This document shows positions 1 through 64,000 of a stretch of 64,000 bases of DNA, piece after piece (the stretch's first letter is position 1; the number at the start of each line of letters is the position of its first letter). The translations under genes were made by a program, and so were the position numbers. The notes beneath the pieces are model-generated. The model ran no database searches. It saw only the letters and a program-made list of their open reading frames with translations, and was not told the origin of the DNA. Source of the stretch: Azolla caroliniana (lineage: Eukaryota; Plantae; Polypodiophyta); NCBI GenBank assembly GCA_043228905.1, contig JBHGNT010000011.1, positions 558,001 to 622,000 on the forward strand. The letters run 5' to 3'.

Positions 1-1473
1 TCATCGATGCCATATCCCAGAAGGGCCACAGTATGCTGACAAAATGAAATACAAATTTTGTCAAAACATACCAAAGGCATAAGGTGTATCGTTATCATTA
101 AAAAAAGGGCAGAGAAAACAAACTTGCTATCGACCATTATACCTTCTTCTCAGGATTATCTATAGTGCGGAACAGCTTCAACCCAAAAGCCTTAAGAAAC
201 AAACATGGAAAGTTCATTTATAGATCCATCACAACAATATCACAACTGATGCACAAAAGACACCCTCTCAAACCTTTTCATAGAACCTTATAGCCCGATC
301 GAGATCTCCAACTCTCAGATTAACCAAGGTGAATGGATCCTTTGTGGGGCCGTTTTGGATAAGTGCAAATGTGTAACCATCCGGATCCTCCGCAAATGCG
401 ATCAACTTATCTACTCCCTCCACTGAGCCAGGTTCTTTTGTGATTTTCCCACCTTTCGACTTTATCAACTCTACGGATGCATGAACCTGTCCAATGAGGC
501 CACCAGGAGATGTTGGAAATAAAATGTAGATAACACAAAAATGCCCATATCTACCCTAATGTTTTTCAAGTTGTGGAGGACTAACCTTCTTCATCACAGC
601 ATTTACTTCTACAAAGGTGTAGTATTCTAGTGATTTTTAGAAACTCAAGGATATTCTAGTAAAAACTCTAAACAAGTGAATAGGTATGTGGGTGTTTTGC
701 CCACTACTATAAACAACCTAACAACCGAATCTGGTAGCACTTACATCCTCTACAGCTATTCCAAAATGGCCAAAAGCTGTGCCCAAATTGTATTTGTCCA
801 CACCATAATCTGCAAGAAACCCCCGGCGCCATGTTAACCTTGCAACCATGCAACATGTTCACAAATGCGATAATTTTGAAAATTCTTACTGTATGTAAGC
901 TCAATTACGAAATGAGTTTCCTCAGAACCATATCCAAGGAAGGCATTAGTATACTTCTCTGCAGGTATGTCACGTGAACGTAGAAGTTTCATACCCAGGC
1001 TTTCCGTGTAAAACCTTACACAAGATGGTTGTAAACATTTCACAAAGAAAAATGATAAGGAAAATATAAATACTATGGTGGCCAAAGATTTCAAATTAGA
1101 AACTCAAACTCATGACGCCAAGTGAGAAAAAAACATGGTACATTTTTTTGCTTTTATAGTAAGTGTTTCTGACTCTAGCCAATGTCTCCATTTCCAAAAA
1201 TTATGATTTGATTTCAACATCCAATTATGCCTAGCTTTTACCATGTTTGCATATCATGATGCAAGGGATGCCTTGTATGAGAACCCCCTCTGCTATGGGT
1301 AAATGGAAATCATCTAAAAAATACAAATACCATTCATCACAAATGCAAAGAGCAAGTAGATTTGCTAACTTGATAGTTTTTTCCAAGTCACCAACGCGAT
1401 ACACTACGTGCAGGAATCTCTTGTTGTCAGTTTCAGCCCATTCCAGAATATCTTGAATGGATTCTGATGCCAT
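1..1473 (-). CDS. GLYI: Glyoxalase I (lactoylglutathione lyase)-like, two-domain plant Ni-type; multi-exon, 3' end beyond the window
   Basis: Exon peptides MASESIQDILEWAETDNKRFLHVVYRVGDLEKTIK (1473-~1369), FYTESLGMKLLRSRDIPAEKYTNAFLGYGSEETHFVIELTY (~1016-890), YGVDKYNLGTAFGHFGIAVED (~810-743), KGGKITKEPG...EDPDGY...LRVGDLDRAIRFYEK (~487-272), plus further exons at ~190-143 and <35; GT-AG boundaries visible. Confidence 0.93.
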
Positions 1474-2122
1474 GACAGGAAATTAGCTGGAGAAGACAAT
1501 CCTGGAAAAGAAAAACACAATGCAATAAGGTGATCCTCACAAAGGAAATGTGTGGACATTGTGTAAGAGCCTCGAAATTACAGCTCTAAAGTATTGATGT
1601 TTCAGAAACGGATACGGTGAGATTGCAACGTTACCTGTTCAAGATTTCTATCTTTTAAATATCACTACATCAGTAGAAAGAAAAACTTGAACTAAACTAA
1701 CTAAAACGTTTGTCGCACTTTTTTGGAAGATTTCTAGTAATTGGGGATTTGAATGAGAGCGAAACGTTGGCCTGGACTGAGAGCTACTGTAAATATGGTA
1801 ATTACAGAGATTCACGCAACATGGAGACAAGGAAAGGAAGGAGTTCACTTTTATTTTACATCCGACTTTTTCTGATAACAAACCAAAACACGCACGCAAA
1901 GGCATAAGGAGACGGAACAGTAGAATAGAGTTATATATATAATCAACAGAATGTAGCAATGGCAGACCTACTACAGTCTACAAAATCAACCGATTATAAC
2001 ACACCTGAATTGTGTGCTGCGACTTGTGCACAGGTGAAGGAGACGAGGTGCAGGAATTTTATGAGGAGGCAGGCCGGGCAGGATCACGCGATGAATGCAC
2101 GAGCAGCTCACGCGACGCGCGC

Positions 2123-2246
2123 ACAGACAGACAGACAGACAGACAGAGAGTGAGAGCAGGTTAGGGTAGGGTTTTAGGTAGGAAAGCGAAGGAGTTTATT
2201 AAATATATACACAGAGACATGACATGAAATGAATGAATGAAAGAAT

Positions 2247-2278
<32 letters not shown>
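2123..2278. repeat. (GACA)n, (GAAT)n and (GA)n microsatellites upstream of GLYI
   Basis: Simple repeats read directly. Confidence 0.9.
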
Positions 2279-2794
2279 TGTATGTCACGTGATACACGCA
2301 CGCTCCCTCAAAATCCTTTTGGAACTTCTCTTCTTTTTTTGTGCTTTGAGAATGAATGGTGCTTTGAATCTGGACCTAATTCTGACACAACATGAACCTA
2401 ATAATAATATGAACCATACGTAAATTCGCATTCGCATTCGCATTCGAGTATGGTAAACACCCTCGAAGTATGGTAACTACCATACTTTTGTATTCATTAT
2501 TTGTTATAAGGTAAAATTTCTTTTAAGGTACAATTTCTTTTATACCTTATAACATACGCATTCGTATTTTTCATTCGTATGAAAAGGAATGTTTGCCAAT
2601 GCATTCGAGTATATTACATACTATGATATGAACAACGGAATAAAAAAGATGAAGAGAAAGAGGGGGATGGAGGTGCTTTTCAAGTTTGGCTTCAGCTTTG
2701 GTGGAGGGAGAGGAGACATTCAAATTTAAAATAGTCTGGTCATTAGGAGCGCGATAGAGAAATGTCTTTTGAGCATCTAAATGAGACCAGCTAT

Positions 2795-2805
2795 GAGAGA
2801 GAGAG

Positions 2806-2849
<44 letters not shown>

Positions 2850-3000
2850 CGTGTGTGTGTGTAGTGTTCGTCTTGCCTATTGGCAATTCAACATGGTCCA
2901 CTACCCATGTAGTGTAGTTAGTGGGTGACCATATTCCATTATCACACCCATTTAAGTGGTGTTTTTTACACACATTTTTTAATATAATCAAGTGTGTTTT

Positions 3001-3058
<58 letters not shown>
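2795..3058. repeat. (GA)n/(GT)n and long (GA)n microsatellites
   Basis: Simple repeats read directly. Confidence 0.95.
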
Positions 3059-3062
<4 letters not shown>

Positions 3063-3099
3063 GGGGGAGAGAGGGAGAAATATTACCTTGGGTGGATTA

Positions 3100-3720
3100 G
3101 TGGTTACAGGATGGTACACGCTTGTTACAAATCACTACATATATATTGCATCATGCAATGACGTCATTATATTGGATATCATCTAAAGCAGAAAAGGTAT
3201 GGAATGCATGTAAGTTGAATGCAAGGTGGTGGGAAATATTACGACGTGGTTGGCATTCCCATCTACCATTTCGTGTAATGGTATTTATATGGAGAGTCAT
3301 GATTGGTGGGCTCCCATTAAGTTCAGCCTTAGTGAGATGAAGACTAAGGTTAGACACTTGTTTCTTTTGCACCATTCCATTAGAGGACAGTACACATAGG
3401 TTCATTAAATATCTTATATCGTGTACCATTTGGGAGTATTTATCGAACGTTTGGCAAGTTTTAACCCATTGTTATTTGAGACCTCAACAATGGGTTTTTT
3501 CTCAGTATGTTCAAAATGGTTGAAATGATGTGATAGAGATATTGTTCCAATTTTTACATTATTGGGGATTACAACACAATTGGAATATGCATAATGCTTC
3601 CGTGTTTGAGAGAGAGAAAGAAAGAAAGATATATAAACGTCTTCTAAGGCCAAAATTGGCCCATGAGCCAAATGGTTTACAACAAAAAATGGAATATTTA
3701 CCCATTCATCGAAAGTAAAA
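3100..3720 (+). mobile_element. Degenerate 3' remnant of an L1-type LINE (RT-associated zinc-finger region)
   Basis: Broken frames containing VFIWRVMIGGLPL and C-x2-C...EDSTH, typical of plant L1 ORF2 C-termini. Confidence 0.55.
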
Positions 3721-4139
3721 AATAAAAATAGAGTTTTAAGCTAAATAGTTCTAGTAAAATAACAAACATGTTCTACAATGAAAATGATGTTATACTAGGC
3801 CTAATTTCATTTCCATCCAAGTCTCTTGAAGAGAAGCAGGAGGTCAAAGGGTTTCGATGTGGATGTGGCCAGTGACCCCAATGTAAAAGGTACCCCAACC
3901 ATAGCTTCTAGTCAACGTAGCTCACATTCCCTTATCTTCTTAATCCTTTCTACTCCGTGTTGACTTGTTTTGAAGCCCAACATTCGAGGACATTTGGTTG
4001 TTCTTTGCATTTCGGCTTCCTCAAGAGAGAGGCCGAGCGGCTTAAGTGTATCCACATTCATTGTCTCCCCTTGTTCCTGAAAAATTACACTATTTACAAG
4101 TTGGTGAATAGTAAAAGGGTTATGGTTAACACTTTGTAA

Positions 4140-6420
4140 TTTATTCTCCCTATATTGTTTTAGCTCTAAGATATACCTACCTAGTCTCTTTACATCCGGG
4201 GGTATCTAATAGTTTGGAGAGGGTCCTAATATGTCTTGGCATTCCACTTGTATCTCGGCCCTATCTCAGTATAAGTTGGGCACTTGCATGTGAAGTGATA
4301 ATCATCCTCTATCTCTATGTGGCACAACCTACATAGCCTTTCCTCTCTAGGGACTCTATTAGCCCCCGACCATTCTCAATCTCAAGTTGGTGAGATGATA
4401 TCCTAAGTTCTCCAATGGGCACCCTTAGTGCATTTGATAAGAATGTATCTAGATATCTTGGTCGTGTAATAAAACCTAACTGAGAGAAGTGCAATAAGTG
4501 TTCCTTATAGTACAACATTTTAGATGGGAGTGGCTCTCATGGGGTGATCCATTTATATCGAGTGTAAATTTGCCATATTTCTTGGTGTATCACTTTATTA
4601 CGATCTTCATGAGATATTAGAGTTTGATCAGTCCCATGGTTGTACTTAAGGGGGGGTAGGTTATTAATGTCTATGCCGTTTGCAAGTAACCAACTCACCA
4701 CAGTGCTATACCAAGAGCTAGTGTCTCCATACGCATGTAGGGATCAGGATGCCTCAAAGGCTCAACGGGATATCCTATCTTGTGGTTGTCTATGTATCCG
4801 ATGAATAAAAACTACCACTTGAAACTGTGCTTCTACTAACATCGGGGGCAAATTGAACTCTGCTCTAATAATGTCACGTGGTACTGTCAATTTGCTTCAG
4901 AGTTGACGTGATAACATCGTCACCAAAGGTCTCTCTAATTGCGTCCACATGAAAGATGGTAGACCTGGAGCCCATACTACTGATGCATACATGAGGGAAG
5001 GGGTCACTAATGAGTCGAAAAGCCATCCCTTAGTCCATGGCTCTTGAAAGTATGCCTGGTGGCATTGTCTCTCTAAGAGTGAGAGGGATGCATACCCTCT
5101 CGTTAGCCTATCTTTGGCTGCCTGGGTCATCGAAAATTTACTTGAGCGAGCACTAAAAGTGACTCCCAAGTATACATATGATCCAACTACCTCAACTAGT
5201 TTATGAGAGAGGATTAAGTGACATTTACTCCTAACTTGGGACGATGTATGAAAGATAAGGACTTTAGTTTTTGCTAGATTCACTACCAGTCCTCGTTGTG
5301 TACAAAAGTCATCTAGGGCATTAAGATGCTTTTGTAGGTCATGTTCCGCCTCCGAGAGCAAGACAATGTCATCTGCGTAGAGTAAGAAACTAATTTGCAT
5401 ATCCCCAATAACTATTGCCTTGCCTCCCTTACGAGCAATAAAATCAGTTATCTTATCAATGTAGATCCCAAAAAGAGTCGGTGATAGGGGGAAACCCTGT
5501 TTTACACCAATGGTGCTAGTGAAACAATCGGATAGGCCACCTGGGCATCTTATGCACCCAGAGACTTCCTCGTATAGGGCATAAATGGCCCAGATCATGT
5601 AATTTGGTATCTCCAAGCTCTTAAGTCTATCAAACAACTTCTCCCTAGGAATTGTGTCAAAGGCTTTGCGGAAGTCCACAAAGCAACAATATAGTTTCTT
5701 CTTACGAGCTTTTGTCTGGTCAATTAAGCACCTAAGTGTGAAGATATGGTCAATAGTGGAGAAGGCTCATCTAAAGCCAGCCTAATCAGGTGCTCGAAGA
5801 CTTAATGTTTCCATATAATCGTTGAGCTCCACTTCCTTTACCGCACCATATAGTTTAGCGAGCGTATGACCTATCATAATGGTCCTATATGTATTTGTGT
5901 CCATTGGGTCCCCTCCTTTATGTATAGGGACCACTGTGCTCATGGTCCGTTGTGGTGGAAAACCCTCAGTGAGGCCGCGGTTGAAGATTAGAGTGAGAAA
6001 GGGGGTTAGGCACTCTCGAGCATATATGATGTGCTCGGCTCACAATCGTGTGTGGTCCATGGATTTCCTAGAGGTCATGAAAAGTGTCCCCATGGTAGGT
6101 CAGGGTGTGGAAGGCATTGGAATGGGTGGTTGGTTCGGGACATGGTAGAGTCTCTCGATATATGTGTGCCAAATATTGGGATCCTCGATGGGTGTTTGTG
6201 GTCGCGGTTCCTGTAGTCTCTTCCATGCAAGGGCGCAATCCCTACTCATGAGCATATGGTAGAGTTCCCAATATTGGGATGCTTCCCAAGCTCGTCTTTT
6301 ACGACGTGTCATCTTGCGCATCTCTTTTCAAGCTTGTACTGAGGAAATAGTACCACTAAGTCACGACACTTTAAGTTGTCTATACAACTCTCTACAATCC
6401 TCGTCATACCACTTGTTTTT
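4140..6420 (-). mobile_element. 5'-truncated, degenerate non-LTR retrotransposon (RTEX-like, second family)
   Basis: ORF 4897-5679 has DFRKAFD, GVKQG.PLSPTLF, LLYADDIVL and YLGV; C-terminal LRISSHQLEIENGR plus HFTCKC; KWYDEDC motif near 6410; contains stops and frameshifts. Confidence 0.88.
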
Positions 6421-6541
6421 TTAACATTTTGAAGGCCGATTATTATCTCAAGAGACGAGGGCTAGCCCATTGCTAAATTCAACTTGGGTTCTCCCAAGTT
6501 TACGACTTTTGATGCTACGGTGTAAACCACCAAGCCAACAA

Positions 6542-6580
<39 letters not shown>

Positions 6581-7749
6581 GTTCATGGACGACCAATTAC
6601 AATCTATGAGGTTGGGCTTGGCCTCTAGCGAGTATCAAACGTAGGTTCTCTCAATTTTATGACTTTGATGCTACAACGTAACCACCAAGCCAATAGCCAA
6701 AGATCTTATTAATATGTCGTATAAGAGTAGAAGTGGAACATTTCAACACAATATGTGTGTGAGCTTGAGGAGCAATTCTCAATGCTCGAGAAGTTTACAA
6801 GCGAAGAGGTGTTGTGAAGTTTGGGCTTGATCCCTAGGCCTTGTACTATTAGTCTAATCACGTATCACCATCATGGTAAGTTCATTGCAAGATAGAAACA
6901 GTTATTTCCTAACAAGGCCTAGATAAAACAACATATGTATAAAAGATTCTCTTTCTTTTTTTTATCGTAATGAGCTCACCCTAGTGGTAAGTTGTTTACA
7001 CTACTAGCATTGTGTATTGGGTTTGTAACCCAATTTTCTCACATCCCTATTACTTCATGCATATCTCTTCATTTACTAGATTCACTAGATGCCAATGTGG
7101 AATGTAGGGGCAATTGCATGAAAGTGGTGTCATTCCTTGTGCAACTTTGGAAAATACATTAAGTAGTTTTCTACAATCAATTATTCTTCAAAAGACAGGT
7201 TTACCTAAGGGCAATTGCATGAAACCAATGTCAAGGAATTTGAGAGTTGAATGCTTGCCCCATAAGAAATATCGATAAAGACAAATTCTCTTAAGCAGAG
7301 GATGGGATATATCGTGTGTTGTTAAACATAAGTATCTTGAGAAAGCTCTATGTGATTAGATGAACTCGAACAAGAAGAACGTGTGTGCTTAGAAGGGAAG
7401 GATTTGATATAATCATTAATGCTTAGAAGGATACCGGCTTCTAATGAAATCCAAGGATGCAAGTTCAAAACCTATTGTTGAACATGTTTTAATTTGTTGT
7501 TCAAATCCTTGTTTTTGCCGAAACTTGATCACCACCCAATGGGGGCATTCAACGGTCTTGTAGATGGAATCTAATCCCTCGAGATTTCTTCCCTTAGACA
7601 AAACCCTGTTGTGAGTCAAAGTTAAAATATATGAAGAAGCACAAAGTTATAATGTTATCTTGTGAATAAGTTATATGGAGAACCACAAATTTATAATTTT
7701 TAGATAATTACATTGGACCAGAAATTGTGAAAAAAAAAAACACAATTAC

Positions 7750-9210
7750 AAAACATTTTCAAATTTTTCAATAGCACTATTGGTGTTAAGCAAGGATGCC
7801 CACTCTCACCAACACTATTTGGTCTATGCATTGATGAATAGGAAGAAATGGTTACCAAGTTTGTAAAGGAAGAATGAGTTGAAGAAGTTGCCATTGAGAA
7901 TGTTGTGATTATGCTTTTGCTATATGCAGATGATGTAGCGTTTTTTGCAAATACTTTAGGAGATGCACAAAAGCTTATGAAGGCATTGGAAAAATTCTGC
8001 ATGCATACTAAATTAAGTGGCAATAGCTCTAAAACAAAGATTATGCTTGTGAAGGGCCAAAAAAGAGATAAACCATGCATTATGTACAACAACAAGCCAC
8101 TTGAATGTGTGGAAAGCTTCACATGTCTTGGCCCTGAAGTTCCTTCAAATCATAGATGGAATGAATGTGCTACACGCCACTTAAAGGTGGGTAAGCAAGC
8201 ATACTATGCATTTGAGAACACATGAAATGTTGGGGATATTAAGTATTGGGTCCTCGAGAAATATCTTTTCAACACTTTGGTGACACTGGTTATTCTCTAT
8301 GGGGTGGAAGTATGGGGTGGTAGCATCCCTAAATCTACGTGGAAAGAGTTTGAAAATTTCCAAAAACATTTTCTTACAAAGTTTCTACAAGGTAAGAAAC
8401 AAACGCCCTACACCCTCCTCCTTGAGACGGGATCGCTTCCCATTGAGATCATGGCCATGGAAAGGGTTGTTGAATACATGCTTAAGGTTCAAAAAAGTTC
8501 CTCACATCGACATCCCAGACTCGCATGGGAAGCAAGCAAAAAGATCCAAAAGACGCATAAAAGCAAAACTGTGTTCCAATTGGATGCCAGATATAGAAAA
8601 ATGGTTTGGTAGATGGAATGCAAGACAATTGCTTCATGGTGCATCACTAGGTTCCTTAGTAAATGAGGCCTTTTTGCAATGCCAATGTATCATGACATGG
8701 GACAAATGTAGAGGCTCACGCTTCACACATTATACTACACATGTTGCACGTAAGTACAAAACCATATTCTTCGCAGAACAGGGAAACCATACACATGGAT
8801 ACATGTTAGAGCCCGTCCCATTATCTGCCATTCAAACCATTGCTTCCATGTGACTTAGCTCACATGCATTGCGATCTGAGACGGGGCATTAGGGCACAAG
8901 TGATGAGAGTGGTCGACTATGCACACTTTGCCCTAAACAAGTTTGAGAGTTTGAGTATCATACTAATACAATGCTCTGCCTTTGATCATATTTGACCATG
9001 CTTTCCACACATCTTCAACCTAGCCCAATCCTTGCACGAATTTTTCTCACAACCTCAATCTGCACTCTCGATCGCAACATTCATCAATAAAGTTCTTGAA
9101 CATCAAGAGTCACTACTCACTTTCACATGTATCACGTGAAATGTAATATTTTTAGTCTCATAGGTCATATTTGACCTCCAAAGATGATAATAGAATCTAT
9201 CTATCTATCT
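7750..9210 (+). mobile_element. 5'-truncated copy of the LINE at 27839-32040
   Basis: Closely matches ~30585-32040, with several stops; same 3' end GTCTCATAGGTCATATTTGACCTCC followed by a (TATC)n tail. Confidence 0.93.
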
Positions 9211-9818
9211 CTAAAATACAAGGTAGAATATAAGGTACTAAAAATGGTAGAGCATATCCAATCGCATCTCACTACCCCCAACAGCCTTGGCTCTAAGTAA
9301 GCCTTCACACTTGTTTGAAATCGCTCACAAAAGTTAAGTGTTGAGGTAGCATCATGACATCATCTCTAAAATATGAAGATATCCAACGCATGCAATGAAA
9401 ACCTAATTGAGGACGCATATCACTTACCTATCAATTGCTCAACATATAAGGTAATTCACGAGAAACATGACTTTTTAGACGAGCTTGATAATTTAAGTGC
9501 CAAAACTTAAGTGTTGCACCAAGAAGGGTGAGCACTGAGCACATGTACATGCATCATGTTCACATAGAGAGTTTTATTGCAAAGCAAAAACCCCCTTTTA
9601 GGGCTGAGTCATTTCAAGATAATATGTTGATTTGGTCCCATTGGTCAAATAGATGCAAAGGGCCTTGCATTCCTCTTGGTTCTCTCTAGGGTCATGAACA
9701 CCACATGCCTAACACAACCACCTATATATTCTGTGAATTAATCCTTCATGCAACTGAATTTCTCGTTTGAACTTAGGAAATAGCAATGGTCCTGTTTGGC
9801 ATTTTCGAAGAAAAACAG

Positions 9819-9851
<33 letters not shown>

Positions 9852-9854
9852 GGG

Positions 9855-10266
9855 CGGTGTCAAACTTGAATCAAGCTAACCAAACTAAACCATACCTTGA
9901 ACCAATTAAGCCGAACTAAATTAAAACCTAAACTAGTTACTAATATTTTTGGTTTAATTTTTGCTTTTTTCTCTCTTAGTTTTCAGTAGGGATGTGACAA
10001 CTTTATTTCTCTCTCTCTCTTTCTTAAAAGGGGTTATCTTTATTTCTCTCCCTATCTCTCTCTTTTTCTCTATCAATTGAAAAGCGTACAAATGGCTTAA
10101 CCAGTTTGAGCCAGTTAAGCATAGCTCAAGCCAAACCAAGCCAATCTTAAACCGGTTAAGCAAGCTAAAACATGAACTGAATTGAACTGAACCGCCAAAC
10201 CATTAACATCTTTACGGATTGGTTCAAGCTTGAGCCGAACCTTGGCCGGCTCTAATTTGAACTTAC
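9855..10266. mobile_element. Possible MITE or non-autonomous DNA transposon remnant beside a T-tract and G24 tract
   Basis: Clusters of AACC/GAGCC/GAAC motifs at both ends around an AT-rich core; only weak terminal inverted similarity. Confidence 0.3.
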
Positions 10267-10601
10267 ATTAAATGGGAAAAGTAAACCACCTAAGCCTTAT
10301 ACTAGAAAAAATATGACCAGTAATGGGGACAAAACAGAACAGAAAGTTGAACTCTCAATCAAAACTCCTTCCTACTACATGCTTGGCTTACTTAATTCCC
10401 AGAACTTTTCCCTTTTTATTTAGACTCAATAATGCAAATAATGCAAGTCAGTATTAAAACTAAGTTCAGTGACATAAACAACTCGACGCCATTTTATTCC
10501 AGCCAGATTCCTCACTATACAAGTGTTACTGCACCAAGATATCACACAGCAACAATTTATGTTCTAAGCATAAGAACAAAGTATCTGTCGTTGAAAAGAT
10601 T

Positions 10602-13600
10602 TCAACTACCTTCCACTTCTGTCATTGGAAATAACTCATCTATCAGCTTATTAGACAGAATACAATTGGGATCAAGGTCTTTTCTAGCTTTATTAAGCGC
10701 TTCAACTGGAAATCGCTTCCTCAACCTCTCTTGCATCCATTTTTTGTTTTCCTCATCATCAGCAATCACCTGGAGCAAAGTAAACAAGCCATACAAGATT
10801 TAAGGGCTGAATGAAGAACAGAACGAGTTTTTTGAAGTGATGACCAGACAAAAAACCTCAATCTTTGCCCAGTGTTCAAATGCAGCATAACGATCCCAAA
10901 GCTGTTTCTGTGCTGCCTGACGATATTCCATGAATCGGCTTGTGATTGCCTTCCTCTGTTCCTCATTTGATGTAGGAAGATACATTATAATTCCAACCTG
11001 CGACAATTTAGCTCATGAGTTTAAGCATTCGACTATTAAAAGGGTTCACAAATTCTCTAGATTATGACACAAATGCATTCACTTGGCTTCCAGAATCCCA
11101 AAAATGGAGCGTGCTACTAACCCAGGAGAAGAGAGAATCTCTGGAAGAGCTGGAAGCTGGACTAAGGGGACTTCTACTGCCAGCTGTCCAACGTTGCTCA
11201 ATCGGGGAAGGAGCAGGGATGCCTTTATCTTTTATCAAGCTCATTATGTTTTCCATGTAGCTAAGATCTTTACTATCTGGCTTTTTCCATGAGCCTGCAG
11301 GGAAGCAAACTTCAGACACCCACTGCTGTCCTCCGCAATCAAAACCAAGAATTTCATCACTCCACCCAACCCTGTAACCCTCACAGCGTTTCCAGTATTC
11401 TGCTTCAACCTGGTTTATTCGCACAATATGTTCACGGTTCAAGGGATCCATAGCAATCAGTTTATCCCTGAGTTCAGTGAAGGATAATTCCTCAAGCTCT
11501 TCGTCAGATAACAATGTGACAACCCTATTCTTTTCATCTCTCCCAACATCATCGGAATTCCTTTCCCCGGATCCCCTGAAGTCTCATATATCAGCAAACC
11601 ACCAGCTTACAGTAAAAACATATCCAGAAACAATGAGAAAGACTTATAGCAAACCTGAATTTGATCGCTGCCTCTTTATAGAATGATAAAACATGCTTTA
11701 ATCGCTCTTTCTCACTATACTTGGGCTTCATTGGAGGCTGTCCTTTGCCCTCTTGCAAAGGATTGCATTTGACAACCACCACAGCATCTGTATCTGGGAT
11801 CCACATGTACCTCAAATGCTTATTCTCTTGCAACCATTTTCTGCATGGAATATAAAGCTTCAAATCATTGATTGAAGTTCTCTGATATAGATTAGAATCA
11901 CGTTATTTTCCCCTCACTGTATACTTACTTGTGACTTTTGTGAATCTCCTTTCTGGTGGCAACAAATGTATGTTCAAGTAATTTTTGAGCCGGTACACAT
12001 TGCAAAGTGACCTCTGCAACAACTCCAAGGGTACCCATACTTAATCGAGCAAGATAGAAAAGCTCTGGATCATTTTCAGCAGAGAGTTCCAGTGTTCCTT
12101 TGGCAGGTGTAACAAGCTTTAAGCTTACAATTTGCTCATCAACCGGGGGGATAGCAGCTCCAGTGCCATGAGCACCAACCTATTATGTAAAATCAGAAAA
12201 ATGGAACAATGCAGAAATTTAATTTAAAAATGGATTTTGAGAAATCTGATTATGTGCTACCTATTATAAGAAAGAAAAAGGCAGAAATTCCTGGAGCTCA
12301 AATGTTGCAAGTGTTTAAGGTGCAGTCAAGGATAAGGAAAACTATCAAAAGCATTTGCATGAGGAAAAAAAACTTATTCAAAGAAAGAGAAGAATATGGG
12401 AAGTTAGTCAATAATTTCTCCAAACACAAAAGAAAGCACATGCATGTGCTAAATTTTGGAAAAAACTAAATGGGAAACATGCTGAGTTACAGTGACTTGT
12501 CTATGCATTGAAGAACTTATCTATGCAATCAAATGTTGGAAAGGTAATGCATTATGGTTCTCTTCCACATGTGTCTCCCTTCTTTATGATTGAAGATGTA
12601 TGCGTAGCGCTTAAGAAACTAGCCTCCCGAAAGACGAGATCTTCAATGTATAAAGGTTGAAATGCTAAAATGGACAGGAAAGGAAGCGCATGCATGGAAA
12701 AATGATATGTTTAATCATGCATTGCAAAATGGCATGCCTTATGATTTGAGTACAAAATGGACTGAAAAAATGCTAATGGGGCTTACAGACAAGCTGGCTT
12801 TCGAAAGCACCATAGCATCATTGATCACCTTGTCACCCTTCGAGTATTAGTGGAAGAAAGTGGCTTGACACGTAAAGGTTTATATTGTTGCTTCGTACAC
12901 TTTAAGAAAGCTTTTGATATGGTACCTTGTGAGCATCTTTGGGAGTGCATGGAAGAACTTGAGATACCAAGTAAATATATGCAAGCAAATTCCCCAATCT
13001 ATGAGAAGGTTATATGTTGGGTGCATATGGGGGTTGAATTTTCAGATTTTTCCAATACACTATTGGTGTTATGCAAGGATGCCCACACTCACCAAATCCA
13101 TTTGATCTATGGATAGATGGATTGAAATATATTGTTGCCAAGTTTCTATAGGAATGTAATTTGTAGTCATCATGCTTTTGTTGTATGCAAATGATGTGCA
13201 TTTGCCAATACTTCAAGAGATGCACAAAACCTTATGAGGGCATTGGCAGTGTTTTGCATGCATACTATGTGCATGTCAATAGCTCTACAATGAAGATTAT
13301 ACTTGTGAAGAACCAAAATAAGGACATCCATGCATTATGTACAATAATGTGCCCTTGAAGTTGTGGAAAGCTTTAAATAACTTGGCATTGAAGTTCCTCA
13401 AATCATAGATGGAATGAATGTGCTATCCATCACTTAGAGACGAGAAAGAGAGCGTATTATGATGTATAAATTGATTGCTACGTAAATGAGGCCTTTTGAA
13501 CATACCAATATATCATGACATGGGGAAAATGCAGAAGCTCACGCTTCATACATTTTACTACAAAATCAAATTCTTCGCCAATCAAGAAAACCGCACACAT

Positions 13601-16600
13601 CGATACATGCTTGAGCGCATCCCATGGTCAACCATCCTAAACATTGCTTCCATACAATTTAGTTCAACTCACTTTAATGAGAGACAAGACGTTGGGGGGC
13701 AAGTGATGAGGGCAGTCCACTATGCACATTTTGTCCTAAACAAGCTTGAGAGTCCAAGTCTCAGACTTTGATACAATGCTCTACCTCAGATCACATTTGC
13801 CTAAGCTTTTCACACATCTTTGACCAAACCCAATGCATGCATGAATTTCTCTCACAATCACAATGTGCGTGAGCAATTGCAACATTCATTAGCAAAGTTA
13901 TTGAACATAGAGAACTGCTACTTCTTTTTCTTTAGTTATCCAATCAGATACTAATCGGTTACCAATGGCTACTCTATAAAATCAACCTCAGCAAAGGGAT
14001 AAATCAACTGGTTGTAACATTCCATGGTAAGGATTTGTAAGGCTCCAAACCATCGAACATTAGTGGCTTTGCTGCATTTTTTAAGCTTTGCTCTTCTGAT
14101 TAATAGTTTGCATCGAATTTCAGGTTTTCTATTGCACTCCTACCATACAAGGTGTTTTCACTTTTCCCTGACAATACTTGTGGTATGCTATCAATCATTG
14201 ACAAATACTGAGCATTGGTCACCCTTGGTCAAATTACTCACTATGACATTTATTGCATGAAAAGTTTTACTTTTTGTCTCATATGTCACCTCTGATGACA
14301 ATAATGAGATCTCTCTCTCCCTTTCTAAAAAGATAAAATGTGTTGGGAAGAAGAAGATAGTGATAACTAACAAAGATGTGTGAAGGCGGCAAAGGATCTA
14401 TAAGAGGCACACCTAGTCATCTGCTTTGGCTCTCAAAGGAGATGAGATGTGTCATGAAGAAGGAACTGATGATAATTACCAAAAGGTGTAATGTGGGTAT
14501 GTCGAAGGATTGTCCTACCAACCATAGGAATAGAACCCTATAGAAATAGCCCCCTTATACAACCCCCTTGCTCTCACAACATTAAGCCTATGTTCACGCC
14601 CACATTCAAGGACATCTTAGCATGGCCCCATAAAAATCTGGCCTTCACAAAGGTCATGTACTCACTTCTAAAAAGAGGGTCTAGAGACATTGTGCTAGCA
14701 GCCAAGGACATTGTTAGTCTTTTCCATGGTTGAAATCGAGGAGTTCCTTTGTTGTGGGAAAAGACAGTGTGAAATTGCATATAATGTGGGAAAATATAGA
14801 CACATTTTGCGGCAATTGCAGAAGTAGGACAAGGTGCTGGCAGCTAAAGATAACTTTTGGTGTTGAGGAGCAGCAATGCTTATCCTTAATGGTGATACTC
14901 TACACTGCATATTGCACAGTTACACCGTACAGCCCATGACATTCATACTGTAAATCTTCTACAAACTATAGAGAAAACAATAAGGTGAGGAAGGCCAAGA
15001 AGTATCAGATAATCCCAGTATGCAGACATCTATTCTGCTGTGACTAGATGATAAATGCTCTATTCTGATGATCCCAGACCCAAGAGAAGGTTGTCAGTGT
15101 TGTTACTATTTTGAACCCTGAGACAGCAAGACAAACAGCTAGCAAGGTGTCCACACAAAGTAGTCAAGGGAAAAAAATCTATAGCTAAGAGAAAATTAAG
15201 AAATGATCAATAATAAAGGTAAAAAGATTGAAAAGGACAATGCTACGCTGTAAACAATGAAGGGTTTCTTTTAATTCATCCAACCTTGTCTGTATTTGAA
15301 TTTAGCATTATCATCATGATTTATTAATTTCATATCTCGGCAATGATTCCCATTCTATTGGTCCTGACAAGCGATTGCAATACACAAAATCCTAATCCCA
15401 ACATGCAACACAGATTGACCTGTTTAAGCAAATAACCTCTACATGAATTCCGTTACATATATAAAGCCATTATCCAGCAGAGTTCTTAACAACATACCTC
15501 TTTGCTCTGAATCCAAAAATTCGAATTTCCCAAACGCCAATTACAGTCTCAAGGAAAATTGACAGTACACAACAGATTATATGCAGAAACATCATCACAC
15601 CTTTCACTATTTCCTAGAGATGCATATGCAGCACCTTGTACAGTGTCAACTTTATCTCGACCTATCGGCCTTTTAGGTCGATCAAACATATTACTTTTTA
15701 AAGAATACATTGATTCATCATGAAGAGAAAGGACCATTCAAAACATCGGGATACTTCCTTCAAAGTAGAAACAACTATTACCATGGGAAGCTGGAGAAAA
15801 CTCCAGCGATCTCTGTTCTAGGATTTGGATAACATCAGTTGTGATTCCAGAAGTAACTTTTAAAGAAAATAGTGGAACTAGAAGACACATACTTGGCTGT
15901 GCCATATCCATGCAAGCTTATTTTAAGCAAGTTGTGTACTTGCAAAGAGTGAAAAATAATGTCCTCCATGTCATTCATGTCTATGAAACTCGGTTCCTAT
16001 AAATGTTTAGCTTCCACAATGTCATCAGGCTTGGACCCGATTCATAAGACCGTTATTTGGGAAAAATGTGGCCTCATTTACTAAAACCCCAGGTAAGATT
16101 TTGACGTTGCTGCATGTAAACTTTATAGAGAATAAAATCCTACTGAGAAATGTAAACGTTTTTTGAAATTACCATAAAGTGGTGGCATAAAAAACCCCTA
16201 AACACTAAATAGGCTGCAATTGTCCCTGTTCCATTACCCATTACTGGTTCCTATACCAACTGGAAAATTACTTCCAGAATCTCTGGGTACTAGTCTTAAT
16301 CACAGGGTCGGTCTAGATTACCTGCGTGAAGCCCCCGATCTGCTGCTGCCTGATGGAAGCAAAGTTCTGCAAGGTGAGTCCATAAGGCCGAAGTGCTTCA
16401 ACCACTTGTTCCACTCTAGCACCTGCCTGAACAGTAACCCGGTTGGTCTCTTGATCGACCTTCACAATCTGATCCATGAGAGCCAGATTCACCATCCCAT
16501 CATCAGAAAATCCCAGGCCATTGGGAGAAAGACCTGAGCCTACGGGGCGCAGCTTCTGCTTCATGGAGTGAGCTAGGCTCACAGCTTTCTCCAGATCCTC

Positions 16601-17092
16601 CAGTGACTCTGGCTGTATGTACACGCTGGTTTTGGCTTCATGGGTACCACTCCAGTTGCTTATCACATGCTCGTCTTCGTGCGAGTCCTGGGGTTTCTTC
16701 TTCTGCTGTGTTCGAGGGAAGCAGTAGTATGTGGCGACCCCGCAGCCAACCACCAGAAGCACGTTTCCAATCACCTTAGGAGCTCCAGATGCAAAAGAAG
16801 ACGGTGATGGCGACGGCGACGAAGACGTAGACGTAGAGAAGGCTCGGATACTAGACCCCCCACGGAAATAAGAATCGGCACGAGATCTGCACAAGAAGTT
16901 TGTATAGCTAATCAGGCTGGGATCAGTAGGAACGCCTCCTTCCCCTCCTCCTCCTCCTCCTCTGCCGATACACTTGGTGTTGCTACTATTCCATATGCCT
17001 CCTCCCCTGCTACTGCTCCTGCTCCCCCTCCCCCCAAGGTTGGGGTGAAAGAGGGAACCCTTCTTCTTCAATCTCCAGCATGCCTTCATCAT
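10602..17092 (-). CDS. GLDH: L-galactono-1,4-lactone dehydrogenase, mitochondrial (last step of ascorbate synthesis); 6 exons
   Basis: Exon 1 17092-16322 (presequence, NWSGTH, LRPVGSGLSPNG, LTLQNFASIRQQQIGGFTQ); exon 2 from 12179 (VGAHGTGA..PPVDEQ); HLRYMWIPDTDAVVVV; GFDCGGQQWVSE; PAPSPIEQRW; SWV/GIIMYLP; EHWAKIE; stop at 10602 after LDPNCILSN. Confidence 0.96.
12310..14320 (+). mobile_element. Old degenerate copy of the same LINE family in GLDH intron 1, antisense to the gene
   Basis: Fragments MLKWTGKEAH, GLYCCFV.FKKAFDMVP and NRTHRYMLE; LINE 3' end motif TTTGTCTCATA at ~14272. Confidence 0.88.
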
Positions 17093-17629
17093 CTCCACCC
17101 CCCGCTCCTTTGATCAATCCCTTCTCGGTATGCCTGCCCTATATAATCAATCCTATCCTCTGCTCAGCGGGGCCTGCTGCGGCATTCGATATGGATGGTT
17201 TCTTCTCCTTTCCTTAGACGCGCTTCACAACTACTATCCTAATGTAAATTAGACATATCCCTCGTCTCTGTCTCTGTCTCTGTCTCTGTTCTATGTGTGT
17301 GAGTCGCTCTCATATGCATAGAGATAGAGATGGAGATAGAGATAGAGATAGAGATGCCATGACTCTGCGTAGCGGTGGTCTTCCTCTCCTCTTCTGCCTT
17401 TCTTCATTCAACAATCATCATCAGTCATTATGTATGTTATGTATGTATGTATGAACGTATTTCTTCATCATCACAAAATGTGAGTAACAACAAGAACATA
17501 GTAACAAAGGAAAACAACAGAACTAAACAAACGTATTTACAAGCTTCTGGCATTAATACATATATGTATGTACATACATATGTATATGATGTACATCATG
17601 CACATATGATTATGTATGCCATCCATCCT

Positions 17630-18100
17630 TAGAAGTGTGTGTCGCTACCCACAATCCATTGAGGTTTCATGGTCTTCGTAAACCCTGACGTGTTGCATGT
17701 GCCCAACACCCAAGAATCGGAGGTTGCGGGGGGAGGTTTCCGAGGGGGAATTGCAATTTATGTGCATGCGTTCAATGGTTTCCCTATGTTGCGATGTTGG
17801 ATTGTTTGCAAACATACATGTGGGTTGCTATTACCAGCTACTCTTGGCCCACATGGGCCAACGACGAGAACCGAAATCGAGAAACAAGATGCAGTCATTT
17901 GCAGTCTAGCTTGACCACAATCTGTTCTTGAGAGAGCTTTGGTGAGTGTACGACTATGAGAAATTACTTTGTGGGGGGCTTCAAAACTTTGAGTGGTGGG
18001 TCATTGCAGTGAACTTGTCCTATACTTTCAGCGTTTACAAGTTTCTATTGCTTTTGAATGAGTAGCCTAATAATGAGAGAAACTAATGTATCCCATATCC
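17630..18100 (+). mobile_element. Decayed LINE AP-endonuclease fragment
   Basis: GGIAIYV, VGCYY and a GDFN-like motif in broken frames. Confidence 0.45.
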
Positions 18101-18635
18101 CACGTTGAGAAGACAAGGGAAAGCTTTTGTAAACGTGGATTTCATGATGGGAAACGATCATGTATCTTTCACTAACTTCATGATTCTTTATGTCAAGAAT
18201 CGGATATGAGTCTTGTGCAACGGAAGAGATATGTGTTATGTGTATGTGTGAGAGGAAAGAGATGAGAGAAGAGAAAGCACAAGATATCTAGATAGATATA
18301 TGAAAGACAAATGGAGTACTCAAGAAGAAGAAGATGTATATTCACCACAAGTAAAATAGCAATTACAAAATGTAGCATTACAAGGACTCACGACCGACTT
18401 AATATGAAGTAGGAGAAGGGTGCTTTATATATAGTCACCCTCTCTCTTCATTAACTAACTACAACAACTACTCTCTCTCGGGGAATGTGAAGACTCATAG
18501 TCATGGGTAATATGTAACTCATTCATTATGTGTCATAGAATATGATTCTATGACACATAGTTAATGTGTAGAGAGTAATGGTGTGACTCTTTACCTTTGA
18601 GTAATCACATATTCTCAAAAGGTGTGTTCACACGT

Positions 18636-19151
18636 TGTCGTGAGATTTTCGTCCATAGGCAGAAACCGAGGTGGAAAGGGCAAGTCGGTGGTGTGCAACA
18701 TGTGCACACGATTACTAGGAAATGGTGTATAGAAATAAGAGGGGAAATTTTATCCCTCATTGTAAGGTCCCTCCCTCCTTGGGCTATAAAAGGAAGGGAG
18801 GGGTCACTTATGAAGGGTTGCCTATTTTGCGTATGAGAGGTATACCACATAGTCTAGAGTTCTTGCCGTTTTAGGGTTAGGGTTTCGTTATTCATCCTTG
18901 GTTAGGGTTTTCTTATAGTCGTTTGGTGCGGCCCATGCAGCCACCATTGTTGTAATCATTCGTTTGTCTTAATATATCTTGTTGAGTATCTTACCTCCGC
19001 CGATCTCTCCTTCTATGTGGTGATCTTAATCTTTCTTCTTCTCCTCTTGAGCTAAGCCTCCATATCATATATTATTCTTTCTCATCTACTCCCTAGTCCG
19101 AGACCCTCGTGGTCCCACCCCTTCTACACGCACGTGCATAGCAACGCGACA
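18636..19151 (+). mobile_element. Solo LTR of the tRNA-Trp Gypsy lineage inserted in the Copia 3' LTR
   Basis: TGTCGTG...CGCGACA termini; ACGT duplicated at 18632-35 and 19152-55; absent from the sister LTR at 52020; TATAAAA at ~18785. Confidence 0.9.
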
Positions 19152-22100
19152 ACGTTGCACTATGTTGAGCTTGATTCTCAACACGCCCCCTCAAGCTCAA
19201 CTCAGGTCGGTTCCTTTCGGTTGATGTCCGCTTCGGCTAGTATCCGGTTTAGACGATCTCCGGTGTCCGCTTTGGCTTGTACCCAGTTCGGACGGTATCC
19301 AGTTTTCTCTTGTAATCCCCCTCAAGCTTGGCAAGTTAGGGATCGTCAATCCAAGGTCTAACATGAATTGCCGAAGTTGGTCAGCTCCTAGGGCTTTGGT
19401 GAAGATGTCAATCGTTTGAAGATTTGTGTCGATGTATTGAAGATCGACATCTTCGGCCTGAACACGCTCTCAAATGAAGTGATAGTGCACTTCGATATGC
19501 TTTGTGCGTACGTGGAACACAGGGTTTTGAGCCAGATAAATACTGCTCATGTTGTCGCAGTAGAGGGGAGTTGGATCCTTGATGGGAACGCCCAAATCCT
19601 TCAAAATCCTCTTGAGTCGTACAGCTTCACATGCAGCCACAACTACACCCTTGTATTCAGCCTCCGTACTCAAAAGAGCGATGGTCGACTGCTTCTTCCT
19701 ACTCCACGAAATCACTCAGTTGCCAAGGGAGAAGACAAAACCAAAGGTTGATCGTCGATCGACTTTGTATCCGGCCCAGTCGACATCCGTGTACCCTTCG
19801 AGTCAAATTGGTGTCGCTGATTTGTAGAGAATGTCATAATCCATTGTGCCGCTCACATATTGCAATACTCGCTTAGCACAATCGAGATGATTATCTCGTA
19901 GAGTTTGCATGAATTGGCTAAGGAGTTGACCGAATAGCTAAGGTCAGGTCGAGTGATTGTGAAATAGATGAGACTCCTGATCAGTTGACGATATAGAGTC
20001 GGTTCGCACTCATCTATGCCAGATCATCCACGTATAGGATGATGACAATCGAGCTTCTAGAGTCGTTTCGTACGTAGAGGGAGTTGTCGGATTTGGACAT
20101 TTGAAAGTCGATTTGATGAAGATATTGCATAATTTTCAAAAAGCACGATGTGCTTGCTTGAGGCCGTAGAGAGGCTTCTTGAGTTGGCATACGACTTTCG
20201 GATTAATGTTGGATTCAAAGTCGGGTGATTGTACCATGTACACCTCTTCTTCTAATTCGCCTTGAAGAAATGCCTTCTTGACGTCCATTTCGTGGAGGTG
20301 CCACCCTTTCGTCGTTGCGAGTGCGATCACGGTCCACACAGTCGCCATCTTTGCCACCTGGGAAAATGTCTCTTCGTAGTCAACTCCATGCGTCTGTGCA
20401 TATCCTTTTGCTACGAGTCGAGCTTTGTAGCGGTTTACGGAGCTGTTGGCGTTATACTTCACCTTGTAGATCCATCTACATCTGATCACCTTCTTGTGCA
20501 GTGAGTGGGGGACAAGATCCCATGTCTTGTTTTTGGAGAGTGCTTGCATCTCCTGATTCATCGCTTCAACCCATCTGGGGTCCTTCGCGGCTTCAAAAAA
20601 CGTTTCCGGCTCTCATATTGTTGCTACCTTCATCATAAAGGCGTAATGGTACGCCATATAATTGTTGTAGCCGAATCAGCTTATGGGGTTCTTTTCACGG
20701 GTGGATCGATGGAGCTTCTCGTTTGCGGATCCTAAGGCTTTCTTCGCTCCATTTGTCCAGATGTCAAGGTCTTCGAACTCACTATCGAGGGAGTGAGTCG
20801 ATTCGTTGCCGTCAAAGTGATCGTCTTTATACTTCGGCATTTTCACTTTCCCTTTGTCCAGCTTCGGACTCGGCCGAGATGTGCCCATTAAGCCTTGTCG
20901 TAATCGGGCTTTCTTCGAACATGCGCGTGGGCTGATCTTCGACTTCTATCTCTATTTCGGTGGATTCCGGGTCGAGCGGAATCGGAGTCGAAGTTGTCTC
21001 TGGTGCGTACTAGGATGCGGACTCATCGAAAACGACGTCTCAACTTACTCGGCTTTTTGAGTTGAGGGGTTATAGCACTTGTACCCCTTTTGCTCTAGTG
21101 AGTATCCTACGAGGATACATTTCTTCAACTTTGGGTCAAGCTTTTGTCGCTTCTCATTGGGGATGTGCACATATGCAATGAAGCCGAATATCCGAACATG
21201 TGATAGGTCCGGCTTCTTTCCTAAAAACTTCTCGTGCGGAGTAAGTTCGTGTACACCCGATGTTGTACACAAATTCATGAGGTATACGGTCGTGTTAGCC
21301 GCTTCTACCCAATACGATTTCGGTATATTCTTCTCGTTCGTCATTGCCCGTGGGACCTCTATTATGTGCCGATTCTTTCGTTCGAATACACTGTTTTAAT
21401 GAGGTGTGTGTTGGCACGAGAATTCTCGTCGGCTTTCGTGCCCATTGCGAACCTGGCCGATTTCATCTCGTGTGAGTCGAGAATGAACATTCAGCCCTTT
21501 GTTCGTCTACGTGAGATGAGTCGGCCCTCTTTTTTTATGAAGCAACTGCCTTGATTAAATCGTACTTGCATCCCTTGCTCAACAATTTGGCTAACGGAGA
21601 CCAAGTTCTTCGTAATGGTTGGTACATGCAAGACATTCTTAATAAAAGTTTCGTTACCTTCTTTGCCGAATGGGATATTTCCGATGTGTCGAATCGGATG
21701 CATAGTGTCGTCTCCGGTTTTGACATAACCAGGTTGACCCAGCTCTCGAAGTTCTCGGAACCATTCTTGATGAGACGTCATATGGTTCGAGGCACCGGAG
21801 TCGACGTACCATACGCCTTCCGAACCGGAGGAACTAGTTGAAATAGAAGCCGACATAGAATTTGCTTTATGTCTCATCACGAACATTCCGCCACGATTGT
21901 CATAGTCAGAGTTGGTGGCATAGTTGGTGAGTTGTCAACTAGTGGAACTCTTCTTTCGGCACTCTTCTTCGTGGTGGCCGATTTTTCCACAATATCTGCA
22001 TTCGATCGAGGTTTGTTGGCTCGAACCGGAATGGAAGCTCCCCCTTCTTCCAAAGGTTCCTCGACGGCTTCTGTCTTGTTGCTGAAATTGCGAGTTGTTT

Positions 22101-22839
22101 TCATACGTCGGGCCTTGTCCGCCTCGTCCTTGGTCGAATCGGCCTCTTCTTGCACAGTCACATCCTCTTCCTCTATCTGAGTGTGAGTAAAGCATGTGGC
22201 CTTCCGGGGCGTTGCTCCTTGTTCAAACATGGTTTTCTTCGACCAACAACATGGATTGAAGATTGAAGAAGAAGGGTGGATTCTCCCGTGCTAGTATGGT
22301 GGTCCTCATCGTGTCGAATCGTGGTGCAAGGCCACCGAGGCATATTTGCACCATCTAATCATCGTCCACATTGACACTATATCGAGCCGAGTGCATCACA
22401 AAGCTCCTTGATCTTCAAGGTGTAGCTTGTGATGGACATATCCCTTTGTTGGATGTTGTTCAACTATTAGCGAAGTTGAAACTTTCGCACGGTTGGGTTG
22501 GCGGCTAAAATCTTTTGTAGATTCTCCCACGCTGTTGTGAAGATTTACGGCATCAGTGTGAAAATTGCGAGGAACATACAAAATCAAGTGTGGTTCTTCA
22601 CACGTGATATGAAACAATAGTCGAAAGGTATTATTTTAGATTAGTTTAATATCTTGGTAGGAAAAGATGGATGTCTTCAAGAGCTTCCGAATGCATTTTA
22701 CTACATATGAAACAGACAACTAAATATCAAGTTATGTGAGTGTGAAGTTTGAGAAGAAGAGGAAAAAAAAACTATGAGATATCCCACATAGATAGGACAC
22801 ATCAGAATCCTAGATTATATAAGCAGAATGGTTAAGGTG

Positions 22840-23220
22840 ATTCAAACCCACGATCAGGTCGGGGTTCGCATGGCTCTGTCGTAGTTCGATCGGGATGTGC
22901 CTGCACACACAATCGTGTCACACGGCTCGATCGGGTGGGGGTTCGCACAGTCACAGTGCATGGCTTTGTCGTAGTTTAGTTAGTTCACACGGCTCGATCG
23001 AGGTTCGGTCGCGACAGACGCACACACAATCGTGTCACACGGCTCGATCGAGTCGGGGTTCGCATGGTCACGGCGCATGGCTCTGTTGCAGTTTAGTCGG
23101 TTCACACGGCTCGGTCGTGGTACGGTCGCAACGGACGCACACACAGTCATGTCACACAACTCGGTCGGGTCGAGGTTCGCATGGTCACGACGCACAGCTC
23201 TGTTGCAGTTCGATCGAGAG
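22840..23220. repeat. Degenerate tandem repeat (~60-65 bp units) in the E2 LTR
   Basis: Recurring CACACAATCGTGTCACACGGCTCGATCG and GGTTCGCATGG. Confidence 0.8.
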
Positions 23221-25799
23221 CTTGGATGTAAATTCTCATACATGAGAGCTTGGATGAGTGACATGGTCATCATACATCACATGTGATGGATGAACTCCGA
23301 AAGGCAAACATGCATGTCTTGCACCCGCACATGCATCGTATGCATGGAGGCATCTATCAAAGAGTGGATGAAAAAGAAGAAAAGGGGAATTCTATATACT
23401 AATCAAGAAATTAATGATAAGAAAATTAGTTATCCTATTGTTGATGTATCTTCTCCCTCAAATCTAAAATCAATGGTTCAATTTCTATCTCAATCTACCT
23501 TAAATACTTTCTCGCTAAAGCTAGTACAAACTTCGAATCCTTCCGGTCCAGGACCCCGACGGTTCCGCTTCAAGATCCGCACATAGTGACGGATTTTCAC
23601 AACATAATTAAGTGGTGAACCCGACGTGAAAGAGGCGGTAGGAAGGATCAAGTCGAGGATCGACCGATACTTGGAGATGGCATCCTCAAGCAATCAAGCG
23701 AGAGAGTTCGAAAGGATGATGGTAATCGTCGAACAAATGATGAGATCTCGAGACAACGATGCGAGCGTGGAGAAGGCTGTCGACCGTGTTGTGGAGCTCG
23801 AGGGTCAATCTGATGGAAGGAACATTACGAAGTTCCTTGACACATAGAAAAGGGAGATGAATTAGAGGGATGTGTCTGAAGCACGTCAAATCGCAAGTTT
23901 CAAGAGAGGTGTCGCCAACAACATCCAAAGGCAGGTCATCGAGCTTCAAGAAGGGAAGACAACATGGTCCGAGTTCGAGAAAGCAATATTAGCAGAGTTC
24001 GCGACGAAAGATTTGTCGAGGATGACTTGGCATGTCTTGATGAAGTGGATAGAGAAGAAAAATAAGAAGATGAGCGCCTTGAGGGTGTACGATGAGTTCG
24101 ACCAAATGTTTAATCGTCTCCCCGCCACAGACCAAGTGCTACTTGAGGAGGACAAATCTTTGTACTTCCTAAAAGCTATGGATATGAAGGATAAACGAGA
24201 ATTGCGGACTCTCCTCAAAGATGATACCCAAGCGAACAAACTTGTGGCAAACTGGATTGCGGTGAAGCTAGCGTGCAACATGCTCGACAAGCGTCGTCAA
24301 TGGGTTGATGACACTGACTTGGTAGGATCAACCAAGGAGAAAACGAGACAACCAAAAGTGGTTGAGCCGCCCCAACAAAGTAACCTGGAAGAAAAGAAGA
24401 TTGATGATGACATCATTGAAGAACTAGCGAAGAAGTTCGAGACAGTCACGCCAATGAACATGAATCATCGGGGCCCCAAAGGAAAAGAACCCTTTAGATG
24501 CATGTGGTGCGATAGCATGGACCACATGAGAAGGGATTGTGCAAGCCTTCGACGCCATTCGACAAAATATCGTACACATGGATGACAACATGATCTACTT
24601 GAATGAAACCAGAAGACCTCTGCAAGTGAATTTCGAAACAGGGTGAATGAAGAAAGCTATGGAAAATGCCGAGGCGACTCATGTGGATGCGATGCACTAT
24701 GTTGCATTGGCCGGAATAAGAGTCGGGAAAGACAAAATTGAAGCTGCTAGAGCGGGAGCAAAGTTTTGGTCTATCGTTCTCGAGTATGAGAAGAAGGGAA
24801 AAGTCACTTCGAACGAGGTAGAGCTTGCAGACCGAAGTGTGCAAAGTATAATCGGATGGTCGGATCCAGTGGATGACAACACCATACTCGCGGAAGTGAT
24901 GTGTGACAACCACAAGGTGTTCGTGGATGGAAAGAGAAAAAGAATGGAAGGGCAAGACAACCCATCAAAAAGGCATGAAACAAGGAGTGTGAAAAAGAAA
25001 GAAGATGCAGAAGCAAGTCAAGCTTTACGAACGGAGGAAGGAGAATCAAGTCGAAAAGGGGAGTCGAGCAAACGAGTTGAAGAAACGGTTCAGCCCGTGA
25101 GGGTTGATGTTGAAGACCCCGCGCGGAAGACAAGATTTATGCCTACCTATAAGCTAAGGTCGGACATAGAGCAGACGACAGATCTGAAGAAGATTCTCGA
25201 TGAACGAGTTCTTGATAGCCACGTGACCTTGTCCTTGAGGGGATTGCTCGGCATTCCAAAGAAGGAATTCCATGATACAATCTTGGACCTTGTAAAGAGA
25301 AAAAGGCAACAGTCGGATGAGGAAGAAGAGAAGCCACTAAAAGCAAAAACAAATATCGTAACGATGGCAAGGGACAAAGTTGATGAAGATATGGTGGACA
25401 GCCACTATACTCGACCTCATTGGGCACGAGCGACAAAGGAGCCGCCGGTGAAGATCGGGGAGAAGAAAGAGACCGTTGTCGTGTGAATCTTCACACACTA
25501 TATTAAAAAAAAATGAAATAATTATTTTAGATTAGATTAGTAGCTTGTTATAGAAATATGGATGTACTCAAGAGTTTCAAAACGCATTTTACTACATACA
25601 AAATATACAACTCCATATCAAGTTAGGTGGACATGAAGCTTAAGAAGATAGGGAAAATAGAATTTTGAAGTATCCCACATAGATAGGAAACTTAAGGCCC
25701 TAGCTATATAAGCACATTGAGATCCCTCATTTTTCATTTGTGCTAAGAGCAGTTTGGCCACTTTGTCTAGATGGATGAATGTGGCCAAGTTCCCAAAAA

Positions 25800-26140
25800 C
25801 CAATTGGTAAGCAATCTAGAACCGGCTGGTAATGGAACTAGAATCGGTCGGTAATCAATCCGGAACTGGACAGAAAGCAATCTAGAACCGGCCGGTAAGC
25901 AAAAATTGGAACCGACCGGTAAGCAAACTTGAAGCGCCGGAAAGCAAGCAGGAACCGGTCGGAAAGCAATCCGGAATTGACCGATAAGCAAATTGGAACC
26001 GGTCAGGAAGCAAACTGGAACCGGTCGGTAACCAAACTGGAACTGGTTGGAAAACAAACCAAAACCGACCGGTAAGCAAACAAGAACCGGTCGGTAAGCA
26101 ATCCGGAACCGATCGGTAAGCAATCCGAAACCGGCCTATA
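25800..26140. repeat. 11/22-bp tandem array (AAGCAATCCGGAACCGGTCGGT-like) in the E3 LTR; shorter version at 48715-48875
   Basis: Read directly in both LTR copies. Confidence 0.88.
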
Positions 26141-27838
26141 CTCAAATCAGAGCCGGCAAAATCAATAATCAGATGGTGTCGGAAACCGGGCGGATCCGAC
26201 AACCGGCGACCGGACGAGGCTGGACGTGGACCAAACGGATAAAGTAAAGAAAACTAAAGTAAAGGTCATGTGGACGGTCACATGCAACTAAAAGAAAAAG
26301 CAATGCAACTAAAAGTAGAGGCCATGCAACTAAAAGTGGGAAGATAAAGTAACATGGAGAGGATGATCAATGGAGAACAGTAGATTATTCCATTCTCTCT
26401 CCATATTTTTTCTTTTCTTTTCCTTCTTAGTTCTCTTATCTTATCGAAGCCATATCTCTCATAAACCCTAATTTCCTTATGGAAACCAAAAACCCTAATT
26501 TTCCCTACGGAAGCCAAAAACCCTAATTTTCCATACATAAGTTATTGAACTCATAAACCATAATCTCTTATCAAAGCCAAAAACCCTAAATTTCTATTGA
26601 ATCCATATTTAGTTTCTTCTAATCTATTATTCTAGTAATCTCCATAAGCTAAACTTTGTAATCTCAATCTTGGGATTGATTGTAATCTTCCTTTCTATTT
26701 GTTAATGAAATTTGTCAATCTTTCTTATTTCGGTTAATTCTTAGTACATAAACACACAAATTTGATATTCTCTGGTCGGAGGCCTCGGGGTCCTGCCTCA
26801 AGTTCATGTATCCTCGTCGTATTTTCACGACATCTTTGGTGAACCCGACGTGAAAGAGGCGGTAGGGAGGATATCAAGTGCAATGATGGCTTCCACAAGC
26901 GGAACTCAAGGAGAGGAATTAACGAAAGGCATCGTGTCCGTAGTGGAATACATGCTGAAGGTGAGAGATCGAGAAGCTTTAATCAACAAAGCTATTGATC
27001 ATACGGTTGAGATAGCTGGACGATTTGGTGGCAAGAACATCACGGATTTTCTTGCTACCTATCGAAATGAGATGCAACAAAGGGATGTCAATGATCTCAA
27101 ACAAATTTCTAGCTTCAAACGTGTGGTGGAACCAGGGATCTGTGAGCACGTTGTCGTGAAGAATTTCGGCCAAAGGCAGAAACCGGGAAATATTGGCTAC
27201 ATCGGCGGGGTGCAGCATGTGCGCTCACCCTTGTACATTTAGTGTGAATAACGAGGGCGCCTTTATGGCGCCAAAAAGTAATCAAGTCGGGACAAGAATC
27301 CCATGTAATAAGGGATTTATCCCACGATGCTACGGATCCCTCTCCTTGTTCTATAAAAGGAAGGGAGCGCCCTTGGTGAAGGGGTTGCCCATTTTGTATT
27401 AGTAGGGTATACCATTAGATTAAGAGACGTCCTCTCTTTCTCTTTCCCTTCCTCTTATTTAGGGTTTCGTTTTTCTTCTTCTTGCCTCTACTTCTTCCTC
27501 TTCGTCATTCTGAGTATTGAGCCTTGGCATCTCGTGTTTCTGTTTCCTACCCGTTCTCTGTGCAAGACCCCGCTCGGCACGACAAGCCCGAGAGTTCCCC
27601 GACCGGCGGCTTGGCAGTAGATGATTGTTGTAACCTGAGCTACTTAGGTCGGGCTCGATACCAATATTGTATCTTAGTCTTGTAATATATGCATGGAGGG
27701 TTCTGCGTATCGATGTTTGTGTGGGTGTTTTGGTGTTCTCTTACCTCCGTTTCTGTACATAAAGGCGTGAGTTGGGTCGGCGTGGTGTGTGTGTGTGGCT
27801 GTGAGTTGGTGTCAAGCGCGCGCTCTCTCTCTTTCTCT

Positions 27839-28586
27839 TCAAGAAACCATAAACAAGCAAGGTGAAGAGATTAGGACGTTAATGAAAGAGAATACTAAGC
27901 TCCAAAGTGTTGTCATTGAGAATGAAAGTCTTAAACAAGTGGTTGCAAAACTTCAAGAAGAGATTCAAGAATGTAAAAGAGCTTCTTTTGAAACAAATGA
28001 GCGCCTTAACAAGATTGAGTTGAAGGAAGCATTAAAAGAAGAAAAATTGGACACGATGAGGCGGGATGTAAGTGAGATGAAAAATGTATGTACAACGAAG
28101 TCATGGGCCGATGTATGTGGTGGGGATGTGCTATCAAACTCATCTAATATGCATGTGATGCATCAAGAGAAGAATATCGAAAACATAGATGTCCGAGAAT
28201 TGAAAGAACGTGAACGACGATCAAAGAACATTGTCATCCGTGGGATTAAAGAAGAGAGTATTGAAACACCCGCATCTCTTGGAAAGGCCATTGGTGAATT
28301 TTTTAGCATGCATTATGGGATGTCAGATGTGAATGTATATGGGGCACACCGAGTTGGGAAACATGGTGTTAGTCGCTCCGGAGAAAGGCCTATTGTATGC
28401 ACAATGACAGATGATACAAAGCGGCGGATCATACTCGAAAATAGTTGGGTATACCTCAAAGGTACACAATGCTTTGTGAGTGAAGATCGTACTATCTCAC
28501 AACAAAATGCTCGTCGTAAAGCATATGAAGAAAGATTGAAAAACAAGGTTAAGGATGTGCCTAAAGATGGAAATGTAGGCAAATAG
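27839..28586 (+). CDS. LINE ORF1 (coiled coil plus RRM-like nucleic-acid chaperone), probably 5'-truncated
   Basis: Heptad-rich N-terminal part, then RSKNIVIRGIKE, AHRVG, RPIV and FVSEDRT, typical of L1/CR1-type ORF1. Confidence 0.85.
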
Positions 28587-31500
28587 GGACACGTGATCTA
28601 TGAGACTAACCCACGCCTTTTACGACTATGCTTTTGGAATTGCAATGGATACCCATGGAATGCTGGATTTGGCATAGAGGAGTTCACCGATGACTCGGAT
28701 ATCACACTTCTTGTTGAGACATGGGAGCATGATACTCAAAGGATTCAAGGTTTAGGAAACTATAATGTACACTCTTTGATATGGAAGAAAAATCCAAGAC
28801 AAAGAAGAGGACAAGGAGGGGTGGCATGTTTGATTAAGAAGGAAATAGAGAAATATGTGTCAATCATAAAAAATGATGAAAATAAATGCTACATATGGCT
28901 CAAAATAGAAACACCTAATGATTTGCCCACTTTTGTAGTTGGATGTTACATCCCTCATCAAGATTCTAACTTTTATGCTTGTTTGGATAAAGATCAACCG
29001 TTTGCCAATCTAGAAGATGATATTGTTTATTTCAAATCCAAAGGGGAAGTTATTGTCTTTGGTGACATGAATGCTCGTACAAGAAGTTTCCAACTTGATT
29101 CACAAGAATCTTTCATGCCACATATCTCAAGGATGCAAGAGGATATGCAAATGTATAACCGCTCTTCTAGCGATGAAAAAGATCCGGACCAATTTGGGAA
29201 GTTACTCCTACAAATGTGCAATAGTACCGGATTGCTTATTGCAAATGGTATTTCCTTATGGCCCAACACTAATGGTTTTACATGTAGAAAACACAATGGA
29301 AATAGTGTGATTGACTATGTGCTACTTTCCGAATGTATTTTGGATCGTATACATAAATTCTCACTTGGTGAATGGACACCGGAATCCGATCATAGGCCTT
29401 TATGTATCGATCTCAAATGTATGCATAGGTTTGATTGTGAGAAGGCTATTGAAGATAATAAACAACCGCACTTGAGCATGAACCTTAAGCGAGCACCCAT
29501 GTATTCCAAGATGGTTGAGGATATGTTACAAATGACAAAGGTACAACATGGTGCCACACTAGAATGCAAATGGGAAGCTTTCAAGAAAGTCATCCTCTCA
29601 TGTACAAACAAATGTTTTTCGACCAATCGCACATCTTGGAAATGCACCAAGAAACTTAGGAAAAAATGGTTTGATAAAGAATGTCATGAAGCTCGAAAGT
29701 GCCTTATGGTTTTGGATGTAGTTAAGGATAAAGAGAATTACCAAAAGCATTTGCATGAGTATAAAAGGCTTATTCAAAGAAAGAGAAGAATATGGGAAGT
29801 TACTCAACAACTTATCCAAACGCAAGAGAAAGCACATGCATGTGCTAAATTTTGGGGAAATCTAAAGGGAAAACGTGTTGAGAGTTATGGTGACTTAACT
29901 CTTCACGACTTGTCTATGCATTGTAAGAATTTATATGAGTTATCTCTTGCCGGAAAGATGATGTGTTATGGTTCTCTTTCACATATGCCTCCCTTCTTTA
30001 CAATTGAAGATATATGCATAGGACTTAAGAAATTGGCCTCTCGAAAGGCAAGCGATCTTCAATGTATAAAGGCTGAAATGCTCAAATGGACGGGAAAGGA
30101 AGCACATATATGGATAAGAGATATGTTTAATGATGCATTGCAACATGGTATGCCATACGATTGGACTACAAATTGGATCAAACCTTTACATAAAGGTGGA
30201 GATATAAATAATGTAAATAACTATCGAACCATCATGGTTGGCTCATTAATGGCAAAACTATTTGGATGTATAATGGAATCAAAGATAAGTGTATGGGCTG
30301 AAAAAAGTGGTAAGAGAGCTTATGGACAAGCTGGCTTTCGGAAACACCATAGCACCATTGATCACCTTATCACCCTTCGAGTATTAACGGAGGAAAGTCG
30401 CCTTAAAGGTAAAGGTTTATATTGTTGCTTTGTAGACTTCAAGAAAGCTTTTGATATGGTACCTCGTGAGCATCTTTGGAGGCGAATGGAAGAACTTGAG
30501 GTGCCAAGTGAATATATGCTTGCAATTTCCCGAATTTATGAGAAGGTTATATGTTGTGTGCGCATGAGAGATAAACTTTCAGATTTTTTCAAAAGCACTA
30601 TTGGTGTTAAGCAAGGATGCCCACTCTCACCAACACTATTTGGTCTATGCATTGATGAATTGGAAGAAATGGTTACCAAGTTTGCAAAGGAAGAATGTGT
30701 TGAAGAAGTTGCCATTGGGAATGTTGTGATTATGCTTTTGCTATATGCAGATGATGTAGTGCTTTTTGCAAATACTTTAGGAGATGCACAAAAGCTTATG
30801 AAGGCATTGGAAAAATTTTGCATGCATACTAAATTAAGTGTCAATAGCTCTAAAACAAAGATTATGCTTGTGAAGAGCCAAAAAAGAGATAAACCATGCA
30901 TTATGTACAACAATGAGCCACTTGAATGTGTGGAAAGCTTCAAATATCTTGGCCTTGAAGTTCCTTCAAATCATAGATGGAATGAATGTGCTACACGCCG
31001 CTTAGAGGCGGGCAAGCGAGCATACTATGCATTTGAGAACACATGCAATCTTGGAGATATTAAGTGTTGGGTCCTCAAGAAATATCTTTTCGACACTTTG
31101 GTGACACCGGTTCTTCTCTATGGGGTGGAAGTATGGGGCGGTAGCATCCCTAAATCTATGTGGAAAGAGTTTGAAAATGTCCAAAAGCATTTTCTTACCA
31201 AGTTTCTACAAGTTAAGAAACAAACGCCCTACACCCTCCTCCTCCTTGAGACGGGATCGCTTCCCATTGAGATCATGGCCATGGAAAGGGTTGTTGAATA
31301 CATGCTTAAGGTTCAAAAAAGTCCCTCACATCGACTTCCTAGAATTGCGTGGGAAGCAAGCAAAAAGATCCAAAAGACGCATAAAAGCAAAATTTTGTGT
31401 TCCGGTTGGATGCAAGATATAGAAAAATGGTTTGGTAGATGGGATGCGAGACACTTGCTTCATGATGCATCATTAGATTCCTCTGTAAATGAGGCATTTT

Positions 31501-31967
31501 TGCAATGCCAATGTATCATGACATGGGACAAATGTGGAGGCTCACGCTTCACACATTATACTACACATGTTGCACCTAACTACAAAACCATATTCTTCGC
31601 GGAACGGGGAAATCGTACACATCCATACATGTTAGAGCCCATACCGTTATCTTCCATTCGAACCATTGCTTCCATGCAACTTAGCTCACATGCATTGCGA
31701 TGTGAAACAGGGCGTTGGGGTACAAGTGATGAGAGTGGTCGGTTATGCGCACTTTGCCCTAAACAAGTTCGCGAGTCTGAGTATCACACTTTGATACAAT
31801 GCTCTGCCTTTGATCATATTCGACCATGCTTTACACATCTCTTCGATCGAGCCCAATCTTTGCATGAATTCCTCTCACAACCACAATGTGCACTCTCGAT
31901 TGCAACATTCATTGGTAAAGTTCTTGAACATCGAGAGTCACTACTCACTTTCACACATATCACGTGA
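28587..31967 (+). CDS. LINE ORF2: AP endonuclease, reverse transcriptase and C-terminal CCHC finger
   Basis: WNCNG, LVETW, GGVA, GDMNAR, SVIDY, SDHRP; NYRTI, QAGFR, DFKKAFD, QGCPLSP, YADD, KYLG; SHALRCETGRW..CALC..EYHTLIQC. Confidence 0.96.
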   Translation, partial: GHVIYETNPRLLRLCFWNCNGYPWNAGFGIEEFTDDSDITLLVETWEHDTQRIQGLGNYNVHSLIWKKNPRQRRGQGGVACLIKKEIEKYVSIIKNDENKCYIWLKIETPNDLPTFVVGCYIPHQDSNFYACLDKDQPFANLEDDIVYFKSKGEVIVFGDMNARTRSFQLDSQESFMPHISRMQEDMQMYNRSSSDEKDPDQFGKLLLQMCNSTGLLIANGISLWPNTNGFTCRKHNGNSVIDYVLLSECILDRIHKFSLGEWTPESDHRPLCIDLKCMHRFDCEKAIEDNKQPHLSMNLKRAPMYSKMVEDMLQMTKVQHGATLECKWEAFKKVILSCTNKCFSTNRTSWKCTKKLRKKWFDKECHEARKCLMVLDVVKDKENYQKHLHEYKRLIQRKRRIWEVTQQLIQTQEKAHACAKFWGNLKGKRVESYGDLTLHDLSMHCKNLYELSLAGKMMCYGSLSHMPPFFTIEDICIGLKKLASRKASDLQCIKAEMLKWTGKEAHIWIRDMFNDALQHGMPYDWTTNWIKPLHKGGDINNVNNYRTIMVGSLMAKLFGCIMESKISVWAEKSGKRAYGQAGFRKHHSTIDHLITLRVLTEESRLKGKGLYCCFVDFKKAFDMVPREHLWRRMEELEVPSEYMLAISRIYEKVICCVRMRDKLSDFFKSTIGVKQGCPLSPTLFGLCIDELEEMVTKFAKEECVEEVAIGNVVIMLLLYADDVVLFANTLGDAQKLMKALEKFCMHTKLSVNSSKTKIMLVKSQKRDKPCIMYNNEPLECVESFKYLGLEVPSNHRWNECATRRLEAGKRAYYAFENTCNLGDIKCWVLKKYLFDTLVTPVLLYGVEVWGGSIPKSMWKEFENVQKHFLTKFLQVKKQTPYTLLLLETGSLPIEIMAMERVVEYMLKVQKSPSHRLPRIAWEASKKIQKTHKSKILCSGWMQDIEKWFGRWDARHLLHDASLDSSVNEAFLQCQCIMTWDKCGGSRFTHYTTHVAPNYKTIFFAERGNRTHPYMLEPIPLSSIRTIASMQLSSHALRCETGRWGTSDESGRLCALCPKQVRESEYHTLIQCSAFDHIRPCFTHLFDRAQSLHEFLSQPQCALSIATFIGKVLEHRESLLTFTHIT

Positions 31968-34264
31968 AATGTAATATTTTTGGTCTCATAGGTCATATTT
32001 GACCTCCGAAGACGATAATATAATCTATCTATCTATCTATCTCTCCCGTTCGGTTGCTTCTGGAACGCGTCCGGAATCGTCTTCTCGGCTTCCCTTCTTC
32101 CATTGTCCGAGACCCCCGTGGTCTCGCCCTTCTACACGCACGCGCGTAATAACGCGACAACGTCATGGAGATCCAAAACGAGCATGCAACTTGGGCGGAG
32201 TTCGAAAAGGCGCTTCTTGCTGAATACATGCTTGAAGACGCATCACGGATGACTCGACATACGCTAATGTCTTGGATCGAGAAGAAAGGAAAGAATATGT
32301 GTGCATCTGGAGTATATGCCGAATTTGACCAGAAGTATAACCGACTTTCGAGTGTTGATCAACGAGTTCTCGATGGAGATAAAGTCCTACCATTCCTGAA
32401 GGCAGTGGATGCGAAAGATCGGCATGAATTGGGTAACTTTTTGGAGGATGAAACACAACCAAATGGCTTCATAGCGGACTGGGCGGCAGTGAAGAAGGCT
32501 TGTAGCCGTCTTGATAAGCGTCGACATCGGCAAGAGGAAACTGATATGGAGAATCCACAATTGTGGAGGAGGAAGGCACCTGTGACGATCGAGTCTAACA
32601 AGCCGATTAATAATTTCGATAGGAAAGTGATGGAGGAATCTATAATCGAAGAGCTCTCCAAGAAGTTTGAAGCAGTATCACTGGCCAACTTAGGTCGACG
32701 CGGGCTGAAGGGAAAAGAAGCGTATCGATGTGTGTGGTGTGACAGCTTCGAGCACTCACGAAGGGAATGCACTGACTTGCAACATGCGATCCGCAGGAAT
32801 GTCGTCTATTTGGACGGTAACATGATTCACTCGAGCAAGACCCGAAAGCCACTACGAGTGAACTTTGGAAGAGGTGGGTTGAAAAAGATTGTAGAAGAGG
32901 AAGATGCAAGGCATGTGGAAGCTATGCACTATGCCGCTTCGGCCGGGATACGAGTTGGAAAGGAGAATCTTAAAATGATCAAGCCAGGAGCTGGGTTTTG
33001 GCCGACGGTCTTCGAGTGCAAAGAAAAAGGCAAAATCAATTCGGAGGATCTAAAACTTGCTGACCAGAACATGCAACGAGTTACCGGATGGTCAGATCCA
33101 GTCGACGAAAAAACAAGCTTTGCGGAGGTAGTGTGCGACAACTATGAAGCTCTTGTCAAAGAAAAAAGGAAAAGAACCGGTGAAGTAGATGGCACATCAA
33201 AGCGTCCCAACACGAGGAACAAAGGGAAAGAAGGGCAAGTCCCACCTATGCCACGAAGAGAGGTTGGAGAAACAAGCATGAAGCCCGGTGTCGCGAAGAT
33301 TCGCGTGTGCGTGTGCTACTCGAGCGACCACCGGGGTCTTGGACTGGGGAGGATGTTCGCAGAATTATCAAAGAGATGACGATCAATGTAAGATTAGATG
33401 AAATTTGTTTACTTGAGAAGAAGAAAGATTGTACACTTGAGAAGTAGAAAAATATGAAGAAGATAAAGACAAATATAATTAAATTGACGATAGTTGTGTT
33501 GGTGATATCACATATTGAGCCCCCCTTTACACAAGCTCCACTACGGTTTTTATAGCTCTCTTCATGCACAAAACCATGGGTTTAGAACCATGGTTTTGGG
33601 GACACGGTTTTGCTTATGACATGCACAATCCATGGGTTTAAAACCATGGTTTTGTGCACATGGTTTTCTATGGTTCTTTCGTCTATAATTTGTATATGAA
33701 AAGAAAATACATAAAATTCACACTATATGATAGTTGTATTAGTGGTAAGGCAAACATCTTGTATCTTAGAGGTGCAAGGTTCAAACCTTGCTTACACCTG
33801 TTTGTATGAACTTAAGTGCCACTAGGCCTTAGGCTTATTTGCTAAGTGTATGTGCAATGTTGCACATCCTTGGTTTATTCGTCTCACTCGGTTTCACGCC
33901 GTAGCCGAAAATCGTCACGACATCCACCCCCACCAAACCCTCACATTCTTCGGTATGTGCCGAGAAAGGTGAAGAGGTGAGATCTTTGGCAACGATGATG
34001 AACCGAGTTCCTCCGCACTCTCGTCTGACTTCGTCTTCCACTTTGAGTATGCCCAATCTTTCCAACTGAACCACCGTAGCCACCCAATCCACCATATCCG
34101 GCACTCACACCTTCTTCCCCGGTTGGTTGTAGTAGATCTACCGAATGATGTCATCGATCCGACCGCTCTTCCTTTGTCCACCGCACGTGTCCTTCGATTG
34201 GACTCCTGGCCACTCCTCGCGCTCACCGTCTTCAACTAGGTGTTGTGGATCGTTCGTGTCGATC

Positions 34265-35980
34265 TCAGATTAGGCCGGTTTGCCCTTGTTCGGATCGGTC
34301 TCCACCGATCGCTTCTCGGCTCGGTTGGCCTTCGTCTGCACTCGCATTTTGCCGAGTCGGGCTCGACCAATTGATTCCGGCCGGTTCTGCCCCCTTTTGG
34401 ATCGGGATCGTCCGATCGATTTCCTCCGAATTAGGTTTCGACCGGGTCAGCCCCGGTCGATTGGCTCCCATGTGGATCTTCCTTCGTTCGGGCCGGAATC
34501 CCGGCCGGATCATCTTCCGGTTTGACCGGTTGTCGACTCTTCCTACCTTCCCGCATGCCGCCTCTCCATCTAACTCAACCGTGGCTTCATCCTTGGCCTC
34601 CTCATCGGCCACATCCTTCTCTCCGTGTATGCTCGCCTCGAGCCATATTGTCTCCTCTCCGGCACCTCCTTTATCTTCAGTCTTATGTCGACACACGGTC
34701 TCGATTGCCGAAGTCTCCGGAACCGGTGTGAAGGAATCCCTTCGTTCATGCACATTTATCTTGTCTTCCTCATCGCCCTTCCGGTCCTCTGCTTTTCCGT
34801 CGACACATTCCATCTCTCCGGTCTCACGTTGGCGCTCGTGCACAACCGCCGAAGTCTCTGGAACAAGTGTGGAGAAAGTTTCGACATGGCTATCCGCCGT
34901 CGACTCGTCCATAGCCACCTCCGACTCGATGTCGTTTGTCATGGCTACCTCCTCAATCAATTCGGATTCAAACACTTTATCTCCCTCGATCATGCAAGCT
35001 TTTCTCATGCTTGCACCTTCATCACCCGATGTTTCGTACACAATGTGTGTTCCAAAACATTTATCCTCCCTCGAAGTGGCGTTCTCCGTCCTCGAGTCAT
35101 CGGCCTCCTCCTTGGCCGTCGTTTCTTCGTAAGACAAGAAGGTGACTTGTTTCGCACCTTCTCTCTCGGTACCGTCATACCGAACCTGAGCCTTTGTATC
35201 GGCCACTTCATTAACCCGCATTTGTTGGGAGGTCTCTTCTTCCTCGATCACCATTCGCCTCGGTTTTGTCTCCCTTTTAAGCTTCAATTCTTTTGTTCGT
35301 GGCACGTTGCTACATCTCGTCCCTCTTCGATCGTCCCTCACAGGCCGTCTTGTTGTTGTCGATATTCTCACTCGCCCCTTATCGTGTAGTCGGCATACAC
35401 TTTCTACTTTGCTCCAATCCTCGATGAAGCCATTTGCATTGTCCTCTTCTTCGAGTTTGACGCCGATGGCCATCCTTTCCATTCAATCTATTGACTTCAC
35501 GAACATAAGGACCATATCGACCCCCACCAATCTTTGTTCCCACTCCGAGAGTTGAGAAAAACGACGCTCGAAGTCAACGAATGCTTGTGTCGCGCCTTGG
35601 TGGGTCTTCGCCAATGTCACCCATTGGTCGAAGTTGCGTTGATCTCGTCCCTTTAGTCTCTCATAACCATATTCCTCCAATAGAGCCTTCTCGAAAGTCG
35701 TCCACAAATCATGAGCTTCTAGAAGCTCTTTTACATCTTTGAAGATTGGTTGAGACACCACCCGACAAAAGTACTCCAGCCTCATAGCTTCGTCCACACC
35801 TCTTGAATCCATCTCCGCATTGTAGACTTTTAGAAAACTTTGGACTTCGGCGCCATTGAAATAGCTCACTTGCTCGACTACCCTGTCAACGGCTTGTTGG
35901 GCTTCATTTCGTCTTTTCCCTTCTCTCAAAAACTCCATCATCCTTTTTGACATTGCCTCCATGAGATATTCGCCACCCAT
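34265..35980 (-). pseudogene. E4 truncated gag followed by a long acidic low-complexity ORF of unknown function
   Basis: ORF 35483-35980 is gag-like (FNGAEVQSFLKVYNAEM); ORF 34265-35482 is Glu-rich with a repeated VPETSA motif. Confidence 0.6.
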
Positions 35981-36649
35981 CTTCGTCCTCCCCTGTTGCT
36001 CTTCACGTCGGGTTCACCAAATTATTAGGTCGTGAAAATCCGTCACTATGTGCGGAACCGCTGGGGTTCTGGACTAGAAGGATTTAGAGCAACATGTACA
36101 ACAAAAGTAAGTTTTAAGCATAAGACAAGTGGGAGAGACAAATCATTAGTTTATTGCAAAAGAAAATCGATTCCTTATAATTTCAGAATCGTGTTACAAT
36201 GGGTTGGGTATGGAAATGAGAGATTAATTTTCCAAAGAAAGGAGCCAACAACCATGCAAGGAGTGGTCCGATATGAATACGAGAGATAATTTTTTACCAG
36301 AAAGCTCTAGTAAACAAAGCTAGGAGTTTGATATCAATATGTGAGATAATTTTTTTCTCGAATCCGAGAGGGAAGAAGAAAGAAGGGGAGGGGGGGGGAA
36401 AAACTAGGAGGAAAAAAAATGGGACATATATCCAGCCCCTCATTGATCCTCCTCCACAATGTTACTTTACATGCCCACTTTTAGTTGGATGGCCTCTATT
36501 TTTAGTTGCATCGCCTCTCCTTTTAGTTGCGTGCTTCCATTTTTAGATGCATGCCTTTTACTTTTAGTTGCATGGCCTTGGCTTTTGGTTGCATGCGATT
36601 GTCCGTATAATTCGGCCAAATGACAAAATCATCCATAAAGTTTAGCCCG

Positions 36650-37131
36650 TGCGCAATCCGTACGTGCGTCGCAACCAAACCGTAGACGTGTCCGCGCACA
36701 AAAGTCCCGACCGCGTAGTAGTGTACGCATCCACGCATGCACACGTCCCGACTGCGTCCTAGTGTACGCATCCACATGCGCACGCGTCCAACCAGCACCG
36801 TGTATGCATCCGCGTGCAAAAGTCTCGACCGCGCAGTAGTGTACGCATCCACGTGTGCGCACAACGTGTCCGCGCGCTCGTCCGCACATACGCATCCATC
36901 TGAAACGTCCACGCCTACGCCCGAACTTGCACACGCGCGTACATCCGAAGACGTCCATGCACGCGTCCAACCCGCATCGTGTACGCATCCGCGCGCAAAA
37001 GTCTTGACCGCACCGTAGTGTACGCATCCACGCGTGCGCACACACGCATCCACACATACGTGTCCATCTGAAACGTCCATGCGTACGCCCGAAACTTGCA
37101 CACACATACATCCGAAGACGTCCATGCGCAC
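36650..37131. repeat. CpG-rich degenerate tandem array in the E4 5' LTR (continues at 43588-43655)
   Basis: Recurring GTAGTGTACGCATCCACGCG and CGCGCAAAAGTCTCGACCGC. Confidence 0.8.
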
Positions 37132-40100
37132 TATCATGTTGTTACGCGCGTACGTGTAGAAAGGGGCGGGACCACGGGGGTCTTGGACCGAGGAGCGAGA
37201 GAGAGAGAAACAGAGAGAGATTCACCGACACGTAGAAGCGAGAAAGAGAGATATAGAACGTAAAACTTAATTATAATGGCAAGAGATTACAAACTCCGAT
37301 AGTTACAACCGACAAAGCGGCGACGGACCCGACACGGGGACCCTACTCACGCACACCGACGACAGTCACATGACTCAAATAAAAACAAAGGGGAAAGGGA
37401 GTGACTTTGCTGGAAGCACACGGGCTATCCACGAAGCAGAGGCAGCGACCTCCCGACACCCGTAGAGAGCGACGATTCGAGTTCAGGTCGAAGAGAGAGA
37501 GTTCCACCTTCCGTTCTGCAGCAACGCTTCCCTCCCTCCTCGCGCGCGATGCCTCGTTTTCTCTTCTCCTCTTCCCTTTATTCCCTGTCCCCCTTAGGAT
37601 ACGCACAATCCCCCTCTAATAAATGCGTGTGGCTTAGTAGTCACATCCACCAGTTCGTGTTCAAAGTATCCAGTCACGCGTCCATCCATGTAGGGGCCGG
37701 TTTACGCGCTTTCTCTCCGATTCCGCCTATGGCCGGTTTTCTTCACGACATGCACCCCCACCAAACCGCGCATCCACCAGTATGCGCCAGAGACGGGTAG
37801 ATATCGAAGAAACCCGGCCTCACTCCTTGCTCTCCGGTTCTCCGCCGGACCCGAACTGATCGTCGTTGTCGCTCCCGCTCGCAGGCTCCGGCTCGTCTTC
37901 GAACCGCTTTTTGAAAAGCTTTGATCCGCTTTCCGGCCACCGATACCGCTAACCGTGTCTCGTCGAGCTCCGCGAGGTGGTACGTGCCGTTGCCGTTCAC
38001 GCTCGTCACCAGGTAGGGCCCGAACCATCTCCTAGCAAACTTTCGCACCGCCTTGTGCTGATTGTCGAGGCTACTGTCATATACCAAGACCCAGTCGCCT
38101 TCCTCAATCTTCTTCCGTCGCAACCGGTGCGTCCGGTTGAACCGGGTCTTTTTCCACTCCCTCGCCGCTCGCAGCTTTTCCTTCGCCTGTATCACGTCCT
38201 CCGGCCTCCGCTCGAGTTGCTGAATCCGCGCCGCCAGCAAGTCCTCCCGGCTCATTTCGTCCTTCCAATCTACCGCCGCCCACGAAGAAACCGTCTGTTC
38301 CACCGGCATGATCGGCTTTTGTCCGTACATTAGCTCCAGCGGCATAAAACCTGTCACCGAACTGTGCATAGTCCGGTCCGCCCATAGCGCGTAAGGAAGG
38401 ACTCGCGGCCAATTCCCGACCTGCTCAACGCATGCACGCACCAACGCCTTTACAATCGGTCCGTGCCCACGTTCCACCTTTCCGTTCGCCTCCGGATTGT
38501 ACGCCATGGTGAGGGAGAGTTTGACGCCTAGCCGGTCGAACAGCTCCTCGGCCTCCCGTGCATCCAGCTCTCCCCGGTCCGCCACGATCCTCCCAACGCA
38601 CCCGTACCGACACACTACTTCTTCGATCAGGAACCGGCATACGGCCGCGGTTGTCTTGCTTTGCAGTGCACTGCCTTCCACCTGGTTCGTTAAGTCTTCC
38701 CGTGCAAGCCCCAGGTATCGCATCTGTCCTACCCCCATCGGCATCGTCACCAAGTCCACCATCCACTTGAAATAGACCGTAGGTGGGTGGGTCGGTCGTA
38801 GCTCGTCCCGGTGTCGGACTACGGAGTGCATCTGGTAGCTTTCGCAAGTCGTTACGAACCGATGCACGTCCTAGTATAGCCCCGGCCACCAGTACTTCTC
38901 CTTCAGCTTCTCGATGTGGCCCACGTTCCGCGGTGTCCGGCCCATGGGCTCTCGTGGAATGCCGCCAGTAGTTTCCCCTATTCTTCTTTCTTTGCCACTA
39001 CTCGGAGTGGGATGCCGCTTCTCTTCTTTGGGTGCTTCCATATGCACCCGTCCCGCAGGAAGAATCGTTACGCCTTCCTCCGTATCCGGCTCTCCTCCTC
39101 TCTCGCCCATGCTGCGTCCGGCGTCATCGTCCCTAGGAACCTCCCGATTTGGAGCCACTCCCCGTCGTACCTGCTTTCGTCAAATTCGTTAAGCGCCGGA
39201 GTGTTCCCTTTCCTCGTCGTTACGTTAGCCGACCCGAAGAAGTCCTTGCCGACTTCTTCGTCTTCCGAACGCGCGGGATCCAGATGTGGTAGAACGCGCA
39301 TGCCCCCAAGAATTTGCGGACCTCCGTGACCGACCCGCAAACGTTCCTCATCGTGGAGATGGTCTCTACCTTTGCTGGAGACGGTTTCCTACCGTAAGGC
39401 CCGCACAGGTGTCTGACCACCAAGATCTCCGACTGTCCGAAGGCCGACTTTTCCCCGGAGAAGGTGAGCCTCGCGCGCTCTAGTCTCTGTAGCACCTTCT
39501 CGCAATCATCGATGTGGGACGCCACGAAATTCCGACATCCGTCCGGCCCGATTGCCTCGTCCCTTTTCTCCACCGGGCATCCCTTGATCGGGATGTCATC
39601 TAAGAACGGCATGGTGAATGTCCGGGATACAATCCCTGAGCACTTTGTTCATCGCGTTCACCATGTGAGCCACTGAGTTCGTCCCTCCTTGTGGTAGGGT
39701 ACACATCCGCACTAGGCCGAGAGGAGTCCGCATCGTCGTAATGTCTCTGCTCTCCACGGCTAGTTGGAACTGATCGTACCCCGAGTCCAAATCACCGGAG
39801 TACAAATCACCGACAGAATAGATCGACCTTCCAGCGAAGGCCTCCGCGAACTCGTCTATGGTCGGTCTGATCCCTACATTACGGATGGTCACCTTGTTGA
39901 CCGGTTGTAGGTCCTGGATGAAGCGCAATGTGCCATTCTTCTTCGGCACCGTAAACCACCGATTCGAGTACGAGGCACTCGACGGTTCGAGGATGCCCAT
40001 CTCCACCTTTTGCTTTAGGAGCTCCATCAACTTCGGGATGTGAGATCTTGGCACCGGAATCAGCTTGAGATTCCACGATACATGCGGTACCGTGAAGATC

Positions 40101-43100
40101 ACCATCGGTTCGACAACTGTCGGGTCTACGCACCCGATCTCCTCCGGTGAGAATGCGAAAGCCTTCCCGTGCCTCCCGAGCATTCTCCAAAACTAATCCT
40201 CCTCTGCCGGCAGTAGGAAGCCCCCCCCACCGACCTTGAGCTCCCGTAGCGTTATGTCGGTGAACCGGTGCCCTATGCCAGCCGGATTTCGTAAACTTGG
40301 GTCCGACGCGACCCCTTTTATCCGCTCCTCGTTGCCCTCCGGCAAGGGTGCCGCGACTGGCCTCACCTTCCGGTCCACAGTCTTGTATTTCGTATCCATA
40401 CGGGTCGTCCGATCCGACCCGATCCTTTCCCCGAAGTCTGCGATGACTTCGTACATTCCCATCGACCCTACCGGAACGGTCCAGTCTTCCCTAAGGTCTT
40501 CACCGATCACCTTTCGTAGTTCGCCCAAGGTGTCTTCAAAAGAGACCGCCTCCACGGCGCCGCTGATGTCCTCATCGGGGAAGAGGACTCCGCATCCCTT
40601 GAGCCGCTCCTCCGCTCGCTTCCTCTCCCTGCCGCTGACACTAGTTATAGTACAACCTCCGCTGTCGGAGAACCAAGATTTCCTACCTATGGTACAAGTC
40701 TTCTTCCGTACTGTACATTTGTGGGGTTCTTCCCGGGTGTCCGGATTGTCGCGGCCCCACGCCTTGACAACCCTCTCTAAAAATCCCCTCGGGTTTCGCT
40801 GCCGAGGGCCTCGCGGTTACGCTCGTGGTTTGGTCGCACCGTTAGGAACTAGACCGAGTGACGCCCGTCCTGGCTCTTGACTCTTGCATAGGTTGAACCG
40901 TTGTCCAGCACCTTGGTCTCCATCCGTGCCGCCGTGATATATGGCTCTCCTAGTATAACCGGATGCGAGGACGTCTCCTGCACGAAGAAGTGTTGGTCGA
41001 TCTCGACATCGCCGATTTTCACCCGTACGTTCGGACAGGCCCCATGTAGTTCTTCCGTGGCGCGCGTCGCTGCCCGTATCTTCCAGCCATGCTTGGTGTT
41101 GATCGGCCATTTACACTTCTTGTAGAAATCCATGGACATCAGGTTGATTTTGGATCCATGGTCTACCAACGCCACCACCGGTTCCAGAACGTTGTCAATC
41201 CGTACAGGGGTTTCCGTAGTCGCCCTGGCCCAATGCGGCTTCGTGTAGTGGCTTCCCGCCAGCTCATCTTCCAGGGCTCCGTCTTCTAGGTGCGTGGTTC
41301 ACACTTCCATTAGCTTCTCCGGTTCCGGCTCCGGCTCCGGCTCCGTCGAGAGCCTCTTCCGCTTCACCAAGTCTACGATAGAGTCGTGGAACTCCCTCTT
41401 GGCGATCCCCAGCACCTCCCGCAACGACAGCTCCACTTTACTGTCGAGGATTCGCTCTTCAAGGACCTTATGTAGGTTCGTTGCTCTCTCGATTTCGGTG
41501 CTCAACTGAAACCTCGCCTGCTTCTTCCCATCCGACACGCCTGGGTTGCCGGCACCGGTCAGTCTCGGTCCGAACCGGGTCTCATACCTCGGGGAGCCAA
41601 CCCCTCCGGCCTTTCCTGCCCATTTGTCCTCCACCAGAACCTCATAGTTCTTGCAAGCGGCTTCTACGAAGCCCATTTTCTCTTCGACCGGATCGTCCCA
41701 ACCGGTGACCTCCTGGACCCGCTGTTCCGCGCGGTCCGCCTCTTCCTTCCTCAGCCGAACTCCGGAGAGGCCTTCTAGCACTAGCGGCCAGAATCCGGAG
41801 TCCTTCACCTTCCGAGTCTCATCACCCCCGACCCGAATTCCCGTCGACACCGAGTAGTTGACGGCTTCGACGTGCCGTGCCGTGGCCTCTTCCATCAACC
41901 TCTTCATTCCGTCACGCCCCGTATTCAGTTCTAGGGCTCTCCGGGTCTCCCTCGCATGCACCCGCCCGTTCCAGAGGTACACCACGTTGGTCCTGAGCGC
42001 GTCGGCGAAATCCGCGCAATCCTTCCGAATGTGACCGATCGTGTCACACCACATGCACCGATGCCCAGCCGGCGGCCTCCGGTCGCGAGGTTGTTCACCG
42101 CTGTCTCTCCGGGCCCGTGCGATCTGCAGGTCGCGCACCATCTGTGTTAGCTCCTCCAGAGCCGCTCCTCCGGATGGGCCTCTGACCACGTCGCTCAATG
42201 TCGTCCCCGACTCCGGCCAGATTCGGGTCTCTTCCTTCCTCCCAGCCGGCACCGAAACCGGCTCCTCGAGCCTCCTCCTCGGGACCAGCCCCGACCCCGA
42301 CGTGCTTCCGTCGCTCCAATCGCGCCGTTTGTCGAAACGGCTGCAGACCCGTTTTACCACGGCCCAATCTGTCATGAGCCCTTCGTTTGTTTCCAGTAGG
42401 GGACCCACCTTTTCCCTGTCGAGCGCATCCACCGACTTGACAAACAGCAGCACTAGACTTGTTTCGAGCACCGTCCGGTTCAGCGTTGACAGCCGCGCGA
42501 ACCGTTTTTTGAACTCCTGGAGGAACACCGACGTGTTCTTCCCTTTTCCGGGGCTTTCCACCCACGCCATGAAGTCCCGCCTTGACAGCCGGAGCGAGTC
42601 GTCAAACCCGTACTTCTCGAGGAGCTGCAACTCGAACTCCTCCCAAGTCTGGCATCTGGCCAACACCTCGAGCACCTCCGCATGGATGCCCGGCGTCACC
42701 ACTTGAGGGAATCCGGACAGCCGCTTGTACACCGGGATATCCCTCATGATCATTTCGGCCCGGTAAGCCTCCAAATAACTTGTGGCGTCTTTCCCTCCGA
42801 AACGGCCTATAGAGCCGACGATCGATTCAATGGCTCTATCGAGGGTACCCGTTCCCTCACGAGCGCTCACCAGCCGGTCGATGGCCACCGCCATTGCCTC
42901 TGCTAGCTCCGATCCCCTCATCTTACAACTCCTTTGCCGCCCTTTCACGTCGAGTTCACCAAAGATGTCACGTTGTTACGTGCGTACGTGTAGAAAGGGG
43001 CGGGACCACAGGGGTCTTGGACCGAGGAGCGAGAGAGAGAGAGAGACAGAGAGAGATTCACCGACACGTAGAAGCTAGAAAGAGAGATATAGAACATAAC

Positions 43101-43587
43101 ACTTAATTATAATGGCAAGAGATTACAAACTCCGACAGTTACAACCGACAAAGCGGCGACAGACCTGACACGGGGACCCTACTCACGCACACCGACGACA
43201 GTCACACGACTCAAAAAAAAACAAAGGGGAAAGGGAGCGACTCTGTTGGAAGCACACGGGCTGTCCACGAAGCAGAGGCAGCGACCTCCCGACACCCGCA
43301 GAGAGCGACGATTCGAGTTCGAGTCGAAGAGAGAGAGCTCCGCCTTCCGTTCTGCATCAACACTTCCCTCCCTCCTCGCGCGCGATGCCTCGTTTTCTCT
43401 TCTCCTCTTCCCTTTATTCCATGTCCCCCTCTGGGATACGCACAATCCCCCTCTAATAAATGTGTGTGGCTTAGTAGTCACATCCACCGGTTCGTGTACA
43501 AAGTATCCAGTCACGCGTCCATCCGTGTAGGGGCCGGTTTACGCGCTTTCTCTCCGATTCCGCCTATGGCTTGTTTTTGTCACGACA
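37132..43587 (-). mobile_element. E5: GC-rich Ty3/Gypsy element inserted in the E4 LTR; RNase H deleted
   Basis: Similar LTRs of ~620 bp at 37132-37750 and 42966-43587; PBS TGGTGAACTCGACGTGA next to 42966; PPT TGGGGGTGCA; gag 41299-42948, protease LVDHGS 40849-41178, RT 39220-40183, integrase 37900-38990; TSD GCAC/GCGC. Confidence 0.93.
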
Positions 43588-44759
43588 GCGCGTACGTCCG
43601 AAAACGTCCACGCGGCCATGCACACACACGCGCGTACACCCGAAGCATGCACACCACATAGTGTAGCCCAAGTCACCTTGAACATTCTATGCTCCACACA
43701 TTGATAGAATAAATATGTTTTGGTTTCCCTTATATATTCTGGGTTCCAATGTTGTCCTATCTATGTGGGATATCTCACAATTTTGTCTTTGCTTTTCTTT
43801 TCTTCAAACTTCACACTCACATAACTTGATATTTGTTTATCCGTTTTATGCGTAGTAAAATACACTATGAAGCTCTTGAACACATTTATCTTTCTATATC
43901 CATATATTAAGCTAATCGTAAATAATTATTTTACTAGTTTTCATATCGTGTGTGAAAAACCACACGACACCGGTGGACCGAGCCAACCTACTCGGATGGA
44001 AGTCGAAGAATCAATGAAGAAAGGAAAAGAACGAGCGACACCGACTTATAAGCTAAGGTCAGACATAGAACAAACAACTTATTTGCAGAAGGTCCTTGAG
44101 GAGAAGGTTTTAGACAGTCATGTCGACCTTACTTTGAGAGAACTGCGTGGGATCGCGAAGAAGGAGTTCCATGATACTATCGTGGACCTTATAAAAAGGA
44201 AGCCGCAACAATCTGATGAAGAGGAGGAAAAAACAAGTGCCATAACCATGGCAAGATCAGAAGAGGAGGAAGAAGAAGAAGAATTGGTGGCGGATAGCCA
44301 TTACTCTCAACCTCATTGGGCAAGAGCGACAACGGAGACGCCGGTGAAGATCGAGGAGAAGAAAGAGACCGTGGTAGCCTTGATTGACCATGGCTCAGAG
44401 ATCCACCTCATGTCGACCGAGTTATACAAGAAAGGAAGATGGCCGATTAATACAAACCACGGATGGAAGATTCGAGCGGTGACAAAGGCCATGGAGGACT
44501 TGTATGGAGCTTGCCCCAATGTTAAAGTCACGATTGGGGATGTTGAGATTGATCAACACTTCTTCGTGCAAGACTCGGCTTCGCATCCTGTCATCCTAGG
44601 ACAACCATATATAACATCGTCCCGGATGGAGACTAAGGTGTTTGATAACAGAGCAGCCTTCGCGCGCATCAAGAGTCTTGATAGTAAAATATATGTTCAA
44701 TTCCTAACGGTGCGAGCTAATCACGAAAGGAACCGAGATAGCCTTGGAGGCGAATCCTC

Positions 44760-44822
44760 GGATTTATAAAGCGGACTATTGAAGCATGGGGCACAAATAG
44801 TCCGACCAATCATAAGTCCCCA
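44760..44822 (+). promoter_or_regulatory. Putative -1 programmed ribosomal frameshift signal (heptamer plus pseudoknot) of E3; homologues at 49973-50034 (+) and 40721-40786 (-)
   Basis: G GAT TTA TAA ends gag-pro; pol continues in the -1 frame; stem CGGACTATT/AATAGTCCG; loop TGGGG pairs with downstream CCCCA. Confidence 0.8.
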
Positions 44823-45373
44823 CAAGGAAGCAGAGTGCGTGTATTGCAAGGAGAAGCAACATGCGTCACACCTAGCGGCGCATGCAAACTAAGACTACTC
44901 AACAAGAAGGAAAAGTGTTAGATACAAGACTTCGAGGAGGTGCTGAAAGAAGAAAGCATAATCGAAGAAGAAGAATTCGTGTCTCATATTCTGGAGGAAG
45001 CCTCATTTAACGACACCATCGGCGAAATCGAGGAAGTCGTGGACTTGAGCTATCCTCACCATCAACATGTGATTTTGGTTAACTCTCCCTCGCCCTCTCT
45101 CTTCTAATCGTGTTTTAATTATGTTTCTCTAGTTCGTAATAGCACCTCTCTCTTTCATTTTTATTAGTATGGTAATCCTCTTCCCTCCCCGTAACCCTTG
45201 TTTTTAAATTTTAATTATGTTTTTCGTCTCGTATTTTAGTTTTAATCTTAGGTTTATTTATGTTTTAATCTCTCTCTCTCTCTCTCTTTAGTTTTAATCT
45301 TAGGTTTATTTATGTTTTAATCTCTCACTCTCTCTCTCCCTCTTTAGTTTTAATCTTAGGTTTATTTATGTTT

Positions 45374-45417
<44 letters not shown>

Positions 45418-46049
45418 TTTAATTAGTATGTTAATACCCCTCCCTTTAAGCCTATCTTTTAATTTCTTTCTAATTACCCCACCCTTTACTTTATTTTTAG
45501 GTTCATGTTTCTAGATTTAGATTTTATGTTTGTTAGTTTTCGGGTTATGTTTTTTGTTTTAGTGTTTATGTTTCTAATCTTAGTGTTTAAACCCCTACCC
45601 CTCTTCCTTTTTGTTATTCCTAATCATGCCGGCTCCCTCTCCTTTCTTCTACCTCGTCTTCGATTCGGGTGCGCTCAAATCGAGCGTGGTGTTCCTCTTC
45701 GCCTACCTCTACCCGCCGATGATCGACCATTCCGCACTCCTTGTTCCGACCGTAAGGTCCATAAACTTACAATCATAAGTCCCCACAAGGAAGCAGAGTG
45801 CGTGTATTGCAAGGAGAAGCAACATGCGTCACACCTAGCGGCGCATGCAAACTAAGACTACTCAACAAGAAGGAAAAGTGTTAGATACAAGACTTCGAGG
45901 AGGTGCTGAAAGAAGAAAGCATAATCGAAGAAGAAGAATTCGTGTCTCATATTCTGGAGGAAGCCTCATTTAACGACACCATCGGCGAAATCGAGGAAGT
46001 CGTGGACTTGAGCTTTCCTCACCATCAACATGTGATTTTGGTTAACTCT
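44807..46049. repeat. 280-bp direct duplication (44807-45086 and 45770-46049) enclosing a 683-bp foreign insert
   Basis: One mismatch seen between the copies (AGCTATCC vs AGCTTTCC); the insert is pyrimidine-rich with (CT)n-linked repeats. Confidence 0.92.
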
Positions 46050-49000
46050 GTCAACATGTACGCTATCATCGATGAATATCATCAAAGCATCTTGATGGAG
46101 GAAGTTGAAGTCAATACAAAATATAAAATCGTGGATAGGAAAATCAAGCCAGTTGCAATTCCGCTACTGGAAGATAGCTGGCAAAAGATGAAGGAAGTTG
46201 CAGAAGATCCAAGCTTAAGGAATCCAAATACAATTGGTCACGTCTTCACTGATGAGACGAAAGGGAAGCTACGAGTTGGAAGGGAAGATTTCCTCCTCCC
46301 TGAAGAGGAGCGGATGTTCCGTGGAATGCTTGAAAGACATGGGAAGGCTTTCGCATTTTTCCCACAAGAAATCGGGTGTGCTAATCCAAGGATGGTAGAG
46401 CCAATGGTGATCTTCATGGTGCCGCATGTGCCTTGGAATTTGAAACCGATACCGGTTCCGAGAGCACACTTACCAAAGTTGATGGAGCTCTTAAAGGAGA
46501 AGGTGAATATGGGAATTCTAGAACCGTCAAACGCTCCTTATTCTAATAGGTGGTTCACGGTGACGAAGAAGAATGGATCGTTGCGATTCATTCAAGATCT
46601 TCAACCCGTCAACAAGGTGACAATTCGGAATGCTAGAATCGGTCTGAGTGTGGATGAATTTGCCGAGGTGTTTGCGGGCCGGTCCATCTACTCCATCGGC
46701 GATCTCTACTCTGGCTACGATCAATTCCAATTGGCGGTCGACAGTCGTGACATTACAACCATGAGAACTCCAATCGGGTTGGTGCGGATATGTACCTTAC
46801 CTCGAGGCGCAACGAACTCGGTGACTCATATGGTGAATGCCATGAACAAGGTCTTGAAGGATTGCATCCCGGATATCACGATGTCATTCTTGGATGATAT
46901 CCCAATAAAAGGATGTTCGGATGAAGAGAAGGATGAATCAAAAGATAAGCATGAATGTAGAAAGTTCGTCGTGGATCATATGAAAGATTGCGAGAAGGTG
47001 CTTCAAAGGCTTGAAGATGCGAATTTGACATTTTCGGGAGAAAAATCCGCATTCGGGCAACCGGAGATCTTGGTGGTAGGTCACTTGTGTGGAGCATACG
47101 GTCGGAAGCCTTCGCCATCCAAGGTGAATGCAATCCAAGACATGAAAGTAGAATGCATAACCCAAACGGAGGTTCAAAGGTTCCTTGGAGCATGCACATT
47201 TTATCATATTTGGATTCCACACTACGCCCACATCGATGTGCCATTATATGGTCTACTAAAGAAGAAGCGGAGGTTCGAATGGAAAAGTGAGCATACAATC
47301 ACCATCCAAAGGCTAAAGAAATTGTTGATGGAGGCACCTGCATTACGGAAGGCGGACTATTCAGACGGCAAGCCCATTTTCATGACTGTGGATACTAGTC
47401 CAATCAGAATCAGATGGGTTATCAACCAAGAAGATGAAGATCACAACCGATATGCAATTCGGTTTGGCACAGAAGTGTTAAGTGATAGGCAAAGAAGGTA
47501 TGCCCAAGTGAAGAGGGATCTATGGGGAATCGTCTCGGCAATCAAATCTGATCGTGATTACCTTATTGGAGCAGAAGTCATAATTTAGACAAATTGCCTA
47601 CCAATTTTGGGTATGATATCTGGTTGTAATACACCAGATATTGCCATGTTGCGTTGGATTGCATATATCAAATCACTCAACACGGAGATCTGTCATGTAG
47701 CTGGGAAGTGTAATGTCGTTGCAGACATGCTATCACAAGCGAGATACGACGGAGAAGAAGATCGACATTATGATGAAGAGGATGTTGGCTTGGATTTCTT
47801 TACAAGTTCCTACACTCGGGTGCTGACTACTTTCATAGAAGAGGATTACGAGGGCGAATTCGTGGAGATCGGGAAATACTTGAGTTCTCTCCAAAAAGAT
47901 GAATCATGGTCGACGGAAGACTTCCACCGAATTCGGAAGAAGGCATACAAGTATTTCCTTAAGGATGGAGCTCTTTGGAGGCATGCGAAAAAGAAGAATG
48001 GGACTCCAATGAGAGTTGTCTGCAAGCTAGAAGACCGACAAAAACTAATGTCTGAATTTCATGATAGTGTTTTTGCAGGTCATCGAGGAATATGGGCTAC
48101 GTTTGCGAAGCTTAAGGAGAAATATTGGTGGCCGGGCATTTACAAAGATGTAGCAGCTTATGTGGAAACATGTAAGGAATGTCAGATGTTTTCAAATATT
48201 CGTCATCGAGATGAACTTCATCCGACTTACCCGTTGGCTATGCCTTACAAGTGGATGGTGGACATCGCGATGATGCCAATGGGGCGATGGCAGATGAAGT
48301 ATCTTGTGCTCGCGAGAGAGGATCTTACCAATCAAGTTGAAGGGCGAGCATTGAGAACTAAGGAGACATCATCGGTATGCAGATTCCTTCTTGAAGATGT
48401 TATTTGCAGATATGGATGTGTCGGCAAGGTAGTGGCTGATAGAGGCGAGCTAGACGCCAATGAAGCTAGAGAATTCTTCTTTAGGATGGGAATTAAATTA
48501 TCTCTTACCATGGCGTATAATCTGGAAGCAAATGGGAAAGTGGAACGTGGACATGGACTGATTGTGAAGGCTCTAGTGAAAGCTTGCCATGGGAAAATAG
48601 GAGAATGGTTGCGTCTATTGCCATTTGCACTATGGGCTAACAGGACAACTCATAGCACGGTGACGGCCACTTTGTCTAGATGGATGAATGTGGCCAAGTT
48701 CCCAAAAACTGACTGGTAATCAAATGGAACCGGAACTAGCCGGTAAGCAATTCGGAACTGGCCGGAAAGCAATCCGGAACATATCGGTAAGCAAACCGGA
48801 ACCGGTCGGAAAGAAACCGAAACCAGTTGGAAAGCAAACCAGAACAGGCCGGTAAGCAATCCGGAACCGGCCGGTACTCAAATCGGAGTCGGCGAAATCG
48901 GCAATCGGATGGTGTCAGAAACTGGGCGGATCCGACAATCGGCGACCGAACGAGGCTAGACGTGGACCGAACGGATTGGATGGGCAGCGATCAAGACGGA

Positions 49001-52000
49001 TTGATGATAGGATCATGTGGCTAATTAAAGTAAAGTAAAGAAAACTAAAGTAAAGGTCATGTGGACGGTCGCATGCAACTAAAAGAAAAAGCCATGCAAC
49101 TAAAAGTGGGAAGGCAAAGTAACATGGGGAGGATGATCAACGGAGAACAACAGATTATTCCATTCTCTTTCCATATTTTTTATTTTCTTTTCCTTCTTAG
49201 CCCTCTTATCTTATCGAAGCCATATCTCTCATAAACCCTAATTTCCTTACAAAAGCCAAAAACCCTAATTTTCCATACGGAGGCTATTGAACTCATAAAC
49301 CATAATCTCTTATCAAAGCCAAAAACCCTAAATTTCTATTGAATCCATATTTAGTTTCTTCTAATCTATTATTCTAATAATCTCCATAAGCTAAACTTTG
49401 TAATCCCAATCTTGGGATTGATTGTAATCTTCCTTTCTATTTGTTAATGAAATTTGTTAATCTTTCTTATTTCGGTTAATTCTTAGTACATAAACACACA
49501 AATTTGATATTCTCTGGTCGGAGGCCCCGGGGTCCTGCCTCAAGTTCACGTATCCTCGTCGTATTTTCGCGACACCGTGGTAGCCTTGATTGATCGTGGC
49601 TCGGAGATCAACCTCATGTCAACCGAGTTCTACAAAAAAGGAAGATGGCCAATTAATACAAACCACGTATAGAAGATTCGAGCGGCAACAAAAGCCACAG
49701 ACGACTTGTACGAAGCTTGTCCCAATGTTAAAGTCACGATTGGGGATGTAGAGATAGATCAACACTTCTTCATGCAAGAATCAACTTCGCATCCTCTCAT
49801 CCTAGGACAACCATATATCACATCATCCCAGATGGAGACCAAGGTGTTTGATAATGGAGCAGTCTTCACGTGAGTCAAGAGTCTTGAGTCTTGACAATCA
49901 AAGATATGTTCAATTCCTAACAGTGCGAGCTAATCATGAAAGAAACCGAGATAACTTTGGAGGCAAATCCTCTGATTTTTAGAGAGGACTATTGAAGCAT
50001 GGGGCACAAATAGTCCGAGCGATCACAAGTGCCCACAAGAAAGTAGAGTGCATGGATTGCAAGGAGAAGCAACATGTGTCACACCTAGTGGCGCATGTAA
50101 ACTAGCACTACTCAACAAGAAGGCCAAGCGTCGGATACAAGACTTCGAGAAGATACTAAAAGAAGAAAACATAATAGAAGAAGAAGAATTTGTGACTCAT
50201 ATTATGGAAGAAGCCTCATTTGACGACACCATCGGCGAAATCGAGGAAGTTGTGGACTTGAGCTATCTTCACGATCAACGTGTGATTTCGGTTAACTCTG
50301 TCAACATGTACGCAATCATCGATGAATATCATCGAAGCATCTTGATGGAGGAAGCTGACATCAACACAAAATATAAAACGGCGGATAGAAAGATCAAGCC
50401 AATTGCAATTTCGCTACCGAAAGATAGCTGGCAAAAGATGAAGGAAGTCACTAATGATCCAAGCTTAAGGGATCTGAAGGCAATAGGTCATGTCTTCACC
50501 GAAGAGACAAAAGGAAAGCTACAAGTTGGAAGGGAGGATTTCCTCCTCCCCGAAGAGGAGTGAATGTTTTGTGGAATGCTTGAGAGACATGGGAAAGCCT
50601 TCACCTTCTCTCCATAAGAGATTGGATGTGCTGACCCAAAGATTATAGAGCCAATGGTGATATTTACGATGCTTCATGTACCTTGGAACTTCAAGCCGAT
50701 ACCAGTTCCAAGAGCTCACATTCCGAAGTTGATTGAGCTTCTAAAGGAAAAGGTTAAGATAGGGATTCTTGAGCCGTCCAATGCTCCCTACTCCAATAGA
50801 TGGTTTACGGTGCCGAACAAGAACGGGTCCTTACGCTTTATTCAAGATCTCCAACCCGTCAACAAGGTGACGATCTGAAATTCCGAAATCAGTCCAAGTG
50901 TAGATGAATTTGTCGAGGCCTTCGCAGGAAGATCAATCTATTCGATTGGTGATCTCTACTGGGGCTATGACCAGTTTCAATTGGTCGTAGATAGCAGAGA
51001 CATAACGACAATGAGGACGTCAATCGAGTTGGTAAGGATGTGCACCTTACCCCAAGGTGCGACAAACTTCATAGCCCACATGGTGAATGCCATGAACAAA
51101 GTGTTGAAGGATTGTATCCCTGATATCACAATGCCCTTCTTAGATGACATTCTGATCAAAGGATGCTTGGTGGAAGAAAAAGATGAATCAAAAGATCAAG
51201 ATGGATGTCGGAGATTTGTATCAAACCATATAGAAGACTGTGAGAGAGTGCTACAAATATTCGAAGGAGCCGGACTTACATTCTCCGGAGAAAAGTCGGC
51301 ATTCGGCCAACGCGAAGTCCTAGTAGTGGCATATTTGTGCGGACCATACGGACGGAAACCCTCTCCTGAGAAGGGGAATGCTATGTACTAATCAAGAAAT
51401 TAATAATAAGAAAATTAGTTATCCTATTGTTGATGTATCTTCTCCCTCAAATCTAAAGTCAAGGGTCCAATCTCTATCTCAATCTACCTTAAATACTTTC
51501 TCGCTAAAGCTAGTACAAACTTTGAATCCTTCCGGTCCAGGACGCAGCGGTTCCGCCTCACGATCCGCACATAGTGATGGATTTTCACGGCAGCGCTTCC
51601 TTCGGCGTCTCGGCTTCTCGAATGTAGCCGAGCATGTGGTCGTGAACACAAGTCGCCAAGCAATACATCACTCAGCTTGCCGCTTTCTCCCATGTTGCGT
51701 AGTCGGCGTCTTTCGGGTCGGGTCAGTTTTCTTGTGCTCCTTTGATGTAACCCCAATAGCCTTGGCCGACAAGGTGTTGGTGCATCTTGTACTCCCAAGA
51801 TCAAAGTTGTTTCGATTTAGCTTCTCATTAGGGAGAGCGCCCCCCATTTGAGTATTCATTGTCGACGAAGATTTCTTCCTTCTTTTCTTTTCCTTCTCTC
51901 TCGAATACAAGCTATGTAGTCACACTACGATAGCGATGGACCAGTTCTTCTCGAACATCGGCGTAGAACACAACACACTCGGATGGGCTAGATCGAGCTA

Positions 52001-52711
52001 CCAAACTGCTCTGACACCATGTAAAGAATCGGATATGATTCTTGTGCAATGGAAGAGATATGTGTTATGTGTATGTGTGAGAGGAAAGAGATGAGAGAAG
52101 AGAAAGCACAAGATATCTAGATAGATGAAAGACAAATGGAGTACTCAAGAAGAAGAAGAAGATGTATATTCACAAGTAAAATAGCAATTACAAAATGTAG
52201 CATTACAAGGACTCACGACCGACTTAATATGAAGTAGGAGAAGGGTGCTTTATATATAGTCACCCTCTCTCTTCATTAACTAACTACAACAACTACTCTC
52301 TCTTGGGGAATGTGAAGACTCATAGTCATGGGTAATATGTAACTCATTCGCTAGTGGTGTGACTCTTGACCTTTGAGTAATCACATATTCTCAAAAGGTG
52401 TGTTCACACATCGCACTATGTTGAGCTTGATTCTCAACACTTTACATAGCAAGAATGATTGTTTTTTTTAAGCTTTTCTTATAAACTATAAATATAATTG
52501 ACTACATTGTTATTTTTACACACCATAGATAAGGGTTTTTTCTTTTTTTTTCTTTTTTTTTCCAAAAAAAATCTACTTCCATAGATAAGAGATATTGAAT
52601 GCATACAATTTTCTATGTTTTTGTATTTGTTCAAGGCTTAGGAGGACGCTATTTATATGATATAGCTCCATGTACTATAGTACATGATGATAGTTTAATT
52701 TATTAGAATAT

Positions 52712-55700
52712 TGTGGTGTCCCTTTCATGCAAAAGCATGCATTTGAACACACCACTCTTTTAGCCACTCCCGTTTAGCACATCACCCATTTTAGCCCACC
52801 CTTTTAGCACACCATTTTGGGACACGTGTTGCTAGGTCGTCCCAAAATGGGTTCTTTGTATCTTCTATATATTGAATGATAAGTATGAAGCTAGCTAGGC
52901 TGGTTTGGTTTCCTTTTATGTGCATTTCACATAATTGGTGGAGAAGCGGGCTCAAATTTTAGCCACTACTACATTGTTCATGGCATCCCAATTCCCTTCC
53001 GCCGCCTCCAATGTCGATACCCCGATGGAGCCTGAGTTCTCGCAACCTCACGCACGACCTCCCCCTTTCCAAATGGAGCAACTCCTGGAACTCGTCTCCA
53101 ACGCCATGCTTCAAATCAGCCATACGAATCAAGCTATGCTCTCCTTCCTCTCCGCTCACAACGACCGCGCGCAAGATCGTCCAGATTCCAAGGTGCGCCC
53201 AAAGTCCTTCTCCGGATTGCCTTCCGAGGATGTCTTAGCTTGGTTGGATCATTTTGAGATGATCTCTAGTTACCATCGATGGTCCAACGAGTGCAAAGCT
53301 TTGGAAGTTCGTACCCTACTCGAAAACGTCGCCGCCACCTGGTACGTCCAACAATCAAGCGACGTGACCAAGAATTGGGTGATCCTTCAGGATCTCCTCG
53401 TACAAAACTTCGCCCATCAAAATTCAGCCCAAACGGCGTTACAACAACTCGAAACATTGCAACAACAAGCACACGAACCTGTGGGCCAATTTGGTGTTCG
53501 CCTCAATCAACTCCTCATTCGCGCTGACCCTACCATGCCCGAGCATGTGAAGCTTTTCTTGTTATGGCCTCGTCTGCGCCACGACATCACTCGCCGCGCT
53601 CGGGACCAAGGTCCGCAGACATTCAACGATGCCATCCTCATCGCCCAACGAATCGAAGCTTGTACATTATCTGACACCCAACCTCGTTGGCCCCATCCAT
53701 CAGCCACCGACTCACGCACCCAATACCAAGGCGCGGCCCCCATGGACATTGATGTCCAAAACATGCAATTGCAAGCTCGCCGCAACCGTCTCGATCGCGA
53801 TAGCCAAGGGCGCCCGAGGTGTTTCTACTGCCACAATTATGGACACGTCCGACGTCAGTGCCGGAAATTGCAACAACAATCTCACAAGCAACAAGTCCAG
53901 ATAACTATGGCTGACGCGGCATCGTTGGCTGAGCTTTCGGGAAACTGACGTCCGGGGTGTTGATGGAAGGAGCCAGCCCTCCACATCCAAGCATCCGCCT
54001 CTTCTAGTTCGAGGGTATGCACCACCCTCACCACCATTAATCATTGCACCCACACCATCTTATTAGACACTGGTAGTAGTATATCTTCTATTAGCACCGC
54101 TTTAGTACACCGGTTAGGTCTCCCCACATCCACTGCTCCTTCCATCCAAGTCCTTTTTGGCGATCACCAACATCTTTACCACTCTCACACACAAGCCCAT
54201 TGCACCTTCACCTTAGGCACTATCACCTTCTCACATCACTTTTATGTCTTGCCCCACCAACTCTTCCCCCTCACCCTAGGTTGTGATTGGTTCCTCAAGC
54301 GCCGCGCTATGATTGATTTTGATTCCCACAAACTTCTTGTCCCACATGCTTCCCCTATCACGGACACACCAAGTGCGGACTAAGACGGAGCACGGATGAT
54401 GAGGCTATGATGGAGCGATGATGCGAGAAACTTAAGACGGGGAATGACACAAGAGCATAAAGATAGAGATTAAGATTAAGGAGAGAAGATGGGCAAAACG
54501 GGATTACTAGATTGATATGTCCATGACTGGTGTTGTTCACCTTGAATTCCTTCAAGGTGAACTCAACTATTTATACTAAGTGGCATGCATACCTGTTGCA
54601 CGCATGTGATACAATAGAGCATGTAGGTAGTAGGTATGCATGCATGTGCCAAGTGTTAATAATACAAGGGAGAAATTATGCACATGATGCTAGCTAAAAC
54701 CTACAATGAGGAAGTATATACATGATTATATGCTAGATGTGTGGTTAACACATAACACTCGATTATAACATGGTCATGTCAAGAGTTCAAATCTTGACAC
54801 GCCCATCCTAACTTTGACCGACCGTTCACGTTGCAGACAGACGCATCAAACCAAGGGTTAGGAGCCGTCCTCTTGCAAGCCGATTGCCATGGGCAAGAGA
54901 AGGCGGTCGCCTTCATTAGTCGGACTCTCACGCTGGCTAAACGCAACTACTCAACCACTGAGAAGGAGCTACTTGCGATTGTCTGGTCTTTCCAGCGTTT
55001 TCATCCATACCTTCATGGTGGACAGGTTACGGTTGAGACCGACCACCAGCCCTTGCTTTCTCTTATCCATCGACCTCACCCCCCAGGCTGCCTATTGCGA
55101 TGGACGCTGGCACTTCAAGAGTATCAATTTACCCTCTCCTATCGGAAAGGTGCAACCAATTTGGTCGCTGATAGTCTCTCTCGCGCCGACTGCCAGGCTG
55201 TCCAATTTTTCCCTAAGACATCCGATCTTCCGGTACCATTGCCACAACTCGCTACGCTTCAACAACACGACCCCGCCATCCAACAAATAATCCATCAGTT
55301 GCGCTCCCTCCAACCGTTTCCCTCACAACGATGGTTCATGCTCCACGATAACTTGGTATTCTTCATTCAAGCGCATCACGAGCCTCGTCTCTACATCCCT
55401 CATGCCCTACAACAAACGTATCTCCAATTTTATCACGACCACCCATTGTCTGGCCACTTGGGTTTCCACAAGGTTCTTGAAAAATTACGTCTCAAGTATT
55501 ACTGGCCCAACATGAGACACTCAGTCTCTACCTATATCAAACAATGCGCTTTGTGTCAACACATCAAACCTGGGGGCAAGCCAGCTGGAACACTCCAACC
55601 CATCACCGTCACGTCACCTTTCGAGCTGGTCGGATGGGATTTCATGGGACCTTTTCCCGAAACCTCTAGGGGCAACAGGTATATCCTTGTCATAACAGAA

Positions 55701-56748
55701 TACCTCACACGATGGGTTGAAACTGTTGCCATCCTCGACGTCACTGCGCCAACAATTGCCTCCCAACTCTTGCAAAAGGTAATATTTCAACATGGTTGCC
55801 CTATCCAAATCTTATCTGATTAGGGCCGCCAGTTCCATGGGGATGTCCTCAATGCTGTGGCAACTCAACTAGGTGTCCAACAAGTGTTTACATCCCCTTA
55901 CCATCCTCAAACAAATGGCCTCACTAAATGCCTCAACAAGACCCTCAAGCAAGAAATTGCCACTTACATCGATCCATGCCACAAAACCTGGGATCAAATC
56001 TTGCCTTTTGTCACCCATGCCTACAATACATCCGTACAAGCGTCGACACGGATCAGCCCTTTTCGAGCACTCTATGGACGCGACCCACGGCTCCCACCAG
56101 AAACGTCCATTGACATCTGTTCTAAACCTGCCAACATGGATAGTGCTACTTGGGGGCTTTATCTCCAACAAATGCTCCCCCTCCTTCGACAAGCCAGCTC
56201 CCGAAATCTACAAGTCGCACAACAACGTCAAAAGCGACACTACGACGTGGGTCGAATCACCCCGACGTATGCTGATGGAACCAAAGTCCTTGTTTACTTC
56301 CCGATCCGGTGGCGTGGTCTCAGTGAATCCCTCATGCACCGGTGGATCGGCCCATTCACCGTAATTCATGCCATCAAGTTCACGACTTACTTACTCCGAC
56401 GCGATTCCAACGGTCGATTCACCTCAGCCCATGTTGCCCGTATCAAGCCATATGCTACCCCAAGCCTATCTTCTAGCACCCCTCCTTCTCTCATAGCGTA
56501 ACACTCCTTGTTTTTCTGAGGGGGGAAATGTGGTGTCCCCTTCATGCAAGAGCATGCATTTGAACGCACCACTCTTTTAGCCACTCCCGTTTAGCACATC
56601 ACCCATTTTAGCCCACCCTTTTAGCACACCATTTTGGGACACGTGTAACTAGGCCGTCCCAAAATGGGTTCTTTGTATCTTCTATATATTGAATGATAAG
56701 TATGAAGCTAGCTAGGCTGGTTTGGTTTCCTTTTATGTGCATTTCACA
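52712..56748 (+). mobile_element. E6: small Ty3/Gypsy element with 220-bp LTRs; RT missing
   Basis: LTRs 52712-52931 and 56529-56748 (6 differences counted); TSD ATAT; PBS TGGTGGAGAAGCGGG; PPT GAGGGGGGAAA; gag with CFYCHNYGHVRRQC, protease LLDTGS, RNase H QTDAS..NYSTTEKE, integrase GHLG..HPQTNG. Confidence 0.94.
54356..54799. mobile_element. Solo-LTR-like insert occupying the position of the E6 RT
   Basis: TATCACGG...TCTTGACA termini (TGTCA/TGACA-like); composition differs from the C-rich host; no matching TSD. Confidence 0.6.
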
Positions 56749-57520
56749 ATATGGTGCAAATGCAAAGATCATATTAGGCATCATTCAAGTTCCCAAGTTT
56801 GTGCCTACCTAATAGAGGTCAAGAAACTCACCATATGTTGTTTTCACATGTAGCCCAAACGTAATTCACATGCCATGGGTAGATGGATTGAAACTTTTGT
56901 GACAAGTGTTTTGCCTATATGATGACAAAGTTTCATATTGAAAGAGTTTCCTATTTGGACTTGGATTCCTCTTTTGCTTTATGAAGGTATCTTGTGCTTT
57001 ATGATTCTCCATTGCAACTATAGCTACATGTTAACATTCTGCACACATTTTCCCAAAAGATAACATGATAGGGAGAACCTTCCAAAATCAAGGTAGTCTT
57101 AATATAGAAGAGATGTCTCTACTATCATCGTATACCTAGACAGACTTATGATTGATCAAGATCATGTGAGGCCTCTTCTATCCATCACCATCTCTAGGAT
57201 GATTCCACCAAATGAAGGATGGCATGTTGGATTACCACAACAGTCCATTCCATACTCAAACTCTTAAATGCGCAATGTAATAAATAGCGAACCCAGCCTA
57301 GTTCATGCTGCTTCTTGAGCACCAATCAATGGCTGTATCGTTAAAAACAAAAAAGGGATTGATTTTCCAAAAAGTTTTGATTCTTGCACAAATAGAACAC
57401 CCAAAATCTAGCGTTATACAATGTGAAATATAAACAATAAGCCCCCCCCCCCCCCAAACGTTGTTTACAGCATCCGGAAAATAGCTCCAGGAGAAAGAAA
57501 AAGAAAAGAATTTTGAAGTT

Positions 57521-60500
57521 TTAGCTGGTATTATGCTCTGCTGCAGCTGTTTCACTATGCAGGAAATGTCCATGATGTAGAGGTTGTGCTGGTAGCGCCA
57601 CAAGAGGTTGAATGCCCATCTTCCAATATGGAGCTTCAAAGGTCATTGCCTTGCCGTGTGATGCATTTCCCAGAGCATCCATTACACTTTTCTCAAGTTT
57701 CCGCTTTACCTTTTTCTTAAGTAAAGGATGGCCCTCTACTTTGCTCATCTTCTCAATGCTACCAAAACTCTTGCCATGAGATATTTTAATTACTTGATGA
57801 TTCTTTGCTACACTAGACAAAGGCAACTGACCCCCCAGATTTGATTCTGAGCTGGTGTGGACACCACTGCATTTTGCTTTCTCATATGAAGAGTTGTCTA
57901 TGCCTGGAAGGTTCAAATCCAGTAATGGAAACCTTTCCATATCAGTTTCTACTTGTTTATAACCCAGCCTCTGCCTCTTTTTAATCTCTTCTCTTGCCTG
58001 CACATTTCATGTTAACAGATAGGAGCTCAGTCAATCGAAGAGGTATAAGGAAGGATCTTTTTGTTTTTGTGTTGTGCTTTTGTTTTGTTCTGTTTTCTTT
58101 TTTTTTTTGGAGGGGGGGGGGGGGGGGGCAAAAAGGTCTTTACGTACAATATTAGCTTTAATTTGTTTCTTTTTCCGATCCTTGGCTCGCTGAACAGCAT
58201 GCTTAATGCCATTATTGTCCATCCACCCATCTGGCCATAGCTCTGCAAGCTGAGCCATGAGGAACAGAAAGGAAGTCAGCTTAGTACTATGATGTCTTCA
58301 TATTATCTAGATCAATATCCTAAATCTGCCAATTTCTTATCACAGACTAACCTCCCCATAAAGCTTCCTTATTTGTGGACCTTTATGTTCATCCATACCC
58401 TAGATGGTTACAAGGAATGTTAGTCACAATAATGATTCCCATCCTTGCAATGCAAAAAAATTTGGAACATGTAAACCTCTATGTATTGTTCATATAAATC
58501 ACAGATCTTGTCCTCCGTAGCACTATCCCACTGATATCTTCCATCCATGCTTGGTTTCTCTGCAGACGTCCCTTGTGTCTGGAAATCGTCGGATGACAAA
58601 TCCCGAGGTTCCACATCCTAAAGAAAGTTTGTACTCATTATCAGAAAAAGGCACTTGCATTAACCAAAAAGACAATACTGAAGGAATGCACCAGTATTAA
58701 CAGAAGGGCAGGATTGCATCATAGAGCAGAATTTCATGATATACAAAACCTGTGGCTGTCCTTGCAATGAATGAACTCTTGACTTCACCATTTGTGTAAC
58801 CTCCCATTTAATATCTTGCAATCGGCCCTCCTTTTCTTGCATAGCAGATAAACCCACTTCTATCATTTCCTTCAAGTTTTTCTGCGAATGTCACAGAAGA
58901 AAATCAAATTGCGAGGAAATGCTCTCGAGTTGTGTACTAGTAAGTGCTATTCGTTACATACACCTGAGAAAGATCCAAGAACAACATGGACATACCTTTA
59001 ATGTCTTCTCTTGCATTACATGCCCCAATATCCCCATAAGTCTATCAATAAATTCATCTGTAAGTTTTCCTTGTTTTGCCTGCATATAAAAGAACAAGAA
59101 TAAAAGTTGCAGTTGAACTCTCTCAGGTTAAGAAAAATATAAAAACAATGATTGATGCATACTGCTAATCTTGCAACTTTGGCCAGCTTTTGTTTTATAT
59201 CTTGTGGTAGTCTGTTTCTCTTTCCTTGTTCAGCTTCCCTTAGGGTCAATAGTGGAGGACATACTGCATTCCATTGGCCTTAAAACTTTATTACCTTGAC
59301 TAATTTGCTAAATAGTAAGATTTGATTAAGAACCTCAAGTTATAAAGGGCCTACACTGAGCAACTCCCCTTTCCAGGTCTTGTAATGCTCTTTGAAGTGC
59401 TGTGCTTTTTGAGCGTACGGGACTAACATCTTTACCAACTGTAGAAGATAAACTCTGCAATTTTTAAACAGATAACTTACATTAGGAATTACAGAGAAGT
59501 TACACTTGAAATTAGAGAGACCCTTGAGAAACTATATTACAAAGAATTCAAATAAACTTGTCCAAAATTAAAAATATTGCAAAAAGAACAGGAATTCATC
59601 AATAGATGAAATTGAACGGCAAACAGAAAGAAAGAGAATATGAAATGATACAAACAGAAACTTATGATCCAGAAATATCATATATAGACATTATAGACAG
59701 AAGAAAGAGAATATGAAATGATACAAACAGAAACTTATGATCCAAAAATGACATATAAATAGTGATAAAATTTCCGAAACTCGGATAGTAACTTGCCGAA
59801 TTGCCAAGTTGCATTCTGCATGCAATTGTCACGAGTTCCTTGGAATCTTCATCTTGACTTGTTTTTGGAGCAGACTTGATTTTGTTTGAAACTAAGACTC
59901 CTGTGTCTTTTGATTCCAATTCTTTGCTACTCCTTTTCAAGAAACCAGGTGAATCAACATCCTTCATTGACTGGAACTCTGTTTTGATTATAGTACATGT
60001 TTGTTCCTTTGGCCTCTCTGCTGAGTCACATTTGGAGAACATCCTATGGTCTGTTCGCTCCTTGGCCAAATTTTTAACTCTGTCAGCATGATTATTAGCT
60101 TGAATTTCACAATGATGGTTTATCTTGGAAGATTTTCCACCAGTGTGCCTTACTGTAAAGTCTAGACAGCCTTTTTTCTTAATCGGTATGCCTTTGCTTG
60201 ATGAAGTTAATGCAAACAAATCCTTGTCAGAAGAATCTGATGATCCAACTGTCGATGGAGTGTTGCTCAATACAGCAGATTTCAGCATTATTCCTGTATT
60301 CAACTGCTGCTTTGAAGTGACTTCATTAGAATCGTTACCTAATTTCTTGATGTCTCTCCTTTTTCGTTTTTTAGGGACAGCTATAGGTGGAGCAACTGCT
60401 TCAGTCCTGATACAAATGCAAGACTCTCTCTCTCTCTCCCTCTCTTTTCTATCATAATGAACTTACCTTAGTGATAAGTTATTAAGCTATCATATCAACA

Positions 60501-63475
60501 TAAGTTTGTGAGTTCAATTCTTTCAAACATCTTTAGTACACCGCACATCATTTCTCCTGAACTAAATGTCACATTAGTTTTTGAGCCCATACTTCTACTC
60601 ATCTTTAGTATACCATATATCACTTCTCCTAAACTGCACCTCACATCAGTGTATCTAACTAATGGCCTCACAATCTCAAACCCATCAACATAGCCATCCA
60701 TCGCGTGGGTCAGAGACTATCGTCCTACCAGAGAAAGGAGCACCACCAATCACAAATCAACGCGAGAATTTTAATCCACCACTTGTAACTGTAGTATCAG
60801 TTAACGAATTTAATTCCTCAGGAAGCATACAGAAGGTGAATTTGGAGGACGGACACAACTAAGCAGAAGTGACATATTTTAAACAGCCACAGTTCATCCC
60901 ATCACTAGGCTCCTGCATGAATTAGTGACAAGGGTTACCTAGCACACATATATAAACCTTCTGGGTTCTACAAAATTCAAGGTTGCAAGTGGGCCAGATG
61001 CTAGCCTACTGGCAAACCAGCCCCTTACATCAAACACAATGGACAATGAGGACACCACAAGGAAGCTACCAATTAGACGACTATTACAGCAGGGAAAATG
61101 ACAATGGCATAACTCAACCATTAGAATTGAATAGTGCACAAACAATCTTGATTCTGCGATCCTCAAAGCCACTTGAGTCTAGGTATCAAATCTACAATTC
61201 CTTAACCAGCTTCCAGAAAGAAGTGGCCAACTTTGCTTCGCAAATACGTTGCCAAAGGTAGATAATGTAGCATCTAACACTTCATATTCGTTTATCCTTC
61301 CCCATGTTATGTTTGTTTTGTAGCATCTTGCAGCTGTATACATATGTGCTATCATTCCGCAATAATGTGTTTGCCACGATATCCAAATGCTACAGACCAA
61401 TTTATTGTGAGTTTTAGATATAGTGCATAGAGTAGTAGTCACTTTTTGAAAAACATTAAAACTTACACATGAACTGTGTGACACAAGTATATGTAAGACA
61501 AAAAGGTACCGTTCTAACTTGCCCCGATTCACAAAAAAACCATCATGCTTTAACTTCTCCTCGTCAACAGAAAAGTACTCATTCTGCAGAAATCAAAGAA
61601 TTTGCTTAGAGTGCAGAAGAATGAATATAAATAAGCTTGGCGATATCAGTGGATAAATTTATATACCAGATCCCCATCATCAATAAAAGAGTCACCAGTA
61701 TCATATTGATCATCATCAGGAAAACCATTGAGTGCATCATTTCCATCAGAACTATCTTCTCCCTACAAAATTAAAGCCACATTACATTGAGAGAGAAGCC
61801 ACCAGTTGATTCATTGTTAAAACAAAATCTATTATCAGACACAGGATTCAAAATTTTGTTGTGACACCAAGCATCCCATATAACATACACATAGCCTTCA
61901 ATAGCTACCTCAATGTCTAGAAAATCAACTTTATTAAGGAAAAAAAAGGAGAAAAGTGAGTGTTCTGAGCATTCTTCAGAGAAAATATCATCGGAAGAAT
62001 TTGTTTTGAATCTTAAACTTACCTGGTATATTCTCTCGATCTTCTCAATGACAGAGTTGAAACGATTTGCAGGAGGGGGGAGAGGATCCTTCTGTATTAC
62101 TACCTAAAATGCCATCAACTACAGTTTAACATATCTCTTCATATGATAGTATTGAAAATAAGACACAGTTTAGAGAAAAACTTATTCTACAATAGAAAAT
62201 GAACATTTTGCAGATTGTTCTCTGACTTTTTATCATCTTCATACTCAAAATTCACACATACAACAACCCACCATTATTTCTAGAGAGAAAGGTGACCATC
62301 TAAAGTATCTTAGCATGTATTTGAAACGGCAAACATGTCCATTACTAGAATCATTACGCAAGTCATTGACCATCCCATACAGAGACCTACCATGGGCTTC
62401 GATTTGTCAACCAGTTAGTTTATCCATGCTCTCGTGCCATCTTTACAAGATGAAAATTTTCTCTTGAAAAGGGATAGTAACATATCTGAGGTATCCAAGC
62501 TGCAGACATTAGCCAAGCCACGGTTGTGTGGCACTCTTACTTACATGCCCTTATCCTATGCATATCATCCCAGATTTGCAAACACTCTAAAAAATTCACC
62601 AGTCTGGGAGTATGTCAGCACCATAAATTATGTGCACGTTCTAGAGGTCAGCATCTGCAAGATAAGCTACCATACTGGAATGTCGTAAATTTTCAAATCT
62701 CTTCTTTCATACAAGAGGATATTCATTTCGATTTTTATCCGGCTCATTGTCAACCTTGATTAGACTTCAGCGAAGACTACCCTCTTCCATTGGAATCCAT
62801 GGAATAGTTCAAAGGATTTTTTTTTTACCATGAGCACACCACATTTGCTTGACATTATAGTCTATTATGATAATCTGATTGTTCCATTTTAAGTGTTCAG
62901 AGACCCGTTGATATAATGGTATACTATCCTTGGTAACCAACAAGGGATCATAAATTGGAGCCTTGCATCCCCTCTCGACCCATTATAAGGCAAAGTGCCT
63001 TTTTGTTTAGTAACACTACTGAAGATCTGTCATGGATCTATTCGGTATTAACAGGATGACGGATGAATCCTACAATGATCCTGTGAACTATAGATATTCT
63101 CTTCCACACGCATTCAGATCAGGTGGAATGAGCTGGTTCCATGAAGGATTAGCCGAGGATGAGAGAATGGAGGCTTACCTCAGGGGCCATCCGCGCTTCC
63201 AGTGCAGGATGAGCACCGAATGGGGTAGGAGACGGGCTGCTGCCATTAGGATTGGTGCCCCTGTGGGAATCCTTGACCAGCTTCCTCCAAGAAACGAAGG
63301 TCGTCTCACCAGGCTTCATCTCCACGTAGAACCGATTCGCTCGACGACCAGCAGCAGCAGCAGCAGCAGCAGAAGAAGAAGAAGAAGAAGAAGGCATGGT
63401 GTTGCAGATCGACAGAGCGGCGGAGGCGGAGGCCTGTTGAAATCCAGGGTCGCTGCTGCCTGCTAAAATCGCCAT
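57521..63475 (-). CDS. UBN1: Ubinuclein (HIRA histone-chaperone complex subunit, HPC2/HUN domain); multi-exon
   Basis: Exons with RFYVEMKPGETTFVSWRKLV, NRFNSVIEKIERIY, DQYDTGDSFIDD (HUN core), KHDGFFVNRGKLER, RLPQDIKQKLAKVARLA, EDKICDLYEQY, MDEHKGPQIRKLY and LAELWPDGWMDNNGIK; paralogue number (UBN1 vs UBN2) cannot be resolved. Confidence 0.9.
59628..59748. repeat. ~45-bp direct repeat in a ubinuclein intron
   Basis: AGAAAGAGAATATGAAATGATACAAACAGAAACTTATGATCCA occurs twice. Confidence 0.85.
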
Positions 63476-63581
63476 GGATGGCTACTATTATGTATGCTTC
63501 CGCCGGCATTCATTCGCAGGCTCGGATCGAAGGAACCAAATCTGTTTTCTTCGCAGAGGAATGGAATGACACGCGTGACAA

Positions 63582-63613
<32 letters not shown>

Positions 63614-63899
63614 GGCAACAGAAAAAGATGTGTCCATTACCATTAATTAATCATTCAATCAATCAATCAATAATAAAGCCTTTCTTCAGTCTTCTTCTTC
63701 TTCTTCTTCTCCTTCAGTTTTCTTCTCTTTATGTTAATGTATGCTTCAAGTGAAGAGATTAATCATGTATGTATGTTAAAGTGAATAAAGTCATTGCATT
63801 AATCACTCTCTCTTTTTTCCCTCTCATCGTTATCACATAAGAGTAGATTGAGGCCCGAGACCAAGGTTCGCCACTTGAAACTAATATGTTTGTACTCGT

Positions 63900-64000
63900 G
63901 CAAAACATTGTGTTCCGATTGGATGCAAGCTATGGAAAAAAATTTGGTTTTGGAAGATGGAATGCATCATGGTGCATCAATAAAGTCCTGTGCGGACGAG
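63900..64000 (+). mobile_element. Short decayed fragment of the RTEX-like LINE
   Basis: TTGTGTTCCGATTGGATGCAAG...GGAAGATGGAATGC resembles 31394-31448. Confidence 0.6.

What the first reader, a model, noticed from the sequence alone, without database searches (positions are those of the whole stretch)
18632..51596. Gypsy lineage that integrates on CpG: all six TSDs are 4 bp and NCGN
Seen: the six insertions of the TGTCG...CGACA lineage have TSDs ACGT (18632/19152), ACGC/GCGC (22529/51593), CCGT (25473/49575), ACGT (27148/32160), CCGG (33285/43970) and GCAC/GCGC (37128/43588; the mismatch fits CpG deamination). The unrelated elements here have CTTTA (Copia) and ATAT (E6). Known: most plant LTR elements make 5-bp TSDs with weak sequence preference, and heterochromatin targeting is usually attributed to chromodomains; I see no chromodomain after the E5 integrase. 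Inference: this integrase reads a CpG (possibly methyl-CpG) at the centre of the target. Genic DNA here is CpG-poor, so this would steer insertions into other transposons and explain the nest.
Basis: partly seen in the sequence, partly recalled or inferred. Interest (0 to 1): 0.82.

Follow-up and report, generated by a model that had tools for sequence, protein, structure and literature searches.

The report
Known CpG-targeting Phygy-type retrotransposon nest
Six nested jumping-gene insertions all sit on a present or decayed CG pair and duplicate four bases, as do most other copies of the family, but this habit is already published for the Phygy retrotransposons, to which these likely belong; whether the enzyme senses methylation is untested.

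Summary
Four TSD pairs are perfect NCGN and two carry one CpG-decay mismatch. Two homologous empty sites show a 4-bp duplication. Outside the window, 54 of 62 unique LTR flanks have a central CG (60 of 62 with decayed CA/TG), against 3.7% background.

It is not new. Neumann et al. 2019 report that all 186 Phygy elements have 4-bp NCGN TSDs. These elements fit Phygy: no chromodomain, no extra RNase H, relatives in liverworts and a fern, and a PBS recalled as tRNA-Trp. No reference Phygy sequence could be put in the tree.

The likely mechanism is a 4-bp staggered cut with a bend at the central step plus base-specific reading of CG. Methyl-CpG dependence is untested. CpG preference gives only about a 3-fold pull toward transposons here and does not by itself explain the nest.

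The scan noted a Phygy nest elsewhere in this genome and NCGN sites in another, likely fungal, genome. Side result: element 33289-43969 has two unrelated LTRs, switched at the PBS, inside one perfect CCGG duplication.

The parts
18636..19151 (+). Solo LTR, short type, inside the Copia 3' LTR; TSD ACGT 18632-18635 / 19152-19155
   Evidence: sister Copia LTR has a single ACAT at 52408-52411
22533..51592 (+). Phygy-type element, long LTR (5' LTR 22533-23604, PBS 23613-23630, gag, partial pol, truncated 3' LTR about 51368-51592), inside Copia gag; TSD ACGC / GCGC
25477..49574 (+). Phygy-type element, long LTR with 22-bp repeats (5' LTR 25477-26832, PBS from 26837, gag-pol, integrase end and start of 3' LTR deleted near 48665); TSD CCGT / CCGT
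   Evidence: single CCGT at homologous site 44369-44372
27152..32159 (+). Solo LTR, short type, holding a LINE (endonuclease + RT ORF 28587-31967, CTAT tail ending near 32038); TSD ACGT / ACGT
33289..43969 (-). Chimeric non-autonomous element: long-type 5' LTR (43969 to about 36028, split by the 37132 element), PBS from 36019, gag-only interior, PPT, short-type 3' LTR 33922-33289; TSD CCGG / CCGG
37132..43587 (-). Phygy-type element with two short LTRs (43587-42966 and 37750-37132, 94% alike), PBS from 42961, gag-pol, PPT; TSD GCAC / GCGC
37743..38870 (-). Integrase frame of the 37132 element (P0001): DDE core, SH3/GPY-F C-terminal domain; the acidic tail lies in another frame and ends before the PPT; no chromodomain
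18191..52439 (-). Copia element that hosts the whole nest; 5-bp TSD CTTTA 18186-18190 / 52440-52444 (control)
52712..56748 (+). Unrelated Gypsy element E6 (pol 25% identical to the family); 4-bp TSD ATAT 52708-52711 / 56749-56752 (control)

Best explanation
These are nested chromodomain-less Ty3/Gypsy retrotransposons, likely of the Phygy clade, that insert at NCGN with a 4-bp duplication, likely because the integrase bends the target at the central step and reads the C and G bases directly, whether or not they are methylated. Shown: the 4-bp duplication, the central CG, the missing chromodomain. CA/TG centres are read as CpG decay after insertion. The nest is read as a mild CpG bias plus tolerance of insertions inside dead transposons.
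For: 54 of 62 unique 3' flanks have CG at positions 2-3, with 4 CA, 2 TG, 1 GA and 1 TA. Background CG is 3.7% (binomial p 1e-68; 3e-43 at the highest single-locus rate). Other offsets give 0-10 of 62. Of 10 unique 5' flanks, 7 are CG, 2 CA and 1 TG (one start, L110, doubtful). In runs X1-X3, contigs leave the reference at the LTR end or after the CG (rows 43969, 43972-43974); no row for 43970 or 43971 is among the 18 shown, and 19 rows are hidden. The LTR's own terminal CpG has decayed in 12 of 62 copies, enough to explain 6 CA/TG centres. Flexibility alone does not fit: CA+TG is about 14% of background but 6 of 62 centres, and TA is 1 of 62. Foamy virus integrase (4-bp TSD) selects a central YR step and contacts bases with Ala188 and Arg329 (PMC4422553 passages); it is the top sequence and fold match. 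Glu101 aligns three residues after the second catalytic Asp, where foamy virus has Ala, and is E in 31 of 32; Gln271 and Lys277 are invariant in 32 of 32. Phygy: 186 elements, 100% 4 bp NCGN, no extra domain. Fly ZAM-subgroup elements prefer CGCG (PMC5408687 passages); that flies lack appreciable CpG methylation is recalled.
Against: No biochemical or methylation data. The loop 267-280 has pLDDT under 50, so its equivalence to Arg329 is not shown. No reference Phygy sequence was available (REXdb files too large), so clade membership rests on shared features. 120 of 121 outside loci come from one series of assemblies, so they are independent insertions but probably one host or a few related hosts. 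29 loci without a unique strict LTR end or enough flank were dropped; counting the 28 with a missing or ambiguous end as misses gives 54 of 90. The 37132 element (6.5 kb) is shorter than the Phygy range of 7.7-10 kb.
Confidence: 0.62

Rival explanations
1. The integrase prefers methylated CpG, by reading the methyl groups or the altered shape of the mCpG step. It would then target silenced DNA without a chromodomain, and this would drive nesting.
For: No chromodomain. All six window insertions are in other transposons. Flanks have higher CpG (median 3.2%) than host tiles (1.7%), and target CpGs later decay. Phygy is reported enriched at liverwort centromeres (PMC12885004 passage) and often nested in Tcn1 in moss (PMC6911290 passage). 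A 1992 paper on CpG methylation and retroviral integration in vitro was seen only as a reference line.
Against: None of this separates CG from methyl-CG: flanks of randomly chosen CpGs are CpG-richer too, and decay shows methylation only after insertion. Half of the outside flanks show no repeat hit and 20 of 58 are CpG-poor. CG-centred targeting occurs in flies.
Confidence: 0.18
2. The integrase only needs a flexible central YR step; the CG excess comes from chromatin context or a host tethering factor (for example a CACGTG-binding or methyl-binding protein).
For: YR selection is general for 4-bp integrases. The commonest site is ACGT (23 of 62), followed by G in 30 of 62 overall, which resembles CACGTG. 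E6 has a central TA.
Against: Base-exact, register-exact CG with TA at 1 of 62 is hard to get by tethering, and a factor bound on the site would block it. The base before 5' ends was T5 A3 C2 of 10, not mostly C.
Confidence: 0.15
3. The CG belongs to the element end or is an artefact of boundary calling or of a CpG-rich neighbourhood.
For: LTR ends are CpG-rich and the nest has up to 9% CpG.
Against: 27 LTRs end at the same place directly before the PBS spacer with no CG there. Empty sites carry the 4-mer once. Positions 1 and 4 vary between copies and match across each window element. The local null is 2e-8.
Confidence: 0.02

Closest known systems
Phygy clade, non-chromovirus Ty3/gypsy (Neumann et al. 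2019, PMC6317226; passages and supplementary file MOESM5 read; MOESM1 and the FASTA not readable)
   Same: 4-bp NCGN TSD, no chromodomain, no extra RNase H, compact gag-pol interior, PBS recalled as tRNA-Trp (81% of Phygy)
   Different: Short-LTR members are 6.5 kb against 7.7-10 kb. A slight flank bias (A first, T last, G/T after) is added here.
Ginger1 DNA transposons (Bao et al. 2010, PMC2836005; passages read)
   Same: Gypsy-like integrase with GPY/F motif, TGT ends, 4-bp TSD CCGG (75%) or CCGT/ACGG (24%)
   Different: DNA transposons with TIRs in animals; here LTR, PBS, PPT, RT, and ACGT is commonest
Drosophila ZAM/Tirant errantiviruses (PMC5408687; passages read)
   Same: Gypsy-group elements with a CG-centred palindromic target (CGCG)
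   Different: AGT...AnT ends, env gene, animal host, narrower motif
Prototype foamy virus intasome (PMC4422553 passages; PDB 3oym and others)
   Same: 4-bp stagger, central YR step, closest solved integrase
   Different: Weak preference for any YR step, not near-strict CG
TatI and Selgy clades (same supplement)
   Same: 4-bp TSD; TatI also uses tRNA-Trp
   Different: TatI has an extra archaeal RNase H, not found here; Selgy uses tRNA-Ala; neither is listed with NCGN

Membership tests
Phygy | 4-bp TSD | tested here: met
   six pairs; two empty sites. Pairs could not be read from metagenome contigs, whose LTRs are collapsed.
Phygy | NCGN target motif | tested here: met
   54 of 62 CG, 60 of 62 with CA/TG; 7 of 10 at 5' ends
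Phygy | No chromodomain after integrase | tested here: met
   0 of 32 integrases hit a chromo family at E 0.05; acidic tail, stop, PPT. No positive control was run; the end of the 25477 element's integrase is deleted.
Phygy | No extra (archaeal) RNase H, no extra ORF | tested here: met
   Pfam on window pol pieces and five close pol homologues shows RT, RNase H and integrase only; integrase runs up to the PPT
Phygy | PBS complementary to tRNA-Trp | tested here: inconclusive
   One PBS in all four 5' LTRs (one has a C>T change) and 27 loci. It is the exact complement of an abundant CCA-ended 18-nt plant small RNA (miR894 family, PMC5846777 Table 3). The Trp assignment is recalled; three DNA scans found no tRNA gene.
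Phygy | RT/RH/INT phylogeny with reference Phygy sequences | not testable with these tools
   REXdb files too large. The tree without references puts the three window RTs in one starred clade with three metagenome proteins; their grouping with Riccia, Adiantum and Calypogeia is not starred (82/90) and also holds a long Olpidium branch.
Phygy | Element length 7.7-10 kb (descriptive; the paper calls size relatively insignificant for classification) | tested here: inconclusive
   37132 element 6.5 kb (below range); 25477 element about 8.4 kb without nested inserts but with a deletion and a duplication
Chromovirus clades (Tcn1, Galadriel, Tekay, Reina, CRM) | Chromodomain after integrase | tested here: not met
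TatI | Archaeal RNase H domain in pol | tested here: not met

The most novel reading that the evidence does not exclude
Phygy-type integrases read methyl-CpG at the centre of the target through their own catalytic and C-terminal domains: a chromodomain-free way to aim at silenced DNA, shared from mosses to ferns, with different families swapping LTRs at a common primer site.
Probability: 0.15. Interest if true: 0.72.

Novelty: new member of a known kind. Interest (0 to 1): 0.27.

Why it matters
The NCGN preference is published, but as one sentence and one table cell; a search for 'NCGN' with 'retrotransposon' found 3 papers, and by their titles only Neumann 2019 concerns it. This work gives it numbers in another host and shows it is CG-specific and not just YR flexibility. 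It also names candidate residues. If methylation turned out to matter, a plant integrase would read an epigenetic mark directly, a simple route to transposon islands in seed-free plants. If not, it remains one of the few sequence-specific plant LTR integrases.

Tried and rejected
No whole genome is held, so no genome-wide logo or CpG-weighted null was possible. The search for related loci in viral contigs found no relative. The LTR motif in viral contigs gave 2 loci, not analysed. The first read layout gave only one useful row (15 contigs, loose end beginning ACGT, agreement 0.44). Paired TSDs from metagenome contigs were unusable: the pairs disagree and one LTR has both PPT and PBS neighbours, which points to collapsed repeats. 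Confirming tRNA-Trp failed: 31 chance hits without a tRNA, 0 hits, and paper searches that gave no Trp assignment. No Physcomitrium-labelled protein appeared among the rows listed (120 of 139; 120 of 160; 31 of 31). The Atlas search gave generic integrase clusters. The predicted model (mean pLDDT 65) matches intasomes but leaves the candidate loop unresolved. PMC7466625 passages did not link RLG2/RLG3 to Phygy. 'Phygy' with 'fern' gave 2 papers; the one read in passages only lists the clade. LTR-pair divergence (1.2% Copia; 4.6-7.1% nested elements; transversions 0.6-2.2%) could not order the nest.

Full report
Observation. The six junction pairs are in the sequence as stated. Four are perfect (ACGT, CCGT, ACGT, CCGG) and two differ by one base in a way that fits CpG deamination (ACGC/GCGC, GCAC/GCGC). 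The length of 4 bp is fixed by two empty sites. The gag of the 25477 element carries CCGT once at 44369-44372, the position homologous to where that element sits in its host. The sister Copia LTR carries ACAT once at 52408-52411, where the 18636 solo LTR sits in the other LTR. Homologous gag proteins align without a gap across three insertions. Local CpG frequency at the six sites is 3.5-9.7%, and the product is 2.2e-8. The control elements have CTTTA (Copia) and ATAT (E6).

Anatomy. A Copia element (18191-52439, minus strand) holds the nest. The solo LTR 18636-19151 lies in its 3' LTR and the element 22533-51592 in its gag. 25477-49574 lies in that element. 27152-32159 (solo LTR with a LINE inside) and 33289-43969 lie in the gag of 25477. 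37132-43587 lies in the 5' LTR of 33289-43969. There are two unrelated LTR types, long with tandem repeats and short. All four 5' LTRs share one primer-binding site, and two 3' LTRs keep the PPT. Gag matches DUF4100 weakly; pol has RT, RNase H and integrase. Named relatives among the listed hits are from Riccia, Calypogeia and Adiantum at roughly 40-75% identity and Chara at 36%, so the host is likely a seed-free land plant. An earlier scan note calls it likely a fern; I did not test that.

Independent test. No genome was held. I scanned metagenome contigs with a motif inside the short LTR that does not include the terminus or flank: 121 loci, with the scan stopped at 51 of 64 parts. A fixed rule for the LTR end dropped 25 without a strict end, 3 ambiguous and 1 too short. 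27 were followed by the PBS and 65 by outside DNA, 62 after removing 3 duplicates. Positions 2-3 were CG in 54, CA 4, TG 2, GA 1, TA 1. Background CG was 3.7%, p 1e-68. With the 28 missing or ambiguous ends counted as misses it is 54 of 90. Position 1 was A40 C11 G7 T4, position 4 T32 C14 G13 A3, position 5 G30 T16 A12 C4, and ACGT 23. 5' ends gave CG 7, CA 2, TG 1 of 10. The LTR's terminal CpG is decayed in 12 of 62, so the CA/TG centres need no other cause. 120 of these loci come from one assembly series: many insertions, few hosts. For the long LTR type, contigs of three runs laid on 43932-43986 end at 43969 (10, 17, 12 contigs) or at 43972-43974 (26, 34, 19 in sum). No row for 43970 or 43971 is among 18 shown (19 hidden). 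Depth in bin 43972-43973 is about half that of bin 43970-43971, where random flanks would give roughly a sixteenth (the aligner may bridge one mismatch, so this is semi-quantitative).

What is known. Neumann et al. 2019 (PMC6317226, passages) state that, with the exception of Phygy elements that prefer NCGN, plant TSD sequences are highly variable. Their supplement lists Phygy as 186 elements, 4 bp in 100%, NCGN, tRNA-Trp 81%, no extra domain, 7.7-10 kb. A nesting study confirms 4-bp TSDs for Phygy and frequent nesting in Tcn1 (PMC6911290 passages). Phygy is annotated in a liverwort, enriched at centromeres (PMC12885004 passages). The elements here meet the TSD, motif, no-chromodomain and no-extra-RNase-H features. 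The PBS is the complement of a CCA-ended small RNA (PMC5846777 Table 3) that I recall as the tRNA-Trp 3' end; scans did not confirm it. A tree with reference Phygy sequences was not possible. The per-element table of that paper, which I could not read, may hold the full TSD list. CG-centred targets are also known for Ginger1 and fly ZAM-subgroup elements.

Mechanism. Foamy virus integrase cuts with a 4-bp stagger, unstacks a central YR step and touches bases with Ala188 and Arg329 (PMC4422553 passages); it is the closest solved relative. A bend at CG fits this. Bending alone would admit TA, CA and TG, which are rare here, so base-specific reading is inferred. Glu101 (31 of 32) lies at the position matching Ala188, and the C-terminal loop has invariant Gln271 and Lys277. 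These are candidates only; the loop is unresolved in the model. Nothing here separates CG from methyl-CG.

Nesting. CpG is 1.5-1.8% in host DNA and 4-9% in the gypsy and Copia internal pieces and gypsy LTRs of the nest, but 1.1% in the Copia LTR part next to the 18636 insertion and 2.4% in the LINE. That is about a 3-fold pull, and host DNA still has a CpG every 55-70 bases. Outside flanks have a median of 3.2% CpG; 20 of 58 have 2.5% or less and 29 of 58 show a repeat hit, though assembly favours unique flanks. CpG targeting can contribute to nests but is not shown to explain this one.

The chimera. 33289-43969 has a long-type 5' LTR and a short-type 3' LTR with no overall similarity. Locus L035 carries that short LTR (84% over its length) followed directly by the same PBS and gag start (88% over 342 bases), so the switch lies at the PBS. 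The TSD is perfect and the host gag is intact on both sides. Either plus-strand strong-stop DNA of one family jumped to the minus strand of another at the shared PBS, or a second element inserted into the CCGG left by the first and the two later recombined at their primer sites. This is one case, and L035 is itself an assembled repeat contig.

Verdict. Real and strongly supported, but a known property of a known clade; the mechanism is still open. Interest 0.27.

Noticed in passing
window 33289-43969 (-); L035:292-1240 (oriented): One insertion with two unrelated LTRs, switched at the PBS, inside a perfect CCGG duplication; the interior is gag-only. It suggests strand transfer between families or re-insertion into an old TSD followed by deletion.
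   Followed up: partly
window 23613-23630, 26837, 36019, 42961: The PBS is the exact complement of the plant small RNA filed as miR894 (PMC5846777 Table 3), which is likely a tRNA 3' fragment and could silence this lineage.
   Followed up: partly
window about 27650-32038, 7757-9210, 12313-13913: LINE with endonuclease and RT and a CTAT-repeat tail inside a solo LTR; a 92% copy and a 74-81% copy lie in the host region.
   Followed up: no
L055, L082: Family members inserted within about 20 bases of another copy's LTR end, where CpG is dense.
   Followed up: no
window 44807-45086 / 45770-46049: A 280-bp direct duplication (99.6%) inside the gag-pol junction of the 25477 element.
   Followed up: no
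window 52712-56748: Unrelated Gypsy element with a 4-bp ATAT duplication and an apparent foreign insert near 54360-54790.
   Followed up: no
window 25750-26160, 22860-23210, 36660-37130: Long-type LTRs share their ends but carry different CpG-rich tandem arrays in the middle (22-bp, about 119-bp and about 180-bp units).
   Followed up: no
window 16313-17113 (-): Host gene exon with an FAD-binding domain lies about 1.1 kb from the nest.
   Followed up: no
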